A stretch of 64,000 nucleotides of DNA from Burkholderiales bacterium. Its GTDB lineage: Bacteria; Pseudomonadota; Gammaproteobacteria; Burkholderiales; SG8-39. Below are positions 1-64,000 of this stretch, piece after piece (position 1 is the stretch's first letter; every line of letters starts with the position of its first letter). A program made the translations under genes and the position numbers. Location: positions 1,459 to 65,458 of the forward strand of contig DATIWX010000135.1 of NCBI GenBank assembly GCA_035519135.1, given 5' to 3'. The notes under the pieces were generated by a model. It was not told where the DNA came from, did no database searches, and was given only the letters and a program-made list of their open reading frames with translations.

Positions 1-698
1 TCCTGCTCTACCCGGGCCTGGGGAGCTTTGCCGGCTCGCTCAAGTGGACCTCGACGGGGGAGTACGAGGACGAGGTCAAGCAGGCCGACGCTCGCTACGG
101 CCCTCTCTACCAGAAGTTCGCCTCGCAGGATCTCAGGCAAGTCGCGGCGGACCCCGAGGCGCGGGCGATCGGGCAGAAGCTGTTCCTCAATCACTGCGCG
201 CAATGCCACGGCTCCGACGCCGCCGGCGGCAAGGACTTTCCCAACCTGACCGACAACGATTGGCTCTACGGCGGCGAGCCGGAAACGATCAAGACCAGCA
301 TCATGAACGGCCGCAACGGGGTGATGCCGGCGCTCGGTCCCACGCTTGGCGAAGCGGGCACGCGGGACGCGGCGAACTACGTGCTTTCGCTCTCGGGCGC
401 AAAGCACGACGCGGCGCGCGCCGCGCGCGGCAAGCAGACTTTCGTCACGGTGTGCGCAGCCTGCCACGGCGCCGACGGCAAGGGGAACCGGGCGATGGGC
501 GCGCCCAACCTGACCGACGGCATCTGGCTCCACGGCAGCTCGGAAGCGGCCATCGTCGAAACGATCACCAAGGGACGCGGCACCAATATGCTCAATCCCG
601 GCCAGACCGCGATGCCGGCGCACAAGGACTCTCTCGGCGAGGCGAAGGTCCACATCCTCGCGGCCTACGTATATAGCCTGTCCAACCCCAAGCCCTAG
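1..698 (+). CDS. ccoP: cbb3-type cytochrome c oxidase subunit III (CcoP/FixP), C-terminal part; the 5' end lies outside the window
   Basis: Frame 3 is open from the window edge. Two haem c motifs are present (CAQCH and CAACH) in a dihaem context (..NHCAQCHGSDAAGG..DNDWLYGG.., ..FVTVCAACHGADGKGN..). ccoG and fixH follow directly. Confidence 0.85.
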   Translation, partial: LLYPGLGSFAGSLKWTSTGEYEDEVKQADARYGPLYQKFASQDLRQVAADPEARAIGQKLFLNHCAQCHGSDAAGGKDFPNLTDNDWLYGGEPETIKTSIMNGRNGVMPALGPTLGEAGTRDAANYVLSLSGAKHDAARAARGKQTFVTVCAACHGADGKGNRAMGAPNLTDGIWLHGSSEAAIVETITKGRGTNMLNPGQTAMPAHKDSLGEAKVHILAAYVYSLSNPKP

Positions 699-719
699 CG
701 GCTTCGCTGGATAGCGGCG

Positions 720-2141
720 GTGAACGACACCCTGAAGAACGTCGAGGTCCTTCCGCGCCGCGACGCGGTCGAGGAGCCGCTCTACGAGGTCCGCCAGAAG
801 ATCTATCCGCGGGCGGTGAGCGGCGCCTTCGCCCGCTGGCGCGTCGCCCTCGTGATCGCGACGCAGCTGGTGTTCTACGGCACGCCCTGGCTCGAGTGGA
901 ACGCCCGCCAGGCGGTGCTCTTCGACCTCGGCGCGCGCAAGTTCTACGTCTTCGGCCTGGTGCTGTGGCCGCAGGACTTCATCTATCTCACGCTGCTGCT
1001 GGTGATCTCGGCGCTGTCGCTGTTCCTGTTCACCGCGGTGGCCGGGCGCCTGTGGTGCGGCTACGCCTGCCCGCAGACCGTGTACACCGAGATCTTCATG
1101 TGGATCGAGCGCAAGATCGAGGGCGACCGGGCGCGCCGCATCAGGCGCGACGCTGCGTCCCTCACGCCGGAAAAGCTGGGACTGAAGGCGGCCAAGCACG
1201 GCGCCTGGATCGCGCTGTCGCTGTGGACCGGCTTCACCTTCGTCGGCTACTTCACGCCGATCCGCGAGCTGGCGCACGAGGTCGCGGCCGTGAACCTGGG
1301 CCCGTGGGAAAGCTTCTGGGTCCTGTTCTACGGCTTTGCCACCTACGGCAACGCCGGCTGGATGCGCGAGCAGGTGTGCAAGTACATGTGTCCTTATGCG
1401 CGCTTCCAGAGCGCGATGTTCGACTCGGACACCCTGATCATCACCTACGATCCGGCGCGCGGCGAGCCGCGCGGCGGCCGCTCGCGCTCGACCGACCCGA
1501 AGGCGAAGGGTCTGGGCGACTGCGTCGATTGCGGCATCTGCGTCCAGGTCTGTCCGACCGGGATCGACATCCGCAAGGGCCTGCAATACGAGTGCATCGG
1601 CTGCGCCGCGTGCATCGACGGCTGCAACCAGGTGATGAAGAAGATGGGCTACCAGCCGGGGCTGATCCGCTATTCGACGGAGAACGCGCTGCGCAACCGC
1701 TGGAGCCCCGCGCAGGCGCTGCAGCGCCTGCTGCGGCCGCGCGTGATCGTGTATACGGCGATACTCGCAACCATCACCTTGGGCGCGGCGGCAGCGCTGT
1801 GGCTGCGCGTGCCGCTGAAGGTCGACGTGATACGCGACCGGGGCAGCCTTTCGCGCGAGATTCAGGGCGGGATGGTGGAGAACGTCTATCGGTTGCAGAT
1901 CATGAACGCGAGCGAGTCGCCGCGCGTGTTTCACGTCCAGGCCGCAGGTCTGCCGACCCTACAGGTCGCGGGCGAAAGCTCCTTCGCCCTCGGGGGCGCG
2001 GAGACGCGCATGGTGCCGGTGAGGCTGCGCATCGACGGCGACGCGGCGCGGGCAGGATCGCACCGCATCGAATTGGAAGTTGCAGCGGTCGGAGAGCCGG
2101 CCGTGGCCGTGCGAGAGCGCTCCGTGTTCCTGGTGAGATAG
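720..2141 (+). CDS. ccoG: cytochrome c oxidase accessory protein CcoG/FixG (membrane polyferredoxin)
   Basis: 473-aa ORF with a GTG start. It contains CGYACPQTVYTEIFMWIE and two 4Fe-4S Cys clusters (CVDCGICVQVCP, CIGCAACIDGC), and sits after ccoP. Confidence 0.85.
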   Translation: MNDTLKNVEVLPRRDAVEEPLYEVRQKIYPRAVSGAFARWRVALVIATQLVFYGTPWLEWNARQAVLFDLGARKFYVFGLVLWPQDFIYLTLLLVISALSLFLFTAVAGRLWCGYACPQTVYTEIFMWIERKIEGDRARRIRRDAASLTPEKLGLKAAKHGAWIALSLWTGFTFVGYFTPIRELAHEVAAVNLGPWESFWVLFYGFATYGNAGWMREQVCKYMCPYARFQSAMFDSDTLIITYDPARGEPRGGRSRSTDPKAKGLGDCVDCGICVQVCPTGIDIRKGLQYECIGCAACIDGCNQVMKKMGYQPGLIRYSTENALRNRWSPAQALQRLLRPRVIVYTAILATITLGAAAALWLRVPLKVDVIRDRGSLSREIQGGMVENVYRLQIMNASESPRVFHVQAAGLPTLQVAGESSFALGGAETRMVPVRLRIDGDAARAGSHRIELEVAAVGEPAVAVRERSVFLVR

Positions 2142-2143
2142 CG

Positions 2144-2629
2144 ATGCGCCACGACGCGGGACCCTGGTACCGGGAGCCTTGGCCGTGGATCCTGATGTCC
2201 GGGCCCGCGATCGTGGTCGTCGCCGGCTTCGTCACGCTGGGAATCGCGCTCGCCACCGACGACGGCCTGGTCGCCGACGACTACTACAAGCAGGGTCTCG
2301 CGGTGAACCAGGTGCTGCGGCGCGGCGCGCGGGCGCGCGAGCTGCACCTTGCGGCGACGGCGATTCTCGCCGGCGACGAGGTGAGGGTCACGCTGCGCGG
2401 CGCCGGCGAAATCCTTCCGGAGCTGCGCTTGCGGCTGGTCCACGCCACGCGCTCGGGCCGCGACCAGGTCGTGATGCTCAGGCCGTCGGGGCCGGTCTAC
2501 GCGGGGCGCTTCGTTCATCCGGGCGGGGAGCCGCGGCTGCTGGTGCTCGAGGACGCGGGCTCCAGCTGGCGGCTCACCGGATCGTGGAACGGACGCGACG
2601 CGCGCGCCGAGCTGGGACCCGGAGGATAG
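2144..2629 (+). CDS. fixH: FixH/CcoH family membrane protein
   Basis: The ATG at 2144 is 3 nt after the ccoG stop. The N-terminus PWYREPWPWILMSGPAIVVVAGF..DDYYKQG is typical of FixH. It is the last 161 codons of the longer track ORF 896..2629. Confidence 0.7.
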   Translation: MRHDAGPWYREPWPWILMSGPAIVVVAGFVTLGIALATDDGLVADDYYKQGLAVNQVLRRGARARELHLAATAILAGDEVRVTLRGAGEILPELRLRLVHATRSGRDQVVMLRPSGPVYAGRFVHPGGEPRLLVLEDAGSSWRLTGSWNGRDARAELGPGG

Positions 2630-2633
2630 AGCT

Positions 2634-2867
2634 ATGCAGCGGGCGATCTGGATACTCTGGCCGTCGTTTCTCGTCGCCGCGGCGGCGGAGATGGTGTTCT
2701 TCGCCCTGTTCGATCCCGGCGAATTGACCTTCTTCGGGCGGCCGCTGGAGCTGTCGCGCACCGCGGTGTACTCGATCGGGTTCTTCCTGTTCTGGGGTCT
2801 TGCCGCGGTTTCGAGCTGGCTGTCCATGTATCTGGCGCGGGGCGGAGAACAGGCGAAGAACCCGTAA
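2634..2867 (+). CDS. small two-TM membrane protein, function unknown
   Basis: 77-aa ORF starting 5 nt after the fixH stop, with two hydrophobic segments. I recognised no family motif. Confidence 0.5.
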   Translation: MQRAIWILWPSFLVAAAAEMVFFALFDPGELTFFGRPLELSRTAVYSIGFFLFWGLAAVSSWLSMYLARGGEQAKNP

Positions 2868-2976
2868 CCAGTTCGGGCCGGTCGATGAATCCGCTCTCAA
2901 GTAAGCGCGGCAGCCGGCCGTAAACCCTGTCGTGACCGGTCATCTTGCCAGCAGCGAAGGCGGCTGAAGAGCGTCC

Positions 2977-5900
2977 ATGCGTCACCGCCTCAGCATACGG
3001 ATTCAGCTTCTCGCGCTCGCCCTGGCCGCCGTCGTGCCGCTGGCGGGTGCGATGGTCTACGTCATTCTGGACGCCTCGCGCGCGCACCTGCGACAGGCGG
3101 AGGACGAGATTCACAATCTCGCCGCGGCCACCGCAAGCGGCATCAGCGCCGTGGTCATCGAGAACCAGCAGCTCCTTTGGGCCCTTGCCCGGCGGCCTCT
3201 CGTGCGCGCGCTCGATCCAAAGCGATGCGATCCGGCCCTTGCCGAGATCCTCAAGCTTCACCAGGACTATTCCAATCTCTTCGTGCGCGACCTGCGTGGC
3301 AACAGCGTCTGCTCGTTGCTGCCGAACGTAGTCCCGGCCAGCGTGGCCGTCGCTCTCCCGTGGTTCAAGGAGACGGTTGCGCTGGGAGGATTCACGGTCG
3401 GGGACGTGTCGCACGGACGGGTGAGCGGCCGCTGGGTGTCGGTGTTCGGCTACCCGCTGGTAGACGACGGGGGCACCGTGATCGGCATGCTCGGCCTGCC
3501 GGTGGACCTCCTGCAGCTGCGATATCGCATCTTGTCCGCGGTCCCCGAAGGCATGCTGGTAGGCGTTGTCGACCGGCAAGGAAAGTTCCTGATTCGCTCG
3601 AGCGATCCCGAGCAATGGATCGGCAAGAGCGCGATGAGTCCGGAAGGCATGAAAGAGGAACGCCACCAAGGCAGCAGGTCGCATTTCGCGACGGGCGTCG
3701 ACGGGGTCACCCGGTTCTATGCGGTTCGATCGGTCGCCGGAACCGACTGGTTCGTGTCGGTCGGGGTGCCGAAAGACACGCTCTACGCTCCGGTGTGGCG
3801 CCATCTCGCCGCCGCCGTGGCCGTGGTTCTGGGGACGCTGCTGTTTGCCCTGCTGCTGGTGCGCAGAATCAGCGCGGCGGTGTCGGGACCGATCCGGAAC
3901 CTGGAAGCGACGACCGAAAAGGTCGCCGCGGGCGACCTTACCGCTCGCGCGTCGATCGAAGGCCCGGTCGAAGTCGCCAAGGTCGCGCGGGAACTCAACC
4001 ACATGCTCGAGGTGCGCGAGCGCGCCGAGAGCGAGTTGCGCCATCTCAACCGCACGCTCACCGTGCTCAGCGGCTGCAATGAAGCGCTGGTACGCGCGAC
4101 CGAGGAACGCGAGCTTCTGGAGGAGATGTGCCGCATCCTGGTGGAACGGGGCGGCCACGCGCTCGCGTGGATCGGCTTCGCGGAGCACGACGAGGCGAAA
4201 CGCGTGCGCCCGGCGGCCCGATTCGGCGCGGCTGGGTATCTGGATACCTTCGAAGTCTCGTGGGGCGAGGGTGAGCTGGGGCGGGGACCCACGGGAACGG
4301 CGATTCGCACCGGGCAACCCGTCTTTGTCCGGGATGCGCGGACCGACGAAAGCTTCCGGCCGTGGCGCGCCAATGCGGAGCGTTTCGGCCTGCGCAGCAC
4401 CATAGCGCTTCCACTCGGACGCGAGCTGCCCGCGCTCGGCGCGCTGTGCATCTACTCGGCCGAGCCGAGCCGGTTCAACGACAAGGAGGTCCGGCTGCTC
4501 GTGGAGCTGGCGAACGACGTGACCTACGGCATACAGTCGCTGCGCGCCGATGCGCGGCGCCGCCAGGTCGAGAACGAGGTGAGGCTGCAGGACAGGCGCT
4601 TCCGCGCGCTTGTCGAGAACGGCGCCGACGGGATTGCGCTGATCGGCGAAAACGCCACGATCCTCTATATGGGGTCGTCGATCACCCGGATACTCGGTTA
4701 CGCCGTGGAGGAGGTACAAGGCCGCAGCGGATTCGATTTCCTTCATCCCGACGATGTCGAGGAGGTCGAGAAGTGCATCCAGAAGAGCATCGCGCATCCC
4801 GCAAGCGTGGTGGTCGCTACGACGCGCGCGCGGCACAAGGACGGCACCTGGCGCTCGTTCGAAGTCGCCTTCACCAATCTTCGGGGCGAGCCTTCCGTGG
4901 AGGCGATCGTCGCCAACTTCCGCGACATCACGGAGCGCAGGCGCGCCGAGAAATTCCTGCGCGAGAGCGAAGAGCGCTTCGAGGCCGCCTTCCACGACTC
5001 GCCCGCCCCCCTCCTGATCGTGAGCGCCGACGACGGTCGCTATCGCGACGTCAACCGTGCCTGGCTGGAGCTGTTGCGCTACGAGCGCGCACAGGTCGTC
5101 GGGCACTCGTCCGCCGAATTCGGCCTGTGGGTCAATGAAGCCAGGCGCACGGAGATGGCTACCGCAGTGCTGCGCGACGGCGCGGTCGATCGCTACGAGG
5201 CGGAGCTGAGGCGCGGCGACGGCGAGGTGCGCCTCTGCCTCATTTCCAGTCGCAGCTTCGAGCACAAAGGCGTGCGAATGCGGCTAGCCTCGGTCTTGGA
5301 CATCACCGACCAGCGCCGTGCGCAGAAGCAGATGGAGGAGATGAATACGACTCTTGAGCGCATGGTCGAGCAGCGCACCCGGCAGCTGAAGAGCGCAAAC
5401 ACGGATCTGCACCGGGCGCTCGGGACCTTGCGCTCGGCGCAGGACCAGCTCCTGCATTCGGAGAAGATGGCCGCGCTGGGGCGGCTCGTGGCCGGAGTGG
5501 CCCACGAGCTCAACACCCCGATCGGAAACGGGCTGCTGGTGGCGAGTGCCTTGAGTGAGAAGACCGATCGCTTCGTCGCCGAGGCCGCAGCCGGACTGCG
5601 CCGCTCGAGCCTCGAGGCCTACGTCGCGCACTCGCGCGAGGCCGCGGACATGCTGACCCGCAATCTGCACAAGGCGGCAAGCCTCATCACCAGTTTCAAG
5701 CAGGTGGCCGCTGACCAGACCAGCTCTCAGCGCCGCGCCTTCCGGCTGAACGAGGTCGTCGACGAGGTCCTCTCGACGCATCGCCCGATGCTGCGCAAGA
5801 CCCCCATCAAGGTCGAGGCGCGCGTCCCCTCGGGCATCGTCATGGACAGCTACCCGGGGCCGCTCGGGCAGGTCCTGGCCAATCTCATTCACAACGCCAT

Positions 5901-6249
5901 CGTGCACGCGCACGAAGGCCGTCCGCACGGCAGCGTGCTCATCATCGGGCGCAGCCTGGAGGGCGACGCGGTGGAGCTCGCGGTTCGCGACGACGGGCAC
6001 GGTATCGCCGAGGACGATCTGCGGCGCGTGTTCGATCCGTTCTTCACCACCAAGCTCGGGCGCGGCGGCACCGGGCTCGGATTGCCGATCTGCCACAACC
6101 TGGTCACCCAGACTCTGGGGGGGGAAATCCGCATCGAGAGCACGCCCGGAGCCGGAACTTCCGTGATCATCAAGCTGCCCCTCAGGGCCCCGGACACCTC
6201 CGGCGTGGATGCGAGCGCGCCGGGCACCTACGCCGTCCTGGAGCGATAG
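2977..6249 (+). CDS. multidomain sensor histidine kinase (periplasmic Cache-like, HAMP, GAF, two PAS, HisKA/HATPase)
   Basis: 1090-aa ORF. It has an N-terminal TM segment, a second TM near aa 270-290, HAMP-like (..IRNLEATTEKVAAGDL..), a GAF-like region, and PAS repeats. The H-box is VAGVAHELNTPIGN and the G-boxes are DDGHGI and GTGLGL. Confidence 0.85.
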   Translation: MRHRLSIRIQLLALALAAVVPLAGAMVYVILDASRAHLRQAEDEIHNLAAATASGISAVVIENQQLLWALARRPLVRALDPKRCDPALAEILKLHQDYSNLFVRDLRGNSVCSLLPNVVPASVAVALPWFKETVALGGFTVGDVSHGRVSGRWVSVFGYPLVDDGGTVIGMLGLPVDLLQLRYRILSAVPEGMLVGVVDRQGKFLIRSSDPEQWIGKSAMSPEGMKEERHQGSRSHFATGVDGVTRFYAVRSVAGTDWFVSVGVPKDTLYAPVWRHLAAAVAVVLGTLLFALLLVRRISAAVSGPIRNLEATTEKVAAGDLTARASIEGPVEVAKVARELNHMLEVRERAESELRHLNRTLTVLSGCNEALVRATEERELLEEMCRILVERGGHALAWIGFAEHDEAKRVRPAARFGAAGYLDTFEVSWGEGELGRGPTGTAIRTGQPVFVRDARTDESFRPWRANAERFGLRSTIALPLGRELPALGALCIYSAEPSRFNDKEVRLLVELANDVTYGIQSLRADARRRQVENEVRLQDRRFRALVENGADGIALIGENATILYMGSSITRILGYAVEEVQGRSGFDFLHPDDVEEVEKCIQKSIAHPASVVVATTRARHKDGTWRSFEVAFTNLRGEPSVEAIVANFRDITERRRAEKFLRESEERFEAAFHDSPAPLLIVSADDGRYRDVNRAWLELLRYERAQVVGHSSAEFGLWVNEARRTEMATAVLRDGAVDRYEAELRRGDGEVRLCLISSRSFEHKGVRMRLASVLDITDQRRAQKQMEEMNTTLERMVEQRTRQLKSANTDLHRALGTLRSAQDQLLHSEKMAALGRLVAGVAHELNTPIGNGLLVASALSEKTDRFVAEAAAGLRRSSLEAYVAHSREAADMLTRNLHKAASLITSFKQVAADQTSSQRRAFRLNEVVDEVLSTHRPMLRKTPIKVEARVPSGIVMDSYPGPLGQVLANLIHNAIVHAHEGRPHGSVLIIGRSLEGDAVELAVRDDGHGIAEDDLRRVFDPFFTTKLGRGGTGLGLPICHNLVTQTLGGEIRIESTPGAGTSVIIKLPLRAPDTSGVDASAPGTYAVLER

Positions 6250-7988
6250 CCGGATCCGGCGGGACGCCCTACCAGGCCTTCCTCTTCGGCCTTGATGCGC
6301 AGTGCCAGGACCTTGGAGTAGATCCGGCACTGCGCGAAGCTGCCGCCGATGAACCACAGGCCGGCCTGGCCGGTGGGCGTCCACATGTTGCGCAGCTCCT
6401 GTTCTTCCTCGTCGATGCCCCACACCGGGCCGACGCGCCGGGCGACCTCCTCGCCGAACAGCTTGCGCACCAGGTGCTCTAGGCCGAGGTAGCCGGTCGC
6501 CAGCACGATGAGATCCGCGCGGAGGGTCTCGCCGCCGCGCAGCCGCGCTCCTGCCGCGACGAATGCCTCGATGTCGGAGAGCTGCACCAGGCGGATCTTG
6601 CGCTCGACGATCAGGTCCGAGCAGCCGACGTTGAAGTAGTAGCCTCCGCCGCGCTGCCAGTACTTGAACTGCCACCCGGTTTCGTCCTCCGTATCGATCC
6701 TGAAGCCGGCGCGGGTCAGGCCATCGAGCAGCGGCTGGTCCAGTTTCCTCGCCTGCTCGGCCATCATGCTGTGAGAGATTCGAGTCAGCGCCAGCGGCAT
6801 CGACGCCGTGATCAGGTCGCAGTCCTCGAGCGGCATGCCCTCGCCGTACAGGGTGTACGGCAGCTGCGCGCTCGGCTCGATATTGAGGATCAGCGTCGGG
6901 CTGCGCTGGACCAGCGCGACCTCGGCGCCGTTGGAGTAAAGGTCCTGCGCGATGTCGTGGCCGCTGTTGCCCGTGCCGACGACCAGGGCGCTGCGGCCCT
7001 CCCATTGCGCGGCGTCGCCGTATTCGTGCGAGTGCATGACGCGCCCGCGGAAATTCGAAAGGCCCGGCATCTCGGGCACGTTCGGGATGCCGCTGACGCC
7101 GGTCGCCATGACGATGTGCCGCGGATGCAGGGTGCGCGTGCCGCCTTCCCGGCGCAGGACGACGGTCCAGCGCCCTTTTCCCTCGTCGTAGCTGGCGCCG
7201 GAAAACTCGCTGCCGGTCCAGAAATCGAGCTCCATGCTCTCGGCGTAGGCTTCGAACCAGCCGGCCAGCTTGTCCTTGGGAACGTAGACCGGCCAGTTGG
7301 CGGGAAACGGCATGGCGGGAAGGTGGTTGACGTGCACCTGGTTGTGCAGCGTCAGCGCGTGATAGCGCTTGCGCCAGTTGTCTCCGATGCGGCTTTCGCG
7401 ATCGACGATGAGCGCATCGACGTTCAACGCTTTCAGGCGGGCGGCAATCGACAGCCCGGCGTGGCCGCCGCCGACGACCAGCACCGCCGGGTCCCGGTCG
7501 GCGTAGGCGGCCGCGGATCTTCTCCGGTCGAGCCAGTTCGGCCCGCGGAAGTCCCGGGAATACGCTTCGCCGCGCGGCCTGCGGCTGCCGACGCTTTCTT
7601 CGAATCCCTTGAGTTCGCCGAGCGCGGTGAGCAGCGTCCAGGCCCGCGCGCTCTCCGGGCTCAGTCGCACCACGCCGATCCCCCGCCCGCAGACGGTCTC
7701 GAAGCGGAAGATCGCCTCGATGACTTCCGTCCCGGCGCGCGTGACGCGGCGCGGCGGCGTGCGCTGGCGATCGACCTCGAACCCGGACGCGCGCGTGCGC
7801 TCGGCGGTGCGCTTCAGAGCATCGAGAATTTCTCCGACGCCGCTCACGGTCTGCACCCGCCAGGTGAAGGCGAGCAGGTCGCGCCAGTGCGAGTCGGGCA
7901 GGAACAGCGCTTCGAGCGGTTGCGTGTCCGGACCGGAAAGGGCTTTCTCGAATTCCGCGAGCCAGCGACTGACCGGCGCGTCGTTCAT
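6228..7988 (-). CDS. flavin-containing monooxygenase-like FAD/NAD(P)-dependent oxidoreductase
   Basis: Two dinucleotide-binding motifs (VLVVGGGHAGLS and ALVVGTGNSGHD). I chose the ATG at 7988 (MNDAPVSRW..). The 113-codon Arg/Pro-rich extension of track ORF 6228..8327 looks non-coding. Confidence 0.75.
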   Translation of the reverse strand: MNDAPVSRWLAEFEKALSGPDTQPLEALFLPDSHWRDLLAFTWRVQTVSGVGEILDALKRTAERTRASGFEVDRQRTPPRRVTRAGTEVIEAIFRFETVCGRGIGVVRLSPESARAWTLLTALGELKGFEESVGSRRPRGEAYSRDFRGPNWLDRRRSAAAYADRDPAVLVVGGGHAGLSIAARLKALNVDALIVDRESRIGDNWRKRYHALTLHNQVHVNHLPAMPFPANWPVYVPKDKLAGWFEAYAESMELDFWTGSEFSGASYDEGKGRWTVVLRREGGTRTLHPRHIVMATGVSGIPNVPEMPGLSNFRGRVMHSHEYGDAAQWEGRSALVVGTGNSGHDIAQDLYSNGAEVALVQRSPTLILNIEPSAQLPYTLYGEGMPLEDCDLITASMPLALTRISHSMMAEQARKLDQPLLDGLTRAGFRIDTEDETGWQFKYWQRGGGYYFNVGCSDLIVERKIRLVQLSDIEAFVAAGARLRGGETLRADLIVLATGYLGLEHLVRKLFGEEVARRVGPVWGIDEEEQELRNMWTPTGQAGLWFIGGSFAQCRIYSKVLALRIKAEEEGLVGRPAGSGYRSRTA

Positions 7989-8140
7989 AGTTGCGCGACG
8001 AGCTCGACGGGCAGCCCGGCGCGAATGGTGTTGTGGACCTCCGCGGCCGCCCCGGTGCGCACGACGACTTCGTGGGCGCGCTGCGAGTTCCTGACCGTGG
8101 CGGAAATCTCCATCGTGAGCTCCATCTCGAGTTGGAACAT
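7985..8140 (-). other. 51-codon ORF coupled to the monooxygenase gene by an ATGA overlap; possibly an OsmC-like N-terminal remnant
   Basis: MFQLEMELTMEISATVRNSQRAHEVVVRTG.. Its stop overlaps the downstream ATG. The OsmC-type resemblance is from memory only. Confidence 0.2.
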
Positions 8141-8301
8141 CAACTGCTCGGGACATCTTCGACGCGCAACAGAGCGACGGCCTCGCTGATCGTCTGGGAC
8201 GCGGCGCTGTACCCTGGGTATCGCATGACTCCGAGGGCGTCGGTACCGAAATAAAGCAGCGAGGAAAGGATGCCGCAGAGGAGCAAGGCTTTTTGTGCCA
8301 T
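8140..8301 (-). other. 53-codon ORF absent from the supplied track; possibly a truncated N-terminal fragment of a DUF998-like membrane protein
   Basis: My own translation is MAQKALLLCGILSSLLYFGTDALGVMRYPGYSAASQTISEAVALLRVEDVPSS*. The motif YPGYS..SQ.ISE resembles that family, but the ORF ends after about 50 aa. Confidence 0.2.
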
Positions 8302-8307
8302 CGTTCG

Positions 8308-8730
8308 CTAGGTCGGACCGGCGCCACTCGTCGAGCTCCGCCACAGGCGCGATGTCGCCGCGCCGGCGACGGCGGAGACCAAGGGCAAGAAATAATCGAC
8401 GGCGAGCAGAGCCACGGTCATGAGATCAAGGCCAGCGTAGAGAACCCGCTGAGTCAGCAGTGCGTGAATGACCATCGCAGCCATGGCTGCAACGAGCGCC
8501 CACGCTGCGCCGGCGCGCGGCCCCAGGACGCGCCCGAGCAGCAACCCGACCACAAAAAAGTACAGCAAGGTCGGCGCGACTCGCTCCAGTTCATTCGCAA
8601 CGAGTCCGATCGGACTGACCGCCCGCTCGCTTGCTGTCGTGACGGCCCACCAGTTCAGGAGCGCGAAGAAGATCACCGTCCAGCCCACGACCGCCAGCAG
8701 GGCGCCGACTAGAGCCTTGGTGTTGCGCAT
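8308..8730 (-). CDS. hypothetical integral membrane protein
   Basis: 140-aa ORF with about 4 hydrophobic helices, located in a visibly lower-GC stretch. Confidence 0.55.
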   Translation of the reverse strand: MRNTKALVGALLAVVGWTVIFFALLNWWAVTTASERAVSPIGLVANELERVAPTLLYFFVVGLLLGRVLGPRAGAAWALVAAMAAMVIHALLTQRVLYAGLDLMTVALLAVDYFLPLVSAVAGAATSRLWRSSTSGAGPT

Positions 8731-8800
8731 CGCCTGCTCCGATCTAGAGTTCGAGTTCAGCGGCTGCGGAAGGCAGTCCGCCGGAATGAAGGGTTAGTCC

Positions 8801-9262
8801 TCAGAGCCACCGACGAACCTTTACCTTGTAAGCCAAGTATTCGTTGCCGAACAGCTCTGAAAGCACCCTCTCTTCGGGAGCTATTTGGAACCGGCCGATG
8901 TACAAGCAGAAAGCCAACGGCCCGAGCAGTGCCCATGCTGAAGACAAGAAGACCGCCCAGGAAACAAGAACGAACAAGAGGCCGACGTACATCGGGTTCC
9001 GTGTAATACGGTAGACCCCAGAGCTGACCAGCGCAGTCGTCGAGTATGGCTTCATTGGGTTGATTGTCGTTCGCGCTCTGCGGAAGGACAATGCCCCTGC
9101 GATATCGAACGCGCCACCTGCCAAAGCCATCGCGATCGCCACGGATTTGCGGATCATCGGCGGCAATTCAGGCAAGGGCACGAATGAGGCCACCGACCAC
9201 ATGGCAATCGCGACCGATAGTGCTACCAGCGGCGGTGGGATCTTGAGTTCAAGCGCGTGCAT
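8801..9262 (-). CDS. isoprenylcysteine carboxyl methyltransferase (ICMT)/phospholipid methyltransferase family membrane protein
   Basis: The C-terminal motif ..YRITRNPMYVGLLFVL..APEERVLSELFGNEYLAYKVKVRRWL is typical of the ICMT/PEMT family. Confidence 0.7.
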   Translation of the reverse strand: MHALELKIPPPLVALSVAIAMWSVASFVPLPELPPMIRKSVAIAMALAGGAFDIAGALSFRRARTTINPMKPYSTTALVSSGVYRITRNPMYVGLLFVLVSWAVFLSSAWALLGPLAFCLYIGRFQIAPEERVLSELFGNEYLAYKVKVRRWL

Positions 9263-9291
9263 AGGTACGACCCTAAGGCCTAACGCCCAAG

Positions 9292-9708
9292 CTAAGCCGT
9301 GGGCCCGCCGGGGGCGGGACTGTCTGCTTGAGCGCCCTGTTGGGCGTAACCAGCTAGTTGCTGCCTACACATTGCTAACCATAACAGCAGGAAGCCCAGG
9401 AGTGCTCCGGCGCTGGCGATGCCAACCGGCCCATTCATGACGAGATACCAGAAGAACGGCAGAGTAAGAATGATGACGGCACCCATGACGAGCCGGAGAG
9501 ACGACGGTCCAAACTTACCAACCGCGCTCAAAAAGCAAAGAAGAAAGAAAGCCAATGGAGTTGCCAGAGTAAAAACGACCGCTGGATTTGCACGGCCAGC
9601 TCCAAACCCGCTCATGCCGACGATGAAGAGGAACATGGCACCCCACCCAAGCAGGCCGCAAAAGCTCACCAAACCAACAAGCCATCTCAGCATGTCAGTG
9701 ACGCGCAA
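9292..9708 (-). CDS. hypothetical integral membrane protein
   Basis: 138-aa ORF, hydrophobic throughout, with lower-GC codon usage. Confidence 0.5.
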   Translation of the reverse strand: MRVTDMLRWLVGLVSFCGLLGWGAMFLFIVGMSGFGAGRANPAVVFTLATPLAFFLLCFLSAVGKFGPSSLRLVMGAVIILTLPFFWYLVMNGPVGIASAGALLGFLLLWLAMCRQQLAGYAQQGAQADSPAPGGPTA

Positions 9709-9944
9709 CAGTAAACAGTAAATAGTCTTCCCAAAACCGGCCTAATCTGGCGTGCCAGTCTACGCTCGGTGAAGTTGTCCTTCAAACTCACGGGGATGCA
9801 AACGCCGTCTTCGAGCTGTGGCCGCGATAGATTGTGCGAGAAGGGTCAAGTGTCTGTTCTGCCAAGGGGTGAAACCCCGCATGACGAAGGCCGGCTGAGG
9901 GCGCCGGTTTTCTGGTGCCGGCCGGAGCGGGGTGCCGCGGACCT

Positions 9945-9958
9945 TTGATCCAGGTCAA
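9945..9958. promoter_or_regulatory. FNR/FixK-type box TTGATCCAGGTCAA
   Basis: Matches TTGAT-N4-ATCAA with one mismatch. Its centre is 83.5 bp upstream of the ATG at 10035. Confidence 0.6.
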
Positions 9959-10034
9959 ATGCCGTGCGGGCGGGCACGGTAGGTTTGGCGTAGGTGCCGC
10001 GAGACGGCGCGTAGACTTGCGAGGCATTGCCGCC

Positions 10035-11030
10035 ATGACCGAACGCATCCAGGACGTCGCCCATCTGGGCAGGATCGAGCTGCTCACCCCGAAGATCGAG
10101 CGCACGCGCTGGTTTTTCGAAACGCTGCTGGGGATGGAGGTCGCGCACGAGGCGGGCAAGTCCCTCTATCTGCGCGGTTACGGCGATTACGCCTCGAGCA
10201 CGCTCAAGCTCACGGAGTCGGACAGGCCCGGCATCGGCTTCATTTCCTGGCGCACGGCGAGCCCCGAAGCTCTGGACCGCCGGGTGGCGGCGATCAAGAA
10301 GGCGGGCCTGGGCGACCGCTGGCACGAGGCGGAGTTCGGGCGCGGCGCGGCCTTCCGCTTCCGCGATCCCGACGGCCACCACATGGACGTGTACTACGAG
10401 GAGCAGAAGTACGTCGCGCCCGCGCACCTGCGCTCGACGCTCAAGAACCTGCCGATGAAGTACACCGCGCGCGGCGTGGACGTGAGGCGCCTCGACCACC
10501 TCGCGCTGCTGGCGCACGACGTCGGACCGAACCGCAAGTTCGCGCAGGACGTGCTCGGGTTCGCGCTGCGCGAGCAGGTGATCTTCGACCAGGGAAAGAC
10601 CGAGCTCGGGTCCTGGCTCAGCCCTTCGCCCGTGCACCACCAGGTGGCCTACGTCGCCGACGCCAAGGGCGGGCACGGCCGGCTGCACCACATCTCGCTG
10701 TGGGTGGACAACCGCGAAGACGTGCTGCGCGCGGCCGACATCCTCGCGGAGAACGGCGTGTTCATCGAGGCCGGCCCCTCGAAGCACAACAATTCGCAGG
10801 GCTTCTACCTGTATTCCTACGAGCCCGGCGGAAACCGCGTCGAGGTCTACTCCGGCAGCTACCTGGTGTTCGCGCCGGACTGGGAGGTCGTGACCTGGAA
10901 CGAGGACGAGCGCGGTACCGGCGTCTACTGGGGCTCGCCCCTGCCCGATAGCTTCATCACCTACGGCACGCCCGATGTGGCGGAGGAGATGGCCCTGGCG
11001 AGGAAGATCCCGGTTTTCGATCCGGTATAG
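10035..11030 (+). CDS. extradiol ring-cleavage dioxygenase-like protein (catechol 2,3-dioxygenase / VOC superfamily, two-domain)
   Basis: 331 aa starting MTERIQDVAHLGRIELL.. It shows repeated VOC modules (..FRFRDPDGHHMDVYYE.., ..HHISLWVDNREDV..EPGGNRVEVY). Confidence 0.75.
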   Translation: MTERIQDVAHLGRIELLTPKIERTRWFFETLLGMEVAHEAGKSLYLRGYGDYASSTLKLTESDRPGIGFISWRTASPEALDRRVAAIKKAGLGDRWHEAEFGRGAAFRFRDPDGHHMDVYYEEQKYVAPAHLRSTLKNLPMKYTARGVDVRRLDHLALLAHDVGPNRKFAQDVLGFALREQVIFDQGKTELGSWLSPSPVHHQVAYVADAKGGHGRLHHISLWVDNREDVLRAADILAENGVFIEAGPSKHNNSQGFYLYSYEPGGNRVEVYSGSYLVFAPDWEVVTWNEDERGTGVYWGSPLPDSFITYGTPDVAEEMALARKIPVFDPV

Positions 11031-11046
11031 CCGGCCAGGAGCGGAC

Positions 11047-11535
11047 ATGGCGGACGCAACGAAACTTCAGCTGATGCGCGAGTCGGCGCTCGCGACGGAG
11101 CTCGATGCGAAGCAGTGCGCCGTGCTCGCTGATCTGGTCACGGTGCGCGACCTCGCCGACGGCGAGGTGCTGGTCGACGAGGGCGCGAGCGACGATCACG
11201 TGCACACCGTCGTGAGCGGAACGCTCGCGGTGGCGAAGCAGGTCCCGCCGGGAGGCCAGTGGATCAACCTGAACGTCCTCACCAAGGGCGACCTCGCCGG
11301 CGAGCTGGCTTTCATGGACGGCAAGCCGCACTACGCGGCTCTCCGCGCGGTCGGCCCGACCAGGATACTGAGCCTGAAGCGCGAAAGACTCGAATCGCTT
11401 CTCGGCAGCGAGCCGCTCATCGTCTATCGGGTGATGCGCGCCATCTTCCGCGTCGTGCACGGCATACTGCATCGCATGGCGCTGCAGGCGAGCGAGCTCA
11501 CCAATTACATCTACAAGCAGCACGGCAAATACTAG
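11047..11535 (+). CDS. cyclic nucleotide-binding domain protein with no DNA-binding domain
   Basis: 162 aa with a cNMP-binding signature (..GDLAGELAFMDGKPHYAALRAVG..). It is too short to carry a C-terminal HTH. Confidence 0.75.
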   Translation: MADATKLQLMRESALATELDAKQCAVLADLVTVRDLADGEVLVDEGASDDHVHTVVSGTLAVAKQVPPGGQWINLNVLTKGDLAGELAFMDGKPHYAALRAVGPTRILSLKRERLESLLGSEPLIVYRVMRAIFRVVHGILHRMALQASELTNYIYKQHGKY

Positions 11536-11553
11536 GGCCGGAGGTGATTGGGT

Positions 11554-13191
11554 ATGCTTCGGGGAACCGCCCTGAGTGGATTCCCCGCCGTGTCCCGTCC
11601 CAGCGAATCGGACCGCCTCCTCGCCGCCCTGCGCGAGCCTGCCTGCTACCCGCACGCGGCGGGGACGGTCGAGCTGATCGAGACCCATATCTCATGGGTG
11701 TTTCTCGCCGGCGAGTTCGCGTACAAGATCAAGAAGCCGGTGAACCTCGGATTCCTCGATTTCGGCACGCTCGAAAAGCGGCGTTTCTACTGCGAGGAGG
11801 AGCTGCGGCTCAACCGGCGCACGGCGCCGGGCCTCTACGTAGACGTCGTTCCCGTCGCCGAGAGCCGGGACGGGCTGCGCGTGGGCGGGACGGGGAAGGC
11901 GATCGAGTACGCGCTCAGGATGCGGCGTTTCCCGCAGGAAGCCCTCGCCGATGCCGTGGCCCGGCGCGGCGAGCTGCGCGCCGCCCAGGCCGAAGCGATC
12001 GCCGCCGCCATCGCCGCGTTTCACGCCGGCATTCCGGCGGCGGCCCAGGATTCCGGATACGGTTCTCCCGACCATGTCACCGCGCCGGCGCTGGCCAACT
12101 TCGAGCAGCTCGGCGGGCTGGTCGCCGATCCGGCCGAGAGCGCCAGGCTCGAGGAGCTGCGCGACTGGACCCGGAACGAAGGCGCGCGGCTGCGCGAAAC
12201 CTTCGCCGCGCGCAAGCGCGGCGGGTTCGTGCGCGAGTGCCACGGCGACCTGCATCTCGGCAACATCGCGTTTCTCGAGGGGCGGCCCGTGCCGTTCGAT
12301 TGCATCGAATTCGACCCGCGGCTCCGCTGGATCGACGTGATGAACGAAATCGCGTTCCTCGCGATGGATCTGCTCGAGCACGGGCTGAACGCGGCCGCCT
12401 GGCGGTTCCTGAACGCCTATCTCGAGACCACGGGGGACTACGCGGGCGTGCGGGTGCTGCGCTACTACCTCGTCTATCGCGCCACGGTGAGGGCGATGGT
12501 CGCCTGCATACGCCTGCATCAGCCGGGAGCCGGCGCGGCGGCGCAGGGCAGGGCGCACCGCGAGTACGGAGAGTATCTCGCGCTGGCGGGGTCGCTGGCC
12601 GGTTCTGCCCGGCGCGCGCTCATCGTGATGCACGGCCTGTCGGGTTCCGGCAAGACGACCGTGGCGCAGAGGATGTCGGAGAGCCTCGGCGCGGTGCGCG
12701 TGCGCTCCGATGTCGAGCGCAAGCGCCTGCACGGCCTGGCCGCCGGGGCGCGGACGCAGTCGCAGCCGTTCGGCGGGATCTACGCGCCCGAGGCCACGCG
12801 CCTGACCTACGCGAGGCTCGCGCAGGCGGCGCGCGACGTCGTCGAATCGCGATACGGCGTGATCGTCGATGCCGCTTTCCTGCGGCGCGCGGAGCGCGAG
12901 CAGTTCCGGGCGCTCGCCCGGGAGCTCGGAGCGCCGTTCCTGATCGCGTCGTGCCGGGCCGGCGAGGCGGCGCTGCGCGCCCGCGTCGCGCGCAGAGAGA
13001 CGGCGGCGAGCGATGCCTCCGAAGCCGGCGTGTCCGTGCTGGAGAATCAGCTCGCGACGCAGGAGCCGCTCGGCGCCGACGAGCTCGCGCACGCCGCGCT
13101 GATCGACACCGAGCGGGACGAAGCCGCCCTGGAGGAGGCGATCGCGGGAATCGCAGGCCGCCTCGAGACCGCAGGCGCGACTGATGGCTGA
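11554..13191 (+). CDS. bifunctional aminoglycoside-phosphotransferase-like / P-loop (AAA) kinase family protein
   Basis: The N-terminal part has ..ELIETHISWVFLAGEFAYKIKKPV.. The C-terminal part has the Walker A motif MHGLSGSGKTT. GGAGGTG lies 8 nt upstream of the ATG at 11554. Confidence 0.75.
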   Translation: MLRGTALSGFPAVSRPSESDRLLAALREPACYPHAAGTVELIETHISWVFLAGEFAYKIKKPVNLGFLDFGTLEKRRFYCEEELRLNRRTAPGLYVDVVPVAESRDGLRVGGTGKAIEYALRMRRFPQEALADAVARRGELRAAQAEAIAAAIAAFHAGIPAAAQDSGYGSPDHVTAPALANFEQLGGLVADPAESARLEELRDWTRNEGARLRETFAARKRGGFVRECHGDLHLGNIAFLEGRPVPFDCIEFDPRLRWIDVMNEIAFLAMDLLEHGLNAAAWRFLNAYLETTGDYAGVRVLRYYLVYRATVRAMVACIRLHQPGAGAAAQGRAHREYGEYLALAGSLAGSARRALIVMHGLSGSGKTTVAQRMSESLGAVRVRSDVERKRLHGLAAGARTQSQPFGGIYAPEATRLTYARLAQAARDVVESRYGVIVDAAFLRRAEREQFRALARELGAPFLIASCRAGEAALRARVARRETAASDASEAGVSVLENQLATQEPLGADELAHAALIDTERDEAALEEAIAGIAGRLETAGATDG

Positions 13192-14140
13192 GATCGACGT
13201 CTTCAACGGCGACGCGGACGGCATGTGTTCGCTGCGCCAGCTTCGCCTCGCCGAGCCGGCCGACTCGCTGCTGGTCACCGGCCCGAAGCGGGACATCGCC
13301 CTGCTCGACCGCGTCCGGGCCGGGGCGGGCGACGTCGTGACCGTTCTCGACATCTCCCTCGAGCGCAACCGCGCGGCGCTGCTCGCGCTTCTCGGGCGCG
13401 GCGCGCGAGTGCGCTACTTCGATCATCACTTCGCGGGCGAGGTGCCCGTGCATCCGCGGCTCGAGGCCGTGCTCGACGCGTCGCCCGAGAGCTGTACCAG
13501 CGTGCTCGTCGACCGCCACCTCGGCGGGCGCTTCCGCGCCTGGGCTGTGGTCGGGGCCTTCGGCGACAATCTGGACGAGGTCGCGTTGCGCCTGGGCGGC
13601 TCGCTCGCCCTGGGCGCCGCGGAGCTGGAGAAGCTGCGCGAGCTGGGGCGCGGCCTCAACTACAACGCCTACGGCGGGAGCGAGTCCGACCTGCTGGTGC
13701 GTCCTGCGCGGCTGTACGGGCTGCTCGCCCAATACGAGGATCCGCTGAAGTTCGCCGCCAGGGAAAGGATCTTCAGGCGCCTGCAGGGCGCGATGCACGC
13801 GGATCTCAAGGCGGCCATGAGCGTGCCGCCGCACTGGTCGGGCGAGCGCGCCAGCGCGTACCTGCTCCCGAACCGCCCGTCCAGCCGCCGCGTCCTCGGC
13901 GTGTTCGCGAATCATCTTGCCCGCGTCGAGCCGCGCCGCGCGCACGCGGTGCTCGCACCCGAGTCGAACGGCGGCTACATCGTGAGCCTGCGCGTGCCCG
14001 AGACGAGCGGAACGAGCGCCGACGCCTTCTGCCGGGAATTCCCCTCCGGGGGCGGACGGCGCACCGCGGCGGGCATCGACGAGCTGCCCGAGGAGCGGCT
14101 GGCCGAGCTCGTCGAGCGGTTTGCCGCGACGTTCGGCTAG
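13184..14140 (+). CDS. DHH-family phosphoesterase-like protein
   Basis: It overlaps the upstream gene by 8 nt. Motifs are GDADG and YFDHHF. Confidence 0.6.
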   Translation: MAEIDVFNGDADGMCSLRQLRLAEPADSLLVTGPKRDIALLDRVRAGAGDVVTVLDISLERNRAALLALLGRGARVRYFDHHFAGEVPVHPRLEAVLDASPESCTSVLVDRHLGGRFRAWAVVGAFGDNLDEVALRLGGSLALGAAELEKLRELGRGLNYNAYGGSESDLLVRPARLYGLLAQYEDPLKFAARERIFRRLQGAMHADLKAAMSVPPHWSGERASAYLLPNRPSSRRVLGVFANHLARVEPRRAHAVLAPESNGGYIVSLRVPETSGTSADAFCREFPSGGGRRTAAGIDELPEERLAELVERFAATFG

Positions 14141-14147
14141 GTTCGGT

Positions 14148-17100
14148 TCACGCCTTCCCGCGCGGGGGGGCCTCGAAGCGCCGGCGGTAAGCGACGTAGT
14201 AGAGCACCGGAATTACCACCAGCGTGAGCGCGGTCGACACGAAGATGCCGAAAATGAGCGCGATCGCCAGGCCGTTGAAGATGGGATCGTCGAGGATGAA
14301 CGCGGCGCCGAGCATCGCCGCGAGCGCGGTGAGCGCGATCGGCTTGGCCCGCGCGATCGCCGACTGAACCACCGCCTCGCCGAAAGGCACGCCTTCCTCG
14401 ACCTTGAGGTTGATGAAGTCGACGAGCAGGATGGAGTTCCGGACGATGATGCCGGCGAGCGCGATCATGCCGATCATCGAGGTGGCGGTGAAGTTGGCGC
14501 CGAGCAGCGCGTGGCCGGGCATCACGCCGATCACGGTGAGAGGAATCGGCGCCATGATCACCAGCGGCGTCACATAGGAGCGGAACTGCGCGACGACCAG
14601 GAGATAGATGAGGATCAGCCCGACGCCGTAGGCCAGGCCCATGTCGCGGAAGGTCTCGTAGGTGACCTGCCATTCGCCGTCCCACTTGATCGCGAACTGC
14701 CGGTACGGGTCGGAGGGCTGGCGCACGAAGTATTCGCCGAGCCCACCGCCTTCCCCTTGGGCGGCGCCCGCGATCCGGGCGCGCGCGGCGAACATGCCGT
14801 AGAGCGGGCTGTCGACGCGCCCCGTCTGATCGCCGATGACGTATACGACCGGGAGCAGGTCCTTGTGATAGAGCGGCCGGTCGCGGTCGTTGCGCGCGAT
14901 ATGGACCACTTCCGAGAGCGGCACCAGCGCACCCGAGGGTGCGCGCACCGCGAGCTTGAGGAATTCGCCCAGCTCCCCCTGCCGCTCGGAGGGCAGCGCA
15001 AGACGCACCGGCACCTCGTACTTCGATGCCCCGTCGTGCAGCGGCGTCACGTCGGCGCCGGACAGCCCCACGCGCATGGTTTCGACGACGTCGCGTCGCG
15101 TCACGCCGAGCAGCGCCGCCTTGCCCTGGTCGACTCTCAGCAGCAGGCGCGGTGCGGCGTCTTCGACGCTGTCGTCGATGCCGACGACGTCCGGGGTCGA
15201 GGCGAGGGCTTCGCGTACGCGCTTGGCGACGCGCACGCGCCCCGGCTCGTCCGGCCCGTAGACCTCCGCGACGATGGGCGAGAGCACCGGCGGCCCGGGC
15301 GGCACCTCCACCACCTTCACCCGCGCGTTCCAACGCAGCGCGATCTCCTCGAGCCTGGGCCGCACGCCTTGCGCGATCTCGTGGCTCTTGCGCGAGCGCT
15401 CCTTCTTGCCGACGAGGTTGACCTGGAGGTCGCCGGCCTCGGAGGCGGTGCGCAGGTAGTACTGGCGCACCAGGCCGTTGAAGCTGATCGGCGAAGCGAG
15501 GCCCGCGTAGGCCTGGTAGTCGGTGACCTCGGGGACGCTCGCGAGGTAGGCGCCCATGTCGTGCAGCGCGCCGGCGGTCGCCTCGAGCGGGGTTCCCGCC
15601 GGCATGTCGACCACGACCTGGAATTCCGACTTGTTGTCGAAGGGGAGCATCTTCAGCACCACCCACTTCACCGCGGCGAGCGAGACGGAGAGCACGATCA
15701 GGGCAGCGATCGCGCCGTACAGCCAGCGCCGGTTGCGCGCGGCCGACGCCGCGCCGACGAAAGGCCCGAGGACGCGGCGGAAAAAACGGTCCAGCCGCCC
15801 GGTCGCCGCCTTCTCGCCGTGGGCGTGCCTGTGCAGCAGCCTGAGCGCGAGCCAGGGCGTGACGGTGAACGCGATCGCGAGCGAGATGACCATCCCCATG
15901 CTGGCGTTGATCGGGATCGGGCTCATGTAGGGGCCCATGAGGCCGGACACGAACGCCATCGGCAGGAGCGCGGCGATCACCGTGAGGGTGGCGAGAATGG
16001 TCGGCCCGCCGACCTCGTCGACCGCGTCCGGGATCACGCCCGTGAGCGGCCCGGGGTCGAGCGACATGCGCCGGTGGATGTTCTCGACCACGACGATGGC
16101 GTCGTCCACCAGGATGCCGATCGAGAAGATCAGCGCGAAGAGCGAGACGCGATTGAGGGTGAAACCCCAGGCCCAGGAGGCGAACAGCGTCGTCGCGAGC
16201 GTGAGCAGCACCGCCATCCCCACGATCAGCGCCTCGCGCCGGCCAAGCGTTACGAACACCAGCACGACCACCGACAAGGTGGCGAAGACGAGCTTGTGGA
16301 TGAGCTGTTGCGCTTTTTCGTCGGCGCTTGCGCCGTAGTTGCGCGTGACGGTGATGCGCACGTCGTCCGGGATCACGGTGCCGCGGAGCTCGTTCATGCG
16401 TTCCAGCACCCGCCCGGCGACGTCCACCGCGTTCTCGCCGGGCTTCTTGGTGATCTGCAGCGTCACCGCCGGTTGCTCCGTGCCCGGGTGCCCGCCCTGC
16501 TTCGCAGCCGATGGTCCGAAGCCCGTCCAGACGTAGCGCGCCGGCTGCTCGGGGCCGTCGATCACCTCGGCCACGTCGGCGAGAAACACCGGACGCCGCT
16601 CGAATGCGCCCACCACCAGCTCCTTCAGGTCGGCGGCCGATTCGAGATAGTTGCCGGTCTCGACCACGATCTCGCGGTTCTCGCGCACCAGCTTCCCGGT
16701 GGGCAGGGCGATGTTGGCGAGCTGCAGGGCGTTGCGTACGTCGAGCGCCGAGACCTCGTAGGCGTTCAGCCGGTCCGGATCGAGCAGCACGCGCACCGCG
16801 CGCCCGGGGCCGCCCAGGGTCTGGACCTCGCGCGTGCCCGGGACGCGCTTGAACTCGATTTCGGCGGCATGAGCGACGCGCTCCAGCTCGAAGGCGCCGC
16901 GGCCGCGGTCTTCGCTCCACAGCGTGAGCGTGACCACGGGAACGTCGTCGATGCCCTTGGGCTTGATGATGGGATCGAGGATGCCCAGCTCGGGCGACAC
17001 CCAGTCGCGGTTGGAATTGATGGTGTCGTAGAGGCGCACCAGCGCGTCGATGCGCGGCACGCCGACCTTGAACTGCACCGTGAGCACCGCCATGCCGGGG

Positions 17101-17363
17101 CGCGACACCGAGAACACGTGCTCGATGCCGCTCATCTGCGCGAGCACCTGCTCGGCGGGCGTGGCGACGAGCGCCTCGACGTCGCGCGCCGAGGCGCCGG
17201 GGAAGGGCACGAAGACGTTCGCCATGGTGACGTTGATCTGCGGTTCCTCCTCGCGCGGCGTCACCGCCACCGCGAACAGGCCGAGCAGGAACGCGACCAG
17301 CGCGATCAGCGGGGTAAGCTGCGAGTCCTGGAAGAACCGCGCGATGCGGCCCGAGATGCCCAT
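14148..17363 (-). CDS. RND efflux transporter permease (AcrB/HAE family)
   Basis: 1071 aa with the 12-TM RND architecture and typical N-terminus (..RFFQDSQLTPLIALVAFLLG..) and C-terminus. Confidence 0.9.
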   Translation of the reverse strand: MGISGRIARFFQDSQLTPLIALVAFLLGLFAVAVTPREEEPQINVTMANVFVPFPGASARDVEALVATPAEQVLAQMSGIEHVFSVSRPGMAVLTVQFKVGVPRIDALVRLYDTINSNRDWVSPELGILDPIIKPKGIDDVPVVTLTLWSEDRGRGAFELERVAHAAEIEFKRVPGTREVQTLGGPGRAVRVLLDPDRLNAYEVSALDVRNALQLANIALPTGKLVRENREIVVETGNYLESAADLKELVVGAFERRPVFLADVAEVIDGPEQPARYVWTGFGPSAAKQGGHPGTEQPAVTLQITKKPGENAVDVAGRVLERMNELRGTVIPDDVRITVTRNYGASADEKAQQLIHKLVFATLSVVVLVFVTLGRREALIVGMAVLLTLATTLFASWAWGFTLNRVSLFALIFSIGILVDDAIVVVENIHRRMSLDPGPLTGVIPDAVDEVGGPTILATLTVIAALLPMAFVSGLMGPYMSPIPINASMGMVISLAIAFTVTPWLALRLLHRHAHGEKAATGRLDRFFRRVLGPFVGAASAARNRRWLYGAIAALIVLSVSLAAVKWVVLKMLPFDNKSEFQVVVDMPAGTPLEATAGALHDMGAYLASVPEVTDYQAYAGLASPISFNGLVRQYYLRTASEAGDLQVNLVGKKERSRKSHEIAQGVRPRLEEIALRWNARVKVVEVPPGPPVLSPIVAEVYGPDEPGRVRVAKRVREALASTPDVVGIDDSVEDAAPRLLLRVDQGKAALLGVTRRDVVETMRVGLSGADVTPLHDGASKYEVPVRLALPSERQGELGEFLKLAVRAPSGALVPLSEVVHIARNDRDRPLYHKDLLPVVYVIGDQTGRVDSPLYGMFAARARIAGAAQGEGGGLGEYFVRQPSDPYRQFAIKWDGEWQVTYETFRDMGLAYGVGLILIYLLVVAQFRSYVTPLVIMAPIPLTVIGVMPGHALLGANFTATSMIGMIALAGIIVRNSILLVDFINLKVEEGVPFGEAVVQSAIARAKPIALTALAAMLGAAFILDDPIFNGLAIALIFGIFVSTALTLVVIPVLYYVAYRRRFEAPPRGKA

Positions 17364-17375
17364 GCGGCCAGGCCC

Positions 17376-18431
17376 TCAGTTGGCCGCGCGCGGCCCGGCT
17401 TCCGCCGCCGCTTTCAGCGGCTCGAGCGCGACGCGGTCGCCCGGCCGCAGGCCCGCCAGCACCTCGACCGAGCTTTCGTCGGACGCGGCGCCGAGGCGGA
17501 TCTGGCGCAGCTGCAGCGAGCCGTCTCCTCCCACCACGTACGCCGCGACGACCTCGCTGCGCTGGACGAGCGCCGCGCGCGGCATCAGCAGCCGCGGCTC
17601 GCGCCCGACGATGAAATGCGCTCGCGCGTAGATGCCGGGGTAGACGCCGCGCACGTCCGGCGGCAGCTCTAGCCGCACCTGCGTCGTGTGCGTGCGCGGA
17701 TCGGCGGCGGGGACGATGGTCACGCGCCTCGCCTCGATCCACTTGCCGACCGAGGGGATCTCGACGCGCGCCCTGCCGCTCGCCTGGATCGCGCCGATCT
17801 GTGCCTGCGGGACGGTGGCGGTGACGCGCAGCGTGGCGGGATCGAACCCGGTCATGAGCGGCCTGCCCGGCACCGCCATCTCGCCCAGCTCGACGTGGCG
17901 CGCCGATACCAGGCCGCTGTACGGCGCGACGATGGTGGCGAAGCTGCGCTCGGTCGCGGCCTGGCTCGCGCCCGCGAGCAGCGCGGTCAGGCGCGCCTGC
18001 GCCGCCTTGTAGTCCGACTCGGACTTGTCGAGCGCCGCCTCGCTGAGGAATTTCTGCGCGACCAGCTGCCTGGAACGCTCGTACTGCACGCGCGCGTTGC
18101 GCAGCTCGGCCTCGGCCTGGCGCACCTGCGCCTCGCTCGCCTCGAGGGCCTGCGCCGCGGCGCGCTCGTCGATGCGCACGATGACGTCGCCTTTCTTCAC
18201 GTAGTCGCCGACGTCGAAACGCAGCTCGACGATGCGGCCCGCGACCTGCGCGGCGACGGTCGATTGCCGCACCGCCTCGATCACCGCTTCGGCGGAGTAC
18301 GTCAGCCCGACCTCGCGCATCTCGACCGCGGCCGTCTTGACGCTCGCGGCTCGCGCGGGCTCGCGCGGCGCCTCGCCCTGGCCGCAGGCGGCGAGGAGCA
18401 GCGCCGACACGGCGGCGAGTAGCGGCTTCAC
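17376..18431 (-). CDS. RND efflux periplasmic adaptor (membrane fusion protein)
   Basis: The GTG start at 18431 gives (M)KPLLAAVSALLLAACG, a lipobox. Coiled-coil and beta-barrel regions are typical of the HlyD/MFP family. Confidence 0.8.
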   Translation of the reverse strand: MKPLLAAVSALLLAACGQGEAPREPARAASVKTAAVEMREVGLTYSAEAVIEAVRQSTVAAQVAGRIVELRFDVGDYVKKGDVIVRIDERAAAQALEASEAQVRQAEAELRNARVQYERSRQLVAQKFLSEAALDKSESDYKAAQARLTALLAGASQAATERSFATIVAPYSGLVSARHVELGEMAVPGRPLMTGFDPATLRVTATVPQAQIGAIQASGRARVEIPSVGKWIEARRVTIVPAADPRTHTTQVRLELPPDVRGVYPGIYARAHFIVGREPRLLMPRAALVQRSEVVAAYVVGGDGSLQLRQIRLGAASDESSVEVLAGLRPGDRVALEPLKAAAEAGPRAAN

Positions 18432-18652
18432 ATTCCGCCGGGAGAGGCGGCGCTCTTCACGCCGAAGCGCAGCAGGATCGACTCGAGCGGGCAGACCCGG
18501 GTGAAGCCGCTCTGGAACAGGTTCGCGCCGACGAACAGGGTGAACCACAGGAAATGCCTGCTCACGAAGATCGGGCTCGCTTCCACGCCGAGGGCGAGCG
18601 AGGCGATGACAAATGCGCCCGCGAAGATGCGGACCAGCCGTTCGGTCGTCAT
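18428..18652 (-). CDS. DUF2892 (YgaP-like) small membrane protein
   Basis: 74 aa starting MTTERLVRIFAGAFVI.. with ..GANLFQSGFTRVCPLE.. The RBS AAGGAGA is present. Its stop overlaps the MFP GTG start (GTGA). Confidence 0.6.
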   Translation of the reverse strand: MTTERLVRIFAGAFVIASLALGVEASPIFVSRHFLWFTLFVGANLFQSGFTRVCPLESILLRFGVKSAASPGGM

Positions 18653-18700
18653 GTCGATGTCTCCTTTGGCGCCATGTTCCGCTCTTGCTAAGGACGCGGT

Positions 18701-18714
18701 TTGACGCAGATCAA
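18701..18714. promoter_or_regulatory. FNR/FixK-type box TTGACGCAGATCAA
   Basis: One mismatch to the consensus. Its centre is 55.5 bp upstream of the DUF2892 ATG (18652) and 45.5 bp upstream of the ABC gene remnant (18753). Confidence 0.6.
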
Positions 18715-18752
18715 GCCGCGAGCCGGCGCGCCCCGTATTCTGGGCGGCGACC

Positions 18753-19378
18753 ATGGCCCTGATCCGAGCCGAAGGCTTGTTCAAGACTTACCGCACCGGT
18801 GAAGTCGATGTACCGGCGGTGAAGGGCGTCGATTTCGCGATCGAGGCGAGATCGTTCGTCGCCTTCGTCGGCCCTTCGGGAAGCGACGCGAGCGGCCAGG
18901 CGACGATAGACACCCGCGACGCGACGAGCTGGCTCGCGGGTCTTCGCTATCTCACGGGGGGCGAGACGACCCACATCGCCGAGGTCTACCGCAACGGCAC
19001 GGGGTACTCGACCGCCGAATCCGACCTCTTCTATCAGCTGGTCGACACGCCTTCGCGACCGGCAACGCCGCTCTCCAGCAGAAAGCGCTCTTGCTCGGGC
19101 AAGCCAGCTACGGCCGGCCGAACCCGGGGCAGGATTACATCTACATCCGCGCGCAGCAGAAGGACGCGCTCGGCATCGTCTACTTCCAGCCCGCGATCTT
19201 CGCGATCATGAACTGGCAGGACCGCAGCTACCAGGTGAGGCCCGAGCTGCAGTACACCGGAATCAACAACCTCGAGCTGCGCTTCCGAGCCTTCCTTCTG
19301 ATCGGCGGCAAATCCACAGACTTCGGCGAGAAGCAGAATTCGAGGAAGCTGGAGCTCTATGCGCGCTACTACTTCTGA
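18753..19378 (+). pseudogene. chimeric remnant: ABC-transporter ATPase N-terminus (cut inside Walker A) joined to the frameshifted 3' part of a beta-barrel outer membrane protein gene
   Basis: aa 1-44 read MALIRAEGLFKTYRTGEVDVPAVKGVDFAIEARSFVAFVGPSGS, and the Walker A GKS/T is missing. The frame then turns into OMP-like sequence (..WLAGLRYLTGGETTHIAEVYRNGTGYS..). A frame change near 19045-19050 leads into ORF 19091..19378, which ends ..LELYARYYF, a typical OMP C-terminal Phe. Confidence 0.55.
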
Positions 19379-19391
19379 GGCGCCAACACGG

Positions 19392-20567
19392 CTACAGCCG
19401 GGCGAGTCCGCGCTTGAGAAGGTGGTATGCGGCGAGGCCGACGACGAACGCGACGCCGATGTTCCACACCGCGCATGCGGCGGTGACGAGACTCACGAAG
19501 CGGTCGTTCTTTCCTTGTCCCAGGTCGCAGGAACCGAGCGCTAGCTGGGCGCCCGTAAGGAACAGGATCACGCCCAGGATCGGGGTCGGAAAGATCTTGA
19601 ACAAGGTCTGCACCGAGCCGCTGAAGAACAGCGCGACGACCACGAGGATCGTTCCCAGGATGATCGGCGCGCCGCCCGTCTTTGCGCCGAAGCGCACGTG
19701 GCCCGCCATGCCGCCGGCGCCGTGACACATGGGCACCGAGCCAATCATCGGCCCGAGAAGGTTCATGATGCCGGTCGAAATCGCGACCTTCTTCTCCGTC
19801 ACCGGGCGCTCCGGAAAGAGACGGTTATTCTCCTCCGTGATGGCGATGACCGCGTTCCCTAGGGTGAGGGGCACCTGCGGCAGCGCGAGGAAGACCGCTC
19901 CGATCGCGAGTTCCCGCCAGGTCATGCCGTTCAGGGCGAACGACGGCGCTTTGAAATCGACGTTGATCGTCGCGAGCTCGTTGAGCAGCGCCGGATCCCG
20001 CGCGACGGCCGCGGACGCGCCGGCGAGCAGCAACAGGAACATCACGGGTACCGCGCGATTGGCGAGCAGCAGCATGGTGCCGAGCAGCGCCGCTCCGCCG
20101 AGCAGCCACCCGTCGGCGATCATTTTGACGCCGCCGAGCATGAAACTGAAGCCGAGGCCCAGCACGATGCCGACGGCGACCGGCCGGCTCACGAGCTCGG
20201 CCACCTTCTTGGCGGCGCCGGTGATGCCAAGCACGAACCAGATGATGCCGGTGACGACACCCGCGCCGTATACGGCGTTGGGCGTGATCGTGATCGTCTG
20301 CGCCGCCTGGGTGGTCGCTATCGCTCCGATCGCCTTCATGGGCTGGATCGGGAAGGGTGTCTTGTAGTACAGCCCCGAGACGATCAGCGCGGCGCCGAAG
20401 GCGAGCAGGACTCCATGCGGGTCCATCTTCAGCAGGCTGATGTAGGCGACTACGAAGGGGATGAGTGTCCCGAGATCGCCGAACGCGCCCGCCCACTCCG
20501 TGCGGTCGAAGCGATTGCCCTTGAACGGAAGCGGCTGCTCCAACGCCCGCTGGTCGCGCGTGCTCAT
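19392..20567 (-). CDS. putative sulfate/molybdate transporter family membrane protein
   Basis: 391 aa with the N-terminal motif ..FDRTEWAGAFGDLGTLIPFVVAYI.. and multiple TM segments. Its start overlaps the kinase stop (ATGA). Confidence 0.7.
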   Translation of the reverse strand: MSTRDQRALEQPLPFKGNRFDRTEWAGAFGDLGTLIPFVVAYISLLKMDPHGVLLAFGAALIVSGLYYKTPFPIQPMKAIGAIATTQAAQTITITPNAVYGAGVVTGIIWFVLGITGAAKKVAELVSRPVAVGIVLGLGFSFMLGGVKMIADGWLLGGAALLGTMLLLANRAVPVMFLLLLAGASAAVARDPALLNELATINVDFKAPSFALNGMTWRELAIGAVFLALPQVPLTLGNAVIAITEENNRLFPERPVTEKKVAISTGIMNLLGPMIGSVPMCHGAGGMAGHVRFGAKTGGAPIILGTILVVVALFFSGSVQTLFKIFPTPILGVILFLTGAQLALGSCDLGQGKNDRFVSLVTAACAVWNIGVAFVVGLAAYHLLKRGLARL

Positions 20568-21976
20568 CGCCTGGGCAGCGTCAGCACGGCCTCGAGCCCG
20601 CCGTCTTCCATGTTGCGCACGATCAATGTGCCTCCATGCAGCTGGGCAACGTTCCTCGCGATACTTAGGCCCAGGCCCGTGCCTCCCGTGTCCCGGCCGC
20701 GCGATCCCTCGATGCGATAGAACGGCTCGAATACGCGCTCGAGCTCTCCTTCCGGGATCCCAGGTCCCCGGTCGCGAACGCGGATGACGAGCCGCTCCGT
20801 AGCGTCCTCCACCGACAGGGTCGCCGACTTACCGTACTTGAGCGCATTATCGATGAGATTGCCCAGGCAGCGCTTCAGCGCCTGCGGCCGGCCCTCGAAA
20901 GGTCTCGCGGTGCTGCCCTCGAGCGTGACCTGCCCGCCCAGCACCGCGGCGTCCCCCTGCAGGCTCTCCAGCAACGCGGTTACGTCCACCGGCTGCACCC
21001 GCTCCGCGGTTTCTCCGCCGCGCATGAATTCGAGCGCGGCCAGGACCATAGCCTCCATCTCCTCCACGTCCTGCGAGATCTTCTTCTTCAGCTCTCCGTC
21101 CTCGAGCAGCTCGGCGCGCAGCCGCAGGCGCGTCACCGGCGTCTTCAGATCGTGCGACATCGCGGCGAGCGTCGCCGAGCGCTCGCGGAGGGTGCGGGCG
21201 AGGCGCGACTGCATCGTATTGAATGCGCGCGCGGCGCGCGCGACCTCGAGCGGCCCCTTCTCCGGGATGGGCGCGCGGTCGAGGTTCCTGCCGAGCTCGT
21301 CGGCGGCATCGGCCAGCGCGTTGAGCGGCCGCGTCGCCCATCGTACCGCCACGAGCGAGACGGCGATGACCGCGGCAAAAAGCACTGCGAGGCTGAGAAG
21401 CAGCCGGTAAGGCCAGCCCGAAGCCTCGGCGGACTGTCGCGAATCGAAGGTGACGAGGGTGCCGTCGGAGAGGCTCAGCTGGGCGACGAAAGAGATGCCC
21501 GGCTCGGCTCCGAAGCGCATCGCCGCACCCGGCATCATCCAGGGTGCGTGCCCGGCGGGCCCCATGAAACCCGGCTTCGGAAATGCCGCGGGAGGAAACG
21601 CCTGCCCGGCTCTCACCGCCACCGCGGCCGTCCGCCCGTCGCCGAGGAATCGCCGCAGCATGGCGCCGAACAAGGCCGCGCGTGCGCTGTCTCCGGTGTC
21701 GATCTCCTGTGTTCGGAGAGGGCCCCGATCGAGACTGATGGTGAGCGGCGGCGCGCTGAAGACCCGCACGATCCTGCGGCGCTCGGCCGGATCGAGCGGC
21801 TCGAGCAGCTTCACGATGTCGGCGATGCGCTGCGCGGCCTGCATGCCGCTCGCCTGCGACAGCGCCTCGCCGCGCTCGTGCATGTGGATCGCGAAGCTCA
21901 GGAGCTGCGCAACGACGAGGCCGCCGAGGAGGACGAGCACCAGGCGGCCGAAGAGCGAGCGCGGCGCGAAGCGCAT
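20564..21976 (-). CDS. EnvZ-type sensor histidine kinase
   Basis: 470 aa from MRFAPRSLFGRLVLVLLGG.. It has a HAMP domain, the H-box MSHDLKTPVTRL, DRGPGIP, and GTGLGLSIA. The start overlaps the regulator stop by 1 nt (TGATG). Confidence 0.85.
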   Translation of the reverse strand: MRFAPRSLFGRLVLVLLGGLVVAQLLSFAIHMHERGEALSQASGMQAAQRIADIVKLLEPLDPAERRRIVRVFSAPPLTISLDRGPLRTQEIDTGDSARAALFGAMLRRFLGDGRTAAVAVRAGQAFPPAAFPKPGFMGPAGHAPWMMPGAAMRFGAEPGISFVAQLSLSDGTLVTFDSRQSAEASGWPYRLLLSLAVLFAAVIAVSLVAVRWATRPLNALADAADELGRNLDRAPIPEKGPLEVARAARAFNTMQSRLARTLRERSATLAAMSHDLKTPVTRLRLRAELLEDGELKKKISQDVEEMEAMVLAALEFMRGGETAERVQPVDVTALLESLQGDAAVLGGQVTLEGSTARPFEGRPQALKRCLGNLIDNALKYGKSATLSVEDATERLVIRVRDRGPGIPEGELERVFEPFYRIEGSRGRDTGGTGLGLSIARNVAQLHGGTLIVRNMEDGGLEAVLTLPRR

Positions 21977-22689
21977 CAGGCCGCCTCGACCTTCGCCGCC
22001 AGCACGTAGCCCTCGCCGCGCACCGTCTTGATGATGCGCGGCTCGCGCGCGTCCTCGCGAAGCCGCTGGCGAAGGCGGCTCACCTGTACGTCGATCGCCC
22101 GGTCGAACGGCCCGGCCTCGCGCGAGATCATGAGGTCGATCAGCTGGTCGCGGGTCAGCACGCGGTCGGGGTGAGCGAGAAAGATCCGCAGCAGCTTGAA
22201 TTCGGTGCCGCTCAAGGGCACCACGACGCCGTCGGGCGCGGTGAGGTTGCGCGTGGCGACGTCGAGCGTCCAGCCGGCGAAATGGAGGGATCTCACGGTC
22301 TCGGGCTCGAGGTTGTCGGGCAGGGAGCGCGAACGCCTCAGTACGCTCTTGATCCGGGCGAGCAGCTCGCGCGGGTTGAAGGGCTTGGCGAGATAGTCGT
22401 CGGCGCCCATCTCCAGTCCGACGATGCGGTCGGTCTCCTCGCCGCGCGCGGTGAGCATGATGACCGGCACGTTCGAGCGGCTGCGCAGGTCGCGGCACAG
22501 CTCGAGTCCGTCGACGCCCGGGAGCATCAGGTCGAGGACGACGAGGTCGGGCCGCGCGGTCTCGAGCGTGCCGCGCATGGCCTTGCCGTCGGCTGCGGTC
22601 GTGACGCGATAGCCCTGCTTGTGCAAATACTCGCTCAGGAGGCTGCGCGTCTCGGCGTCGTCGTCGACGATCAGGATGTGGTCTTGCAT
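21976..22689 (-). CDS. OmpR/PhoB-family response regulator
   Basis: 237 aa from MQDHILIVDDDAETRSLL.. It has a receiver domain and a winged-helix C-terminus (..RGEGYVL..). Confidence 0.9.
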   Translation of the reverse strand: MQDHILIVDDDAETRSLLSEYLHKQGYRVTTAADGKAMRGTLETARPDLVVLDLMLPGVDGLELCRDLRSRSNVPVIMLTARGEETDRIVGLEMGADDYLAKPFNPRELLARIKSVLRRSRSLPDNLEPETVRSLHFAGWTLDVATRNLTAPDGVVVPLSGTEFKLLRIFLAHPDRVLTRDQLIDLMISREAGPFDRAIDVQVSRLRQRLREDAREPRIIKTVRGEGYVLAAKVEAA

Positions 22690-22875
22690 GGCGATAGCCG
22701 GCATCTTCCGCCGTACGGGGCGCTTCCGGCCCCAAAAATTGTAACGCAGTGTATCGGCGGCGCCGGCGAAAGGCTGCGATACAAGAAACCCCGTTTCCGA
22801 CATCGTGGGCTTACAACCGCCTGCTTCAATGGGTACGGCAGGAAAGAGCCTGCTTCAACCCACAAGGAGTCAAAC

Positions 22876-23232
22876 GTGAAAACAGCATATCGAGTGACGG
22901 TCGCCGCGGTGTTGGGTCTCGGTTTCGTGGCGGTCGCTATTGCGCATCCGGGTCAAATGGGCGGCGCGATGGGCCCGGGCATGATGGGCGGCATGGGCCA
23001 CGGCGCGATGGGCCCTGCAGCCATGGGCGGACAGCAGTTGATGACCCCCGAAGAGCACACCGCGCTCGCGGAGAAGATGCGCAACGCCAAGACGCCCGAG
23101 GAGCGCCAGAAGATCGCCGAGGCGAACCGCGCGGAAATGGAGAAGCGCGCAAAGGAGAAGGGCATCACCCTCCCCGGCCCTCACGGTCCCGGCATGGGAT
23201 TCGGTCCGGGATTCCAGGCGCAGACCCATTGA
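22876..23232 (+). CDS. secreted Gly/Met/His-rich small protein
   Basis: GTG start with AAGGAG 7 nt upstream. It has a signal peptide followed by HPGQMGGAMGPGMMGGMGHGAMGPAAMGG. Confidence 0.6.
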   Translation: MKTAYRVTVAAVLGLGFVAVAIAHPGQMGGAMGPGMMGGMGHGAMGPAAMGGQQLMTPEEHTALAEKMRNAKTPEERQKIAEANRAEMEKRAKEKGITLPGPHGPGMGFGPGFQAQTH

Positions 23233-23254
23233 CCCGGCCGAGAGGAGCGAAACG

Positions 23255-23743
23255 ATGAAGTGGGTCATGGCAATCGCGGCCGGCGCTGTGCTTTGTGCGT
23301 CGGCCGCTTTCGGGGCGGAACCGAGCTCGAAGACGTCGCGTCAGGATGAGGTGGCCCTCAAAGGCGCCACGGTAATGCCGTTCGACCTGATGCGCACGAC
23401 GCATTTCTTCGACGACACTCCGGGCGGCGGAATCGAGACGATCACGGCGAACGACAAGAAAGACGCGCGGCAGATCGCTCTGATCCGGTCGCATCTGGCG
23501 CAGGAGGCAAGGCGCTTCGCGCGCGGAGACTTCTCCGATCCGGCGAAGATCCACGGTCAGGACATGCCGGGCCTCGACGCGCTGGCGCGCGCCGGCGACA
23601 AGCTTCAGGTGAAGTACAGGAACTTGCCCGCCGGGGCGAGCCTCAGCTACGCGAGCGCGGATGCGGCGGTGATCGCCGCCGTTCACGCCTGGTTTGCAGC
23701 GCAGCGCTCCGACCATGCCGCGCACTCCCATGTGCACCCATAA
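23255..23743 (+). CDS. periplasmic protein of unknown function with a His-rich C-terminus
   Basis: 162 aa with a signal peptide (..CASAAFGAEP). It ends ..SDHAAHSHVHP. Its layout resembles the next gene. Confidence 0.6.
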   Translation: MKWVMAIAAGAVLCASAAFGAEPSSKTSRQDEVALKGATVMPFDLMRTTHFFDDTPGGGIETITANDKKDARQIALIRSHLAQEARRFARGDFSDPAKIHGQDMPGLDALARAGDKLQVKYRNLPAGASLSYASADAAVIAAVHAWFAAQRSDHAAHSHVHP

Positions 23744-23758
23744 AGAAAGGCATCGATC

Positions 23759-24346
23759 ATGAAACGCTCGAGCAAGATTGCAATTGGAGTGGCCGCCGCG
23801 CTGGGGCTCGGCGCAGCCGTCGCCGTTTTCGCCCACCCCGGCGGAATGGGACCGGGAATGATGGGGCCGGGAATGGGGCCCGGAATGGGCGGCCCGATGG
23901 GCCACATGCAGGGCGACGCATCGTTCGCCGACGACATGCGCCTCGTACACGCCATGCTCTTCGATCACGACAAGATCAAGCGCAGCGTCAGCAATCTGCC
24001 CGACGGCATCCGTACCGTCACCGAGTCGGACGACCCCGGGGTGGCGCGCGCCATCAAAGCCCACGTCGCGAGCATGGAAAAACGGTTGAGCGACGGAAAG
24101 ATCTTCAATCTCTTCAGCCCCACGCTCCCCGTGCTTTTCGAGAACAGGGACACTATCAAGACCGCGGTTGAGATGACCGACAAGGGCTCCATCGTCACGC
24201 AGACCTCCGGCGACGCGAAGACGGTCGCCGCGCTTCAGGCACACGCTGTTGAGGTCAGCGAGCTTGCCCGCGACGGCATGTCGGCGATGATGCGTGCCGC
24301 GAGGGCGAGCAGGGGGCAAGCGGCGTTCGAGCCGGAGCACCGTTGA
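23759..24346 (+). CDS. periplasmic protein of unknown function with an N-terminal Gly/Met/Pro repeat
   Basis: 195 aa with a signal peptide, then HPGGMGPGMMGPGMGPGMGGPMGHMQG. Confidence 0.6.
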   Translation: MKRSSKIAIGVAAALGLGAAVAVFAHPGGMGPGMMGPGMGPGMGGPMGHMQGDASFADDMRLVHAMLFDHDKIKRSVSNLPDGIRTVTESDDPGVARAIKAHVASMEKRLSDGKIFNLFSPTLPVLFENRDTIKTAVEMTDKGSIVTQTSGDAKTVAALQAHAVEVSELARDGMSAMMRAARASRGQAAFEPEHR

Positions 24347-24356
24347 TCTGGATCAA
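24343..24356. promoter_or_regulatory. FNR/FixK-type box TTGATCTGGATCAA (perfect)
   Basis: It overlaps the TGA stop of the upstream gene. Its centre is 65.5 bp upstream of the ATG at 24415. Confidence 0.65.
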
Positions 24357-24414
24357 TAAGGGCGGCGCTCGTTACACCAAAATTCATTCGAGTATTCTTG
24401 AGAGAGGCACACGT

Positions 24415-24960
24415 ATGAAAACCCGGATATGGAAAGCAGGACTGCTTGCACTCGGTCTCGTCGGCGCGGTGGCGGCGGCGTTTGCGCAGGGGCCCGGCGG
24501 CGGCGGGCCCGGTTACGGTCCGGGCTACGGCCCAGGCTACGGCCCTGGCCCGGGAATGGGCGGCTATGGCGGCCCGGGAATGATGGGCGGCTACGGCCCC
24601 GGCTATGGCCGCGGCGGGCGCGGGTTCGGCCCGGGCGGCGGGCTCGCCGCGCTCGACCTGAGTGCCGAGCAGCGCGACAAGATCGCCGCGATCCAGGAAG
24701 AAAACCGTCGCAAGAACTGGGACGCGATGGGGCAGGTGCGCGCCGAGCAGTTCAAGCTGCGCCAGATGTTCAACGCGGACAAGATCGACTCGAACGCGGT
24801 CGCCGAGCAGCAGAAGAAAGTCGACGAGCTGAGGCGGCAGATGCTGAAGTCGCGCGTCGATGCGCGCAACCAGGTCGCCGCGATACTCACGCCCGAGCAG
24901 CGCAAGCAGTTCCGGCAATTCGGCCCGTGGTGGCTGCGCGAGGAAGAGGGCGGCGATTGA
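24415..24960 (+). CDS. Spy/CpxP-family (LTXXQ motif) periplasmic protein with a Gly/Pro/Tyr low-complexity N-terminal region
   Basis: It has a signal peptide, then (GPGY)n. LTXXQ-like motifs LSAEQRDKI and LTPEQRKQF are present. Confidence 0.7.
   Translation: MKTRIWKAGLLALGLVGAVAAAFAQGPGGGGPGYGPGYGPGYGPGPGMGGYGGPGMMGGYGPGYGRGGRGFGPGGGLAALDLSAEQRDKIAAIQEENRRKNWDAMGQVRAEQFKLRQMFNADKIDSNAVAEQQKKVDELRRQMLKSRVDARNQVAAILTPEQRKQFRQFGPWWLREEEGGD
24490..24643 (+). repeat. imperfect tandem codon repeat encoding (G-P-G-Y/M)n
   Basis: Reiterated ggc-ccg-ggc-tac-type 12-nt units read directly from the sequence. They encode GPGGGGPGYGPGYGPGYGPGPGMGGYGGPGMMGGYGPGYGRGGRGFGPGGG. Confidence 0.7.
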
Positions 24961-24978
24961 GCCGCCCCCCGGCCGGGG

Positions 24979-26094
24979 CTAGGGCCGCTTCGAGTCGTCG
25001 AACTTGGCGTCCAGGGCCTTGATCGAGTCCATCAGCAGCTGCACCGCGTACTTGGTGTTGTGCATGCCCCGGCTGCCGTCTTCCTTGACGAACTTCCAGT
25101 TGTAGAGCGCCCCGACGACCTCGACCGGGTACTGGGTCTTGTTGCGGATGAACACGCCCTTGGCGTCGTAGAGCGGGTCCTTCATCGTCTGCAGCAGGCC
25201 CGTGCCCTGCTTGTTGATGATCCGCTCGAGCAGGCCCTGGACCTCCTCCTGGATGGTTTCGACCTTGCCGTCGCCGTCGAAGTCGGCCGCGGCCGCGCGG
25301 TCGAAAACTTCCTTGCCCGCGGCCTGCTTCATCTCCGTGTGGCAGCCCGAGGCGAGGCAGCCCGCGTTGTTCAGCTTGGGCGCCTCGTGAACCTCGCCAC
25401 CGATGCGCATGCTGTGCCCGCCGATGGTGGGCATGAGCGCGTAGCGCTGCTTCGGCTGCGTCATGTGGCAGGTGACGCAGGTCGCCTCGGGCAGCATCGC
25501 GTGCGGCGACTTGGAATAGCTCTTTCCCGGAAACTCGTAGGCGTTGACGCCGGTCAGCATGTCCGCCTGCGGCCCGTGGTGCGCGCCCCAGAAATCGAAG
25601 GGGATCGAGCGCGGCTTCACCTCGTCCTTGGGCAGGAACAGGGCGCGGTGGCAATTGGCGCACAGATTGCCCTTGCCCCGGTCGAAGACGGCGCCGTTGG
25701 CGAGGGTGACCGCGCTGGTCTTGCGCAGCGAGAAATCGCCCGTGTCGTGGGGAGCGTGACAGGTGAAGCAGCCGATTTCGGAAGGGTTGGCGACGATCGC
25801 CTTCGGGTCGACCGCGCCCTTCTTCACGAACTCGATGAAGCCCTCATTGGTGTGGCATCGCTGGCAGCCTTCGCTGTTCGAGTAGGAGGCGTGGCCGCCG
25901 GTGCGGTGCACCGAGGTCAGATACTGGCTGCGGGCGCCGCGAACGGGGAATTTCGGCTCCGAGCCGTGACAATCGGCGCAGCCCTTCGGAAAGGCGGCCG
26001 GCTTGGATGCCGCCTTCGATTGAGCGAGTACCCCCAGGGGAAGCAGCGCGCCCGAAAGAAGCAGCAGCCCGAGAAGCTTGCGTGTTGGGACCAT
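24979..26094 (-). CDS. periplasmic multihaem c-type cytochrome (5 CxxCH plus one Cx4CH)
   Basis: 371 aa from MVPTRKLLGLLLL.. Haem motifs are CADCH, CQRCH, CFTCH, CANCH, CVTCH and CLASGCH. Confidence 0.8.
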   Translation of the reverse strand: MVPTRKLLGLLLLSGALLPLGVLAQSKAASKPAAFPKGCADCHGSEPKFPVRGARSQYLTSVHRTGGHASYSNSEGCQRCHTNEGFIEFVKKGAVDPKAIVANPSEIGCFTCHAPHDTGDFSLRKTSAVTLANGAVFDRGKGNLCANCHRALFLPKDEVKPRSIPFDFWGAHHGPQADMLTGVNAYEFPGKSYSKSPHAMLPEATCVTCHMTQPKQRYALMPTIGGHSMRIGGEVHEAPKLNNAGCLASGCHTEMKQAAGKEVFDRAAAADFDGDGKVETIQEEVQGLLERIINKQGTGLLQTMKDPLYDAKGVFIRNKTQYPVEVVGALYNWKFVKEDGSRGMHNTKYAVQLLMDSIKALDAKFDDSKRP

Positions 26095-26114
26095 GGAGGC
26101 ACCTCGATAGGAGA

Positions 26115-26405
26115 CTATTGTTTGAGCACGTACTGGATCAATGCCTTCGCTTCGGCATCGGACAGCGCGACCTTCGGATGACCCTTGGCGTTCTTGAGCA
26201 TGGCGATCAATTGCGCCTCGGCGTTGCTGTTGCCCTTGTTCTTCGTCGCGATCTCGTTGAACGACGCCCCCATCTTCTTCTGGTTGATCGCGTGACAGTT
26301 GAGACAGCCCTTGGACTTGGCCAGCTCCGCACCCGACTGCGCCTGCGCCGTCGCGGCGAGCGCGAAGCACCCGGCGATCACAGCCATACCGATCAGCTTT
26401 CTCAT
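26115..26405 (-). CDS. small monohaem class I cytochrome c (c551/c552-like)
   Basis: 96 aa with a signal peptide, the motif CLNCH and a distal Met region. Confidence 0.8.
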   Translation of the reverse strand: MRKLIGMAVIAGCFALAATAQAQSGAELAKSKGCLNCHAINQKKMGASFNEIATKNKGNSNAEAQLIAMLKNAKGHPKVALSDAEAKALIQYVLKQ

Positions 26406-26475
26406 CCGTACCTCGCTGGGGTTGGTTCTTTCAGGGAAAGCCCGTCCCTAATATGATATACGGGCACCCGGCGTT

Positions 26476-26489
26476 TTGATCTGGATCAA
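26476..26489. promoter_or_regulatory. FNR/FixK-type box TTGATCTGGATCAA (perfect) in a divergent intergenic region
   Basis: Its centre is 77.5 bp upstream of the cytochrome c ATG (26405). An AT-rich stretch taatatgatata (26449-26460) lies at the expected -10 position for the minus strand. Confidence 0.65.
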
Positions 26490-26501
26490 AGAAAGTTCTT
26501 A

Positions 26502-27434
26502 GTGAACGAGGAGCATCGCGTCGTGGCGCAAGCCCAAACCTGGACCCGGGGCGAAGTATGGCGGAGGAAGCTGCTCTACCCCGGGCATACCCTGCCGACG
26601 GCGGCGGCGCCGGTGCTGGTCGCCTGCGGCCTCGCGGTTCACGGTCATGTCTTTTCGGCGGCGCCCGCGCTCGCCGCGCTTCTCGCCGGCTGGCTGATCC
26701 AGCTCGGCGGCGTGCTGACGGACAACTACGAGAACCTGGTGCGCCAGCCCGAGGACCGGGAGCACCCCGAGCTGGTCGAGGCGCTGCGTGCCGGCACCCT
26801 TTCCCTTGCGCAGCTGAAGGCGGCGATCGCCGCGTGCTACGCGATCGCGCTGCTCGCGGGCGGTTTTCTCCTGTGGGTCGCCGGACCCCTGGTGCTGTGG
26901 ATCGGCCTGGCGAGCATCGTCGCGAGCTGGGCCTACTCGGCCGGACCCTGCCCGATCGGCAAGCTGGGGCTCGCCGACCCGCTGTTCTTCGTCTTCTTCG
27001 GCATCGTCTCGGTCCTGGGTGCGTACTATGTTCAGGCGCAGGCGCTGCCGTCGGTCGCGCTGGCGCTGAGCCTTCCCGTGGGCGCGCTCACCACCAACAT
27101 CCTCATCGTCGACGACATCCGCGACCGCGAGTTCGACGCGGTGAAGGGCAAGCGCACGGTGGCGGTGCGCTTCGGCAAGGAATGGAGCCGAGCCGAGTTC
27201 CTCGCGCTGCTCGCGCTCGCCTATCTCGCGCCGCTCTGGTTCCGGCTCGGCTTCGGCTTCAGCACCTGGATCCTGCTGCCCTTGCTGACGGCGCCGTACG
27301 CGTTCGCCACCGCCCGGGCGGTCCTGACCCGGGACCGCTACGAGCAGCTCGTGCCGGTCACGCCCATGGCCGGGCGATTGCTGCTCGCGTATTGCGCGCT
27401 GCTCGCGATCGGCGCAGCCGTCCCCACCGGCTGA
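26502..27434 (+). CDS. UbiA-superfamily prenyltransferase (MenA-like)
   Basis: 310 aa and polytopic. Asp-rich motifs are ..LTDNYENL.. and ..IVDDIRDREFDAVKGKRT.. The start is uncertain: GTG at 26502 or GTG at 26523. Confidence 0.7.
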   Translation: MNEEHRVVAQAQTWTRGEVWRRKLLYPGHTLPTAAAPVLVACGLAVHGHVFSAAPALAALLAGWLIQLGGVLTDNYENLVRQPEDREHPELVEALRAGTLSLAQLKAAIAACYAIALLAGGFLLWVAGPLVLWIGLASIVASWAYSAGPCPIGKLGLADPLFFVFFGIVSVLGAYYVQAQALPSVALALSLPVGALTTNILIVDDIRDREFDAVKGKRTVAVRFGKEWSRAEFLALLALAYLAPLWFRLGFGFSTWILLPLLTAPYAFATARAVLTRDRYEQLVPVTPMAGRLLLAYCALLAIGAAVPTG

Positions 27435-28465
27435 TGTCCGACCTGTTCTCGCCCGTCGAGATCGGCGGTCTTCGCCTCGCCAATCGCATCGTCATGGCGC
27501 CGATGAGCCGCAATCGCGCCGATGCCGGCGAGGCAGCGCATGCGCTCACGGCGAAGTACTACGAGCAGCGGTCCGGCGCCGGCCTCATCGTCACCGAGGC
27601 CTCGCCGGTCTCGCCCCAGGGCAGGGCGAGCCGCGCCGCGCCCGGGATCTACGACGAGAACCACATTGCCGGTTGGCGCCTGGTGACGCGCGCCGTGCAT
27701 GCGAAAGGCGGAAGAATCTTCCTGCAGTTGTGGCACGCCGGAAGGATTTCGCTCGCTTCGCTGCAGCCGGGCGGCGCGCAGCCGGTTGCGCCCTCGGCCA
27801 TCGCGGCGCAAGGCTTCGCCGCGCCGCGCGCGCTCGCCGCGGAGGAGATTCCCGCCGTGGTCGCGCAGTTCGCGAACGCCGCGAAGAACGCGAAGGAGGC
27901 GGGCTTCGACGGAGTCGAGGTGCATGCGGCGAACGGCTACCTCATCGACTCGTTCCTCCGCGACGGCTCGAACCGGCGCGCGGACGCCTACGGCGGACCG
28001 GTCGTGAACCGAGCGCGATTCCTGCTCGAGATACTCGACGCGGTCGAGTCGGTGTGGGATCGCGGCCGCATCGGGGTCAGGCTTTCGCCGGCCAATCCCT
28101 ACAACGACATCCGCGATTCCGAGCCGCAGCGCAGCTTCGGCGAAATCGCGCGGATGCTCGGTGGGCGCAGGCTCGCGTTCCTCCACGTCGACGAAAGTCC
28201 GCGCGAAGGTTTCGATTGGGCGGCGTTCCGCCGGCGCTACGCCGGAACCTACATCGCCAACGGCGGCTACGACCGCGAGCGCGCCGCTGCCGCGCTCGAA
28301 AGCGGGCATGCGGACCTGGCGTCCTTCGGCGTGCTCTACCTCGCCAACCCCGACCTGGTGGAGCGGTTCCGTGCGGGCGCGCCCCTGAACCCGCCGGACC
28401 GCTCGACCTTCTACGGAGGCGGGGAGCACGGCTACACGGACTATCCGGTGTTTCGGGGGCAATGA
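27434..28465 (+). CDS. NADH:flavin oxidoreductase (Old Yellow Enzyme family)
   Basis: MSDLFSPVEIGGLRLANRIVMAPMSRNRA.., ..LWHAGR.., ..HAANGYLIDSFL.. The start overlaps the upstream stop (TGATG). Confidence 0.85.
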   Translation: MSDLFSPVEIGGLRLANRIVMAPMSRNRADAGEAAHALTAKYYEQRSGAGLIVTEASPVSPQGRASRAAPGIYDENHIAGWRLVTRAVHAKGGRIFLQLWHAGRISLASLQPGGAQPVAPSAIAAQGFAAPRALAAEEIPAVVAQFANAAKNAKEAGFDGVEVHAANGYLIDSFLRDGSNRRADAYGGPVVNRARFLLEILDAVESVWDRGRIGVRLSPANPYNDIRDSEPQRSFGEIARMLGGRRLAFLHVDESPREGFDWAAFRRRYAGTYIANGGYDRERAAAALESGHADLASFGVLYLANPDLVERFRAGAPLNPPDRSTFYGGGEHGYTDYPVFRGQ

Positions 28466-29448
28466 TGCGAGCCATGCGTCTTCACGCGCCGCACCGCGGG
28501 CTCGAGCTGGACGAGGTCGCGCCGCCGGTACCGGGGCGCGGCGAGATCCTGCTCGAGGTGAGCGCCTGCGGCGTCTGCCGCACCGACCTGCATATCGTCG
28601 ACGGCGAACTGGAAGGCGGCCGCATGCCGATCGTGCCCGGGCACGAGATCGTCGGCACGGTGGTCGGCAGGGGGCAGGGCGCGGAACGGTTCGCGGAGGG
28701 CGAGCGCGTCGGCGTTCCCTGGCTCGGCTGGAGCTGCGGCAGCTGCGCGCATTGCCGCGCCGGAAGGGAGAACCTCTGCGACGCGGCGCGCTTCACCGGC
28801 TTTCACCGCGACGGCGGCTACGCCGATTACGCGCTTGCGGACGAGCGCTTCTGCTTCGCTTTGCCGCCCGCGTTCGGAGATGCGGAGGCGGCGCCGCTGC
28901 TGTGCGCCGGACTGATCGGCTACCGCGCGCTGGCGATGGCGGGGGAGGCGCGCCGCGTCGGCATCTACGGATTCGGCGCCGCCGCGCACATCGTGGCGCA
29001 GGTCGCGGTCTTCCAGGGGCGCGAGCTCTACGCCTTCACCCGCCCGGGGGACGCCGCCGCCCAGGGTTTCGCGCGCAAGCTCGGCTGCCGCTGGGCGGGA
29101 GACTCGACCGAGACGGCGCCGGAGCCGCTCGACGCCGCGCTCTTGTTCGCGCCGGTGGGGGCGCTGGTGCCGCTCGCGCTCGCGGCGACGCGAAAGGGCG
29201 GCAGCGTCGTCTGCGCCGGCATCCACATGAGCGACATCCCGTCGTTCCCATACGCGCTGCTGTGGGGCGAGCGCAGCCTGAAATCGGTCGCCAACCTCAC
29301 GCGCCGCGACGGCGAGGAGTTCATGCGCCTCGCCCCGCTCGCGGGCGTGCGAACCGAGGTCCGCCGCTATCCGCTGGCCGAGGCGAATGCGGCGCTTCGC
29401 GACCTGCGCGACGGCGCGCTGACTGGCGCCGCGGTGCTCCTTCCCTGA
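28462..29448 (+). CDS. zinc-dependent alcohol dehydrogenase
   Basis: ..ACGVCRTDLHIVDGE..GHEIVG..C..C..C..C.. is the structural zinc motif. The start overlaps the OYE stop. Confidence 0.85.
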   Translation: MMRAMRLHAPHRGLELDEVAPPVPGRGEILLEVSACGVCRTDLHIVDGELEGGRMPIVPGHEIVGTVVGRGQGAERFAEGERVGVPWLGWSCGSCAHCRAGRENLCDAARFTGFHRDGGYADYALADERFCFALPPAFGDAEAAPLLCAGLIGYRALAMAGEARRVGIYGFGAAAHIVAQVAVFQGRELYAFTRPGDAAAQGFARKLGCRWAGDSTETAPEPLDAALLFAPVGALVPLALAATRKGGSVVCAGIHMSDIPSFPYALLWGERSLKSVANLTRRDGEEFMRLAPLAGVRTEVRRYPLAEANAALRDLRDGALTGAAVLLP

Positions 29449-29463
29449 TCCCGTTCGCCGGAT

Positions 29464-29477
29464 TTGACCTGAATCAA
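29464..29477. promoter_or_regulatory. FNR/FixK-type box TTGACCTGAATCAA
   Basis: Its centre is 64.5 bp upstream of the usp ATG. TATTCT (29499-29504) lies at about the -10 position for a box centred at -41.5, and AAGGAG precedes the ATG. Confidence 0.65.
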
Positions 29478-29534
29478 GCGGGCGGGGCGCAGAGCAGCTA
29501 TTCTGGCTTCAGGTCCGGCCAAAAGGAGAAGACC

Positions 29535-29978
29535 ATGTATGCAAACATCCTCGTACCCGTCGACGGCTCGCGGCTGTCGGACAAGGCCTTGAAAGAGGCA
29601 GCCATGCTCGCGAAGACGGGCAACGGCAAGCTGCTCCTGTTCCATGTGGTGGCGCCCTACCAGATGCCCGTATACGCGGAAGGGATGACGATGCCGACCA
29701 TTCCCAAGGAGAGGTTCGCGAAGATGTCGGCGCGCAGGGCCGGCCGGGTCCTCGCCGCCGCCGAGAAGAAGGCGAAGGCGGCCAAGGTGCCGGCAAGCCG
29801 CGCCTGGGCCATCAGCGGCTCGCCGCACGACGCGATCGTCGATATCGCGCGCAGGCGCAGGTGCGACCTGATCGTCATGGCCTCGCACGGTCGCCGCGGT
29901 CTGTCGCGGCTGTTGCTGGGAAGCGAAACGCAGGCGGTGCTGTCGCGCGTGAGCGTGCCGGTCCTGGTCGTGCGCTAG
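29535..29978 (+). CDS. universal stress protein (single Usp domain)
   Basis: 147 aa: MYANILVPVDGS..., ..MASHGRRGLSRLLLGSET..VLVVR. Confidence 0.85.
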   Translation: MYANILVPVDGSRLSDKALKEAAMLAKTGNGKLLLFHVVAPYQMPVYAEGMTMPTIPKERFAKMSARRAGRVLAAAEKKAKAAKVPASRAWAISGSPHDAIVDIARRRRCDLIVMASHGRRGLSRLLLGSETQAVLSRVSVPVLVVR

Positions 29979-29994
29979 GTCGCGGGCAGGCATC

Positions 29995-31486
29995 GTGTCC
30001 GCCACGGCTCCGTCGCCGGCGACATCGGGCGTTTCCGAGGTCAAACCCTGGGGCCTGCTCGCGGCGCTCGCCGCATTGGTGGTCGTCTGCGCCCTGCCGA
30101 CTCCCCAGGGCCTGCCGCCCGCCGGCCAGTATATGCTGGGGATGCTGCTGTTCTCGGTGATCCTGTGGATGACCGAGGCGGTGGACTACGCCATCAGCGC
30201 GGTCCTGATCGCTGCCCTGATGGCATTCCTGCTCGGGCTCGCGCCCAACGTCGCCAGGCCCGAACAGGCGCTCGGTACGAGCGCCGCGCTCGGCCTCGCG
30301 ATGAGCGGCTTCGCCAACACCGCGCTCGCGCTCGTCGCCGCGGCGACCTTCCTGTCGGCGGCGATGACCGTGACCGGACTGGACAAGCGCATCGCGCTGT
30401 TCGTGCTCTCCAAGGTCGGCGCGAAGACGCACCGCGTCGTGGTGGGGGCGATCATCGTCGGCATCGTGCTCGCTTTTCTGGTGCCTTCGACGACCGCCCG
30501 GGTCGCCTGCCTCGTTCCGATCATGATGGGCATCATCCTCGCCTTCGGCGTCGACAGGCAGTCGCGCTTCGCCGGGCTGCTCATCATCACGACGGCGCAA
30601 GCCGCCTCGATCTGGAACGTCGGCATCAAGACGGCCGCCGCGCAGAACATGGTGGCCATCGGCTTCATCGAGAAGACGCTCAAGGGGACGATCACCTATC
30701 CGGAATGGCTGATCGCCGCCGCGCCCTGGGCGATCCTCATGTCGATCGTGCTCTACATCGTCATGGTGAGGATGATGCCGCCCGAAATGGACGAGGTCGC
30801 GGGCGGCGAGGAGGCGATCCGCAGGGCGCTGGCGCAGCTCGGGCCGACGAGCGCCGCCGAATGGAGGCTGCTCGCCGTGTCGCTCTCGCTCCTGGTCCTC
30901 TGGGCGACGGAGGGCATCCTGCATCGTTTCGACACCTCGACGACCACGGTCGCGGCGATCGGCATCCTGTTCCTGCCGTGGATCGGCGTGATGGGCTGGA
31001 AGCAGGCGCAGCCGAGGATTCCCTGGGGCACGCTCGTGCTCTTCGGCATCGGCATCTCGCTCGGCACGGCACTGCTGCAGACCAAGGCCGCCGGCTGGCT
31101 CGCCGACATCATCGTCAGGAACCTGGGACTCGCCGACTCGTCGGCGTTCGCGATCATCGCGCTGATGTCCCTGTTCCTCATCGTCGTGCACCTGGGCTTC
31201 GCCAGCGCGACCGCGCTCGCCTCGGCGATGATCCCGATCATGATCGGCGTGCTGCAGGCGATCAAGACGCCCGGACTGAACCTCATCGGCATGACCATGA
31301 TCCTGCAGTTCGTGGTGAGCTTCGGCTTCATTCTCCCGGTGAATGCGCCGCAGAACATGGTCGCCTACGGAACCGGGGCGTTCACCGTCAAGGACTTCGT
31401 GAAGACCGGCCTGGTGCTCACGCTGGCCGGCTACGCGCTGGTGCTGCTGCTCGGCGCGACCTACTGGAGATGGATGGGCTACCTCG

Positions 31487-31494
<8 letters not shown>
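29995..31494 (+). CDS. SLC13/DASS-family anion permease
   Basis: 499 aa and polytopic, with ..MLGMLLFSVILWMTEAV.. and a repeated hairpin-type architecture. GTG start. Confidence 0.7.
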
Positions 31495-32605
<1,111 letters not shown>

Positions 32606-32639
32606 TTTCAAAGGGTAAAGAGCTTCGGCCCGCCGCGGA

Positions 32640-32653
32640 TTGACCCATGTCAA
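32640..32653. promoter_or_regulatory. FNR/FixK-type box variant TTGACCCATGTCAA (symmetric, 2 mismatches) in the ald/polX divergent region
   Basis: Its centre is 41.5 bp from the ald ATG (32605) and 53.5 bp from the polX ATG (32700). Confidence 0.5.
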
Positions 32654-32699
32654 CCGACCGGTCGGCGAGTCGGCCATTATCCATATTGGAGGCTTGGCG

Positions 32700-34487
32700 A
32701 TGGGCAGACCGGCTGGCGAGGTTTCAGCAACGAAGGCGGGGGCGGTCCACAACGCCGATATCGCGCGCGCTTTCGAGGAGATCGCCGACCGGCTCGAGAT
32801 CGGCGACGCGAACCCGTTTCGCGTGCGGGCCTATCGCAACGCTGCCCGGGTGGTGGGCGAGCTGAAGCTCGATGTCGCGGCGAAGATCCGCGGTGGCGAG
32901 GCGCTGCCCAAGCTTCCGGGAATCGGCGAGGACCTGGCGGGCAAGCTCGGCGAGCTCGCGACGACCGGCCGTTGCGAGATGCTCGAGCGCCTGCGCAGGA
33001 AAATGCCGCCCGCGATCACCGAGCTGCTGCGCGTCCCGGGGCTGGGACCGAAGCGCGTCAGGGCGCTTTACCGCGAGCTCGGCGTGCAGACCCTGGAGCA
33101 GCTCCAGCGCGCGGCGCGCGACGGCCGGATCCGCGAGCTCCCGGGCTTCGGCGAGAAGTCCGAGCTGAACCTGCTGGAGTCGGTCGAGGCGCGGCTTTCG
33201 AAGGCGCGGCGCTTCAAGCTGGCCGTCGCGGCGCAGTACGCCGAGGCGCTCGCCGCGTACCTGCGCGAGTCCGCCGGTGTCGGCAAGGTCGTCGTGGCGG
33301 GCAGCCTGCGCCGCATGCGCGAGACGGTCGGCGACATCGACATTCTCGCGACGGCCGACGCCTTCAGCGATGTCATGGAGCGCTTCGTGCGCTACGGCGA
33401 GGTGAAGGACGTGCTGTCCCACGGCGAGACGCGATCGAGCGTGCTGCTCGCCTCGGGCATCCAGGCCGACCTGCGCGTCGTTCCGCGGGAGAGCTACGGC
33501 GCCGCGCTGCACTACCTGACCGGCTCGAAGGCACACAACATCGCCGTCAGGCAGCTCGCCCAGGCGCGCGGCATGAAGCTCAACGAGTACGGCGTCTTCC
33601 GGAGCGCGAAGCGCGTCGCCGGCGACACCGAGGAATCGGTGTTCGAAGCCGTGGGCCTGCCCTACATCGAGCCCGAGCTGCGCGAGGAGCACGGCGAGAT
33701 CGAGGCGGCGCGCTCAGGGCGCCTGCCCAAGCTGGTCGAGCTCGGCGACCTCCGGGGCGACCTGCACGCCCACAGCAAGTGGAGCGACGGCCGGAACACG
33801 ATCCGCGAGATGGCGCTCGCCGCGCGGGAGCACGGGCTTGCGTATCTCGCCATCACCGATCATTCGCGGCGGCTCGCCATGGCGCACGGGCTCGACCCGG
33901 AACGTCTGCGGCGGCAATGGAGCGAGATCGAGGCGACCGAGGTTCCGGGCATCACGCTGCTGAAGGGCATCGAGGTCGACGTGCTGGAGGACGGGACGCT
34001 CGATCTGCCCGACTCCGTGCTCGGCGGGCTGGACATCGTGATCGCGGCCGTGCACAGCAAGTTCAATCTCTCGCGCGAGCGCCAGACCGAGCGCATCCTG
34101 CGCGCCCTCGACCATCCGCTCGTCGCCCTGCTCGCGCACCCGCTGGGCCGGCTGATCGACGCGCGCGAGCCCTACGACGTGGACATGCTAAGGATCGTGC
34201 GCAAGGCCGCCGCACGCGGGCGCCACCTCGAATTGAACGCGCATCCGGAGCGCCTGGATCTCCTCGATACGCACTGCCGCATGGCGAAGGACGAGGGCGT
34301 GCTGGTCAGCATCAATTCCGACGCGCACAGCGCGCTCGAGTTCGACAACCTGAAATACGGCATCGGTCAGGCAAGGCGGGGATGGCTGGAGAGGAAGGAC
34401 GTGCTCAACGCGCTTTCGCTTGCCGAGCTGCGCCGGCTGCTGCCGGTCGCGCAGTCCGGCGGGCAGCGCGAGAAAGGGCCTGCCTGA
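32700..34487 (+). CDS. polX: family X DNA polymerase with a C-terminal PHP phosphoesterase domain (PolX)
   Basis: ..IARAFEEIADRLEIGDANPFRVRAYRNAA.., HhH motifs (LPGIGEDLA, VPGLGPKRV, LPGFGEKS), and a PHP domain (..DLHAHSKWSDG..). The start at 32700 is my choice among alternatives. Confidence 0.8.
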   Translation: MGRPAGEVSATKAGAVHNADIARAFEEIADRLEIGDANPFRVRAYRNAARVVGELKLDVAAKIRGGEALPKLPGIGEDLAGKLGELATTGRCEMLERLRRKMPPAITELLRVPGLGPKRVRALYRELGVQTLEQLQRAARDGRIRELPGFGEKSELNLLESVEARLSKARRFKLAVAAQYAEALAAYLRESAGVGKVVVAGSLRRMRETVGDIDILATADAFSDVMERFVRYGEVKDVLSHGETRSSVLLASGIQADLRVVPRESYGAALHYLTGSKAHNIAVRQLAQARGMKLNEYGVFRSAKRVAGDTEESVFEAVGLPYIEPELREEHGEIEAARSGRLPKLVELGDLRGDLHAHSKWSDGRNTIREMALAAREHGLAYLAITDHSRRLAMAHGLDPERLRRQWSEIEATEVPGITLLKGIEVDVLEDGTLDLPDSVLGGLDIVIAAVHSKFNLSRERQTERILRALDHPLVALLAHPLGRLIDAREPYDVDMLRIVRKAAARGRHLELNAHPERLDLLDTHCRMAKDEGVLVSINSDAHSALEFDNLKYGIGQARRGWLERKDVLNALSLAELRRLLPVAQSGGQREKGPA

Positions 34488-34900
34488 AAAGCTTTTCCTA
34501 TTTCGAGCACGACGCCGATATCGGTATCATCGGCAGGGGCGCGACGCTGGAGAGGGCGTTCGAGTCCGCCGCCGAAGCGATGTTCGCCGTCATGGCCGAT
34601 CCGCAATCGCTGCTGCGGGAATCGCAGGAGGTGTCGGTGTCCTTCACCGAGGACGATGTCGAGCTGGCGCTGGTCCAGTGGCTCAACGCCCTGCTCGGCG
34701 CGGCGAGGGAGCGGGGCGCGGTGTTCCGCCGCTTCGCGCTCGCGCGCGAAGGCCCGCGCTGGAGCGGCCGCGCCTGGGGCGAGCCCTGGCGCGAGAGTTC
34801 GGAGCGGGGCACGGAAGTGAAGGGCGCGACGCTCACCATGCTCTCAGTGAGGCAGGCGGACGGAGCGGGCTGGGAAGCCCGCTGCGTGATCGACGTCTAG
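34484..34900 (+). CDS. archease (RtcB activator)
   Basis: The conserved N-terminus ..FSYFEHDADIGIIGRGATLERAFESAAEAMF.. is present. The only nearby start candidates are a CTG at 34484 overlapping the polX stop (CTGA) and an in-frame ATG at 34382. Confidence 0.7.
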   Translation: MKSFSYFEHDADIGIIGRGATLERAFESAAEAMFAVMADPQSLLRESQEVSVSFTEDDVELALVQWLNALLGAARERGAVFRRFALAREGPRWSGRAWGEPWRESSERGTEVKGATLTMLSVRQADGAGWEARCVIDV

Positions 34901-34909
34901 GGGAAGCGA

Positions 34910-36343
34910 ATGGATCTCGAGCGACTGGAGCAGACCGGCCCCTGGGCCTGGCGCGTGAAGCGCGACCCGGGCGCCGAGCGCGCCGAGGCGGTTCTCTACG
35001 GCGACGCCGAGCTGCTGCGCACCATGGACGACAAGGTGCTCGAGCAGATCACCAACGTCGCCCGCCTTCCCGGCCTCGTCGGCCCGGCGCTCGCCATGCC
35101 CGACGCTCACTGGGGCTACGGCTTTCCGATCGGCGGCGTGGCGGCGTTCGATCCCGAGCGAGGCGGCATCATCTCCGCGGGCGGCGTGGGCTTCGACATC
35201 TCCTGCGGCATACGCTGCCTGCGAACGAGCCTCGCGGCGGAGGAAGTCGCGCCGCTGGCGTCTAGGCTCGCCGACAGCCTGTATCGCGACATTCCCGCCG
35301 GGGTCGGAGTCGAAGGCAGCCTGCAGCTCTCGATCGGAGAGCTGGATTCCGTCCTCAAGGACGGCGCACGCTGGGCGGTGCGCCACGGCTACGGCGAGGA
35401 AGCGGAGCTCGAATACGTGGAGGAGCGCGGCCGCGTCGAGGGCGCGAAGCCGCAGAACGTTTCGCAGCTGGCGAAGAAGCGCCAGCGCGGGGAGATGGGC
35501 ACGCTCGGCTCGGGCAACCACTACCTCGAGGTGCAGGTCGTCGAGCGCATCCACGACGCGGCGGCGGCGGAAGCCTACGGGCTCCGCACCGGGCAGGTCG
35601 TCGTTTCGATCCACTGCGGATCGCGCGGCCTCGGTCACCAGATCGGCACCGATTTCCTCGTCAGCCTCGCCAAGGCGGCCGGCCGGCTCGGGATCGCGCT
35701 CCCGGACCGCGAGCTCGCCTGCGCGCCGGTCCGCTCGCCCGAGGGCGAGCAGTACATCGGCGCCATGAACGCGGCGATCAACTGCGCGCTTGCGAACCGC
35801 CAGATCCTCGCGCATCTCGCGCGGCGGACTCTCGCGCATTTCTTCCCGGACGTGCGCGTCGAAACGCTGTTCGACGTCTCGCACAACACCTGCAAGCCGG
35901 AGCGCCACGAGGCGAACGGCAGGGAGCGCCTGCTGTGGGTGCACCGCAAGGGCGCGACGCGGGCGTTCGCGCCGGGCCATCCCGACATCCCGAAGCGCTA
36001 CCGCGAGGCCGGCCAGCCGGTGATCATCGGCGGCAGCATGGGCACCGGCTCGTACGTGCTCGCCGGCGTGGGCTCGAGCGAGGCGCGCGCCTGGAGCTCT
36101 GCGAGCCACGGCGCGGGACGCGCCATGAGCCGGCACCAGGCGCTCAGGCAATGGCAGGGCCGGCAGCTGGTCGATTCGCTGCGCGAGCGCGGTATCCTGA
36201 TCCGCACGCGCTCGATGCGCGGCGTCGCCGAGGAAGCCCCGGGCGCCTACAAGGACGTGGACCGCGTCGCCGAGGCGACCGAAGGCGCGGGGCTCGCGCG
36301 CCGCGTCGCCTTCCTGCGGCCGGTGGTCTGCGTGAAAGGCTGA
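34910..36343 (+). CDS. rtcB: RNA-splicing ligase RtcB
   Basis: 477 aa with ..AMPDAHWGYGFPIGGVAAF.., ..GSGNHYLEVQ.., ..HCGSRGLGHQI.., ..HRKGATRA.. Confidence 0.92.
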   Translation: MDLERLEQTGPWAWRVKRDPGAERAEAVLYGDAELLRTMDDKVLEQITNVARLPGLVGPALAMPDAHWGYGFPIGGVAAFDPERGGIISAGGVGFDISCGIRCLRTSLAAEEVAPLASRLADSLYRDIPAGVGVEGSLQLSIGELDSVLKDGARWAVRHGYGEEAELEYVEERGRVEGAKPQNVSQLAKKRQRGEMGTLGSGNHYLEVQVVERIHDAAAAEAYGLRTGQVVVSIHCGSRGLGHQIGTDFLVSLAKAAGRLGIALPDRELACAPVRSPEGEQYIGAMNAAINCALANRQILAHLARRTLAHFFPDVRVETLFDVSHNTCKPERHEANGRERLLWVHRKGATRAFAPGHPDIPKRYREAGQPVIIGGSMGTGSYVLAGVGSSEARAWSSASHGAGRAMSRHQALRQWQGRQLVDSLRERGILIRTRSMRGVAEEAPGAYKDVDRVAEATEGAGLARRVAFLRPVVCVKG

Positions 36344-36387
36344 GGCGGCTGGAACCCCGGAACCGATTTCGAAACAGGAGAAGACAC

Positions 36388-37227
36388 ATGGACTACAAGA
36401 CGATTCTCGTTCACCTCGACGCCGGCGCGCGCAGCACGGAGCGCCTTGAGCTCGCGCTGGCGCTCGCCGACCGCTACGACGCGCATCTGGTCGGCCTGTT
36501 CGCGCTGAGCGCGATGAGGACGCCCTCGTATGTCCGCGCCGATACCGTCGCCCTGCTGGTTGCCGCGCAGGAACGCCAGCGGGCCGAGGCGGCCGCCGCG
36601 GCCGAGGCGAAATTCCGCGCCGCCGCGGCGAGGTACGGCAGCGTGAAGGCGGAGTGGCGCGTCTCTCATGGGGATGCGCTGGGCGCGGTACAGCTGAGCG
36701 CGCGCTATTCCGATCTGGTGATCATCGGCCAGCGGGACCGCGATGCCGAGCGCGAAACCGGCATCGCCCCGGAATTCGTCGACGAGCTGGTCGTGTCATG
36801 CGGCCGTCCCGTACTGGTCGTTCCCTACGCCGGCCACTATCCCGATGCCGGCAAGAGAGTGCTGGTCGCCTGGAACGCGTCCGCCGAAGCGTCGCGGGCC
36901 ATGTCGGACGCCTTGCCGCTGCTCGCGCGCGCCGAGCGCGTCAATGTTGTCGTGTTCCACGCCGGGAGCCCCGGCGACCACGGCGAGGAACCGGGCGCGG
37001 ACGCCGCCCTGTACCTCGCGCGCCACGGCGTGAAGGCCGCGGTGTCGCGCTACGGCAGTCCGGGGCTGGATATCGGGTCGCAGATCCTCTCCCGCGCCGC
37101 CGACCTGACGGTCGATCTCATCGTGATGGGCGCCTACGGGCACTCCAGGATCCGCGAGCTCGTGCTCGGGGGCGCGACGCGGTCGCTGCTCGAGTCCATG
37201 ACCGCGCCGGTCCTGATGTCGCGCTGA
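36388..37227 (+). CDS. universal stress protein (tandem Usp domains)
   Basis: 279 aa from MDYKTILVHLDAG.. The second domain ends ..MGAYGHSRIRELVLGGATRSLL..PVLMSR. Confidence 0.85.
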   Translation: MDYKTILVHLDAGARSTERLELALALADRYDAHLVGLFALSAMRTPSYVRADTVALLVAAQERQRAEAAAAAEAKFRAAAARYGSVKAEWRVSHGDALGAVQLSARYSDLVIIGQRDRDAERETGIAPEFVDELVVSCGRPVLVVPYAGHYPDAGKRVLVAWNASAEASRAMSDALPLLARAERVNVVVFHAGSPGDHGEEPGADAALYLARHGVKAAVSRYGSPGLDIGSQILSRAADLTVDLIVMGAYGHSRIRELVLGGATRSLLESMTAPVLMSR

Positions 37228-37261
37228 ACCGGTTGGTGCGGCCCCGGCGACAAGCCCGCTA

Positions 37262-37275
37262 TTGATCCAGGTCAA
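37262..37275. promoter_or_regulatory. FNR/FixK-type box TTGATCCAGGTCAA
   Basis: Its centre is 71.5 bp upstream of the ATG at 37340. Confidence 0.6.
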
Positions 37276-37339
37276 GGTGCGCCGCGGGCGTGGGCATAGC
37301 GTTGAAGGATCGCGGCGGAATCGGACATCGGGAAGCGTC

Positions 37340-37933
37340 ATGGCGGACGGAGTCACTCGCCGGGAATTTCTGAAGGGCACGGGCGCAGTCATCACCGGCG
37401 TCGCCATGCTCGACCAGAGCGCGGCTGCCGAGCGCGGTCCGGGAGCGGCGGCCGCGGACTCCGGCCAGGTCGAGATTCTTCTTCACGTGAACGGCGCAAG
37501 GCGGAGCGTGAGCGTCGAGCCGCAGATGACTCTCGCGGAAGTCCTGCGCGGGCCGCTCGATCTGACCGGCACGAAAATCGGCTGCGACCGCGGCGCCTGC
37601 TCCGCCTGCACGGTGTGGCTCGATCGCGAGCCGGTTCTCTCCTGCATGACGCTCGCGCTCGACGTCGGCGAGCGCGAGGTCGTGACCATCGAGGGCCTCG
37701 CGGGCGGCGGGCGCCTTCACCCGGTACAGTCCGCGTTCATCGCCCAAGACGCGGTTCAGTGCGGCTTCTGCACGCCGGGAATGGTGATGAGCTGCGCTGC
37801 ACTCCTGGAGAGGAATCCCGATCCCAGCCGTGAAGACGTCAAGGCGGCGATCGCAGGGCATCTTTGCCGCTGCGGCACGACGCCGCACGTGCTCGATGCG
37901 GTGCTCGAAGCGGCAAAGGCGGCGAAGGGTTGA
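37340..37933 (+). CDS. (2Fe-2S)-binding small subunit of a xanthine dehydrogenase-family molybdoenzyme, with a Tat signal (PaoA-like)
   Basis: Twin-arginine motif TRREFLKGTG. FeS motifs are CDRGACSACTV and QCGFCTPG. Confidence 0.85.
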   Translation: MADGVTRREFLKGTGAVITGVAMLDQSAAAERGPGAAAADSGQVEILLHVNGARRSVSVEPQMTLAEVLRGPLDLTGTKIGCDRGACSACTVWLDREPVLSCMTLALDVGEREVVTIEGLAGGGRLHPVQSAFIAQDAVQCGFCTPGMVMSCAALLERNPDPSREDVKAAIAGHLCRCGTTPHVLDAVLEAAKAAKG

Positions 37934-37935
37934 AA

Positions 37936-40314
37936 ATGGCGGACGACGGCACCCGCACGCAGAAGCACAAGGTCGGGATGGTTCCCGGGACGCTCGGCGA
38001 AATCGAGCGCCGGGTGAGCGCGGACGAAGCGCCGCCGCTCGCCCCCAACGCGCAGCTCGCCTGGATTGGAAAATCCGTGCATCGCATCAATGGACGCGCG
38101 AAGGTGACGGGCGCCGCGCGCTTCACCGTCGACGTGAAGCTGCCGGGCATGCTCCACGGGCGGCTGCTGCGCTCGCCGCATCCGCATGCGCGTCTTGCCT
38201 CGCTCGACTTGAGCGCCGCGGGAAGGCATCCCGGCGTGCGCGCCGTGCTGCCGGTCAATGAAACCGCGGGCCGCGCCGTCGAAGCGGCGGACGAGAAGGC
38301 GTCCGGAAGCGCCGCGCGGCGCGTGCTGTACGTAGGCGATGTCGTTGCGGGCGTCGCGGCCGCCACGCCGGCCGCCGCCGAGGCGGCGCTGCGCCTCATC
38401 AAGGCGGAGTACCGGCCGCTTCCGTTCGTCGTCGATCTCGAAAGCGCGCGCAGAAGCGGCGCACCGGTCGTGTTCGAGCGTCCCGTGCACGGCGAGGGCT
38501 ACGCGGGCGCCATCGCGGGCGGTGCGCCGATCGAACAGCGCGGCAACGTGCGCGGACCGAACACGGCCGGCTCTCGCGGCGACGCGAACGCCGGATTCGC
38601 GCAAGCCGACGTCACCGTCGCAGGCGAATACCGCACGCAGGTGCAGACGCACTGCTGCATGGAGACTCACGCGGTCGTCGCCGACTGGCGCTCGGACGGG
38701 CTTACGGTATACGCGTCCACGCAGTACACGGCGGGCGTGCGCGCCGAGCTCGCGCAGATCTTCGGGCTCCCGTTGAGCCGCGTGCGCGTCGTGGTCGACG
38801 CGATGGGCGGGGGATTCGGCTCGAAGTCGAGTGCCGGAAACTACATGCGCGCCGCGGTGATGCTCTCGCGGCAGGCGGGCGCGCCCGTGCGCATCGCCCT
38901 CGACAGGAGCGAAGAGCACCTGGACAGCGGCAATCGTCCGGCGACCGTCCAGAAGCTGCGCGTCGGGGCGAAGAAGGACGGCGCGCTCACGGCGATCGCG
39001 CTCGACACCTATGGCACGGCGGGCGTGGGCCTGGGCGCCGGTGTCGGATTCTTCGCGCAGGGCCTGTATGCCTGCGAGAACTTCTCGATCTCGCAGTCCG
39101 ACGTTTTCATCAACGCCGGCCCCGGATGCGCGATGCGCGCGCCGGGCAACGTTCCCGGCGCTTTCGCGCTCGAGCAGGCGATCGACGAGCTGGCCGAGAA
39201 GCTCGGTGTCGATCCGCTCGCGCTGCGGGACAGGATCGATCCCAGTCCCGTGCACCGGGAGGAACGGCGCCTCGGCGCGGCGCGTTTCGGCTGGAGTGCC
39301 CGGCACGCGCCCGGCGCCGATACGGGACCCGTCAAGCGCGGCGTCGGCGTGGCGCAATCCTACTGGAGCGCGAACATCAATACACACGCCGCGTGCGAGG
39401 TGTGCATCCTGCGCGACGGCTCGGTGGAGCTGTTCTCCGGCGTGCAGGACATCGGCAGCGGCATCGGCACCGTGCTCGCGCAGGTCGTCGCCGAGGAGCT
39501 GGGCTTGCGGCCGGAGGACGTCGCGATTCACATCGGCGACACGAACTTTCCGGCCGGACCGCCCTCGTACGGCAGCCTGACGACCGCCTCGATCACGCCG
39601 CCCGCGCGCAATGCAGCGCACCGCGCGCTGCGCGAGCTGATGCGGACCGCGGCGCCGGCGCTCGGCGCGGCGCCTGAAAGCCTGGTCGCACGCGGCGGAC
39701 GCATCACGACCGCGGACGGCGCGCGCAGCCTGAGCTTCCGCGAGGCGGCTTCGCGGCTTCCCGCCGAGCGCATCAGCGCGGTCGCGAGCCGCTCGGACGA
39801 CTACGGCGGCTTCGCGCGCAAGTTCGGCGAGATGGCCCAGGCCAGGGAACCCCTGGGCGGCGTGCAGTTCGCGGAAGTGGCGGTGGACGTCGAGACCGGC
39901 ATCGTGCGCGTGGAGCGCGTGGTCGCCGCGCAGGACTGCGGCCGACCGATGAACCCGAAGCAGACCGAGAGCCAGGTGCACGGCGGCATCCTCATGGGTG
40001 TCTCCTACGCGCTCTACGAGAACCGCGTGATCGACCGGAACACCGGACACGTGCTCAACGCCGACCTGGAGCACTACAAGATCGCGCGCTCGCGCGAGAC
40101 GCCGGCGATCGATGTGATCCTGCTCGAGAACTATCAGGGTATGAGCGCGACCGACGCCTACGGAATCGCCGAGCCCGCGAACATCGCCACCGCGCCCGCG
40201 ATCGCCAACGCCGTCTACAACGCGATCGGCGTGCGCGTGCGCCAGCTGCCGATGACCCCGGCGACGATCCTCGCCGCGCTCGGACGGATCCCGGCCGTCA
40301 GGGCAAGCGCATGA
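37936..40314 (+). CDS. molybdopterin-binding large subunit (PaoC-like aldehyde oxidoreductase/xanthine dehydrogenase family)
   Basis: 792 aa with ..RINGRAKVTGAARFTVDVKLPGMLHG.. and ..GGGFGSK.. Confidence 0.85.
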   Translation: MADDGTRTQKHKVGMVPGTLGEIERRVSADEAPPLAPNAQLAWIGKSVHRINGRAKVTGAARFTVDVKLPGMLHGRLLRSPHPHARLASLDLSAAGRHPGVRAVLPVNETAGRAVEAADEKASGSAARRVLYVGDVVAGVAAATPAAAEAALRLIKAEYRPLPFVVDLESARRSGAPVVFERPVHGEGYAGAIAGGAPIEQRGNVRGPNTAGSRGDANAGFAQADVTVAGEYRTQVQTHCCMETHAVVADWRSDGLTVYASTQYTAGVRAELAQIFGLPLSRVRVVVDAMGGGFGSKSSAGNYMRAAVMLSRQAGAPVRIALDRSEEHLDSGNRPATVQKLRVGAKKDGALTAIALDTYGTAGVGLGAGVGFFAQGLYACENFSISQSDVFINAGPGCAMRAPGNVPGAFALEQAIDELAEKLGVDPLALRDRIDPSPVHREERRLGAARFGWSARHAPGADTGPVKRGVGVAQSYWSANINTHAACEVCILRDGSVELFSGVQDIGSGIGTVLAQVVAEELGLRPEDVAIHIGDTNFPAGPPSYGSLTTASITPPARNAAHRALRELMRTAAPALGAAPESLVARGGRITTADGARSLSFREAASRLPAERISAVASRSDDYGGFARKFGEMAQAREPLGGVQFAEVAVDVETGIVRVERVVAAQDCGRPMNPKQTESQVHGGILMGVSYALYENRVIDRNTGHVLNADLEHYKIARSRETPAIDVILLENYQGMSATDAYGIAEPANIATAPAIANAVYNAIGVRVRQLPMTPATILAALGRIPAVRASA

Positions 40315-41339
40315 AGCGCTTCCAATGGGCGCGCGCGCGCGGCGTCGCTGACGCGGCCGGCTCGGGGAACGCCACGGTCGCGGACGCGATGCAGTCCAAG
40401 AACGGCAGCCCGCGAACCGACGCCGTCGTCCTCAAGGCCGGCGGCGTCGACCTGCTCGATCTGATGAAGGAAGGACTGCTCACGCCGAGACGCGTGGTGA
40501 ACCTGCGCGCCGTTCCCGAGCTCGGGCGCCTCGTCGAGGAGAGGGACGGAAGCATGCGCGTCGGCGCGACGGTCACGCTCGCGCAGCTCGCGGCGCATCC
40601 GGCGATCCGCGCACGCTATCGCGCCCTTGCCCAGGCCGCGGGGAACTCCGCGAGCCCGCAGCTCCGCAACATGGCCACGATCGGCGGGAATCTGCTGCAG
40701 CGGCCGCGCTGCTGGTATTTTCGCTCGGCCGCGCATCACTGTGCGCGAAAGGGCGGCCAGACCTGCTTCGCGTTCGCCGGCGAGAACGCCTATCACGCCA
40801 TCTTCGGGCAGAACGGCTGCGCGATCGTGCATCCCTCGACTTCCGCGACCGCGCTGGTCGCGTTCGGTGCCGGAGTCGAATTGGCGGGTGCGAAGGGAAG
40901 GAAGCGCGTCGTCGCGCTGGAGAAGTTCTTCGTGCCGCCCGAGCGGGACATCGGGCGCGAGAACGATCTCAAGCCGGGCGAGATCCTGACGGCCGTGCTG
41001 CTGCCGCCGCCCGGTCACGGCGCGCGCTCGGCGCATCTGCGGCAGGGAGAACTGGATTCCTTCGACTGGCCCGTGGCCGACGTCGCGGTTGTCCTCGAAA
41101 TGGAAAAAGACGGCGTGTGCCGACGCGCATCCGTGGTGCTCGGCGCCGCGGCGCCGGTTCCGCACCGGGCGAAGGCGGCCGAGGACGCGCTTGTCGGGAA
41201 GCGGATCGCCGACGATGTCGCTCGCCAAGCGGCGCACGCCGCGCTCGCGGGTGCGTCGCCGCTCAGCCAAAACGCCTACAAGCTGCCGATTTTCGAGGCA
41301 CTGGTGCGGCGTGCCGTGCTCGGCGCGACCGGAGAATGA
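40311..41339 (+). CDS. FAD-binding medium subunit (PaoB-like)
   Basis: ATGA overlap with the large subunit gene. Motifs are ..LKAGGVDLLDLMKEGL.. and ..ATIGGNLLQRPRCWYFR.. Confidence 0.8.
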   Translation: MKRFQWARARGVADAAGSGNATVADAMQSKNGSPRTDAVVLKAGGVDLLDLMKEGLLTPRRVVNLRAVPELGRLVEERDGSMRVGATVTLAQLAAHPAIRARYRALAQAAGNSASPQLRNMATIGGNLLQRPRCWYFRSAAHHCARKGGQTCFAFAGENAYHAIFGQNGCAIVHPSTSATALVAFGAGVELAGAKGRKRVVALEKFFVPPERDIGRENDLKPGEILTAVLLPPPGHGARSAHLRQGELDSFDWPVADVAVVLEMEKDGVCRRASVVLGAAAPVPHRAKAAEDALVGKRIADDVARQAAHAALAGASPLSQNAYKLPIFEALVRRAVLGATGE

Positions 41340-41340
41340 A

Positions 41341-41718
41341 ATGAGCCGCCTCCAGCGGCTGGTGCGAGCGCTCCCTCTGGCGGTGGCGCTCGCCCCGGCC
41401 TTCGCCGCCGACGATCCGGCGGGCGCCGGCCGGAAGATCTTCGAGAGCCGCTGCGTGAGCTGCCATGAAAACGCGCCGCCGTCGACGGCGACGCTCGGCC
41501 CGAGCCTCGCCGGCATCGTCGGCAGGAAGGCGGGCACCGGGACCACCGGCGTGCATTCCCGCGCGCTGGCGGAGTCGGGGATCGTATGGAACCGGAGCTC
41601 GCTGCGGAGCTATCTCTCCGATCCGGGACGCGCGGTCCCGGGAACGATCATGCCGCTGCGCGTGGAGAACACGAAGGAGCTCGAGGACCTGCTGAACTAC
41701 CTGGAAACCCTGCGTTGA
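41341..41718 (+). CDS. monohaem cytochrome c
   Basis: 125 aa with a signal peptide and CVSCHE, plus ..TIMP.. as a Met ligand region. Confidence 0.75.
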   Translation: MSRLQRLVRALPLAVALAPAFAADDPAGAGRKIFESRCVSCHENAPPSTATLGPSLAGIVGRKAGTGTTGVHSRALAESGIVWNRSSLRSYLSDPGRAVPGTIMPLRVENTKELEDLLNYLETLR

Positions 41719-41728
41719 GGAGCAAGAC

Positions 41729-42385
41729 ATGGAAGACCACGTCACGAGAAGACAAGTCAACGCCGCGCTCCTCGCGGCCGGCGCGATGGCGGCGCTGCCT
41801 GCCGGGGCCCTGGCGCAGGAGGCCAGGGTACTTCCCGCCCCCCGCAAGGAGGCGGGCAAGCCGCTCATGCAGGCATTGCAGCTGCGCCGCTCCACCCGGG
41901 AGTACTCGCAGCGCCCGCTTTCCGCGCAGACGCTTTCGGATCTGCTGTGGGCCGCGTACGGCGTGAACCGCCCGAGCGGCGACCGCACGGCGCCCTACTG
42001 GCGCCACATCATGGTGATCGACGTCTACGCCGCGATGGCCGACGGCGTCTGGCTCTACGACCCGAAGCAGCATGCGCTTCGCCCGCATCTCGGCGCCGAC
42101 ATCCGGCCGCAGACCGGCATGCAGGACTTCGTCGCGACCGCGCCGCTCAACCTCGTGTATGTGGTGCACGGCGAGCGCATGAAGGACGTCTCGCCCGAGG
42201 ATCGCCGCTTGTACGGATCGGTGGACGCCGCGTTCGCCGGCCAGAACGTCTACCTCTACTGTGCCTCGGAGGGTCTCGCCACGGTATTCCGCGGAGCGGT
42301 CGACTACGAGAAGCTCAGACGCGCCATGAAGCTCGGAGACGGACAGTTCGTCGCCTTCGCGCAGACGGTCGGTTATCCTTCCTGA
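41729..42385 (+). CDS. nitroreductase-superfamily protein with an N-terminal export (Tat-like) signal
   Basis: 218 aa with ..VTRRQVNAALLAAGAMAALPAGALAQ.. followed by ..LRRSTREYS..LSDLLWAAYGVNR.. It is a paralogue of 44520..45146. Confidence 0.75.
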   Translation: MEDHVTRRQVNAALLAAGAMAALPAGALAQEARVLPAPRKEAGKPLMQALQLRRSTREYSQRPLSAQTLSDLLWAAYGVNRPSGDRTAPYWRHIMVIDVYAAMADGVWLYDPKQHALRPHLGADIRPQTGMQDFVATAPLNLVYVVHGERMKDVSPEDRRLYGSVDAAFAGQNVYLYCASEGLATVFRGAVDYEKLRRAMKLGDGQFVAFAQTVGYPS

Positions 42386-42393
42386 AGGGACCC

Positions 42394-42765
42394 ATGAAAT
42401 CCGAACTGTTGATCGGCGTGGCATCAGTTCTCGCCCTGGCAAGCGCGGCCGCCGTCGCCGACCCTTTCGATGATGAGATGAATCGCCTCGCAACCGACAG
42501 CGGATGCATGCTCTGCCATTCCGCGCGTCCGGCGAGGGCGAGGGACGACGCCGTTCTGCCCCCGGCTCCCGCCTGGAGCGAGATTGCGAAAAAATATCGG
42601 GGCCGGCCCGATGCGGAAGACAAGCTCGTTGCGATCGTCATCCGCGGGGTCAGGCCGGAGGACCGGCATTGGGCGGGCAAGACGAGCGCCGTAGTGATGC
42701 CGACGAACCGTGTCGAGATCGGCGAGGAAGACGCGAGAAGGCTGATACGCTGGATCCTGCGCTGA
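42394..42765 (+). CDS. monohaem cytochrome c
   Basis: 123 aa with a signal peptide and CMLCHS. Confidence 0.7.
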   Translation: MKSELLIGVASVLALASAAAVADPFDDEMNRLATDSGCMLCHSARPARARDDAVLPPAPAWSEIAKKYRGRPDAEDKLVAIVIRGVRPEDRHWAGKTSAVVMPTNRVEIGEEDARRLIRWILR

Positions 42766-42792
42766 GCGACGCGCCGGCTCGGCGCGCTGCTC
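42764..42792. terminator. GC-rich hairpin between convergent genes (possible bidirectional terminator; no U-tract)
   Basis: gagc-ga-cgcgcc-ggctc-ggcgcg-ct-gctc: a 10-bp interrupted stem read directly from the sequence. Confidence 0.3.
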
Positions 42793-42820
42793 GACGGTGC
42801 TAGGTCCGGACCTTGGCGGC

Positions 42821-43597
42821 TCACTGCGCGATCGTCGGATAGCGGTTCGTTGCGAGCGCCGTCAACAATGCGAGAACCGCGAGCTGGACCGCAAAATCGA
42901 TCCCCAGCCCGTAGTCGCTGTGCGCCCCTTCGATCATGAACGCGCGGAGCGCGTCCACCTGGTAGGTGAGGGGATTGAATGCCGCGATGGAGCGAAGCCA
43001 GTCGGGCATCATCGCGATCGGATAGATCGCATTGCTCGCGAAGAAGAGCGGCATGGTCATGATCTGCCCGATGCCCATGAAGCGCTCGCGCGTCTTCACC
43101 ATGCAGGCGACGATGAGTGAAAACGTGCAGAAAATGGCCGAGCCGAGGAGGATCGTCGCGATCACGCCGGCGATCGGCAGTACGCCGAGGCGCAACTTCA
43201 CGCCGAGCAGGAATGCGAGCAGGAACACGATCAGCGCCTGGGAAAGGCCCCGGACGCCCGAAGCGAGCGCGCGGCCGAGCACCAGCGCCGGACGCGCCGC
43301 CGGGCTCACGAGAAACTTCTGCAGCACGCCCAGATCGCGCTCCCAGATGATGGATACGCCATAGAAGATCGCCACGAACAGCACGCTCTGCGCGAGAATT
43401 CCCGGCGCCATGAAATCGAGATAGCCGAGGCTCCCGGTCGGAATGGCCCGCGAATGCGCGAATACTTCGCCGAAGATGAGCAGCCACAACATCGGCTGCA
43501 CCATCCGCGAAGCGAGCTCCCAGGGATCGTGGCGCAGCTTCCGGATATCGGCCTCGGCGACGGCGAGCGTCTGGCGCAAGAAGAGCGCGAAATCCAC
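42821..43597 (-). CDS. ABC-2 type exporter permease
   Basis: 258 aa with 6 TM segments, immediately downstream of the ATPase gene. Confidence 0.8.
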   Translation of the reverse strand: MDFALFLRQTLAVAEADIRKLRHDPWELASRMVQPMLWLLIFGEVFAHSRAIPTGSLGYLDFMAPGILAQSVLFVAIFYGVSIIWERDLGVLQKFLVSPAARPALVLGRALASGVRGLSQALIVFLLAFLLGVKLRLGVLPIAGVIATILLGSAIFCTFSLIVACMVKTRERFMGIGQIMTMPLFFASNAIYPIAMMPDWLRSIAAFNPLTYQVDALRAFMIEGAHSDYGLGIDFAVQLAVLALLTALATNRYPTIAQ

Positions 43598-43601
43598 GGC
43601 G

Positions 43602-44411
43602 CTATTCGAGGCGCGCCGCCGTGCGGCGGACCTGCTCCACCTCGCGGTACGAGCCGGCTTCCCCGGGTGCGTTTCCCGTCAACTCGATGAAGACGTCGTC
43701 GAGCGTTGCCTCCGGGCCGGCCTTCGCCTTCAGCTCTCCCGGCGTTCCCAGACCGGCGAGCTTCCCGCGATGCATGAACGCCACCGTCTCGCACAGGTGG
43801 TCGGCCTCATCCATGTCGTGGGTGGTCATGAACACCGTGGTGCCGAATTCGTCGCGCACCTGCTCGATGTGCCGCCACACCCCGTGGCGGGCCACCGGGT
43901 CGAGCCCGATGGTCGGCTCGTCCAGGAACAGCACCGCCGGCCGGTGCAGCATGCATTGCGCGATCTCGAGACGCCGGATCATGCCTCCCGAATAGTGGCC
44001 GACGAGGCGGTCGGCCGCGCCGGCGAGATCCATGAATTCGAGCGCCTGCCCGATGCGCGTCCTGCGCTCGGCTCCCGAAAGCCCGTACAGCTTCGCCGAG
44101 ATCAGCAGGTTCTCGTAGCCGGTGAGCTCCCCGTCCGAGGAAAGCATCTGGGAAACATATCCGATATGCCGGCGGACTTCATCCGGCTCCCGCACGATGT
44201 CGAAGCCCGCCACCGAAGCGGTTCCCGAGGTGGGCGGCAGGAGCGTCGTCAGCATCTTGATGACCGTGGTCTTTCCCGCCCCGTTCGAGCCGAGCAAGCC
44301 GAAAATGGATTTCGGCCGCACCTCGAAGCTCAGGTGGTCCACCGCGGTCAGGGACTTGAATCGACGCGTAAGAACGGAGAGCTCGACGGCCGGCCGGTGC
44401 ACGGGGTCCAT
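43602..44411 (-). CDS. ABC transporter ATP-binding protein (DrrA-like)
   Basis: Walker A GSNGAGKTT, signature YSGGMIRR, Walker B LFLDEP. I prefer the ATG at 44411 (MDPVHRP..), because the longer ORF start at 44459 lies inside an FNR-type box. Confidence 0.85.
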   Translation of the reverse strand: MDPVHRPAVELSVLTRRFKSLTAVDHLSFEVRPKSIFGLLGSNGAGKTTVIKMLTTLLPPTSGTASVAGFDIVREPDEVRRHIGYVSQMLSSDGELTGYENLLISAKLYGLSGAERRTRIGQALEFMDLAGAADRLVGHYSGGMIRRLEIAQCMLHRPAVLFLDEPTIGLDPVARHGVWRHIEQVRDEFGTTVFMTTHDMDEADHLCETVAFMHRGKLAGLGTPGELKAKAGPEATLDDVFIELTGNAPGEAGSYREVEQVRRTAARLE

Positions 44412-44445
44412 CGCCTCATTCTCGTGCGGCTGCCGGGCAGCGCGG

Positions 44446-44459
44446 TTGACGTACATCAA
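44446..44459. promoter_or_regulatory. FNR/FixK-type box TTGACGTACATCAA in a divergent region
   Basis: Its centre is 41.5 bp from the ATG at 44411 (minus strand) and 67.5 bp from the ATG at 44520 (plus strand). Confidence 0.6.
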
Positions 44460-44519
44460 GACCGCCGGACGGGTGTGGAAGAGAATCCATAGTCCGCGAA
44501 CTCAACAGGGGCGGCAATC

Positions 44520-45146
44520 ATGGAGCGTGGAAGCCCAGTGTCAGGATCGAAAGCCGCGCGTTCGTCGACGGGACAGACCATCAAGCTCCCGCCGCCGCAA
44601 ACGAGCGGCGGCAAGCCGCTGCTGCAGGCGCTGAAGGACCGGCACAGCGCGCGCGAATTCAGCGGCCGGGAGCTGCCGCCGGAGGTGCTCTCCAGCCTTC
44701 TGTGGGCCGCGTTCGGCATCAACCGGCCGAAAACGGGCGGCCGCACGGCGCCCTCGGCGCACGACTGGGAAGAGATCGATGTGTACGCCGCGACCGCGAA
44801 GGGGCTCTACCTGTACGAGCCGCGGGACCACGTTCTGAAGCTGGTCCTCGCGCAGGACGTCCGCGCGAAAACGGGGATGCAGGCTTTCGTCGGGGAGGCG
44901 CCCCTGAACCTCGTCTACGTCGCCGACCTGACGCGGATGACCGAGGCGACGCCGGAGGACAAAGCCTGGTATTCCGGCCCGGACGCCGGTTTTGTCGCGC
45001 AGAACGTCTACCTCTTCTGCGCGTCGGAAGGGCTCGCCGTGGTCGTGCGCGGGATGGTCGACCGCGGGGCGCTCGGGAAACTGATGTCCCTCACGCCCGA
45101 GGAGAAGATCATCCTCGCGCAGACCGTCGGCTATCCGAAGGCTTGA
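44520..45146 (+). CDS. nitroreductase-superfamily protein (paralogue of 41729..42385, no obvious signal peptide)
   Basis: 208 aa. It aligns by eye with its paralogue (..GGKPLLQALKDRHSAREFS..LSSLLWAAFGINRP..APLNLVYVAD..AQTVGYPKA). Confidence 0.75.
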   Translation: MERGSPVSGSKAARSSTGQTIKLPPPQTSGGKPLLQALKDRHSAREFSGRELPPEVLSSLLWAAFGINRPKTGGRTAPSAHDWEEIDVYAATAKGLYLYEPRDHVLKLVLAQDVRAKTGMQAFVGEAPLNLVYVADLTRMTEATPEDKAWYSGPDAGFVAQNVYLFCASEGLAVVVRGMVDRGALGKLMSLTPEEKIILAQTVGYPKA

Positions 45147-45176
45147 GCCTGCGGAATGGCAGAACTGCGCCCGCCT

Positions 45177-45491
45177 TCAGCGGCGGGTGATGAGCAGGCC
45201 GACCAGCGCGCCGGCGGCGGCGGCGAAGCCGATCATCGGCCAGGGATGCGCGTGGACGTACTCGTCGGTCGCAACCGCCGTGGCCTTCGCCCTTTCCACC
45301 GCCACCTCCTGAGTGGCGTCGATTTTCTGCTTCACGGCCTTGATGGTCTCCTGGACGCGCGCACGGGCGGCCACGACCTTCTCGTTGGCCTGGTTCGCGG
45401 TCGCCTGGAGGAGCAGCTCGGTGTCCTCGATGACGGTGTTGAGATCCGCGGTAAGCTTGTTCTTCGCTTCAATGACATTTCCGGTATACAT
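45177..45491 (-). CDS. DUF883 (ElaB/YqjD-like) tail-anchored stress protein
   Basis: 104 aa from MYTGNVIEAKNKL.. The C-terminal anchor is ..HPWPMIGFAAAAGALVGLLITRR. Confidence 0.75.
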   Translation of the reverse strand: MYTGNVIEAKNKLTADLNTVIEDTELLLQATANQANEKVVAARARVQETIKAVKQKIDATQEVAVERAKATAVATDEYVHAHPWPMIGFAAAAGALVGLLITRR

Positions 45492-45545
45492 GATTGCCTC
45501 CTGCGTAAAAATCGATTCACTAGGTACTACCTTAGCAAGGCGGAA

Positions 45546-45559
45546 TGGCGCCCGGTTGA
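45546..45559. promoter_or_regulatory. FNR/FixK-type box TTGATCCAGATCAA (perfect)
   Basis: Its centre is 61.5 bp upstream of the ATG at 45491. Confidence 0.65.
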
Positions 45560-45576
45560 TCCAGATCAAGCTCCTC

Positions 45577-46692
45577 TCAGTATCCGGCGACGATGAGGCG
45601 ACTTTGCGCTTCGCGCTCGACCCGCGTGCCGAAGCGGCGGCCTTCGCGCTCGAGCATCGCAGCGAGCCAGGACCCTTCCTCCTCCGTCGCCCGCACGGCT
45701 CGGAACCGGGCGATACGCGTGGGGGTCAGCGACAGGCGCACGAGCCTGCCGCTCGCCGCGTCGAACGTCGGGAAGTACATCAGAGCCAGTTCCGGGCGAA
45801 ACGGCTCGTGCCCCGAGATGCCTTCGTAGTCGTTGAGAAAGTCTCCGCAACCGTAGAGGATCGGTCTGTCGCGGTGGATCTCGATCGCCTTGGGATGGTG
45901 CGAGGAGTGGCCGTGCACGACGTCGGCGGCGCCGGCGCCGATCAGCCGGTGCGCGAACTCGCGCTCGGGGTTGGAGACATCGTAGCCCCAGTTGCCGCCC
46001 CAATGGATCGAGACGACCGCGATGTCGCCCGCCCGTCTGACCGCCGCGATCTCGGCGGCGATACCGTCCGCGGTTTTCGGCGAAAGATCGGGGAGCATGC
46101 GCAGTCCCGGCCGCTGCCGGGTCGCCGCCCAGTCCGAAGGCATCCCCGCGCTCTCCATGCCGAAAGCGAACACCAGCACGCGGCGATCTTCCGCGAGATC
46201 GATGACCGCCGGCGCAGCCGCCTCGGCTGCATCGCGGCCGGCGCCGGCCGTGCGCACGCCGGCCGCACGCAGCGTGTCGAGCGTCTCTTCGAGTCCGCGA
46301 ATACCCCAGTCGAGCGCGTGATTGTTGGCGAGCACGCAGCAATCGATCTTCGCGGCCGCGAGGCAGGGGACGTTCGCCGGATGCATGCGGTAGTGGATCC
46401 CTTTGCGCGGCCACGCATCGTCCGACGTGGTCACCGCGGTTTCGAGGTTGATGATGCGCGCATCCGGCCGCACGCGATCCAGCTCGGCAAGCGCATCGCC
46501 CCAGACATAGGAGAAGTCGACCGGCTTCGGCAGCGGCCCCGCCGCTTCTTCGGCGAGCTTCACATAGCCGATCGCCGATCGCATGTACGGCTCGAAGAGC
46601 TGCGGCTCGACCGGATGCGGAAGGATCTGATCGATGCCGCGGCCGGTCATCACGTCGCCGCACAGGAACAGCGTGACGTGTGGGTTCCCCAT
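45577..46692 (-). CDS. CapA-family (poly-gamma-glutamate synthesis-like) metallophosphatase-fold protein
   Basis: 371 aa from MGNPHVTLFLCGDVMTGRGID.. with ..ANNHALDWG.. and ..VHGHSSHHPK.. Confidence 0.8.
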   Translation of the reverse strand: MGNPHVTLFLCGDVMTGRGIDQILPHPVEPQLFEPYMRSAIGYVKLAEEAAGPLPKPVDFSYVWGDALAELDRVRPDARIINLETAVTTSDDAWPRKGIHYRMHPANVPCLAAAKIDCCVLANNHALDWGIRGLEETLDTLRAAGVRTAGAGRDAAEAAAPAVIDLAEDRRVLVFAFGMESAGMPSDWAATRQRPGLRMLPDLSPKTADGIAAEIAAVRRAGDIAVVSIHWGGNWGYDVSNPEREFAHRLIGAGAADVVHGHSSHHPKAIEIHRDRPILYGCGDFLNDYEGISGHEPFRPELALMYFPTFDAASGRLVRLSLTPTRIARFRAVRATEEEGSWLAAMLEREGRRFGTRVEREAQSRLIVAGY

Positions 46693-46697
46693 GATGC

Positions 46698-49523
46698 TCA
46701 CGATCCCGCCGCCAGATCCGGTTCTCCGCAGTGCGCCAGGATTTCCGCGCGCGCGAGGTTCCTGAGGGCGACCGCCGCGCTCCACGCCTGTCCTTGCGGC
46801 CGCAGCAGCGGGCCCGCGAGGATCTGGATCACGCCCCGCCGCGGGAGCCAGTCTCCGTCCCTCAGGACCGAGCGCGTTCCGCGGACCGCGACCGGCAACA
46901 CCGGTATGCCGGCGGCGGCAGCGGCGACGAATGCGCCCAGGTGGAACGGCAGCAGGCCCGGCGCGCGCGTGAACGTGCCTTCGGGGAAGAACACCAGCGA
47001 TTCGCCGCGCTCCGCGAGGTGCGACAGCTCGCGGGAATCGCGCACGCTGCGCTCGGTGTCGCCGCGCTCGACGAAGCGGACACCGTAGGCGCGGAGCAGC
47101 CAGCCGACGACGGGGTATTCGGCCAGCTCGCGCTTGGCCACGAAACAGAGACCGTCGGGCAAAGTCGCGAACAGCAGAAAAGCATCGAAATAACTCGAAT
47201 GGTTGGCGACGACCATGAGCGGCTCTCCGGGAAAGTTCTCGAGCCCGCGCACCAGGACGGGCAGTCCCGAGACACGCAGAAGCGCGCGGAGGAGAAGGCG
47301 AACGGCGCGCCGGCGCCGGGCGCTGCCCGGCAGCAGCAGGGCGGGGAAGGTGCCGAGCGCAAAAGCGGAGAACAGCGCCCAGAGCCAGGCGGCGTAGAGC
47401 CTTTCGGCGGCGGTGCGCCCGGCGCGCCGCAGACGCGCGCGCACCATGCTCCAGAGGAAACCGGCCCGCTGCCGCCATGCTTCGAGCCGCCCGGCGCTGA
47501 CCAGGCCGCGCTCGTAGGCGTCCCGGCTCGCGGCGCGCCGTATCTTGCCGCTCGAGGTCTTCAACACCGTGTGCGGCGGGGCGAGCACGATGTCGTCCGC
47601 AGGCGCGCCGAGAAGCTTCAGCGCGAGCTCGGCGAGCGCCTCGCGCAGTCTCTCCAGCCGCTCGCGGTCGGTGAACCGGGTCTCGGCGAGCACCACGACC
47701 TTTTCGGTCCCCAAGACCGGGTCGGCGACGCCGAACACGGCGACGCAGCCCTTGCGGATGCCCTCGAGATTTCCCGCGGCCGCCTCGAGCTCGTAGGGAT
47801 GCACGTGCTGACCGCCGCGGATGATGAGGTCCTTGGCGCGGCTGGTCGGAAAGATCTCGCCGCCGGCGATGTAGCCCAGGTCTCCCGTATCGAGCCAGTC
47901 GCCGTCGAACAGGGACCGCGTCGCTTCGGCATTGCGGAAATAGCCGGCGGTCGCGGACGGGCCGCGAAACTCGATGCGCCCCTCGCGGCGCTCGGGCAGC
48001 TCGCGCCCGTTCCCGTCGACGACGCGGATCGGGTGCCGCGGCAGAGGCACTCCGCAAGCGGCGAAGGGCAGGGCGTCGGCGTCGTCGGCACGCGCGGATG
48101 AGGCGACGCCCTCGAGCATGAGCGGGCGCCGCTCGACGCGATCGACGAGCGGCCCGCGCCCGAGCGGCGGAAAGGCGAGGCCGACCGCGCACTCTGCGAG
48201 CCCGTACACCGGTGCGAGCGCGGAAGGCGCGAAGCCGTGCGCCGCGAAGCGCCCGGCGAAGCGCGCCAGGGTATCGGGACTCACCGGTTCCGCGCCGTTG
48301 AATGCGATGCGGAGGGAGCTCAGGTCGAGGCCTGCGAGATCGCGTTCGTCCACGCGCGCGGCGCACAGCTCGTACGCGAAGTTGGGCGCCGACGTGAGCG
48401 TGCCGCGATAGCGGTGAATCGCCCACAGCCAGCGCGAAGGCCTCGTCAGGAACGACGCCGGCGGCATGACGACCAGCGGAAACGCGAAATACAGGCTTCC
48501 GAGCCATGCGCCGATGAGGCCCATGTCGTGGTAGAGCGGCAGCCAGCTCACGAACACGTCGTGCGAATCGGCGGCGACGGCTTGCCCCATCGCGCGGATA
48601 TTGGCGAGCAGATTCGCGTGGCTCAGCATCACGCCCTTCGGATTGCCGGTGCTCCCGGAGGTATATTGCAGCAGGGCGAGATCCTCGCTGCGCCGCGGTC
48701 GCGGCCCCGGGGCCTCGGGCCTGGCGAGCTGCGATACGGTCACGCAGCTTCGCAATGTGGGAACCTGGTCGCGCAACAAGGCGGCAAAGCGCTCCGCCTC
48801 CGGAAACGTGACCAGCAGCTTCGCCAGGCAGTTGTTCAATATGCCGGATTGGCGGCGCAGATGCTCCGCGATGTCCGACGCGCGCGCCGGAGGATAGATG
48901 GGCACGGGCACGGCCCCGGCGATCACAACGGCGAAGAACACGCCGAAAAACTCGCGGCAGGTCGGAAGCATGATGGCGACGGTGTCACCCGCCCCGACGC
49001 CGAGATCGGCGAATCCCGCCGCAAGGCGTCCAGCCTCGCCGCGAAGCTCGGCGTAGCTCATCGGCTCGCCGCGCTCGCCCTCGGCGAGCAGCACGACGTG
49101 CACGCGCGCGGGATGCGCAGCGACGTGCCAGTCGAGGACGTCGAGGAGCGTCGCGGCCTCATCGGGGAGCTCTTCGCTTCCGAGCGCGGCCTGCACGATC
49201 GGCGTCGCGGCCTGCGCGCCCGGCTCCGATGCGCGCGCGCCTCCTGCCCGCACCGCCCGGAGCAGGTCGCGCGGCGTTTCCGCCGTGCCGAGCAGATGCT
49301 CCGGCAGCCGCAGGTCGAAGGCGCGCTCGATGCGCATGATCAGTTCCACGCGGGCGAGGCTGTCGATGCCGAGGTCGCGCTCGAGCGAGCTGTCCAGGCG
49401 CACCGCCCTCGCGCGCCCGCCCTGTTCCGATTCCCGGAGGAGCTCGGCGATGACGGCAAGCAGTGTCGCGGAGAGCGCCTCGTTCGCCGGCTCGGTGCGC
49501 GGGCGGTCGCTTACTTCGGGCAT
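46698..49523 (-). CDS. tri-domain fusion: acyl carrier (PP-binding), AMP-dependent acyl ligase, and PlsC-type acyltransferase
   Basis: 941 aa. The N-terminus has ..LGIDSLARVELIMRIE.. The core has ..LQYTSGSTGNPKGVMLSHANL.. The C-terminus has ..VANHSSYFD.. and ..FPEGTFT.. Confidence 0.8.
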   Translation of the reverse strand: MPEVSDRPRTEPANEALSATLLAVIAELLRESEQGGRARAVRLDSSLERDLGIDSLARVELIMRIERAFDLRLPEHLLGTAETPRDLLRAVRAGGARASEPGAQAATPIVQAALGSEELPDEAATLLDVLDWHVAAHPARVHVVLLAEGERGEPMSYAELRGEAGRLAAGFADLGVGAGDTVAIMLPTCREFFGVFFAVVIAGAVPVPIYPPARASDIAEHLRRQSGILNNCLAKLLVTFPEAERFAALLRDQVPTLRSCVTVSQLARPEAPGPRPRRSEDLALLQYTSGSTGNPKGVMLSHANLLANIRAMGQAVAADSHDVFVSWLPLYHDMGLIGAWLGSLYFAFPLVVMPPASFLTRPSRWLWAIHRYRGTLTSAPNFAYELCAARVDERDLAGLDLSSLRIAFNGAEPVSPDTLARFAGRFAAHGFAPSALAPVYGLAECAVGLAFPPLGRGPLVDRVERRPLMLEGVASSARADDADALPFAACGVPLPRHPIRVVDGNGRELPERREGRIEFRGPSATAGYFRNAEATRSLFDGDWLDTGDLGYIAGGEIFPTSRAKDLIIRGGQHVHPYELEAAAGNLEGIRKGCVAVFGVADPVLGTEKVVVLAETRFTDRERLERLREALAELALKLLGAPADDIVLAPPHTVLKTSSGKIRRAASRDAYERGLVSAGRLEAWRQRAGFLWSMVRARLRRAGRTAAERLYAAWLWALFSAFALGTFPALLLPGSARRRRAVRLLLRALLRVSGLPVLVRGLENFPGEPLMVVANHSSYFDAFLLFATLPDGLCFVAKRELAEYPVVGWLLRAYGVRFVERGDTERSVRDSRELSHLAERGESLVFFPEGTFTRAPGLLPFHLGAFVAAAAAGIPVLPVAVRGTRSVLRDGDWLPRRGVIQILAGPLLRPQGQAWSAAVALRNLARAEILAHCGEPDLAAGS

Positions 49524-49612
49524 GAGAATCCGTCTTCGGGGAAAGCCGCTCTAACTTCGCCGTCGACCTTCGAAAGAACTCCACCATGTTGCGCGACCAT
49601 GCGCGGCGACCC

Positions 49613-49626
49613 TTGATCCAAATCAA
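49613..49626. promoter_or_regulatory. FNR/FixK-type box TTGATCCAAATCAA (perfect) in a divergent region
   Basis: Its centre is 96.5 bp from the ATG at 49523 (minus strand) and 36.5 bp from the ATG at 49656 (plus strand). Confidence 0.6.
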
Positions 49627-49655
49627 GAATCGGGGCGCCGTCCGCGCGTTGATGC

Positions 49656-50189
49656 ATGTCAACACGGATGGCGCAGCCGGCTGTCAAAGTGTGGGCGATG
49701 GATTCCGGGTCGAAAATTCGGATCAACCGGTTCAGCTTCGGGGGTACCGCCGGCATCGTCGCCTGCGTGGCTCTCGTCGTCGGTCTCGGTGCGGCGGGCG
49801 CGCCGAAGTCGGTGATCGTCAGCAGCCTCCTGATCGTCGCGCTGGCCGACAATCTCACCGACTCCCTGAGCATCCATATCTATCAGGAGTCCGAGCGCCT
49901 CCCGGGGAAAGAGGCGTTTCTCGCGACCACCTCGAACTTCGTGTCGAGGCTGCTGGTGTCGTTGAGCTTCGTTCTACTCGTGCTGGCGCTGTCGATCCGC
50001 GTCGCGGTCGTGGCGGCGCTCGCCTGGGGACTGTTCCTCCTGGGTCTGCTCAGCTGGATGATCGCCCGGCAGCGCGGCGTGCAGCCGGTTCCCGAAGTGG
50101 CCAAGCATCTGTTCGTGGCCCTGGTCGTGGTGGCCGTCGCCGAGCTCATCGGCGACTGGATCCCCACCCTGCTCCCGGCCGGTCCCTGA
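49656..50189 (+). CDS. small VIT1/CCC1-like membrane protein (tentative)
   Basis: 177 aa with ..FSFGGTAGIV.. and ..LIVALADNLTDSLSIHIYQESE.., followed by TM helices. The start is uncertain (in-frame ATGs at 49656, 49668 and 49698). Confidence 0.5.
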   Translation: MSTRMAQPAVKVWAMDSGSKIRINRFSFGGTAGIVACVALVVGLGAAGAPKSVIVSSLLIVALADNLTDSLSIHIYQESERLPGKEAFLATTSNFVSRLLVSLSFVLLVLALSIRVAVVAALAWGLFLLGLLSWMIARQRGVQPVPEVAKHLFVALVVVAVAELIGDWIPTLLPAGP

Positions 50190-50221
50190 GGCTCCCGCGT
50201 TCACCTGCCGGCGCTGCCCGA

Positions 50222-51235
50222 ATGCGTCCGATGCTCATGCCGCAGCTCGTAAACCCGGCGTTCGGCGACCCGGGCCTGTACGTGGATTTCCGCAACGAGA
50301 AGCGCGCGCTGCTCTTCGACATCGGCGACATCGGCATGCTCGCGCCGCGCAAGCTGCTGCGTCTCTCGCATGTGTTCGTCTCGCACACGCACATGGATCA
50401 TTTCATGGGCTTCGACGCGCTGCTGCGCGTGAGCCTGGGGCGCGATGTCGCGGTGCGCCTGTTCGGCCCGCCGGGATTCGTCGACCAGGTCGCGCACAAG
50501 CTCGCCGCCTACACCTGGAACCTCGCCGAATCCTACCCGGGCGATTTTTCGGTGCTCGGGTCGGAACTGCACGCGGACGGCAGGCTCATTTCGGCGCTGT
50601 TCCGCTGCCGGCGCCGCTTCGAGCGCGAAACGCTCGAGGAGGCGCATGTCGAGGACGGCATCCTGGTCGACGAACCCGGGTTCCGGGTTCGCACCGCGTT
50701 TCTCGAGCATCGAACCCCCTGCCTCGCCTTCGCCGTCGAAGAGAAGGCGCACGTCAACATCTGGAAGAATCGCCTCGACGAGATGGGCCTTCCGGTCGGA
50801 CCCTGGATCCGGGACCTCAAGGAAGCGGTGCTCGAAGGTGCGCCCGACGACGCGCCGGTCCGGGCCTCGTGGAAAGAGAAGGGCGAGCGGACGGAACGCG
50901 TTCTTGCCCTCGGTGAACTGAAGGCGCGGGCGCTGCAAGTCGTTCCGGGGGAGAAGCTGTGCTATGTGACCGACGCCGCGTTCAGCGTGCAGAACGCGCA
51001 GCGCATCGTCTCCCTGGCGAAAGACGCCGATCTGCTTTTCATCGAGTCGGTCTTCCTCCAGGAGGATGTCGATCAGGCGCAACGGAAGTGCCACCTGACG
51101 GCGCGCCAGGCGGGAGAGATCGCGCGCGCCGCCGGCGCGCGCGCCGTCGAGCCTTTCCACTTCTCCCCGCGCTACGCGGGGCGCGAAGGCGAGCTGCGTG
51201 CCGAGCTGGAGCTCGCGTTTCGCGGCTCGAGCTAG
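50222..51235 (+). CDS. metallo-beta-lactamase-fold hydrolase, RNase Z/ElaC-like
   Basis: ..VFVSHTHMDHFMGFD.. is the HxHxDH motif. The C-terminal part has ..HLTARQAGEIA.. Confidence 0.7.
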   Translation: MRPMLMPQLVNPAFGDPGLYVDFRNEKRALLFDIGDIGMLAPRKLLRLSHVFVSHTHMDHFMGFDALLRVSLGRDVAVRLFGPPGFVDQVAHKLAAYTWNLAESYPGDFSVLGSELHADGRLISALFRCRRRFERETLEEAHVEDGILVDEPGFRVRTAFLEHRTPCLAFAVEEKAHVNIWKNRLDEMGLPVGPWIRDLKEAVLEGAPDDAPVRASWKEKGERTERVLALGELKARALQVVPGEKLCYVTDAAFSVQNAQRIVSLAKDADLLFIESVFLQEDVDQAQRKCHLTARQAGEIARAAGARAVEPFHFSPRYAGREGELRAELELAFRGSS

Positions 51236-51501
51236 CCGGTCGAAGGCGGCGGCCCGCGGCGCCAGATCAGCTCGCCGTCCCGCCACACCTCGCGCACGCG
51301 ATGCAAGGGCACTGTGTGCAACGTGCCGTCGTCTTCCACCGCGTCGAAGGAGAAGTGCTCGCCAGAAGCAAAGTGGATGCGGCGGAACGGCACCTTGACG
51401 ATCCTCTTCGCGACATGGTCGTCGTAACCGACTGCAAACTCGGATTTCGAGAACTCCGGGTCCCAGCGGATGCGGTTGAGCAGGTCCTGGATGGGGATCA
51501 C
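51232..51501 (-). CDS. DUF504-family protein (found with RNA repair genes)
   Basis: 89 aa: ..LLNRIRWDPEF..VGYDDHV..VPLHRVREVWRDGELIWRR. ATGA overlap with the rtcA stop. Confidence 0.6.
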   Translation of the reverse strand: MIPIQDLLNRIRWDPEFSKSEFAVGYDDHVAKRIVKVPFRRIHFASGEHFSFDAVEDDGTLHTVPLHRVREVWRDGELIWRRGPPPSTG

Positions 51502-52529
51502 GGCGCGGCGAGGACGATCCGGGACAGCGCACCGGCCTGGGAGACTTCGAAGCGCACCGGCAGGAACTTCTCGATGAGCCAGATGCAGGTGCGGGCGTGC
51601 AAGCTCACGGCGCGCGTTGTCAGCGCACCACCCCGGGCGAGGGCGAAGTAGACCAGCAGCTGGTCGGCGGCGTGCAGGTCGACCGCGGCCCCCGCGGCGA
51701 GATCCGCGGCGAGCTCCGTCCCGGCCGCCTCGCCGAGCGCCTCGGCCCCTACGCCGCGCTCAGCGGTCCGTCCGGCACCGAGGACCGTGCTCTCGGCATG
51801 CGCCCAGGCGACGATCGCGCCGCCCGGGCCGATCGCCTCATCCGGGCCGAGCACGCGGCATGCGATGTCCGGCGTCACGCCTCGCAGCGATGCAAGCCGG
51901 TCGAGGGCGGAGGCGCGCATGCGCATGGCGATGTGCTCGGGCAGGTTCGCGACGTGCGCAAGCCCCGACAGGCTCCGCAATGCGCCGGGCGCGTCGAACG
52001 CGGCGGGCCGGAGCGCGGAAGGCGATACGGAGACCCGCACTTCCCCGCCGCCGTGCGGATAGTAGCCGCGTCTCCGGACCTCGAGCCGGACTCGCGCACC
52101 CATCCGCGAGAGGAGCTCCAGCAGGACCTCGCGAAAGTAGTCGAGCGGCGGCGCCATGCGCACGTCGGTTCCGCCGATGATGTCCGCGTCGCACGGCTTG
52201 CCGCTCGCGATCATCACCGGAAGCAAGGCTTGCAGGAGCAGTGTCACACTCCCGGCCGTGCCTACGTCGAAACGAAAACTGCCACCCTCCAGCGCGCGCG
52301 GCCTGAGGGTGAAGAACTGCGACCGAAGCTGCACGCCTTCGACGCTAGCGCCCGCGAGCGCGGCGACCGCCCGCACCGCCGCGACGTGCTGCGGGGCAAG
52401 CCCGGGCTTGTCCCGATTGGCGCGGACGTTGCGGACGGCGACCGGGCGACCGGTGATCGCCGAGAGCGCCGCGGCGGTGCGCACGACCTGGCCGCCGCCC
52501 TCTCCATAGGATCCGTCGAGTTCGAGCAC
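51498..52529 (-). CDS. rtcA: RNA 3'-terminal phosphate cyclase
   Basis: 343 aa: MLELDGSYGEGGGQVVRTAAALSAITGRPV..NRDKPGLAPQH.. Confidence 0.9.
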   Translation of the reverse strand: MLELDGSYGEGGGQVVRTAAALSAITGRPVAVRNVRANRDKPGLAPQHVAAVRAVAALAGASVEGVQLRSQFFTLRPRALEGGSFRFDVGTAGSVTLLLQALLPVMIASGKPCDADIIGGTDVRMAPPLDYFREVLLELLSRMGARVRLEVRRRGYYPHGGGEVRVSVSPSALRPAAFDAPGALRSLSGLAHVANLPEHIAMRMRASALDRLASLRGVTPDIACRVLGPDEAIGPGGAIVAWAHAESTVLGAGRTAERGVGAEALGEAAGTELAADLAAGAAVDLHAADQLLVYFALARGGALTTRAVSLHARTCIWLIEKFLPVRFEVSQAGALSRIVLAAP

Positions 52530-52554
52530 GCCTCTACGGCCGGCCCGCCAATCC

Positions 52555-52947
52555 TCAAAGCGTGGGTTTGCCGGGCTGGAGAAACTTCTTTTCGTAAGCG
52601 CTCTGGCAGGCGATACAGCGTTTCGCTGTCGGCTCGCTGCGCAACCGCGCCAGCCCGATCTCGCCGCCGCAATCGATGCACGTCCCGTAGCGGCCCTCGC
52701 TTATGCGGGCCAGGGCCGAGTCGATCTCGCGCAGCTCCTGCAGATCGCGGGAAAGCTCGGCGTTCTCGACGTCCGAGATGAGATCGGCGGTGGCTTCGTC
52801 ACCCGTATCCGCGACGGGCCCCGTCGACTGCGAGTAGACATCCTCGCGTGCCTTCGCCGCATCGGCGTGCGCTTCCACCTCGAGAAATTCGCGGCGCTTC
52901 GTCAGCGCCCCCTTGAGTTCCTGCAGTTGTTCGGGCTTCAGTGGCAT
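52555..52947 (-). CDS. DksA/TraR-family C4 zinc-finger protein
   Basis: 130 aa with a coiled-coil N-terminus and ..CIDCGGEI..RCIACQ.. Confidence 0.8.
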   Translation of the reverse strand: MPLKPEQLQELKGALTKRREFLEVEAHADAAKAREDVYSQSTGPVADTGDEATADLISDVENAELSRDLQELREIDSALARISEGRYGTCIDCGGEIGLARLRSEPTAKRCIACQSAYEKKFLQPGKPTL

Positions 52948-52973
52948 GGTGGTTCTCCGTGTCGGTGCTTCGT

Positions 52974-53537
52974 TCAGTCCGGTGCGTAGTCGAGCGGCCA
53001 GCGCTTCGAGAGGAAGCGGACGATGTGCGCGTCCGCGCCGGGCGAGCCATAGGTCCATACGGGCCCGTCCATGACGAGCTTGCCCAGCTTGCAAGGGCGG
53101 ATGTTCAGGGCGAGGACCGGCAGCTTGCGCTGCCGCAGTTCCGCCGCCTGCTCCTCGTATCCGGACTCGCCTTCGAAGAAAAGCCATTCTCGCACGAAGG
53201 CATCCTGCATCCGCTCCAGCTCGTGGCACAGGTCGATGGAGACCGGGACCGGCCGGTCGATCGGCGCTTCGCCCTTGGTGGAGGCCATGAGCCAGTTTCC
53301 GTAGACGTCGTCCTCGACCGACCGGTAGCAGACGGTCTCGCGGGTGGAGTAGTAATGCTCCAGCATGAAGAAACGGGCCGGATGCTCGTGTGCCCTCGCC
53401 CCCGTGAACCAGCCGTACACATGGTCCTCTCTGACGAACCAGAAGAGGGCACACACAAGCCCCGCACCGCGCAGTGCGTAGGCGACGTGAACATGGGGCT
53501 CGATCATGATTTCTCGACTGATTCCGGCAATCTCCAT
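52974..53537 (-). CDS. hypothetical protein, first gene of the apparent rtcA operon
   Basis: 187-aa ORF with normal-looking composition. I recognised no motif. Confidence 0.5.
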   Translation of the reverse strand: MEIAGISREIMIEPHVHVAYALRGAGLVCALFWFVREDHVYGWFTGARAHEHPARFFMLEHYYSTRETVCYRSVEDDVYGNWLMASTKGEAPIDRPVPVSIDLCHELERMQDAFVREWLFFEGESGYEEQAAELRQRKLPVLALNIRPCKLGKLVMDGPVWTYGSPGADAHIVRFLSKRWPLDYAPD

Positions 53538-53567
53538 TTGACTCTAGCCTCTCGACCGACTAATTCC

Positions 53568-53581
53568 TTGCGCTAGATCAA
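53568..53581. promoter_or_regulatory. degenerate FNR-type box TTGCGCTAGATCAA in a divergent region
   Basis: The right half-site is perfect and the left half matches 3/5. Its centre is 37.5 bp from the ATG at 53537 and 67.5 bp from the ATG at 53642. Confidence 0.35.
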
Positions 53582-53641
53582 ATGCCGGACCGCGCGGATA
53601 CGCAAGCATGCAGGTGAGCCATCGACAGGGTCAGGTGAACC

Positions 53642-54184
53642 ATGCAAGTCCCATTGGAGATTACGGTAAGGGGTATGCCGCACTCGCCCGCCCTCGAGGC
53701 GCGCATCCGCGAGAAGGCGGCAAGATTGGAGGAGTTCGATTCGCGCATCATCCGCTGCCACGTCATGGTGGAAGAGTCCGGCAAGCACCAGCATCAGGGG
53801 CATCGGTTTACCGTGCGCATCGACGTGCGCGTTCCCGGGCGCGAGATCGCGGTAACCCACGAACACCACGAGGACGTCTTCGTCGCGCTGCGGGACGCGT
53901 TTGACGCCGCCAAGCGACAGCTGGAGGACGTGGTCCGCGAGAAGCGCGGCGACGTCAAGGTCCACGTGGTCCCGCAGCACGGGCGCGTCGCGCGGCTCAG
54001 TTTCGACGAGGGCTTCGGTTTCATCGAGACCTCAGACGGACGGGAACTCTATTTCAGCCGTGAAAACGTCGTGTACCCGGCGTTCGAACGCTTGGAACCC
54101 GACATGCCGGTGCAGTTCATCGAGGAGGTTGCCGGTGAAGGTCCTCAGGCAAAGCGGGTGAGCGCCGGCAAGCACGCCGTTTAG
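53642..54184 (+). CDS. HPF/RaiA-type ribosome hibernation factor fused to a C-terminal cold-shock domain
   Basis: The N-terminus is MQVPLEITVRGMPHSPALEARIREKAARLEEF..FVALRDAFDAAKRQL. The C-terminus is ..GRVARLSFDEGFGFIETSDGRELYFS.. Confidence 0.8.
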   Translation: MQVPLEITVRGMPHSPALEARIREKAARLEEFDSRIIRCHVMVEESGKHQHQGHRFTVRIDVRVPGREIAVTHEHHEDVFVALRDAFDAAKRQLEDVVREKRGDVKVHVVPQHGRVARLSFDEGFGFIETSDGRELYFSRENVVYPAFERLEPDMPVQFIEEVAGEGPQAKRVSAGKHAV

Positions 54185-54204
54185 CTCGCAATCAGGAGGT
54201 CGCC

Positions 54205-54378
54205 ATGACCGAGGAGAAGAAGCCTTCCAAACGCGAAATACCGCAGCCCGAAATCCAGGAAGGGCACAGCCGCGGCAAAGCGCGCGATGACAAGCTGAAG
54301 CGCATCATCAAGCGTCACCCCACGCGCGACGAGCCCCGTGTCGACGACGTGGACGAGATGGACTTGCCGCCCTCCTAG
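54205..54378 (+). CDS. 57-aa highly charged small protein (not in the supplied ORF track)
   Basis: AGGAGG lies 6 nt upstream of the ATG at 54205. My translation is MTEEKKPSKREIPQPEIQEGHSRGKARDDKLKRIIKRHPTRDEPRVDDVDEMDLPPS*. Confidence 0.45.
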   Translation: MTEEKKPSKREIPQPEIQEGHSRGKARDDKLKRIIKRHPTRDEPRVDDVDEMDLPPS

Positions 54379-54686
54379 AGGTCTTTCACACGCGGGCCGG
54401 GTGGGCGGTCACTTCGACTCCCGGATTCGGGAGCCGGGCCGTTCTCGGTTTTCGCGACAGCCGGACCCGCGCGAGTGAACGCGCCGAGCGTCCATTCGCC
54501 TTTCACCTCATCCCGGCGAAGAATATAGACGTGCCCGTCGTCGCCCCTGATCCTGAAATAGCGATGGTCAGGAGCCATCCAGCGGTCCAGGATCTCGAGC
54601 GCCGCAATGCGGCGCTCTCCAAGCCAGAAGGCCCGCGGCTCCTGCTCGCCGCGGTACCCGGCATAGCACTCGACCCGGATTTCCAT
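54375..54686 (-). CDS. hypothetical protein
   Basis: 103-aa ORF lying 8 nt downstream of the CBS gene on the same strand. The composition looks coding. Confidence 0.5.
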   Translation of the reverse strand: MEIRVECYAGYRGEQEPRAFWLGERRIAALEILDRWMAPDHRYFRIRGDDGHVYILRRDEVKGEWTLGAFTRAGPAVAKTENGPAPESGSRSDRPPGPRVKDL

Positions 54687-54693
54687 CGCCCGC

Positions 54694-55143
54694 TCAGTGG
54701 CGCGACTGCTGCTCCTGGAAGCGCTCGCGCCCGATCACCTGGGCGAGCAAGATGATCTGTTCTCCGACGACCTTGAGCAGGTCGTCCAGGGTGACGATCC
54801 CAGCCAGCCCGCCCTGATCATCCACCACCGGTATGCGCCGCACGCCCTTGTGGCGCATGAGCTCCACCGTTTCGAAGATATCGCTTCCCTCGCCGACGGT
54901 GACGAGCTCCCGACCCATGAGGTCTCCCGCTGTGACTAGCGCCGGATCGACTTCCTTCGCCATGACCTCGACCACCAGATCCCGATCGGTGACGATGCCA
55001 ACGGCGACCTTCTTGCCGTTGGGCTGGTCGACGACTACGACGTCGCCCACGTGCGAATCCCGCATGAGTTGGGACAATTCGAGCGCGCTCGCCTTCCTGT
55101 GGCACTCGATCACTTCCCGGATACAAAAGTCTCCGACGCGCAT
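54694..55143 (-). CDS. CBS-domain pair protein
   Basis: 149 aa with two CBS repeats (..VGIVTDRDLV.., ..LAGIVTLDDLL..). Confidence 0.85.
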   Translation of the reverse strand: MRVGDFCIREVIECHRKASALELSQLMRDSHVGDVVVVDQPNGKKVAVGIVTDRDLVVEVMAKEVDPALVTAGDLMGRELVTVGEGSDIFETVELMRHKGVRRIPVVDDQGGLAGIVTLDDLLKVVGEQIILLAQVIGRERFQEQQSRH

Positions 55144-55259
55144 AAGGCCTCCTGCTCTCTCGCAACCGTTTTCAAAGATCCCGCTATTTCATTCTCGACG
55201 GCAGGCGGATCGTCCGCCCGGCGACCATGAACGCGCCGCGGCCCAGGAAGGCGACCACT

Positions 55260-55592
55260 TTACTTGGGCTCGCCCGACCAGTTGTATGCGTGGACCAGCC
55301 CTCGCTGGTCGAACTTGATCTGGAGAAGCTTGACGCGCGCGTTCCCCATGTCGGGAAGATTGCCCGCGCCATGGTAATAGGCCCATTCTTCATAACGCGT
55401 GCCGCTGCTCTCTACGGCCACTCCAACGGCGGTCGGGGCGCCGAGCCAGGCGCGAACCTCAGTCTGGGTGGTAACGCCGCGCTGAACGCGGGATTCGAAG
55501 GCTGCAAGATCGAAGTCCCGGCCTATCTGGACGCTCGCGCAGGCCGAGATCATCAGCAGCACCGGGAGAACAACGATGGCCGGACGCATCAT
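55260..55592 (-). CDS. SmpA/OmlA (BamE-like) outer membrane lipoprotein
   Basis: 110 aa with the lipobox LMISAC and ..GVTTQTEVRAWLGAP.. Confidence 0.7.
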   Translation of the reverse strand: MMRPAIVVLPVLLMISACASVQIGRDFDLAAFESRVQRGVTTQTEVRAWLGAPTAVGVAVESSGTRYEEWAYYHGAGNLPDMGNARVKLLQIKFDQRGLVHAYNWSGEPK

Positions 55593-55642
55593 GGTTTTTC
55601 AGCTTCCTGATCACTAGACTAGGTCAAAGGCAGGATGTCCCT

Positions 55643-55656
55643 TTGATGTGGATCAA
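55643..55656. promoter_or_regulatory. FNR/FixK-type box TTGATGTGGATCAA (perfect)
   Basis: Its centre is 57.5 bp upstream of the ATG at 55592. It overlaps the stop of the GNAT gene. Confidence 0.65.
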
Positions 55657-56189
55657 GCGCCCTGCAGGTCCCTGGAGATGCGCATGATGGTGGGGTCCTG
55701 CGGCGCCCGCTCCGCCTTGAAGCCGAGCGCGCGGACGAAGCGCAGCATCTCGGCGTTGGCAGAGAGGACGAAGCCCTCCATGCGCGCGAGGCCGCGCTCC
55801 TTCGCGGCGTGAATCAGATCCTCCATGAGGACCCCTGCAAGCCCGGTCTTGTGCCAGGCGTCGGCGATGACGATCCCGAGCTCGCAGATCCCGCCGGAAA
55901 GATTGGACACATAGCGCGCCTCGCCGACGATTTCCTCGCGCTCGCCGTGGCGCGCCGTGCACACCAGCGCCATGTGCAGGTCGTAGTCGATGTCGGTCAG
56001 GAAGTGAATGAGCTTGTCCGAAGGCGCGTGCACCCATTTCTGGAAACGCATGTACTTGCTCTCCCCGGACAGCTCGTCAAGGAACTCGCGCACAAGGGGC
56101 GCATCGTCCGGGCGTATCGGCCGTATCGTCACCGTCCTTCCGTCGAACAGGTGGTGCTCGCGTACGAGGTGCGCGGGATACTCAGCCAT
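55653..56189 (-). CDS. GNAT-family acetyltransferase (Pat-type C-terminal-domain-like)
   Basis: 178 aa with ..IRPIRPDDAPLVREFLDELSGESKYMRF.. It overlaps the upstream acyl-CoA ligase gene by 8 nt. Confidence 0.8.
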   Translation of the reverse strand: MAEYPAHLVREHHLFDGRTVTIRPIRPDDAPLVREFLDELSGESKYMRFQKWVHAPSDKLIHFLTDIDYDLHMALVCTARHGEREEIVGEARYVSNLSGGICELGIVIADAWHKTGLAGVLMEDLIHAAKERGLARMEGFVLSANAEMLRFVRALGFKAERAPQDPTIMRISRDLQGA

Positions 56190-57870
56190 GAAGGCGTGCG
56201 GCCTCTTCCTTCAGTTGCCGGTGCAGGATCTTGCCGATCGGCGTCTTGGGGAGCTGCTCGCGGAACTCGATGCGCTTGGGCAGCTTGTACCCGGTGAGAT
56301 GCCTCGCGCAGTGGGCGAGCAGGGCTTCGGCGGTGAGCGCGGGGTCCCTGCGCACGACGAAGAGCGCGACCACCTCGCCGCTGCGCTCGTCGGGCATGCC
56401 GACCGCGCCGGCGTCCCTGACCCCGGGATGCAGCATCGCGACTTCCTCGATCTCGGCAGGGTAGGCCTTGAAGCCCGACACCACCACGATGTCCTTCTTC
56501 CGGTCGCGGAACTCGACGTAGCCGCGCTCGTCCATGCGGCCCATGTCGCCCGTCTTCAGCCAGCCGTCCGCCGTGAACGCCCTGGCGGTTTCCGACGGCG
56601 CATTCCAGTAGCCGCGCATCACCTGCGGTCCGCGCACGCCGATCTCGCCGATTTCACCTGGAGCGACTTCCCTGCCGTCCTCGTCGAGAATCGTCACCTC
56701 GGTCGAGGGGAGGGGCAGCCCGAGCTTGCCGCTGAATTCCCGGGAATCGAAGCGGTTCGCGCACACGTTCGGCGAGGCCTCGGTGAGGCCGTAGCCTTCG
56801 ACCAGCGGTACGCCGGTCGCTTTCTGCCAGCGCTCGGCGACCGGGCGCTGCACGGCCATGCCGCCTGCGACCGCCAGCTTGAGCGTGCCGCGGCTCGACG
56901 CGGCCACCGCTTCGAATCCCGGAGCGTTCAGCAGCGCGTTGAACAAGGTGTTCACGCCGGTGATGGCGGTGAACCGGGTCTTCCGCAATTCCGCGACGAA
57001 GCCGGCGATGTCGCGCGGATTGACGATCAGCACGTTGCGCCCGCCCAGCTTCAAAAAGACGAGCAGGTTCGCAGTGAGAGCGAAGACATGGTAGAGCGGC
57101 AGCGCGGTGATCACCGTTTCCGCGCCTTCCGCGAGCGTCCCCCGGGCCCAGGCCGCGACCTGCTCGACATTGGCAACCACGCTGCCGTGCGTGAGAATCG
57201 CGCCCTTGGCGAGGCCGGTGGTGCCGCCGGTGTACTGGAGAAAGGCGATGTCGCCGGGGCCCACGCCGGCTTCGCCGAGCGCTTGCGCGGCGCCCTGCTC
57301 CAGCGCTTCGCGGAACCGGAGGGCCCCGGGCAGGCGCCAGCGGGGAACCATGCGCTTCAGATATTTGACCGCGAAATTCACGAGCCATCGCTTCGGCGAC
57401 GGAAACAGGTCGCCGACCCGGGTGGCAATGACGAAGCGCACCGCGGTTCCCGGGAGTGCCTCCTGCAGGGTGCGGGCGAAGTTCTCCAGGACGACGATGG
57501 CGGTCGCACCCGAATCGGCGAGCTGGTGCGCGAGCTCGCTCGCGGTATACAGCGGATTGACGTTGACCACCGTCAGGCCGGCGCGCAGCGCCCCGAACAG
57601 CGCCACGGGATATTGCAGGAGATTGGGGAGCATGATCGCGACGCGTTCTCCCCTTTGCAGCCGCAGGACTTGCTGCAGGTAGGCGCCGAAATCCCGGGAA
57701 AGCCCCTCCAGCTCCCCGTACGTGATCGACACGCCCATGCTGGAGAGGGCGGTCCGGTCGCGGAAGCGCGCGCAGCTCCGCCCGAGCAGCTCGCCCAGGG
57801 AACCGCAGGCCGGCGGGTCGATCTCGGCCGGCACTCCTTTAGGATAGGAATCCAGCCAGATCTTCTTCAT
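56182..57870 (-). CDS. long-chain fatty acid-CoA ligase (AMP-forming)
   Basis: 562 aa with ..LQYTGGTTGLAKGAILTH.., ..GYGLTE.. and the C-terminal ..LPKTPIGKILHR.. Confidence 0.9.
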   Translation of the reverse strand: MKKIWLDSYPKGVPAEIDPPACGSLGELLGRSCARFRDRTALSSMGVSITYGELEGLSRDFGAYLQQVLRLQRGERVAIMLPNLLQYPVALFGALRAGLTVVNVNPLYTASELAHQLADSGATAIVVLENFARTLQEALPGTAVRFVIATRVGDLFPSPKRWLVNFAVKYLKRMVPRWRLPGALRFREALEQGAAQALGEAGVGPGDIAFLQYTGGTTGLAKGAILTHGSVVANVEQVAAWARGTLAEGAETVITALPLYHVFALTANLLVFLKLGGRNVLIVNPRDIAGFVAELRKTRFTAITGVNTLFNALLNAPGFEAVAASSRGTLKLAVAGGMAVQRPVAERWQKATGVPLVEGYGLTEASPNVCANRFDSREFSGKLGLPLPSTEVTILDEDGREVAPGEIGEIGVRGPQVMRGYWNAPSETARAFTADGWLKTGDMGRMDERGYVEFRDRKKDIVVVSGFKAYPAEIEEVAMLHPGVRDAGAVGMPDERSGEVVALFVVRRDPALTAEALLAHCARHLTGYKLPKRIEFREQLPKTPIGKILHRQLKEEAARLHG

Positions 57871-57871
57871 G

Positions 57872-59767
57872 TCAGGGAACGGCCGAGAGCGGGCGCGCCG
57901 GGCTCGCCGCGGCCTTGGGCGCGTCCATCAGGCTCCGCAGCTCCTCCGCGGACAGTGTTTCCTGGCGCAGCAGGGACTCGGCGCCGCGCTCCAGCACCTC
58001 GCGCCTGCGCCCGAGTATCTCGAGCGCCGAATCGAGCGCCTGCTTCACGATGCCCCGGACCGCCAGGTCGATCTCGCGGGCGGTTTCCTCGCTGAATTGG
58101 CGCGTCGGTATCGCGCCGGCGACAGGGCCGAGAAACCCGGGCCGGGTGTCGTCGTAGGCGACGCTGCCGAGCCGGTCGTCCATTCCGAAGCGCATCACCA
58201 TGCTGCGCGCGATATCGGTCGCCTTGATCAGATCGTCGGCCGCGCCGGTGGAGAGGTTCCCGAAGACGAGCAACTCGGCGGCCCGGCCGCCGAGCAGCAC
58301 CGCCATCCTGTTCTGGAGCTCCTCGCGCGCCATGAGGTAGCGGTCTTCCGTCGGCCGCTGGATGGTGTAGCCGAGCGCGCTCACGCCGCGCGGGATGATC
58401 GAGATCTTGTGCACCGGGTCCACGCGCGGCAGGGTCATCGCGACGATGGCATGCCCCATCTCGTGATGGGCGACGGCTTTCCGCTCCTCGGGATTGAGCA
58501 GGCGGTTGCGCTTTTCCAGGCCGGCGACGATGCGCTCGATCGCGCCGGTGAAATCCGCCCGCTCGATCGCTGCCGCTCCCCGCCGCGTCGCGAGCAGCGC
58601 CGCCTCGTTGACCAGCGTGGCGAGATCTGCTCCCGAGAATCCCGGCGTGAGCGCGGCGATCTCCTCGGAGTCGACATTGGACGCGAGCCGGACCTTGCGC
58701 AGGTGCACGCGCAGGATCTGCACGCGGCCGCTCTTGTCGGGGCGGTCGACCAGCACCTGCCGGTCGAATCGCCCGGCGCGCAGCAGCGCCGGATCGAGGA
58801 TCTCCGGACGGTTGGTCGCGGCGAGCAACACCACGCCGCCGCTCGTGTCGAAGCCGTCCATCTCGGCGAGCAGCTGGTTGAGCGTCTGCTCTTTCTCGTC
58901 GTGGCCGCCGAGGACGAACGAGCTGCGCGCGCGGCCGAGGGCGTCGAGCTCGTCGATGAATATGATCGCCGGGGCGGCCTGGCGCGCCTGGTCGAAGAGG
59001 TCGCGCACGCGCGCCGCGCCCACGCCGACGAACATCTCGACGAATTCCGAGCCGCTGATGGAGAAGAACGGCACGCTCGCTTCTCCTGCGACCGCGCGCG
59101 CGAGCAGGGTCTTCCCCGTTCCGGGAGGGCCGACCAGCAGGATGCCCTTGGGCATGTGCGCCCCCAGGCGGCCGTAGGATTTCGGATCGCGCAGGAAGCT
59201 GATCACCTCCTTCAGCTCGTCCTTGGCCTCGTCGACGCCGGCGACGTCCTCGAAGGTGACCTTGGTGTCGGTCTCCATGTACACCTTGGCCTTGCTCTTG
59301 CCGACCGCGAACAGCCCGCCGCCCAGCCCCTGCTGTCCGGTCATGCGCTTCATCGCGAAGCTCCAGATGGCGAAGAACACGACGGCCGGAACGACCCAGG
59401 AGAGCAGCATCTGGAGCCATTTGCTCTCGGCGCGGCCGGAGAAGCGCACCTTCGCCGCCTCGAGGTCCTGGACGAGCGCCGGATCGTCGATCTTCAGGGT
59501 GGTGAAGGCGTGTTCCCCCGGCCCGAGTTGCTTGAGCCGATCGACGCTCTCGCGCGGGAGGACGGAGTCCAGCCCCTCGGCGTTCATCGTTCCGGTGATG
59601 AGCTGCTCGCCGAGCGCCACGTCCTTCACCTTGCCCGCCCTGACCAGGGCCTTGAAGTCGCTGTAGGCGAGGTCGCGCGCGGGACTGCCCAGGTACTCCT
59701 GCATCGCGACGATGACCAGCATCGCGACCACGAAGTACCAGAGGGAAAATTGATGCTTCTTTTCCAT
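57872..59767 (-). CDS. ftsH: ATP-dependent zinc metalloprotease FtsH
   Basis: 631 aa with Walker [12 protein letters not shown], the SRH, and the zinc motif HEMGHA. Confidence 0.92.
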
Positions 59768-59802
59768 GGGATCAAGACTAGGACCCTCGGCTCTCCCGGA
59801 GT

Positions 59803-59816
59803 TTGATCCAGGTCAA
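59803..59816. promoter_or_regulatory. FNR/FixK-type box TTGATCCAGGTCAA, centred between divergent ftsH and the Hsp70 gene
   Basis: Its centre is 42.5 bp from the ftsH ATG (59767) and 41.5 bp from the Hsp70 ATG (59851). -10-like hexamers TAGTCT (minus strand, 59775-59780) and TACAGT (59839-59844) are in register. Confidence 0.65.
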
Positions 59817-59850
59817 GCTCCCTTGCCTCGCGGGGTCATACAGTCAAAAC

Positions 59851-61674
59851 ATGGTGATCATCGGAATCGATCTTGGAACCTCCAACTCGGCGGCGGCGGT
59901 GCTGCGCGGTGGCCGCCCCGTCATGATCCCCAGCGCCGAAGGCGTGAGCCTGGGCGGCAAGGCCTTCCCGAGCTACGTCGCGATCACTGCCGATGGCAGC
60001 ATGCTCATCGGCGAGCCCGCACGGCGCCAGATGACGGCCAATCCCGAGGGCACGGCTGCCGCGTTCAAGCGGCAGATGGGCACGCGCCAGAGGATCCGCC
60101 TGCGCAACCGCGACTTCACGCCAGAAGAGCTTTCCGCGTTCCTTCTCGGCAAGATCAAGCGCGACGCGGAAGGCTTCCTCGGCGAGCCGGTCAAGGACGC
60201 GGTCGTCACTGTGCCCGCCTACTTCGACGACAACCAGCGCTCGGCGACGAAGGACGCTGCCACTATCGCGGGCCTCAACGTGGTGCGGCTGGTGAACGAG
60301 CCGACCGCGGCCTCGCTCGCGTACGGCCTGGATCGCCTTGCCCAGGAGCTGCGCATCGCGGTGATCGACCTGGGCGGCGGCACGCTCGATGTCACCGTCA
60401 TGGAGTTCGGGAAGGGTGTATTCGAGGTCAAGGCGACGAGCGGCGACACGCGCTTGGGCGGCACCGACATGAACCAGGCTATTTACGAACACCTCGCGCA
60501 GCGCTTCCGCGAGGCGAGCGGCATCGACGTGCACGCCGACCGCAAGGCCGCGGCGCGGCTGCTCGAGGCAGCCGAGATGGCGAAGATCGAGCTGTCGACC
60601 GGGACGACCTCTCACATCAGCCTGCCTTACATCGGCGCCGTCGCGGGCGAGACGAAGCATCTGGAACTGGACATGACCCGCGCTGAGATGGAGCGCGCGG
60701 TGCGCCCGGTGATCGAGCGCTGCCGGCGCCCGGTCGAGCAGGCGCTCGCCGACGCCGGCGTTACGCCGGAGAGAATCGACCGCATCGTTTTCGTCGGGGG
60801 GCCTACGCGCATGCCGATGGTGCGCCAGTTCTTCGAGGACCTTCTGCACCGCAAGGCCGAGATGGGCGTCGACCCGATGGAGTGCGTTGCCGCGGGGGCA
60901 GCGATCCAGGCGGGGGTGCTCTCCGGCGAAGTAAAGGACATCGTGCTCGTCGACGTGACGCCGCTCACGCTGGGTGTGGAGACGCTCGGCGGCGTGGCGA
61001 CGCCGCTCATCGCGCGCAATACGCCGGTGCCGGTGAAGAAGAGCGAGATCTTCACCACCGCCGCCGACATGCAGACCGCCGTCACCATCCACGTGTTCCA
61101 GGGTGAGCGGCCGATGTCACTGGACAACACGAGCCTCGGGGAATTCAACCTCGACGGCCTCGCGCCCGCCCCGCGCGGAATGCCCAAGATCGAGGTTACC
61201 TTCGACATCGACTCAAACGGAATCCTCAACGTCTCGGCGCGCGACAGCGCGACCGGGCGCGCGCAATCGATCCGCATCAGCGGCTCGACGCGCCTTCCCG
61301 AGGATGTGAAGAAGCGCATGGTCGACGAGGCCGAACGCTACGCGGAGGCGGACAAGAAGCGCCGCGAGGACGCCGATGCGCTGAATGCGGCGGATTCGAT
61401 GTGCTACCAGGCGGAGAAGACGCTTGCCGATTTCGGCGACAAGCTCACCGACGAGCTGAAGGGCCGCATCGAGGCGGCGCGCCGCGAGACGCGCGAGGCG
61501 ATCGCGAAGAAGGACGCCGCGCTCGCCAAGGAGAAGACCGAGAGGCTCGGAGCGCTCCTCAAGGAGGCGGGCGCCGTGATCTATGCGCAGCAGCCCGGCG
61601 CCGGCGTGTTCCGCGAGACCAAGGTGCCCTCGGGCGCGCGGGTCGTGGATGCGGACTACAGGGAAACGCGCTGA
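59851..61674 (+). CDS. Hsp70/DnaK-family chaperone (orphan paralogue; no grpE or dnaJ adjacent)
   Basis: 607 aa from MVIIGIDLGTSNSAAAV.. with ..DLGGGTLDVTV.. and ..VFVGGPTRMP.. Confidence 0.9.
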   Translation: MVIIGIDLGTSNSAAAVLRGGRPVMIPSAEGVSLGGKAFPSYVAITADGSMLIGEPARRQMTANPEGTAAAFKRQMGTRQRIRLRNRDFTPEELSAFLLGKIKRDAEGFLGEPVKDAVVTVPAYFDDNQRSATKDAATIAGLNVVRLVNEPTAASLAYGLDRLAQELRIAVIDLGGGTLDVTVMEFGKGVFEVKATSGDTRLGGTDMNQAIYEHLAQRFREASGIDVHADRKAAARLLEAAEMAKIELSTGTTSHISLPYIGAVAGETKHLELDMTRAEMERAVRPVIERCRRPVEQALADAGVTPERIDRIVFVGGPTRMPMVRQFFEDLLHRKAEMGVDPMECVAAGAAIQAGVLSGEVKDIVLVDVTPLTLGVETLGGVATPLIARNTPVPVKKSEIFTTAADMQTAVTIHVFQGERPMSLDNTSLGEFNLDGLAPAPRGMPKIEVTFDIDSNGILNVSARDSATGRAQSIRISGSTRLPEDVKKRMVDEAERYAEADKKRREDADALNAADSMCYQAEKTLADFGDKLTDELKGRIEAARRETREAIAKKDAALAKEKTERLGALLKEAGAVIYAQQPGAGVFRETKVPSGARVVDADYRETR

Positions 61675-61739
61675 GCAAAGGGTGTGAAGACTTTGGGACG
61701 GCCGTGCCGGCTGCCTGGCGGGCGGTGGCCGCATCGCGT

Positions 61740-62084
61740 TCAGCACGTCAGATGCAGCGCGGCGACGATTCGAGCCGACTCGCGCTGCAGTCGATTGAAC
61801 TCTTGCACTGCTTTCCCGCTGTCAGCGTCATGCAACCGGACGCGTTGCGCCTGTAGGTAGCGCCGCGTCTCGTCGGGGATGGCCATGCGGCCGTAATAGC
61901 CCGTGCCCACGACCAGGATCTCGGGCTTGGCTGCCATGATCTCTGCGAGATCGGCAACCGCCAAATTGTGGCTCTGTTATCTCCACCACGTGTCCACGAC
62001 GCGCTCGGGAGTGATGATCACGTCGGCGGTATAGGTCCGTCCGTCGATCTCGATTTCGCCGAAGCGGTAGCGGGTGATTTCCAC
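61740..62084 (-). pseudogene. Mth938-like (DUF498) domain gene interrupted by an in-frame TAA
   Basis: My translation is VEITRYRFGEIEIDGRTYTADVIITPERVVDTWWR*QSHNLAVADLAEIMAAKPEILVVGTGYYGRMAIP...AALHLTC. The stop codon is at 61977..61979. Confidence 0.6.
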
Positions 62085-62094
62085 GACGCCAAGC

Positions 62095-62652
62095 TCACAG
62101 CGAAGGTGCGTAGATCGAGAAGATCTCGCCCGGTCGGAGCACGGACGCCGCGACCGCCCTGCCCAGGACGTCGATCCGGACGAGCTTGTCCGGCGCCTTC
62201 AACCTCACCTTTCGATCGATCGCATCGGCCAGGTGTTGGATGATTTCTGCCGTGTGGTATTGGGCCCAGCCACGCTTCTCCACTTTCATTGCCCACGTCT
62301 CCTGCACACCGATGCGCGGCGCCACCTGCTGCTCGATCAACCGCCTGATCGCATCCAGATCTTTCTCGCACCAGTAGTCCACCGGCACCCACTTGATGGC
62401 GAAGCGGAACGACCCCGGCTCACTGTGGTACAGCTCCGCGCATTGGGCGATGACGTGGCGGTTGTCCAGGCCGCTGTGCACCACGCAAATCCCCGGAACG
62501 CCGCTCTTCTCGACGTGTGGCCGCGGATTGCCGAACCGCCCGAGAATGCGCACGAGCTCTTGCCTGGCGGCGCCGTAGTAGCCCCGGGGATAAGACACCA
62601 GCAGGTCCCACGCTCCGGCGCTCAGGCAGTCGACGCAATCGGCGTCCTTCAC
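62095..62652 (-). CDS. stand-alone THUMP-domain protein
   Basis: About 185 aa from a GTG at 62652, with AGGAG 9 nt upstream. Motifs are ..WDLLVSYPRGYYGAARQEL.. and ..AMKVEKRG.. Confidence 0.6.
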   Translation of the reverse strand: MKDADCVDCLSAGAWDLLVSYPRGYYGAARQELVRILGRFGNPRPHVEKSGVPGICVVHSGLDNRHVIAQCAELYHSEPGSFRFAIKWVPVDYWCEKDLDAIRRLIEQQVAPRIGVQETWAMKVEKRGWAQYHTAEIIQHLADAIDRKVRLKAPDKLVRIDVLGRAVAASVLRPGEIFSIYAPSL

Positions 62653-62653
62653 G

Positions 62654-63625
62654 TCAATGCGCTCCTGTCCTCGTAATCCATTCCACGATCTTCGGCCACA
62701 GCAGCGCGTGCGCGTTGCGGCCCACGAGAGGTCCGACGTGCTGCAGCGACACGCCGACGTCGCCCTCGTAATCGAGCACGGTCTTCTCGCGGCTCGCGGC
62801 GGCCTCGACGAATGGCAGCACCGCCCCGGGCGGTACCAGTGGGCAGCGCGGATCGACCACGCACAGCAGCGGCGCCGTGACGCGCTCTGGCGTTGCGCTG
62901 CGTCCGTTGATCTCGAGCGTGCCGCGCAGGAAGCGGTCCTCGCGCACGATCTGCGTCGCGAGATCGGCGACCAGCCGCCGCGGCAGCGCGAACTCGTCCA
63001 GCGCCCAGCGCTCCACCAGCCAATGCGTGCGCAGGCGCGCAGGATCGCCGGCGCTGAGCACCGCATCCAGCAGGCGCTCGGAGCCGAACACGCTGGGCGC
63101 CGCATTGACGCTTGCCGCGCTGAGAAAGGAGCCGGGCAGCGAATCGGGAAGATCGTCGGGGTCGAGATCCGCGACCATTGCGTTGAACACCGGCGTGTCG
63201 GCGCCGAAATGCAGCGGGGCGGCGAGCAACGCGAGGCCTTGCACGCGCTCGGGATGAAGCGTCGCGAAGATGGCGGCGAACAGCCCGCCGAGCGAATGCG
63301 CGAGCAGCACAGCGCGCTCGGCAGCCGCCGCGTCGAGGCAAGCGAGGATCAGACGCTCGGCGTAGTCGGCGAGACCGAATCGAGGCGGGGCAGGCTGCCA
63401 GTCGGCGAGGAGCACCCTCGCGCCCGCCGCGAGGCAGCGGCGCACTGCGCTCACTTCGGGCGCCAGGTCCCAGATGTAGGGCCGCTTGATCGGCGCCGGC
63501 ACGATGAGCACGAGCGGCCCGCCTTCCACGCCGCTGCCGTAGCAGCGCAGGCTCACGCCTGCGGCATTGAAGGTTTCCCGGTACGGCGCCTGGGCCGGCC
63601 CGACGCCGACTGCGTCGAGAAACAT
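62654..63625 (-). CDS. alpha/beta-fold hydrolase (class III PHA synthase-like fold, but with a Ser nucleophile)
   Basis: The nucleophile elbow is AHSLGG. The start is ambiguous: ATG at 63625 or TTG at 63676. Confidence 0.65.
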   Translation of the reverse strand: MFLDAVGVGPAQAPYRETFNAAGVSLRCYGSGVEGGPLVLIVPAPIKRPYIWDLAPEVSAVRRCLAAGARVLLADWQPAPPRFGLADYAERLILACLDAAAAERAVLLAHSLGGLFAAIFATLHPERVQGLALLAAPLHFGADTPVFNAMVADLDPDDLPDSLPGSFLSAASVNAAPSVFGSERLLDAVLSAGDPARLRTHWLVERWALDEFALPRRLVADLATQIVREDRFLRGTLEINGRSATPERVTAPLLCVVDPRCPLVPPGAVLPFVEAAASREKTVLDYEGDVGVSLQHVGPLVGRNAHALLWPKIVEWITRTGAH

Positions 63626-63683
63626 GCCTTGCGCGCGCCGCAGCCGGTCGAGCTGCTTGAAGATTGCCCAGTCCAAGGCGGGA

Positions 63684-64000
63684 TCAAGGCGAACGTGCGG
63701 TGGCGCGCGGACGCCGCTGCCGAGCCCGGCGTCGCCGCCTCGCTTCGAGCCGCGCGACGCAGCGGTCGCAATAGGCATCGCCCTTGACGTCGGTATCGGC
63801 GAGGCTGTTCGAGAAGTGCATGACGCAGCGGGGGTCGGAGCAATGGTCCAGGCCAAGGGTGTGGCCGAGCTCATGCACCGCTTCCTTGAGCAGACGCGCT
63901 CGGAAGAGCTCATCGTTGGCACCGAACAGCAGCCGTGCCGTCGACACCACGCAAGCGCCGCTTCTTGAGGCGATTCCAAAAACAAAATTGAGATCCGCGG
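63684..64000 (-). CDS. archaemetzincin-like zinc metallopeptidase, C-terminal part (the 5' end is outside the window)
   Basis: ..HELGHTLGLDHCSDPRCVMHFSNS..DAYCDRC.. combines HExxHxxGxxH with Cys4 motifs. Confidence 0.7.
   Translation of the reverse strand, partial: ADLNFVFGIASRSGACVVSTARLLFGANDELFRARLLKEAVHELGHTLGLDHCSDPRCVMHFSNSLADTDVKGDAYCDRCVARLEARRRRRARQRRPRATARSP

Follow-up and report, generated by a model that had tools for sequence, protein, structure and literature searches.

The 64-kb stretch of DNA analysed here over its whole length (the window) carries 64 called genes that cover 91.8% of it. Some 46 of these genes lie behind promoters that contain a conserved palindromic box, in about 20 putative transcription units whose boundaries are predicted. 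An initial annotation had listed the genes downstream of such sites, and each item on that list was confirmed by Pfam. The units, with their contents, are:

10035-14140, + strand: four-gene operon (glyoxalase/extradiol-dioxygenase-like protein, protein with a cNMP-binding domain only, APH + AAA_33 kinase-like protein, DHHA1-domain protein), gaps of at most 18 nt
14148-18652, - strand: operon of YgaP-like membrane protein, membrane-fusion protein and RND pump
18753-19378, + strand: deletion remnant with intact promoter, the first 44 codons of an ABC ATPase fused to a frameshifted C-terminal outer-membrane-protein fragment
24415-24960, + strand: periplasmic LTXXQ / Spy-CpxP-like protein
24979-26405, - strand: monohaem cytochrome c and multihaem cytochrome c, the latter with weak NrfA-like similarity
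26523-29448, + strand: UbiA prenyltransferase, OYE-type flavin oxidoreductase, Zn alcohol dehydrogenase
29535-31494, + strand: universal stress protein (USP) and Na/sulfate-type symporter
31487-32605, - strand: alanine dehydrogenase (AlaDH)
32700-37227, + strand: PolX-PHP, archease, RtcB RNA ligase, tandem-Usp protein
37340-42765, + strand: PaoABC-like molybdo-flavo-FeS oxidoreductase, cytochrome c, nitroreductase, cytochrome c
42821-44411, - strand: ABC ATPase and ABC-2 permease, likely ATG 44411
44520-45146, + strand: nitroreductase-family protein
45177-45491, - strand: ElaB/DUF883 protein
45577-49523, - strand: fusion of ACP, fatty-acyl-AMP ligase (FAAL) and PlsC-type acyltransferase; PGA_cap (CapA-like) protein
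49698-51235, + strand: membrane protein (no family assigned) and metallo-beta-lactamase-fold protein
51232-53537, - strand: 187-aa protein (no family), DksA/TraR zinc-finger protein, RtcA RNA 3'-phosphate cyclase, MJ1316 cyclic-end recognition domain protein
53675-54378, + strand: HPF + cold-shock-domain (HPF-CSD) hibernation factor of the HPFcold type, and a 57-aa ORF
54694-55592, - strand: small lipoprotein and CBS-pair protein
55653-59767, - strand: FtsH paralogue, acyl-CoA synthetase, GNAT acetyltransferase
59851-61674, + strand: DnaK/Hsp70 paralogue

No convincing box was found for six genes inside the island (19392-24346), which encode a MOT1 transporter, a histidine kinase, an OmpR-type regulator and three small ORFs. 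The boxes themselves, each with the genes it is predicted to serve and the -10-like hexamer at its distance in nucleotides past the box, are:

9945-9958, TTGATCCAGGTCAA: + operon 10035-14140; TAGGTT at +21
18701-18714, TTGACGCAGATCAA: bidirectional; + side TATTCT at +21, - side GAACAT at +21
24343-24356, TTGATCTGGATCAA: + gene 24415-24960; CAAAAT at +21
26476-26489, TTGATCTGGATCAA: bidirectional; + side GAGCAT at +21, - side CATATT at +20
29464-29477, TTGACCTGAATCAA: + operon; TATTCT at +21
32640-32653, TTGACCCATGTCAA: bidirectional; + side CATTAT at +21, - side TACCCT at +22
37262-37275, TTGATCCAGGTCAA: + operon; TAGCGT at +21
44446-44459, TTGACGTACATCAA: bidirectional; + side GAGAAT at +21, - side GAGAAT at +22
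45556-45569, TTGATCCAGATCAA: - gene 45177-45491; TAAGGT at +21
49613-49626, TTGATCCAAATCAA: - operon 45577-49523; CAACAT at +21; in tandem with the 49649 box
49649-49662, TTGATGCATGTCAA: + operon from ATG 49698; CAAAGT at +22
53568-53581, TTGCGCTAGATCAA (degenerate, 12.1 bits): bidirectional; - side TAGAGT at +21, + side AAGCAT at +22
55643-55656, TTGATGTGGATCAA: - genes 54694-55592; TAGTCT at +21
59803-59816, TTGATCCAGGTCAA: single box common to the divergent FtsH and Hsp70 genes; TACAGT and TAGTCT, each at +22

Exact matches to the motif TTGAYNNNNRTCAA number 13 in the window, where 0.04 are expected from 100 dinucleotide-preserving shuffles (mean 0.04, maximum 1). The enrichment claimed by the initial annotation is thus real and was slightly understated at 12 exact sites. 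Eleven of its 12 exact coordinates are correct; the site placed at 45546 in fact begins at 45556, and the exact box at 49649, 36 bp from that at 49613, was missing from its list. The degenerate site that it reported at 53568 is present and looks functional too. When a weight matrix built from the 13 exact sites was scored across the window, those sites reached 20.9-26.9 bits, and all remaining 14-mers other than the 53568 site scored 9.5 bits or less and were all inside genes. All 14 boxes, by comparison, lie in intergenic promoter regions, spanning 9945-59816 (about 52 kb); the overlap of box 24343 with the upstream ORF is the stop codon only, and box 44446 falls within an over-extended start call. 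The distances from box centre to gene start, measured at 37.5-100.5 nt, are close to the 36-97 bp given earlier, and six boxes stand between divergent genes and are predicted to be bidirectional; the initial annotation, too, had described the sites as often serving divergent genes. In form they are FNR/FixK-type anaeroboxes, the dyad TTGAT-N4-ATCAA with TTGA half-sites (13 exact and 1 degenerate).

At 20-22 nt past the box, all 20 of the gene-facing sides show a -10-like NAnnnT hexamer and the 8 non-facing sides show none, where the background rate is 7.4%. The strict form TAnnnT is found at +21 or +22 in 10 of the 28 directions, against a background of 0.24%. This fixed spacing is, as read from the sequence, that of class II FNR-dependent promoters, and would put the box centre near -41.5. 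Several of the promoters have weak -10 elements (GAGCAT, CAACAT, CAAAGT). For FtsH and Hsp70 (box 59803) the start ATG is itself 41.5-42.5 nt from the box centre, and for alanine dehydrogenase (box 32640) and the likely ATG 44411 (box 44446) it is 41.5 nt away; gene starts are our own calls, and these distances depend on the start codons chosen. Several transcripts are apparently leaderless, which is among the less familiar features of the island.

The same arrangement recurs elsewhere. In 80 rtcB-anchored loci from other genomes, boxes are strongly enriched, with up to 7 per 21 kb where about 0.01-0.05 would be expected; box-dense islands were found in Rhodanobacteraceae (7 per 21 kb), Vulcaniibacterium (6), Bradyrhizobium (6) and alphaproteobacterial MAGs (7), and one metagenome contig has 8 boxes per 13.8 kb. 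Among the 74 boxes in the 80 rtcB-anchored loci, TAnnnT stands at +21 in 18 cases and at +22 in 12, with any other offset accounting for 4 at most. Box, -10 spacing and gene families thus recur near rtcB in Beta-, Gamma- and Alphaproteobacteria, and the families that stand behind boxes there as well are archease-RtcB, PolX, APH+AAA_33, HPF-CSD, USP, CBS, ElaB, AlaDH and the FAAL-acyltransferase. In 15 of the 80 sampled genomes, an HPF-CSD gene is found no more than 10 kb from rtcB. The + side promoter of box 32640 is kept in the closest relative, and the TTGCG half-site of the degenerate box 53568 is also found upstream of Bradyrhizobium rtcB and in the ChIP-validated FnrL site of R. sphaeroides hemN. 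By eye, and from N-terminal sequences only, Hsp20, P-type ATPase and phosphoribosyltransferase-type proteins, which count among the hallmarks of the lxa locus described below, seem to be present in related islands.

Among characterized systems, the initial annotation had drawn a parallel to lxa, a locus of Burkholderia cenocepacia J2315 that is activated by low oxygen, which is accurate as judged by Sass et al. 2013 (PMC3721108) and holds at the level of protein families. That locus comprises 50 genes in 50.7 kb, has 17 intergenic points with an Anr/Fnr-like motif, and its induction at low oxygen reaches 240-fold (PMC3721108); the window, from a different and uncultured lineage, likewise holds an approximately 50-kb cluster in which the motif marks most of the intergenic points (14 here). 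Comparison of Pfam families with Table 4 of that paper (PMC3721108) finds in both loci multiple USPs, a Zn alcohol dehydrogenase, nitroreductase, cytochrome c, an FtsH-type protease, ABC transporters, a metallo-beta-lactamase-fold protein and two-component systems. Several lxa hallmarks (alpha-crystallin, PHA synthase, acetate kinase/Pta, class II RNR, ribokinase) are absent by Pfam from all window proteins, and the window also lacks the lysine decarboxylase and the internally encoded Anr-like regulator of lxa, whereas it has PolX, archease-RtcB, RtcA, HPF-CSD, Hsp70, AlaDH, a PaoABC-like enzyme and the FAAL-acyltransferase beyond it. The FNR, Anr, FnrL and FixK2 regulons of E. coli, Pseudomonas, Rhodobacter sphaeroides, Herbaspirillum and Bradyrhizobium have in common with the window the consensus TTGAT-N4-ATCAA, the class II position at about -41.5/-42, and targets that include USPs, c-type cytochromes, a DksA-like protein and alcohol dehydrogenases. 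In R. sphaeroides, ChIP has validated FnrL sites with sequences identical to boxes of the window (PMC2908626). Fnr of Herbaspirillum has a site centred at -42 at fnr1 and counts USPs and cytochromes c among its targets (PMC5934665). Those regulons are, however, scattered over the chromosome and centred on respiration (cbb3 oxidase, hemN, denitrification), whereas the window has about 20 promoters within 52 kb, centred on stress, repair and hibernation.

The analogy to the DosR (DevR) regulon of Mycobacterium tuberculosis, also raised earlier, is already in the literature, and the overlap here is again at family level: USPs, nitroreductases, a CBS protein (the window protein matches Rv2626c with E = 4e-12), the ribosome factor RafH/Rv0079, RtcB (Rv2631) and a CapA-like protein (Rv0574c). 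The PDB entry nearest to the window nitroreductase is 3hj9, which carries no annotation beyond oxidoreductase, and Acg was not among the matches of this protein. DosR belongs to the NarL-type response regulators and has a Dev box of its own, whereas the window motif is of the unrelated FNR type, and the window contains no NarL-type regulator, its sole response regulator being OmpR-type. The likeness is one of function and protein family, not of membership. The E. coli rtcBA system, a single operon with a divergent rtcR gene and under RtcR and sigma-54 control, has the enzymes RtcB and RtcA in common with the window; here no RtcR or Sigma54_activat domain is encoded in the window, rtcB (34910-36343, + strand) and rtcA (51498-52529, - strand) lie 15 kb apart in operons of their own, an FNR-type box preceding each, and the neighbours are archease, PolX and a USP beside RtcB and DksA/TraR and MJ1316-domain proteins beside RtcA. 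Our literature search found no paper connecting RtcB to FixK/FNR. The protein at 53675-54184 matches PDB chain 9t0z_9 ('ribosome hibernation promoting factor') with E = 4e-44 over residues 4-165, a chain that we take to be the HPFcold structure of a bioRxiv preprint. The window protein has the HPF plus cold-shock-domain architecture of HPFcold (CBU_0020) from Coxiella burnetii (bioRxiv 10.1101/2025.11.08.686982), a preprint whose consulted passages mention neither such a box nor an rtcB context; the window gene, in contrast, lies behind a low-oxygen-type box.

As noted in the initial annotation, no CRP/FNR regulator with an HTH is found by Pfam among the window proteins; the 162-aa protein at 11047-11535 has a cNMP-binding domain only, without a DNA-binding domain. 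Related islands (L006, L012, L116, L128 and L141) do encode CRP/FNR-family regulators with an E--SR recognition helix, some FNR-type with a Cys cluster and others FixK/Dnr-type with an ETVSR recognition helix. Boxes for FNR, FixK and Dnr are virtually identical and indistinguishable by sequence (PMC2908626), so we infer the physiological signal from gene content and analogy. A rival reading has functional CRP/FNR-family sites whose regulator answers a signal other than oxygen, such as nitric oxide (Dnr/NNR type), redox or oxidative state (compare cysteine oxidation in FixK2) or a cyclic nucleotide, which would make the island a nitric oxide or other stress regulon. The regulators of L006 and L116, which have no oxygen-sensing cysteine cluster, would fit such a reading, as would the window's nitroreductases and weakly NrfA-like multihaem cytochrome and the cNMP-binding-only protein in the first box operon. 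However, denitrification genes (nar, nir, nor, nos) are absent from the window, its content agrees with the experimental oxygen-limitation regulons lxa, Anr, FixK2 and Herbaspirillum Fnr, and cysteine-free FixK-type regulators are usually themselves under the oxygen sensor FixLJ; we regard a non-oxygen signal as unlikely. A classical cAMP-CRP catabolite or starvation regulon is a much poorer candidate still, and we consider it highly improbable. CRP belongs to the same superfamily as FNR, with dyad geometry and class II architecture in common, and the island does encode a cNMP-binding protein, but that protein has no DNA-binding domain, the window is without catabolic sugar operons, and the exact half-sites are all TTGA, the FNR/FixK signature, and none the GTGA of TGTGA-N6-TCACA. 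Finally, although short intergenic palindromes are typical of REP elements, an origin of the boxes as a dispersed REP- or MITE-like repeat, or by chance or composition, with no regulatory role, is effectively refuted: none of the 100 shuffles reached 2 matches, the 40-nt flanks on either side are unrelated (mean identity 0.29, maximum 0.425), conservation outside the box is confined to a -10 hexamer at fixed distance on gene-facing sides, and box and spacing are also found in unrelated genomes.

Three independent in-silico lines, namely promoter geometry, related loci and shared gene content, thus support functional FNR/FixK-type sites, and we think it likely that the 14 boxes are class II activator sites of the FNR/FixK/Anr branch that drive a putative low-oxygen persistence programme of the island. 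A dimeric activator of that branch of the CRP-FNR superfamily, encoded outside the window, would bind the boxes. With its centre some 41.5 nt upstream of the predicted transcription start, each box would overlap the -35 region of an otherwise weak class II promoter, to which the bound dimer would bring sigma-70 RNA polymerase. The six boxes between divergent genes would act in both directions, and the paired boxes 36 bp apart in one intergenic region would serve one direction each, such that some 46 genes in about 20 transcription units could be driven together. Oxygen limitation is the most likely condition for the regulator to become active, and the programme then switched on would include alternative electron transfer (c-type cytochromes, the PaoABC-like enzyme, nitroreductases, OYE, ADH and AlaDH), universal stress proteins, proteostasis (FtsH, Hsp70 and the Spy-like protein), envelope, transport and lipid remodelling functions, and preservation of nucleic acids and ribosomes (PolX, archease-RtcB, RtcA and the HPF-cold-shock-domain factor). 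The island is very likely one low-oxygen survival regulon of the kind known from Burkholderia, plus genes for RNA repair and ribosome hibernation, and it is the presence of RtcB, RtcA, PolX and an HPF-cold-shock-domain hibernation factor behind such boxes that is less familiar.

The pattern TTGAYNNNNRTCAA, an FNR/FixK-type palindrome called here a box and named by its start position, occurs exactly 13 times in the 64-kb window, against a mean of 0.04 and a maximum of 1 in dinucleotide-preserving shuffles; the back-of-envelope chance figure of the initial annotation agrees with that mean. The same annotation had placed 11 of its 12 exact sites correctly, 45546 being a typographical error for 45556, and had reported a degenerate site at 53568, which is present; it overlooked 49649, 36 bp from 49613. 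A weight matrix made from the 13 exact sites and applied to the 14-mers of the window scores these sites at 20.9-26.9 bits and 53568 at 12.1 bits, and the remaining 14-mers score 9.5 bits or less, every one of them in coding sequence. At the box centre, the two middle positions are invariably Y then R. Coding sequence takes up about 92% of the window, yet all 14 boxes fall between genes, a placement for which an arithmetic estimate gives a chance probability of order 1e-15. Since the 40-nt flanks on either side are unrelated (mean identity 0.29, maximum 0.425), these are independent sites rather than copies of a repeat element. One further candidate, 20613 (TTGCGCACGATCAA, upstream of the MOT1 transporter gene), was rejected: it falls within a kinase gene, and no -10-like hexamer follows it at +20 to +22. 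A TTGCGC-N3-GATCAA variant recurs at 53568, where it looks functional, at 20613, where it has no -10, and, as TTGCGCnnGATCAA with the same degenerate half-site as 53568, upstream of archease-rtcB in two Bradyrhizobium genomes (L052 9463 and L056 9090). This half-site is that of the ChIP-validated FnrL site at Rhodobacter sphaeroides hemN (PMC2908626).

The boxes share a single promoter geometry. A hexamer NAnnnT stands 20-22 nt past the box on all 20 sides where a gene starts within about 100 nt and on none of the 8 sides where none does, against a background of 7.4%; the strict form TAnnnT is found at +21/+22 in 10 of 28 directions, against 0.24%. Taking the -10 hexamer as -12 to -7 puts the box centre at about -40.5 to -41.5, and this predicted position is that of class II FNR-dependent promoters; at Herbaspirillum fnr1, for comparison, the Fnr site has its centre at -42 (PMC5934665). 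Which way a box would fire is predicted by the side on which it has a -10 element. Six boxes (18701, 26476, 32640, 44446, 53568 and 59803) lie between divergent genes, and the intergenic region 49523-49698 holds two boxes 36 bp apart, one positioned as class II for each direction. Pairs of tandem boxes, spaced 33-38 bp, are also seen between divergent genes in loci fetched from other genomes (L006 6943/6976, L022 257/294, L078 9302/9335, L105 1260/1298), and in such pairs each box is class II for one direction and hence at about -77 for the other.

Genes were called with a codon-usage model trained on the window and annotated with Pfam and NCBIfam, with a partial cross-check against the gene calls on a 15-kb metagenome contig (ERZ27256607) identical to part of the window. 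Every item in the gene list of the initial annotation was borne out.

Gene content of the window by Pfam and NCBIfam
Usp: three domains in two genes
Dehydrogenases: alanine dehydrogenase and Zn alcohol dehydrogenase
c-type cytochromes: several
PaoABC-like enzyme: Fer2/MoCoBD/FAD
Nitroreductases: two
Lipoprotein, followed by a CBS protein
ElaB/DUF883 protein
HPF + cold-shock-domain (CSD) protein
FtsH and Hsp70
RND pump
RtcB operon: PolX, archease, RtcB, tandem Usp
RtcA operon: unknown protein, DksA/TraR zinc finger, RtcA, MJ1316 domain protein
ACP / fatty-acyl-AMP ligase (FAAL) / PlsC acyltransferase fusion, with a PGA_cap protein

When same-strand genes with short gaps are joined, with gene starts and operon boundaries being our own calls, about 46 of the 64 called genes fall into about 20 units predicted to be box-driven, to which a pseudogene adds one more. 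From 9.9 to 61.7 kb, only six genes are without a box: those for the MOT1 transporter, for a histidine kinase and the OmpR-type regulator that goes with it, and three small ORFs. As a predicted regulon, the island is unusually clear, close to a textbook case, and legible from sequence alone, with some 20 promoters of one geometry.

Several of these genes call for comment. At 18753-19378 (+), box 18701 and a TATTCT -10 are intact and the ORF behind them is wrecked: 44 codons of an ABC ATPase, ending within Walker A (GPSGS), continue into a frameshifted C-terminal fragment of an outer-membrane beta-barrel (...YARYYF*), as if an ABC/OMP transport operon of the kind present in lxa, the low-oxygen-activated locus of Burkholderia cenocepacia J2315, had undergone an internal deletion. 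The conserved N-terminus of archease (SFSYFEHDADIG; 34484-34900, +) lies in frame upstream of the called ATG at 34580 and is preceded by no ATG, GTG or TTG; the sole candidate start is a CTG overlapping the PolX stop (CTGA), an overlap suggestive of coupled re-initiation from a non-canonical codon. In automatic calls this protein is cut down to 106 aa. Alanine dehydrogenase has 372 aa from its canonical MLIGVPREIK start, and the automatic call on the identical contig (31487-32677; L082 8941-10131) lengthens it to 396 aa and engulfs box 32640, so that scans in which genes are masked would miss this box. Small ORFs whose N-terminal stretches are rich in Gly and Met (MGGxMGPGMMGG...) follow one another at 22957-24960 (+), and the last of them, behind box 24343, is a LTXXQ/Spy-like periplasmic protein; the others have no family match.

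To the left, the window opens at 3-2867 (+) with cbb3 oxidase maturation genes (ccoP, ccoG/FixG, FixH and a small membrane ORF). There is no box in this part, and the ccoN promoter would fall beyond the left end. The next gene (2977-6249) encodes a 1090-aa Cache-HAMP-GAF-PAS-PAS histidine kinase without a partner regulator; it was rejected as a FixL-like O2 sensor, no FixL-type haem motif being seen in PAS domains read by eye. Immediately left of the first box, the segment 8300-9800 has about 60% GC, versus 68% elsewhere, and holds three small ORFs for membrane proteins on the minus strand, including a PEMT/ICMT-like one; this patch could be the island boundary. Scans of the window for tRNAs and Rfam families gave nothing, near 8300-9800 or elsewhere, and no integrase was found in it, so there is no evidence for the island as a mobile element.

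As the initial annotation had said, Pfam and NCBIfam find no Crp-type HTH protein in the window, and tblastn with a hand-entered E. coli FNR sequence as query gave no match there. The first box operon does encode a 162-aa protein consisting of a cNMP-binding domain only (11047-11535, +), with a glyoxalase-fold protein on one side and, on the other, an APH + AAA_33 kinase-like protein whose family is a recurrent box-associated gene in other genomes too. It was rejected as a truncated FNR, having neither an HTH nor an N-terminal cysteine cluster and scoring far below the cut-offs of the FixK and CRP models. Some related islands have their own regulator: an FNR with the cysteine cluster in L012, and FixK/Dnr-like proteins without it in L006, with an ETVSR recognition helix, and in L116 (matches to the hand-entered FNR query, checked by reading the sequences only). 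In the best reading, a dimeric FNR/FixK/Anr-type protein, presumably encoded elsewhere in the genome and outside the window, would bind at about -41.5 of weak sigma-70 promoters and activate the regulon. This protein may sense O2 directly through a [4Fe-4S] cluster, as happens in Herbaspirillum, E. coli and Pseudomonas, or may be a FixK under FixLJ, as proposed for Burkholderia (PMC12071387). We infer O2 as the signal because of the gene content and the characterised regulons with the same box (lxa, Anr, FixK2 and FnrL). The main rival is a Dnr/NNR-type response to NO, because the boxes of those regulators are indistinguishable from FNR/FixK boxes; the absence of denitrification genes from the window argues against it. 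The finding of the initial annotation, a putative low-oxygen regulon, holds and has good support in silico.

The same arrangement is found well beyond this genome. An RtcB query against 185,579 species genomes yielded 80 loci, the best match being 91% identical (a MAG labelled Gammaproteobacteria) and the next about 75% (Burkholderiales/Betaproteobacteria MAGs), which places the source of the window in an uncultured, Burkholderiales-like lineage. Exact boxes, of which about 0.01-0.05 are expected per locus, are strongly enriched in 16 of the 80, including a Rhodanobacteraceae MAG (7 boxes), Vulcaniibacterium (6), Bradyrhizobium (6) and two alphaproteobacterial MAGs (7 each). Over the 74 boxes of these rtcB-anchored loci, TAnnnT occurs at +21 in 18 cases and at +22 in 12, with at most 4 at any other offset, and the promoter geometry is thus independently replicated in unrelated genomes. 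Of 76 loci, 11 have an exact box in front of archease-rtcB, and none has one in a control region within rtcB. Recurrent behind boxes are archease-RtcB, PolX, APH + AAA_33, HPF-CSD, USP, CBS, ElaB, alanine dehydrogenase, PGA_cap, the FAAL-acyltransferase and an MBL-fold protein; judging N-termini by eye, Hsp20, P-type ATPase and phosphoribosyltransferase-type proteins also seem to lie behind boxes elsewhere. In the closest relative, L001, gene order is rearranged and boxes are kept at the ElaB, alanine dehydrogenase/archease and CBS promoters, with the box-to--10 segment on the archease side nearly identical to that of the PolX promoter in the window.

Six units have their start codon 40.5-42.5 nt away from the box centre, at the position expected for the transcription start.

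Units with the start codon at the expected transcription start (distance from box centre)
Alanine dehydrogenase: start 32605, 41.5 nt
ABC ATPase: ATG 44411, 41.5 nt
Hsp70: start 59851, 41.5 nt
FtsH: start 59767, 42.5 nt
Membrane protein: ATG 49698, 42.5 nt
UbiA: GTG 26523, 40.5 nt

With these codons only 6-8 nt past the -10 hexamer, the mRNAs would be leaderless. The N-termini of alanine dehydrogenase, Hsp70 and FtsH look canonical. Pooled over all boxes of the window and of the rtcB-anchored loci, the ATGs that open long ORFs peak locally at +33 to +36 after the box, with 15 cases, among them PolX (L002), a USP (Bradyrhizobium L052) and the FAAL-acyltransferase (L078). This is suggestive of leaderless expression of several box-driven units, and FtsH, Hsp70, alanine dehydrogenase and the ABC ATPase are predicted to be so expressed. 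In the loci fetched from cultured relatives with box-dense islands, Vulcaniibacterium gelatinicum (L022), Mizugakiibacter sediminis (L027) and Bradyrhizobium (L052), none of these four genes stands behind a box. FtsH and Hsp70 form a divergent pair (57872-61674) with one box in common in an 83-bp spacer. A metagenome scan with this FtsH paralogue returned 80 contigs, mostly carrying unrelated FtsH genes of 64% identity or less; none of these nearest FtsH relatives has an Hsp70 neighbour, and the one-box pair may be specific to the lineage of the window. The scan also brought up two further box-dense contigs (L083 and L112).

Both parallels drawn by the initial annotation, to lxa and to the mycobacterial dormancy regulon DosR, are already in the literature. 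The lxa locus is indeed the closest described system, sharing architecture and many protein classes; it comprises 50 genes over 50.7 kb, has the motif at 17 places between genes, shows low-oxygen induction of up to 240-fold and is required for anoxic survival (PMC3721108). The window lacks alpha-crystallin, PHA synthase, Ack/Pta, class II RNR, ribokinase and an internal Anr-like regulator, and adds genes of its own. The DosR parallel is real at the level of protein families and richer than first noted, since that regulon includes Rv2631 (RtcB), Rv0079 (a ribosome factor), Rv0574c (CapA-like) and Rv2626c (CBS) (PMC5309233); the regulators are unrelated. Close homology to DosR-regulon proteins was ruled out by PDB comparison, which leaves family-level similarity only: the CBS protein matches Rv2626c at 4e-12, the USP match is weak, and the nitroreductase is not Acg-like.

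We found no published report of FNR/FixK control of RtcB. In both RNA-repair operons of the window, RtcR is absent and an FNR-type box stands in front. The HPF + CSD protein (53675-54184, +) matches PDB chain 9t0z_9, annotated as a ribosome hibernation promoting factor, with E = 4e-44; we take this entry to be the HPFcold structure of a preprint on Coxiella. In the text of that preprint available to us, Coxiella CBU_0020, of the same HPF + CSD architecture, is named HPFcold, and its CSD clamps the anti-Shine-Dalgarno end of 16S rRNA (bioRxiv 10.1101/2025.11.08.686982). Homologues lie within 10 kb of rtcB in 15 of 80 genomes, and PolX likewise, which hints at a conserved ribosome and nucleic-acid preservation module around rtcB. 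Loci with such homologues include L006, L033, L042, L049 and L083; in L033, a Coxiellaceae MAG, the gene directly adjoins archease.

Our joint reading, which we offer tentatively and hold to be somewhat doubtful as a whole, is that the window represents one instance of an anoxic persistence kit, widely shared and horizontally reshuffled among Proteobacteria. Every small module may carry its own FNR/FixK class II promoter, and a subset may be expressed as leaderless mRNAs. The core may be archease-RtcB, RtcA, PolX and HPFcold, acting in ribosome and nucleic-acid preservation. RtcB is reported to re-ligate the 16S 3′ end, the end that the CSD of HPFcold protects. In many non-enteric bacteria, RNA repair may thus be under oxygen rather than RtcR, and the likeness to DosR may consist of the same protein families under unrelated regulators. 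The value of the finding lies in a clear promoter architecture, in extending lxa-type low-oxygen islands beyond Burkholderia to uncultured soil and sediment proteobacteria, and in predictions on oxygen-controlled repair, hibernation and leaderless expression. These can be tested on rtcB, rtcA, polX and the recently reported HPFcold, genes about whose control outside enterobacteria little is known, and, if confirmed, would connect RNA repair and ribosome hibernation with the sensing of oxygen in many environmental bacteria.

Follow-up and report, generated by a model that had tools for sequence, protein, structure and literature searches.

Five genes in a 64-kb stretch of DNA from an uncultured Burkholderiales bacterium (the window) have start codons placed as expected for leaderless class II FNR-type promoters, and we put the probability of this reading at about 0.78. 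The genes encode alanine dehydrogenase (ald), an ABC-2 type ATPase, paralogues of Hsp70 and FtsH, and a 163-aa membrane protein (the 49698 gene). Judged by its sequence, the window, which derives from a betaproteobacterial MAG, appears to be an lxa-like low-oxygen island. It encodes usp, ftsH, hsp70, ald and nitroreductase genes, and related loci add Hsp20, ack-pta, cydP-cydA, HtpX and RtcB. The leaderless reading was already put forward in a first-pass annotation of this DNA and is computationally well supported, because the boxes, the register of the -10 hexamers, a pile-up of ATGs that peaks at 41.5 bp, switching between promoter layouts, homology, sequence conservation and the transcription start sites (TSSs) mapped in Burkholderia cenocepacia all point to it.

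Boxes, -10 hexamers and start codons in the window

Exact TTGAN6TCAA boxes occur 13 times in the window against 0.22 expected, a number reached by 0 of 100 shuffles. Box positions 5 and 10, the flanking positions of TTGA-N6-TCAA, are mostly T/C and G/A. The candidate genes are faced by the hexamers TACCCT, GAGAAT, TACAGT, TAGTCT and CAAAGT, each with 6-7 nt before the ATG (Table 1). These -10 elements are weak (for example, GAGAAT and CAAAGT). Counting 6 or 7 nt from the end of the hexamer, as mapped in B. cenocepacia, gives predicted leaders of 0-2 nt for all five genes. In the window alone, five ATGs lie 41.5 or 42.5 bp from a box centre over 26 box sides (Poisson P ~9e-4). Among 150 ORFs, the TAnnnT signature was found at 6 box-linked ORFs versus ~1-2 plausible ORFs away from boxes. 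An Rfam scan of the window returned no RNA family, and no sigma-70 -35/-10 promoter was found in 59600-60000, the region scanned for one. Since an in-register -10 also faces PolX (ATG 32700, preceded by GGAGG) at box 32640 and the nitroreductase gene (ATG 44520) at box 44446, both boxes seem to be bidirectional.

Table 1. Box-linked promoters and genes of the window (positions counted from its first letter; distances run from the box centre to the start codon)
Feature	Position	Strand	Details
FNR-type box TTGACCCATGTCAA	32640..32653		Common to divergent ald and PolX; -10 in register on both sides
ald -10-like hexamer TACCCT	32612..32617	-	Starts 23 nt beyond box end; 6 nt before ald ATG
Alanine dehydrogenase gene (ald)	31487..32605	-	ATG 32605, 41.5 bp; predicted leaderless
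PolX/PHP gene and promoter	32675..34487	+	-10 CATTAT 32675-80; SD GGAGG 32688-92; ATG 32700, 53.5 bp; leadered
FNR-type box TTGACGTACATCAA	44446..44459		Common to ABC ATPase and nitroreductase genes
ABC-2 type ATPase gene and -10	43602..44423	-	GAGAAT 44418-23; ATG 44411, 41.5 bp; predicted leaderless
Nitroreductase gene and -10	44481..45146	+	GAGAAT 44481-86; ATG 44520, 67.5 bp; leadered
Single FNR-type box TTGATCCAGGTCAA	59803..59816		Between ftsH and hsp70; intergenic region 83 bp
Hsp70 paralogue gene and -10	59839..61674	+	TACAGT 59839-44; ATG 59851, 41.5 bp; predicted leaderless
FtsH paralogue gene and -10	57872..59780	-	TAGTCT 59775-80; ATG 59767, 42.5 bp; predicted leaderless, 0-1 nt leader
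Box TTGATGCATGTCAA, -10 CAAAGT and 163-aa membrane protein gene	49649..50189	+	-10 49685-90; ATG 49698, 42.5 bp; extra leaderless candidate
UbiA gene with box	26476..27434	+	GAGGAG 26508-13 overlaps GAGCAT 26511-16; GTG 26523, 40.5 bp; ambiguous
Box, -10 TATTCT and ATG 18753	18701..18884	+	-10 18736-41; 45.5 bp, ~4-nt leader; 44-codon MacB-type ATPase remnant
usp, leadered comparator	29464..29978	+	Box; -10 TATTCT 29499-504; SD AAGGAGAA; ATG 29535, 64.5 bp

The first-pass annotation had listed five leaderless candidates, all said to be without a Shine-Dalgarno (SD) sequence. Four of them stand: recomputed coordinates reproduce its distances for ald, the ABC ATPase, hsp70 and ftsH, its -10-like hexamers were all found in register, and ftsH and hsp70 do flank a single box with their ATGs 84 bp apart. 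Its fifth candidate, GTG 26523 of the UbiA gene, was rejected as leaderless because a GAGGAG SD lies 9 nt upstream and overlaps the in-register GAGCAT. The claim that SDs are missing applies to the remaining four starts, the GAGG ahead of the ABC ATPase ATG being too close (2 nt) to act as one. The usp gene, cited there as a box-linked gene with longer spacing and a ribosome-binding site, indeed has both (Table 1). The start at ATG 49698(+), linked to box 49649, is absent from that annotation. ATG 18753 was considered as a further case and dropped, its ORF being a remnant of 44 codons.

Start-codon distances and layouts across the lineage

The lineage set comprises 11 related loci with 259 kb, 68 boxes and 136 box sides. 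A -10 hexamer starts 22-23 nt past the box on 81 of the 136 sides, and a smaller lineage set gave in-register hexamers on 53 of 80 box sides over a background of ~2.5 per position. ORF-opening ATGs in the 11 loci lie 39.5 bp (1), 40.5 bp (3), 41.5 bp (12) and 42.5 bp (3) from a box centre. These 19 ATGs pile up over a background of 1.23 per offset (Poisson P ~1e-6) and belong to 13 gene families, the orthologous cases among them not being independent. The start codon is ATG in 5/5 window candidates and 19/19 lineage cases. In other bacteria (1.56 Mb with 92 box sides), ORF-opening ATGs at the pile-up distance numbered 0.

The geometry is kept in other species for ftsH, ald, the ABC ATPase and the 49698 gene, and nucleotide conservation sets in exactly at the ATG. 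Orthologues of the 49698 gene in three related loci (L162, L165 and L168) have the same M-D-S start at 41.5 bp. The ftsH promoter of L162 is homologous to that of the window, with TAATCT as its hexamer and the ATG at 41.5 bp, and the ABC ATPase gene of L172 has GACAAT and the same distance. Comparison with profiles and orthologues confirms the N-termini.

Six families (ftsH, hsp70, ald, PolX, ABC ATPase and nitroreductase) occur in both layouts among close species; in these, a distance of ~41.5 bp goes with no SD, and longer spacing usually goes with one. In L176, the ATGs of ald and PolX are 83 bp apart, each 41.5 bp from the box centre, and PolX lacks the SD, whereas the window PolX is preceded by GGAGG at 53.5 bp. 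The ald orthologues in L177 (68.5 bp) and L175 are leadered with GGGAGG. These close ald orthologues were obtained via a protein-cluster search; a separate metagenome scan with Ald returned homologues of at most 64% identity, none of which had its start 41.5 bp from a box. The ftsH gene of L168 starts at 65.5 bp with the SD GAGG, and the nitroreductase ATG of L177 is 39.5 bp from its box. For hsp70, L162 has a distance of 54.5 bp and the SD GGAAGGAG, with AGGAGT at the site where the window has the -10 TACAGT. Orthologues of hsp70 in one-genome-per-species GTDB, a set in which L002 is the only close relative, keep the start codon, yet nearly every one has a long leader and an SD. Conservation therefore does not extend to the hsp70 layout, whose leaderless form was found in the window organism only.

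Proposed mechanism, related promoters and alternative explanations

We infer that an FNR/Anr-type dimer would bind TTGAT-N4-ATCAA and that RNA polymerase, using a weak -10 (xAnnnT) that starts 22-23 nt past the box, would start 6-7 nt past the hexamer, or ~40.5-41.5 bp from the box centre. With the ATG at that position, the transcript would open with its start codon. Transcripts of ald, the ABC ATPase, hsp70, ftsH and the 49698 gene would begin at the ATG or 1-2 nt ahead of it, and these mRNAs would be translated without an SD. The predicted TSS is uncertain by ~2 nt, and therefore some mRNAs may have leaders of 1-3 nt. From its site at 59803-16, one dimer would activate ftsH and hsp70 divergently, with no leader on either mRNA. 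Proteobacterial leaderless mRNAs are usually translated inefficiently.

The closest parallel considered here is the low-oxygen-activated (lxa) locus of B. cenocepacia J2315, which has TGA-N6-TCA (Fnr/Anr-like) in many of its intergenic regions and encodes USPs, Hsp20 and a Zn protease (Sass et al. 2013, PMC3721108). By motif and gene types, the window is similar: a big Burkholderiales island with the motif at many intergenic points and stress/dormancy genes. Differential RNA sequencing (dRNA-seq) in B. cenocepacia placed TSSs 33-35 nt past lxa boxes, which is 39.5-41.5 bp from the centre, and BCAM0294/0295 form a divergent pair on one lxa box with TSSs 83 bp apart (Sass et al. 2015, PMC4603805). 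In both systems the -10 lies 22-23 nt past the box and one box may serve a divergent pair. However, the lxa genes have 5'UTRs of 21-173 nt (all mapped ones retrieved), whereas ~1/4 of the in-register promoter sides in the window lineage have an ATG at the predicted TSS.

Class II FNR and CRP promoters of E. coli have their site centred at -41.5 and no functional -35. The window promoters resemble them in the TTGAT-N4-ATCAA palindrome, which precedes the first -10 base by 28.5-29.5 bp, and, in the region scanned (59600-60000), in having no -35. Well-known E. coli examples have leaders with an SD; in contrast, the window genes have the start codon at the predicted +1. One dimer can be enough to activate divergent promoters, according to El-Robh and Busby 2002 (cited in PMC3105977). 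In Actinobacteria and Deinococcus-Thermus, leaderless mRNAs come from genes with a TAnnnT -10 ~7 nt ahead of the start codon (Zheng et al. 2011, PMC3160421), and the window candidates are like these in having TAnnnT/xAnnnT 6-8 nt upstream of the ATG and no SD. In those phyla, predictions put the leaderless share at 19-39% of all genes (PMC3160421), whereas the window candidates are nearly all at the sites of one activator. Leaderless genes were reported in only 9/71 beta-proteobacterial genomes, with a mean of 6.8% (PMC3160421). B. cenocepacia has ~72 TSSs at start codons, with regulators enriched. In our literature search, no FNR, Anr or CRP class II promoter with a leaderless transcript was described for proteobacteria. 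We discarded the Neisseria FnrS transcript as a precedent: it begins with AUG, but its authors showed that it is not translated. Read from the promoter geometry, an ATG at the predicted +1 of FNR-type promoters is a variant of known mechanisms, one that is found again in relatives of this bacterium and is uncommon among proteobacteria.

The spacing could instead be incidental, with TSSs further upstream (from a neighbouring gene or read-through) yielding leadered, SD-poor mRNAs, and with the box serving the divergent partner or acting as an operator. This is unlikely given the sharp peak at 41.5 bp over 13 families that is missing in other bacteria, although the in-register hexamers facing PolX and nitroreductase at boxes 32640 and 44446 are compatible with it, as is the L168 DUF3141 gene, which is leadered and has no obvious SD. 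A strict GGAG/GAGG/AGGA core stands before no candidate start in 32/52 window ORFs, a figure that also suits incidental spacing; a missing SD is therefore weak evidence alone, and we dropped it as an independent discriminator. On the other side, in-register hexamers face ald, the ABC ATPase, hsp70 and ftsH themselves, the 83-bp spacer between ftsH and hsp70 has no other promoter, and the L172 ABC ATPase orthologue keeps its distance with no divergent gene.

Should the TSSs lie as predicted, translation might still begin at a downstream codon, so that the ATG would belong to a short 5' leader that is not translated and the encoded products would be shorter than annotated. We regard this as very improbable: Ald residues 1-370 align to positions 1-369 of the TIGR00518 profile, the Hsp70 N-terminus M-x-IIGIDLGTSN is present in 43/45 bacterial orthologue loci with IGIDLGT from residue 4, the N-terminal helix of FtsH runs from ~residue 8, and the onset of nucleotide conservation coincides with the ATG. 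A second in-frame ATG lies 33 nt downstream in the L162 HtrA gene, and codon 4 of the ABC ATPase is a GTG with the GAGG 11 nt upstream of it, both of which would fit such a shift. However, 269-aa orthologues of the ABC ATPase keep its M-D start and do not keep the codon-4 GTG/valine, which shows the ATG to be the conserved start. There is a small but appreciable chance that the boxes are bound by an oxygen-insensitive CRP/FNR regulator (FixK-, Dnr- or CRP-like), which would give the same geometry with no FNR/oxygen regulon. The TTGA-N6-TCAA core is common to several CRP/FNR subfamilies. The lxa locus carries the CRP-family regulator BCAM0287, and tblastn with E. coli FNR found no FNR gene within the window, where the protein encoded at 10975-11535 has only a cNMP-binding domain. 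Against this, an FNR/Anr-type regulator with the four cysteines (C-X2-C-X5-C...C) is encoded in the related island L172, and cydP-cydA, usp, ald, ack-pta and Hsp20, together with the likeness to lxa, suggest oxygen limitation.

Significance of the predicted leaderless promoters

In proteobacteria, leaderless mRNAs are regarded as infrequent and inefficiently translated, with a disputed physiological role; here they are seemingly concentrated in one stress regulon. Predicted leaderless genes of the lineage include two FtsH, Hsp70 and HtrA (proteostasis), as well as ald, cydP-cydAB and PolX. Gene callers misplace the starts of such genes, in some instances within the FNR box, and annotations in such genomes therefore need correction. 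As a tentative and rather doubtful extension of the leaderless class II reading, the lineage may have shifted a sizeable part of its FNR/low-oxygen regulon (~1/4 of promoter sides) to leaderless mRNAs, in an evolutionarily labile layout. This would couple oxygen limitation to SD-independent, 70S-type initiation, and in hypoxic, hibernating cells translation might then be selective for this regulon. The leadered and leaderless orthologue pairs in six families are a natural setting in which to compare the two layouts and ask whether oxygen limitation favours leaderless initiation.

Start codons at a fixed distance from FNR-type boxes

Thirteen exact TTGAN6TCAA boxes lie in the window, where chance alone would give 0.22. 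On re-reading, the ATGs of ald, the ABC ATPase gene, hsp70 and ftsH lie where the first-pass annotation had placed its candidate leaderless starts, and those of ftsH and hsp70 are 84 bp apart around a common box. A sixth candidate, ATG 49698, had been overlooked. The annotation had also listed the UbiA GTG at 26523 as lacking a Shine-Dalgarno sequence (SD); this part fails, as GAGGAG (26508-13) lies 9 nt upstream, and the start itself is ambiguous because GAGGAG overlaps the in-register GAGCAT. A missing SD is in any case weak evidence alone, the strict core being absent at every start in 32 of 52 window ORFs. The ABC ATPase gene has GAGG just 2 nt ahead of its ATG and an in-frame GTG as codon 4.

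Coordinates of box-linked starts and associated features (window and related loci, L-handles; distances from box centre to the A of the ATG)
Feature	Locus	Position	Box	Distance (bp)	-10 hexamer
ald	window	ATG 32605(-)	32640-53	41.5	TACCCT (-12..-7)
PolX, other side	window	ATG 32700	32640	53.5	in register
ABC ATPase	window	ATG 44411(-)	44446-59	41.5	GAGAAT
Nitroreductase, other side	window	ATG 44520	44446	67.5	in register
49698 gene	window	ATG 49698(+)	49649	42.5	CAAAGT
ftsH	window	ATG 59767(-)	59803-16	42.5	TAGTCT
hsp70	window	59851-61674, ATG 59851(+)	59803-16	41.5	TACAGT
ald and PolX, divergent	L176	7524-7607	one, shared	41.5 each	
CydP (NF045611)	L002	989-1156	1191	41.5	
HlyD-like ORF, opening ATC	L002	6734-6781	6768	40.5	TAGACT
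Over-extended gene call, ABC ATPase	window	44411-44459			
Over-extended gene call	L165	19123-19734			
Putative gene remnant	window	18753-19378	intact		intact
Cyclic-nucleotide-binding domain	window	10975-11535			
FNR/Anr-type regulator	L172	19526-20356(-)			
Paired boxes	window	49613-49662			
Paired boxes	L165	19658-19707			
Paired boxes	L162	9926-9966			
Paired boxes	L168	3237-3284			

Among ATGs opening ORFs of at least 50 codons in 11 lineage loci (259 kb, 68 boxes), one lies 39.5 bp from a box centre, three at 40.5 bp, 12 at 41.5 bp and three at 42.5 bp, over a background of 1.23 per offset (Poisson P ~1e-6). These 19 ATGs belong to 13 gene families: ald, the ABC ATPase, the 49698 gene, two FtsH paralogues, hsp70, HtrA, cydP, a DUF6600 protein, PolX, nitroreductase and two small proteins. 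In 1.56 Mb of loci from other bacteria, none of 92 box sides has such an ATG at 39.5-42.5 bp. The 41.5-bp spacing recurs for ftsH in L162, with a promoter homologous to that in the window, and for the 49698 gene in L162, L165 and L168, though there the spacer has diverged. L172 keeps it for the ABC ATPase as well; the gene upstream there runs in the same direction, which leaves the ABC ATPase as the only gene that the box can serve. In L176, ald and PolX diverge around one box with their ATGs 83 bp apart, a second doubly 'leaderless' pair that mirrors ftsH/hsp70 in the window. The 55-aa CydP in L002 is encoded upstream of cydA, and the first ORF of the cytochrome bd operon there would be small and leaderless.

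Between divergent genes, boxes repeatedly come in pairs whose centres are 27-36 bp apart, apparently with one box for each direction. In the window, translation from ATG 18753 gives an ABC ATPase N-terminus (MALIRAEGLFKTYR...GPSGS), and past ~44 codons no frame makes sense; downstream, another frame has an outer-membrane-barrel-like end (...YARYYF). The stretch appears to be the remnant of a rearranged gene, with an intact box and -10 ahead of it.

Promoter geometry and predicted transcription starts

In the window and five related loci pooled (80 box sides), 38 sides have an xAnnnT hexamer that begins 22 nt past the box end and 15 have one that begins at 23 nt, over a background of ~2.5 per position; with more loci added, an in-register -10 is present on 81 of 136 sides. 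Since this register is far above background, the boxes are promoter elements of a fixed geometry, predicted to be class II, and many of them are bidirectional. Within the window the -10 starts at 22 nt for 11 sides facing leadered genes and for the one before the UbiA GTG, and at 23 nt in all five leaderless candidates, a rule not kept in relatives.

Transcription start sites (TSSs) were calibrated on four perfect-box promoters of the low-oxygen-activated (lxa) locus of Burkholderia cenocepacia, using published dRNA-seq (Table S4, with the final listed nucleotide taken as +1; PMC4603805). The -10 occupies 22-27 nt after the box end at BCAM0290 (CAGACT), BCAM0294 (TAGACT) and BCAM0317 (CACAAT), and 23-28 nt at BCAM0295 (CACAGT), with TSSs at 34, 34, 33 and 35 nt, respectively. 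The TSSs therefore fall 39.5-41.5 bp from the box centre, and those of BCAM0294 and BCAM0295, which have one common box, are 83 bp apart. Applied to the window with an uncertainty of ~2 nt, this rule would put +1 at the first base of the start codon in ald, the ABC ATPase and hsp70, and at that base or 1 nt earlier in ftsH and the 49698 gene. Unlike what is predicted for these candidates, all retrieved lxa genes with a mapped TSS have leaders, of 21-173 nt.

Start codons and leadered orthologues

The assigned starts agree with protein homology. Ald aligns with TIGR00518 from residue 1, and the Hsp70 start M-x-IIGIDLGTSN is at the same position in 43 of 45 bacterial orthologue loci. FtsH fits its family from residue 12, and MEKKHQFS is the orthologue N-terminus. 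ABC ATPase orthologues (83-92% identity) keep the starting M-D. Their codon 4 encodes P, L, T or S in place of valine, and an alternative start at the GTG is thus not conserved. Orthologues of the 49698 product align from the first residue, and the ATG marks the onset of nucleotide conservation. Some public gene calls (among them protein clusters P0121-P0125 and P0002) are over-extended upstream because the SD is missing: the 284-aa ABC ATPase form begins 'MYVN', inside the FNR box, and other cases are a 643-aa FtsH and a 203-aa versus 166-aa call. The HlyD-like ORF in L002 has no canonical start codon nearby, and its ATC may reflect either a sequencing error or leaderless initiation at a near-cognate codon.

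Genes that are leaderless candidates in one member of the lineage usually have a leader with an SD in others.

Arrangement of orthologous genes relative to boxes
Gene	~41.5 bp, no SD	Other arrangements
ftsH	window, L162	L168: 65.5 bp, GAGG; L166: in operon, AAGGAAAG
hsp70	window	L162: own box, 54.5 bp, GGAAGGAG
ald	window, L176	L177: 68.5 bp, GGGAGG; L175: no box, GGGGAGG; L174: 63.5 bp, weak SD-like match only
PolX	L176	window: SD GGAGG
Nitroreductase	L177 (39.5 bp)	window: AGGGG
ABC ATPase	window, L172	L170: no box, no clear SD

At hsp70, aggagtcgaaacATG of L162 (9878-9895) aligns with tacagtcaaaacATG of the window (59839-59853), and thus the SD AGGAGT of the former and the -10 TACAGT of the latter are at the same position. 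Compared with L162, the spacer in the window is shorter by 38-39 bp and has a single box, not two. The alignment suggests that SD and -10 were directly interconverted.

Box-linked genes might instead be transcribed from farther upstream and translated independently of an SD. We consider this unlikely, as it leaves the 41.5-bp peak, the -10 register and the L172 case unexplained, and the 83-bp ftsH-hsp70 spacer has no other promoter match. That translation begins at a codon further downstream is very improbable, being at odds with the N-terminal homology.

As to what binds the boxes, a CRP/FNR-family member that does not sense oxygen has, judged on the window by itself, a small though appreciable probability. 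No CRP/FNR regulator gene was found in the window. In the related island L172, an FNR/Anr-type regulator (cNMP_binding and HTH_Crp_2) adjoins a response regulator and carries the FNR cysteine pattern C-X2-C-X5-C...C (HCSSCGLRESC...EVCVIPY); it is a candidate binder. The window also encodes a protein that has a cyclic-nucleotide-binding domain alone, without HTH, directly downstream of a box-linked dioxygenase-like gene.

The island and its precedents

The window has 68% G+C, and one part is identical to an ENA metagenome contig. Its Hsp70 shares 90% identity with that of L002 (a 'Betaproteobacteria bacterium' MAG), and close orthologues of FtsH, ABC and Ald are labelled Burkholderiales wherever the source names one. 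This Hsp70, a paralogue, has neither DnaJ nor GrpE as a neighbour; in a scan of one genome per species, bacterial matches (mostly proteobacterial) are followed by archaeal DnaK at 56-62% identity. Box-linked products in the window are Ald, PolX/PHP polymerase, an ABC-2 exporter, nitroreductase, USP, a Spy/CpxP-like protein, c-type cytochromes, ElaB, FtsH and the Hsp70 paralogue; related loci add Hsp20, ack-pta, cydP-cydA, HtpX, HtrA and RtcB/archease. This matches the lxa locus, a set of 50 genes in which 17 intergenic points carry an Fnr/Anr-like TGA-N6-TCA motif (PMC3721108).

Few beta-proteobacterial genes are leaderless: only 9 of 71 genomes have any at all, with a mean of 6.8% (PMC3160421). 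In Burkholderia cenocepacia ~72 TSSs lie at start codons, mostly of regulators. A strict TAnnnT + 6-7 nt + ATG signature is seen 11 times over 150 ORFs in six loci; six are box-linked, and of the other five two are clearly gene-internal and only one or two look plausible. Leaderless genes thus seem to cluster at box promoters, in a sample made up of FNR islands.

We found no description of FNR- or Anr-dependent leaderless genes in proteobacteria in the literature. All the elements have been described before: activation by FNR or CRP at class II promoters, a single dimer that drives two divergent promoters (El-Robh and Busby 2002, cited in PMC3105977), TAnnnT hexamers beside the start codon of leaderless mRNAs (PMC3160421) and the lxa island (PMC3721108). 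The predicted leaderless class II FNR-type promoters, well supported by computation, would combine these elements.

Follow-up and report, generated by a model that had tools for sequence, protein, structure and literature searches.

Results

Organization of the polX-archease-rtcB locus

The window (the whole 64-kb stretch of DNA that was analysed) contains genes for a family X DNA polymerase (polX), archease, the RNA ligase RtcB and a tandem universal stress protein (USP), arranged head to tail in that order. An alanine dehydrogenase gene (ald) is transcribed divergently from polX, and the intergenic region between the two carries a palindrome. The features are as follows.

31487..32605, minus strand: ald, divergent from polX (Pfam AlaDh_PNT_N and AlaDh_PNT_C)
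32612..32617, minus strand: predicted -10 hexamer TACCCT of a putative leaderless ald transcript, read off the sequence
32640..32653, no strand assigned: FNR/Anr/FixK-type palindrome TTGACCCATGTCAA (TTGAC-N4-GTCAA) in the 94-bp ald-polX intergenic region
32675..32680, plus strand: predicted -10 hexamer CATTAT of a putative polX promoter, with CCAT invariant in four related loci
32688..32692, plus strand: Shine-Dalgarno sequence GGAGG of polX, identified from the sequence
32700-34487, plus strand: polX, family X DNA polymerase with PHP domain (Pfam)
34484-34900, plus strand: archease, with a probable CTG start (Pfam PF01951)
34910-36343, plus strand: rtcB, 3'-phosphate RNA ligase of the archease-dependent (Thermus/Pyrococcus) type (Pfam PF01139)
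36388-37227, plus strand: usp, tandem universal stress protein gene (Pfam Usp, two stretches)

The polX and archease genes meet in the sequence CTGA, in which the polX stop codon TGA (34485-34487) overlaps the CTG at 34484-34486. The archease stop codon TAG ends at 34900, 9 nt ahead of the rtcB ATG, and 44 nt separate the end of rtcB (36343) from the ATG of the USP gene (36388). A terminator scan found none in the gaps between the polX, archease, rtcB and USP genes, the single terminator-like match being inside rtcB. On the 3' side the next box is at 37262, past the USP stop codon, and the USP gene is probably the last of the unit. The three genes also lie together behind a matching box in L164 and L165-167, which are independent contigs from other samples; in L002, the closest reference genome, the order is permuted to archease-rtcB-polX, behind a homologous box and promoter. 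The original prediction described polX, archease and rtcB as one operon, joined by CTGA at 34484-34487 and by a 9-nt gap, with a tandem USP gene next. The coordinates and the Pfam Usp matches agree with this description, and the overlap, the short gaps, the lack of an intergenic terminator and the recurrence of the trio in other contigs suggest that the three genes are co-transcribed.

The encoded proteins

PolX matches the Pfam domains HHH_8, HHH_5, DNA_pol_B_thumb and PHP, with DNA_pol_B_palm falling below the Pfam cutoff, and has the expected succession of 8-kDa HhH domain, fingers, palm, thumb and PHP. It matches PolX of T. thermophilus (3au2) over the full length (E=1e-144). The catalytic triad D212, D214 and D257 (GS-RR...GD212xD214...D257) is invariant in 20 homologues, as are the PHP ligands H356, H358, D363, H388, E425, H452, H480, D541 and H543. 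As judged by these residues and domains, the polX product belongs to the canonical bacterial family X polymerases that carry a PHP domain.

Archease aligns to the whole of PF01951 (E=8e-34, model positions 1-136 of 136, residues 4-138 of 138), and its N-terminal acidic motif (xFEHxADIG) is present as SYFEHDADIG, in line with the homologues. No in-frame ATG, GTG or TTG retains this motif, the first in-frame ATG (at about 34580) being downstream of it, so that the CTG at 34484 is the sole option and translation probably starts there, inside the CTGA overlap. L164, which comes from an independent sample, has an identical CTGA junction and likewise lacks an ordinary full-length start; in L165 there is an ATG 3 nt past the polX stop, and in L041 an ATGA overlap. 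CTG start codons are normally very inefficient, and archease could therefore be produced at a low level.

RtcB covers all of PF01139 (E=3e-167, model positions 1-426 of 426), and the proteins nearest to it are T. thermophilus TTHA1785 and P. horikoshii PH1602. The metal-binding Asp, Cys and His residues and the guanylylated His are in place: an alignment to 1uc2 shows that the residues matching P. horikoshii D95, C98, N202, H203, H234, H329 and H404 are kept, and the motifs GFDISCG, GSGNHYLEV, HCGSRGLGHQ, VSHNTCK and SHGAGR are present. On these features the rtcB product is an archease-dependent 3'-phosphate/5'-OH RNA ligase, with ligase activity being predicted. Multiple turnover of the Thermus enzyme requires archease (PMC4604427).

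The box between ald and polX

The palindrome TTGACCCATGTCAA is a perfect 5+5 match of the TTGA-N6-TCAA kind, and 53.5 nt separate its centre from the polX ATG (32700) downstream, in agreement with the symmetric TTGAC-N4-GTCAA box of the original prediction. The centre is also 41.5 nt from the ald ATG (32605, minus strand), a point absent from that prediction, and because of this the promoter is probably bidirectional. The distance to the ald ATG is the same in the window, L164 and L165, and the polX ATG is 40.5 nt from the box centre in L164 and 41.5 nt in L165. No Shine-Dalgarno sequence was found ahead of the ald ATG, and the candidate ald -10 hexamer keeps the form TAnnnT in position (TACTCT in L164, TAGGCT in L165). 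The polX transcript is likely to start at about 32687-32688, which would place the box at about -41.5. Both candidate -10 hexamers, and the spacing of 40.5-41.5 nt between box and ATG (L164, L165, ald), would fit a class II (-41.5) geometry with the predicted start sites. A sigma70 consensus scan found no promoter, an outcome expected for activator-dependent promoters.

No variation is seen among the window, L164, L165 and L002 in the ald start, both half-sites, the polX -10 CCAT or the ATGGGCA start, and the flanks of the box drift among relatives while the half-sites stay fixed. The window has 13 copies of TTGA-N6-TCAA where 0.22 would be expected, and none of 100 shuffles reaches 13, so the polX box is beyond chance; with one mismatch allowed there are 22 boxes against 6.5 expected. 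Measured from box to ATG, the distances in the window form two clusters, 41.5-42.5 nt (ald, ABC ATPase, Hsp70, FtsH) and 65.5-71.5 nt (LTXXQ protein, nitroreductase, 2Fe-2S subunit, DUF883, HPF), the pattern that class II sites would produce if their mRNAs were leaderless or had short leaders. In four cases a single box serves a divergent gene pair.

Boxes of this kind are also enriched about tenfold before the same genes in other lineages of Proteobacteria. Of 78 polX loci, 12 have a perfect box in the 200 bp ahead of the gene (1.2 expected, P=5e-9), and of 61 archease-rtcB loci, 11 do (1.3 expected, P=1e-7). The FNR-type box that was originally proposed thus stands up well, with its invariant half-sites, its 13 copies in the window and its enrichment before polX and archease-rtcB. 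Many polX-rtcB clusters elsewhere have no perfect box (for example Nitrosomonadaceae L017, L024 and L040 and Rhodocyclaceae L041 and L069), which indicates that FNR-type control is lineage-specific and not universal.

Linkage of polX and rtcB in other genomes

A survey of synteny, suggested together with the original prediction, shows that the link recurs: of 80 genome loci anchored on polX, 20 have rtcB no more than 6 kb away, in five gene arrangements that span Beta- and Gammaproteobacteria. No other gene neighbours polX as often as rtcB, which is usually immediately adjacent (16 of the 20 linked loci have no intervening gene). Conversely, polX is found in the flanks of 11 out of 80 rtcB-anchored metagenome contigs. 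The pairing is therefore recurrent in many environmental bacteria. The CBS protein, HPF-CSD, the APH-AAA_33 kinase and FtsH are other genes of the island that recur beside polX. A literature search found no paper describing the polX-rtcB link.

RtcR, sigma54 and the separate rtcA unit

The RNA cyclase gene rtcA is in a different unit, with the following features.

51232..53507, minus strand: RNA-end unit of an unknown ORF, a DksA/TraR zinc finger, rtcA and an MJ1316 cyclic-end recognition protein (Pfam RTC, RTC_insert, zf-dskA_traR, MJ1316)
51498-52529, minus strand: rtcA (Pfam RTC, RTC_insert)
53568..53581, no strand assigned: one-mismatch box TTGCGCTAGATCAA between the rtcA unit and a divergent HPF-CSD gene, from the one-mismatch box scan

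The distance from rtcA to rtcB is 15.2 kb, in keeping with the 15 kb originally given, and the two are on opposite strands. None of the window ORFs scanned matches the Sigma54_activat domain, and the enhancer-binding-protein motifs GAFTGA, ESELFGH and GExGTGK (Walker A) are missing from all six frames of the window. The sigma54 promoter sequence TGGCAC-N5-TTGC was not found with up to 2 mismatches in 29916-35879 or upstream of the rtcA unit. Domain and motif scans of the 64 kb thus bear out the claim that rtcR is absent from the window, and the promoter scans near these genes argue against sigma54 control. The window contains no Y RNA or other Rfam family.

Gene content of the island

The surrounding genes include USPs, nitroreductases, HPF-CSD, a CBS protein, FtsH and Hsp70 paralogues, ccoP and ccoG, together with an alcohol dehydrogenase and ald. 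No nir or nor denitrification genes are present in the window, and no gene for a regulator of the CRP/FNR family. The sole cNMP-binding ORF in the window (within 10894-11535) leaves no space for the helix-turn-helix (HTH) domain with which such a regulator would bind DNA.

The low-oxygen-induced lxa locus of Burkholderia cenocepacia carries 17 copies of the motif TGA-N6-TCA (PMC3721108). The 13 boxes in 64 kb, many of them intergenic, and the USPs and stress and metabolic genes that accompany them suggest that the window is a low-oxygen island of the same kind. By analogy, the island may be induced at low oxygen and have a role in anoxic survival. Both are Burkholderiales islands of tens of kilobases with many intergenic TGA-N6-TCA motifs, and they share USPs, a nitroreductase, a sulphate-type transporter, an FtsH-like protease and an alcohol dehydrogenase. 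There is no mention of polX, archease, rtcB or rtcA in the text of the lxa paper or in its table of low-oxygen-induced gene expression (PMC3721108), and B. cenocepacia differs from the window in that its polX, although beside ald, has no box within 9 kb.

Discussion

We propose that the window is an FNR/Anr-type low-oxygen stress island of an uncultured Burkholderiales, in which the box drives ald and, divergently, polX-archease-rtcB-usp for joint repair of DNA and RNA. We give this a probability of roughly 0.65; which regulator acts, whether the genes respond to oxygen, where transcription starts, that the genes share one transcript, that archease uses the CTG and what polX-archease-rtcB does physiologically are predictions within it. 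A CRP/FNR-family activator, encoded outside the window, would bind TTGAC-N4-GTCAA in the 94-bp spacer and drive two divergent class II promoters. The ald mRNA would be leaderless, starting 41.5 nt from the box, and the polX-archease-rtcB-usp mRNA would start at about 32687 with a 12-nt leader carrying the Shine-Dalgarno sequence. Translation of polX, archease and rtcB would be coupled, through the CTG in the CTGA overlap and the rtcB start 9 nt on. Under oxygen limitation and growth arrest RtcB, PolX and USP would be made together: archease-activated, multiple-turnover RtcB would reseal RNAs with 2',3'-cyclic phosphate or 3'-phosphate ends, and the polymerase and PHP nuclease/phosphatase of PolX would clean and fill DNA gaps without replication. 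There are thus hints that DNA and RNA break repair are turned on together at oxygen depletion, and a maintenance module for a non-growing state would fit the surrounding gene content. A box-driven operon would put rtcB under an environmental signal, and not under the damage-sensing RtcR/sigma54 circuit of enterobacteria.

Other forms of control can be weighed against this. Just 64 kb of the genome is visible and an RtcR/sigma54 circuit encoded elsewhere could act on polX-archease-rtcB, but we consider this very improbable, given that there is no sigma54-type promoter upstream of polX, archease, rtcB or the rtcA unit and no enhancer-binding-protein motif in the window, that rtcB is of the archease-dependent Thermus/Pyrococcus type, and that rtcR normally adjoins its target operon (PMC7790460). 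The box might belong to ald alone, with polX-archease-rtcB transcribed from an unrelated and possibly constitutive promoter. The spacing to the ald ATG is indeed perfectly kept in the window, L164 and L165, together with the TAnnnT -10, and hypoxic induction of ald is known in mycobacteria. However, the polX ATG is about as close to the box in L164 and L165, many loci with no ald nearby have boxes before polX or archease-rtcB, the 94-bp spacer is too short for a second independent promoter, and single boxes between divergent pairs recur in the window, all of which makes an ald-only box improbable. The sensor acting at the box could by its motif be any member of the CRP/FNR family. The TTGA-N6-TCAA core is common to FNR, Anr and FixK, which sense oxygen, and to Dnr and NnrR, which sense NO, and cannot tell the two groups apart. 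A non-oxygen signal, such as NO (Dnr/NnrR type) or another redox or metabolic cue, would also be consistent with the lack of a regulator gene in the window and with position 5 of the box, which is C/G (TTGAC...GTCAA) in TTGACCCATGTCAA and in most boxes before polX or archease elsewhere, as against TTGAT...ATCAA in the majority of the remaining window boxes. We regard such a signal as unlikely, since ccoP/ccoG, the USPs, the nitroreductases, alcohol dehydrogenase and ald favour oxygen limitation, nir and nor are missing from the window, and the lxa motif is experimentally oxygen-responsive (PMC3721108).

A different question is whether PolX and RtcB-archease share a substrate, namely DNA breaks with 3'-phosphate/5'-OH ends, so that the operon would be one DNA-end repair pathway and not two parallel activities. 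RtcB would seal the ends or cap them as DNA3'pp5'G, and either PolX would extend the cap or PHP would unblock the 3' end and the polymerase fill. RtcB does guanylylate the 3'-phosphate ends of DNA, and from this cap polymerase beta, an X-family enzyme, carries out a single templated extension step (PMC4381079); activation of the RtcR-controlled Salmonella rsr-yrlBA-rtcBA raises survival after mitomycin C, a DNA-damaging agent (PMC7790460). The position of rtcB as the top polX neighbour, mostly directly adjacent and in five arrangements across Beta- and Gammaproteobacteria, is also in its favour. Against this, other island genes recur beside polX as well, so that membership of a shared regulon could account for the closeness of polX and rtcB; the linked rtcA and MJ1316 genes indicate RNA ends; and the proteobacterial PolX-RtcB pairing is known from genes alone. 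A common substrate is therefore a tentative idea that we hold to be rather unlikely.

The canonical PolX with its PHP domain resembles those surveyed by Prostova et al. (2022), who found PolX neighbourhoods that are specific to taxonomic class and include LigD, MutS2/ZapA, a stand-alone PHP domain and an ATP-dependent ligase, with efflux and multicopper oxidase proteins in Betaproteobacteria; RtcB and archease are absent from the text and from the supplements consulted (PMC9226535). The enterobacterial rtcBA operon (rsr-yrlBA-rtcBA, under RtcR/sigma54) similarly combines the RtcB 3'-phosphate ligase and RtcA cyclase for RNA-end repair, and is stress-induced. It differs from the present case, where rtcB and rtcA are in separate units with no rtcR or sigma54 promoter in the window, and where an archease-dependent rtcB is joined to archease and polX behind an FNR-type palindrome, with no Y RNA. 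Archease immediately upstream of rtcB is also the arrangement of the archaeal/Thermus archease-RtcB 'tRNA splicing operon' (PMC3973293, PMC4604427), to which polX, USP, a hypoxia island, an FNR-type box and an archease CTG overlapping the polX stop are added here.

[quoted passage not shown] DosR is a NarL-type response regulator, as opposed to the CRP/FNR-type site here, and its block has no PolX linked to rtcB. Within that block (Rv2623-Rv2631), Rv2631 is RtcB, and we take Rv2630 to be archease. Hypoxia-controlled archease-rtcB is already known from this regulon, in which RtcB is accompanied, as in the window, by USPs, nitroreductases, a CBS protein and an HPF-like protein and serves hypoxic non-replicating survival (PMC5309233).

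Structure of the predicted polX-archease-rtcB operon

The window has a G+C content of about 68%, and true reading frames were picked out by third-position G+C. The features of the locus are as follows, with Pfam matches in brackets.

Features of the polX-archease-rtcB locus
31487-32605, minus strand: alanine dehydrogenase gene ald, divergent, upstream of polX
32640-32653: palindromic box TTGACCCATGTCAA, in the 94-bp ald-polX spacer (32606-32699)
32700-34487, plus strand: PolX (HHH_8, HHH_5, DNA_pol_B_thumb, PHP)
34484-34900, plus strand: archease (PF01951, whole length)
34910-36343, plus strand: RtcB (PF01139, E=3e-167)
36388-37227, plus strand: two-domain USP (Pfam match)

The Pfam matches confirm the gene calls of the original prediction, namely polX, archease, rtcB and a tandem USP gene. 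The junctions it described were also found: the polX stop codon TGA (34485-34487) overlaps a CTG at 34484, and archease and rtcB are separated by 9 nt. The box is likewise where it had been placed, with its centre 53.5 nt ahead of the polX ATG. The gap between rtcB and USP is 44 nt. Scanning 32300-37500 with sigma70 and terminator consensus patterns yielded no promoters at all, and no terminator-like or promoter-like site in the intergenic parts of the operon; the single terminator-like site falls inside rtcB and is within chance expectation. Searches of the whole window with Rfam (gathering thresholds) and ARAGORN found no Y RNA, riboswitch or tRNA.

A probable shared ald/polX promoter

The box is a TTGA-N6-TCAA palindrome of the FNR/Anr/FixK type, and its centre lies 41.5 nt from the ald ATG. 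On the polX side the spacing differs from that in two related metagenome contigs, where the box centre is 40.5 nt (L164) and 41.5 nt (L165) from the polX ATG. Relative to these, the stretch before the polX ATG is longer by about 13 nt in the window, and the additional sequence supplies an SD (GGAGG, 32688-32692). Across the window, L164, L165 and the closest reference genome (L002), the ald start, both half-sites, the CCAT of a candidate polX -10 element and the ATGGGCA start are invariant, and other positions drift. The model with the best support has ald and polX-archease-rtcB-usp sharing one bidirectional class II promoter of the FNR type, which would switch on both transcripts under limiting oxygen, in a stasis programme. 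Transcription would then begin near 32687 on the plus strand and near 32605 on the minus strand.

The archease start codon

The archease has kept its N-terminal SYFEHDADIG motif, and there is no in-frame ATG, GTG or TTG ahead of it. The metagenome gene caller had shortened the protein to 106 residues. The same CTGA junction is present in L164 (about 2368-2371; polX 91% identical), which comes from an independent JGI sample, and the CTG is therefore real sequence. The corresponding junction has an archease ATG 3 nt past the polX stop in L165 (polX 85% identical), and an ATGA overlap in a Rhodocyclaceae locus (L041). Most probably the CTG is the start codon, relying on termination-reinitiation coupling. 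The archease would be a natural example of a CTG start within a translationally coupling overlap.

Gene order in close relatives

The layout of ald, box and polX-archease-rtcB is kept on contigs from other samples (L164 and L165-L167). The genes after rtcB vary: L164 has a USP gene, and L165-L167 have HSP20, Lon protease and USP (L165 11682-15404), as against the single USP gene of the window. L002, whose polX is 81% identical, has archease-rtcB-polX behind the homologous promoter. That the same box still heads the trio in this permuted order is the strongest in-silico evidence for a three-gene unit controlled by the box.

The start of polX may retain a trace of this permutation. The window polX (32700-32745) has a 13-residue N-terminal extension (MGRPAGEVSATKA), and the conserved core begins at Val16, where other PolX proteins start MPVHNADIA. 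The extension opens with ATGGGCAG, as does the archease start of L002, and also holds CCGGCTGG, which is present in the rtcB-polX spacer of L002 (L002 3530-3545 and 5404-5425 were compared). Tentatively, the window order may have arisen by recombination that joined what had been the start of archease (ATGGGCAG) to the spacer between rtcB and polX (CCGGCTGG); we put this no more strongly because the matches are only 8-9 nt long.

Predicted activity of PolX and RtcB

PolX aligns end to end with Thermus thermophilus PolX (3au2, E=1e-144). Both the catalytic set GS-RR-GDxD...D and the full complement of nine PHP metal ligands are conserved in an alignment of 20 homologues. By published criteria (PMC9226535) the protein is a canonical PolX. 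Its top matches are from uncultured Burkholderiales and Betaproteobacteria. RtcB is most similar to archease-dependent enzymes, those from T. thermophilus and P. horikoshii (E about 1e-150), and its Asp, Cys and His metal ligands and guanylylated histidine are retained. The identical RtcB is encoded on one ENA metagenome contig. Judged by these residues, both enzymes look active.

Linkage of polX and rtcB in other genomes

Two surveys were made, one of 80 polX-anchored loci in reference genomes and one of 80 rtcB-anchored metagenome contigs. In the first, rtcB lies within 6 kb of polX in 20 of the 80 loci, in 16 of them with no intervening gene. The five arrangements are polX-archease-rtcB, archease-rtcB-polX, divergent and convergent pairs, and pairs with spacer genes between them. 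Linkage was seen in Nitrosovibrio, Nitrosospira, Rhodocyclaceae and Casimicrobiaceae, among others, and in MAGs with no label finer than Gammaproteobacteria or Proteobacteria. Carriers of a polX-rtcB cluster include Nitrosospira sp. NpAV and Nitrosovibrio sp. Nv4. In the second survey, where flanks were often short, archease precedes rtcB in most contigs, and polX occurs in the flanks of 11/80.

Of 78 loci, 12 have a perfect box in the 200 bp before polX (1.2 expected, P=5e-9); ahead of archease, the figure is 11 of 61 (1.3 expected, P=1e-7). Several clusters, those of Nitrosomonadaceae and Rhodocyclaceae, have no perfect box, so FNR-type control is common but not universal. A PolX search of a plasmid and chromid collection gave two further arrangements: in Burkholderia cenocepacia (L082, NZ_CP091013.1, listed as a plasmid) polX is convergent with ald and there are no boxes, and on a Cupriavidus plasmid a box precedes a nitroreductase-polX pair, with no rtcB.

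A predicted low-oxygen island

The window contains 13 perfect TTGA-N6-TCAA boxes, compared to 0.22 expected in 64 kb, and read against the ORF map nearly all are intergenic.

Positions of perfect boxes
9945, 18701, 24343, 26476, 29464, 32640, 37262, 44446, 45556, 49613, 49649, 55643, 59803

Measured from box centre to nearest ATG, the spacings cluster at 41.5-42.5 nt (ald, an ABC ATPase, Hsp70 and FtsH) and at 65.5-71.5 nt (an LTXXQ protein, a nitroreductase, a 2Fe-2S subunit, DUF883 and HPF). Class II FNR-type promoters would be expected to give such spacings, which suggest leaderless or short-leader mRNAs; the window would then offer a whole series of class II FNR-type promoters whose transcripts appear to be leaderless. 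Four divergent pairs are arranged around one box each: ald/polX, ABC ATPase/nitroreductase, FtsH/Hsp70, and an unknown ORF/HPF, the last with one mismatch in the box. Genes present include ccoP, ccoG, several USPs, two nitroreductases, alcohol dehydrogenase and ald, together with a fusion of ribosome hibernation factor and cold-shock domain (HPF-CSD), a CBS protein, FtsH and Hsp70 paralogues, and acyl-CoA ligases.

From its boxes and gene content, the whole window is a predicted low-oxygen island of the lxa type. A close counterpart is the low-oxygen-activated (lxa) locus of B. cenocepacia, whose 50 genes are accompanied by 17 TGA-N6-TCA motifs and whose expression rises by as much as 240-fold at low oxygen (PMC3721108). 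The gene content is also like that of the Mycobacterium tuberculosis DosR regulon.

Search for RtcR, sigma54 sites and a regulator

Bacterial RtcB is usually discussed within the RtcR/sigma54 circuit, which senses damaged tRNA. It had been proposed that such control is absent, and within the window this is supported: no scanned ORF has a sigma54-activator domain, the motifs GAFTGA, ESELFGH and GExGTGK occur in none of the six frames of the window, and neither polX nor rtcB nor the rtcA unit is preceded by a -24/-12-like site. One perfect sigma54-type TGGCACTTCCGTTGC is present (51079-51093, minus strand); it falls within an ORF of the metallo-beta-lactamase (MBL) fold that runs on the plus strand (about 50231-51235), and it lies downstream of the rtcA unit. 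Since fewer sigma54 sites were counted overall than expected, this one probably arose by chance.

No CRP/FNR regulator gene was found within the window. A cNMP-binding ORF within 10894-11535 was rejected, as it has no HTH_Crp_2 match and only about 40 residues past the cNMP domain, and the low-GC stretch at 8400-9900 holds just small membrane-protein ORFs.

Functional implications

In the proposed stasis programme, RtcB and archease would reseal cleaved RNAs, and PolX would clean and fill DNA gaps. Archease is known to enable multiple turnover by Thermus RtcB (PMC4604427). RtcB can also cap DNA 3'-phosphate ends as DNAppG, and the cap is extended by polymerase beta (PMC4381079). A more speculative proposal, which we consider unlikely, is that RtcB-archease and PolX form an unrecognised bacterial pathway for DNA breaks with 3'-phosphate/5'-OH ends, which FNR-type regulators would switch on in Proteobacteria that are starved of oxygen and not replicating. 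RtcB would seal or G-cap the end, and PolX would extend it, or clean it via its PHP domain. The tight and repeatedly reshuffled linkage of polX and rtcB is suggestive of such a pathway, but shared membership of a regulon would account for it equally well. To our knowledge, capping and sealing of DNA 3'-phosphates by RtcB is known only in vitro, and the pathway, if true, would be the first physiological context for this chemistry. The linkage makes it directly testable whether RtcB acts on DNA in vivo.

Control by the box points to a second, widespread mode of RtcB control, in which archease-dependent RtcB would be tied to an FNR-type site in hypoxia islands of many environmental Beta- and Gammaproteobacteria. 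This parallels the M. tuberculosis DosR dormancy regulon, although DosR is an unrelated regulator. Earlier work has already described operons of archease and rtcB (PMC3973293), control of rtcB by hypoxia in M. tuberculosis (PMC5309233) and islands of the lxa type (PMC3721108). No paper with "RtcB" and "PolX" together was found in the literature searched, which did not include the RtcB-neighbourhood survey of Burroughs and Aravind (2016), and the accessible part of a published PolX-neighbourhood survey does not have RtcB or archease among the neighbours (PMC9226535). What is new is therefore a version of the RtcB repair operon that is linked to polX and predicted to be controlled by an FNR-type box.

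The rtcA unit and other recurrent neighbours

The gene rtcA is in its own unit (51232-53581 including its box, minus strand), composed of an unknown ORF, a DksA/TraR zinc finger protein, rtcA and an MJ1316 "RNA cyclic group end recognition" protein.

Features of the rtcA unit and neighbouring genes
51498-52529, minus strand: rtcA
53568-53581: one-mismatch box, upstream of the rtcA unit
53642-54184: HPF-CSD (S30AE and cold-shock domain)
54694-55188: CBS-pair protein
57872-59812: extra FtsH paralogue
59851-61674: extra Hsp70 paralogue

The HPF-CSD, CBS-pair, FtsH and Hsp70 genes are the commonest other neighbours of polX or rtcB in other genomes, a set that recalls the mycobacterial DosR regulon. 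Recurrent neighbours comprise the CBS protein, HPF-CSD, an APH-AAA_33 kinase with a weak DHHA1 partner, FtsH, rtcA and MJ1316. MJ1316 directly follows rtcB in two loci (L069 and L162).

In the window (11548-14140), a protein with both an aminoglycoside-phosphotransferase-like and an AAA_33 kinase domain precedes an ORF that matches DHHA1 weakly. The kinase, with or without the DHHA1 partner, adjoins polX or rtcB in L003, L014, L022, L045, L072, L092, L098 and L099. The pair could be a kinase/phosphoesterase end-healing module of the same network.

Finally, ald repeatedly adjoins polX or rtcB (L082, L003, L033, L137), in varying orientation (same strand, convergent or divergent) and also at loci that lack a box.
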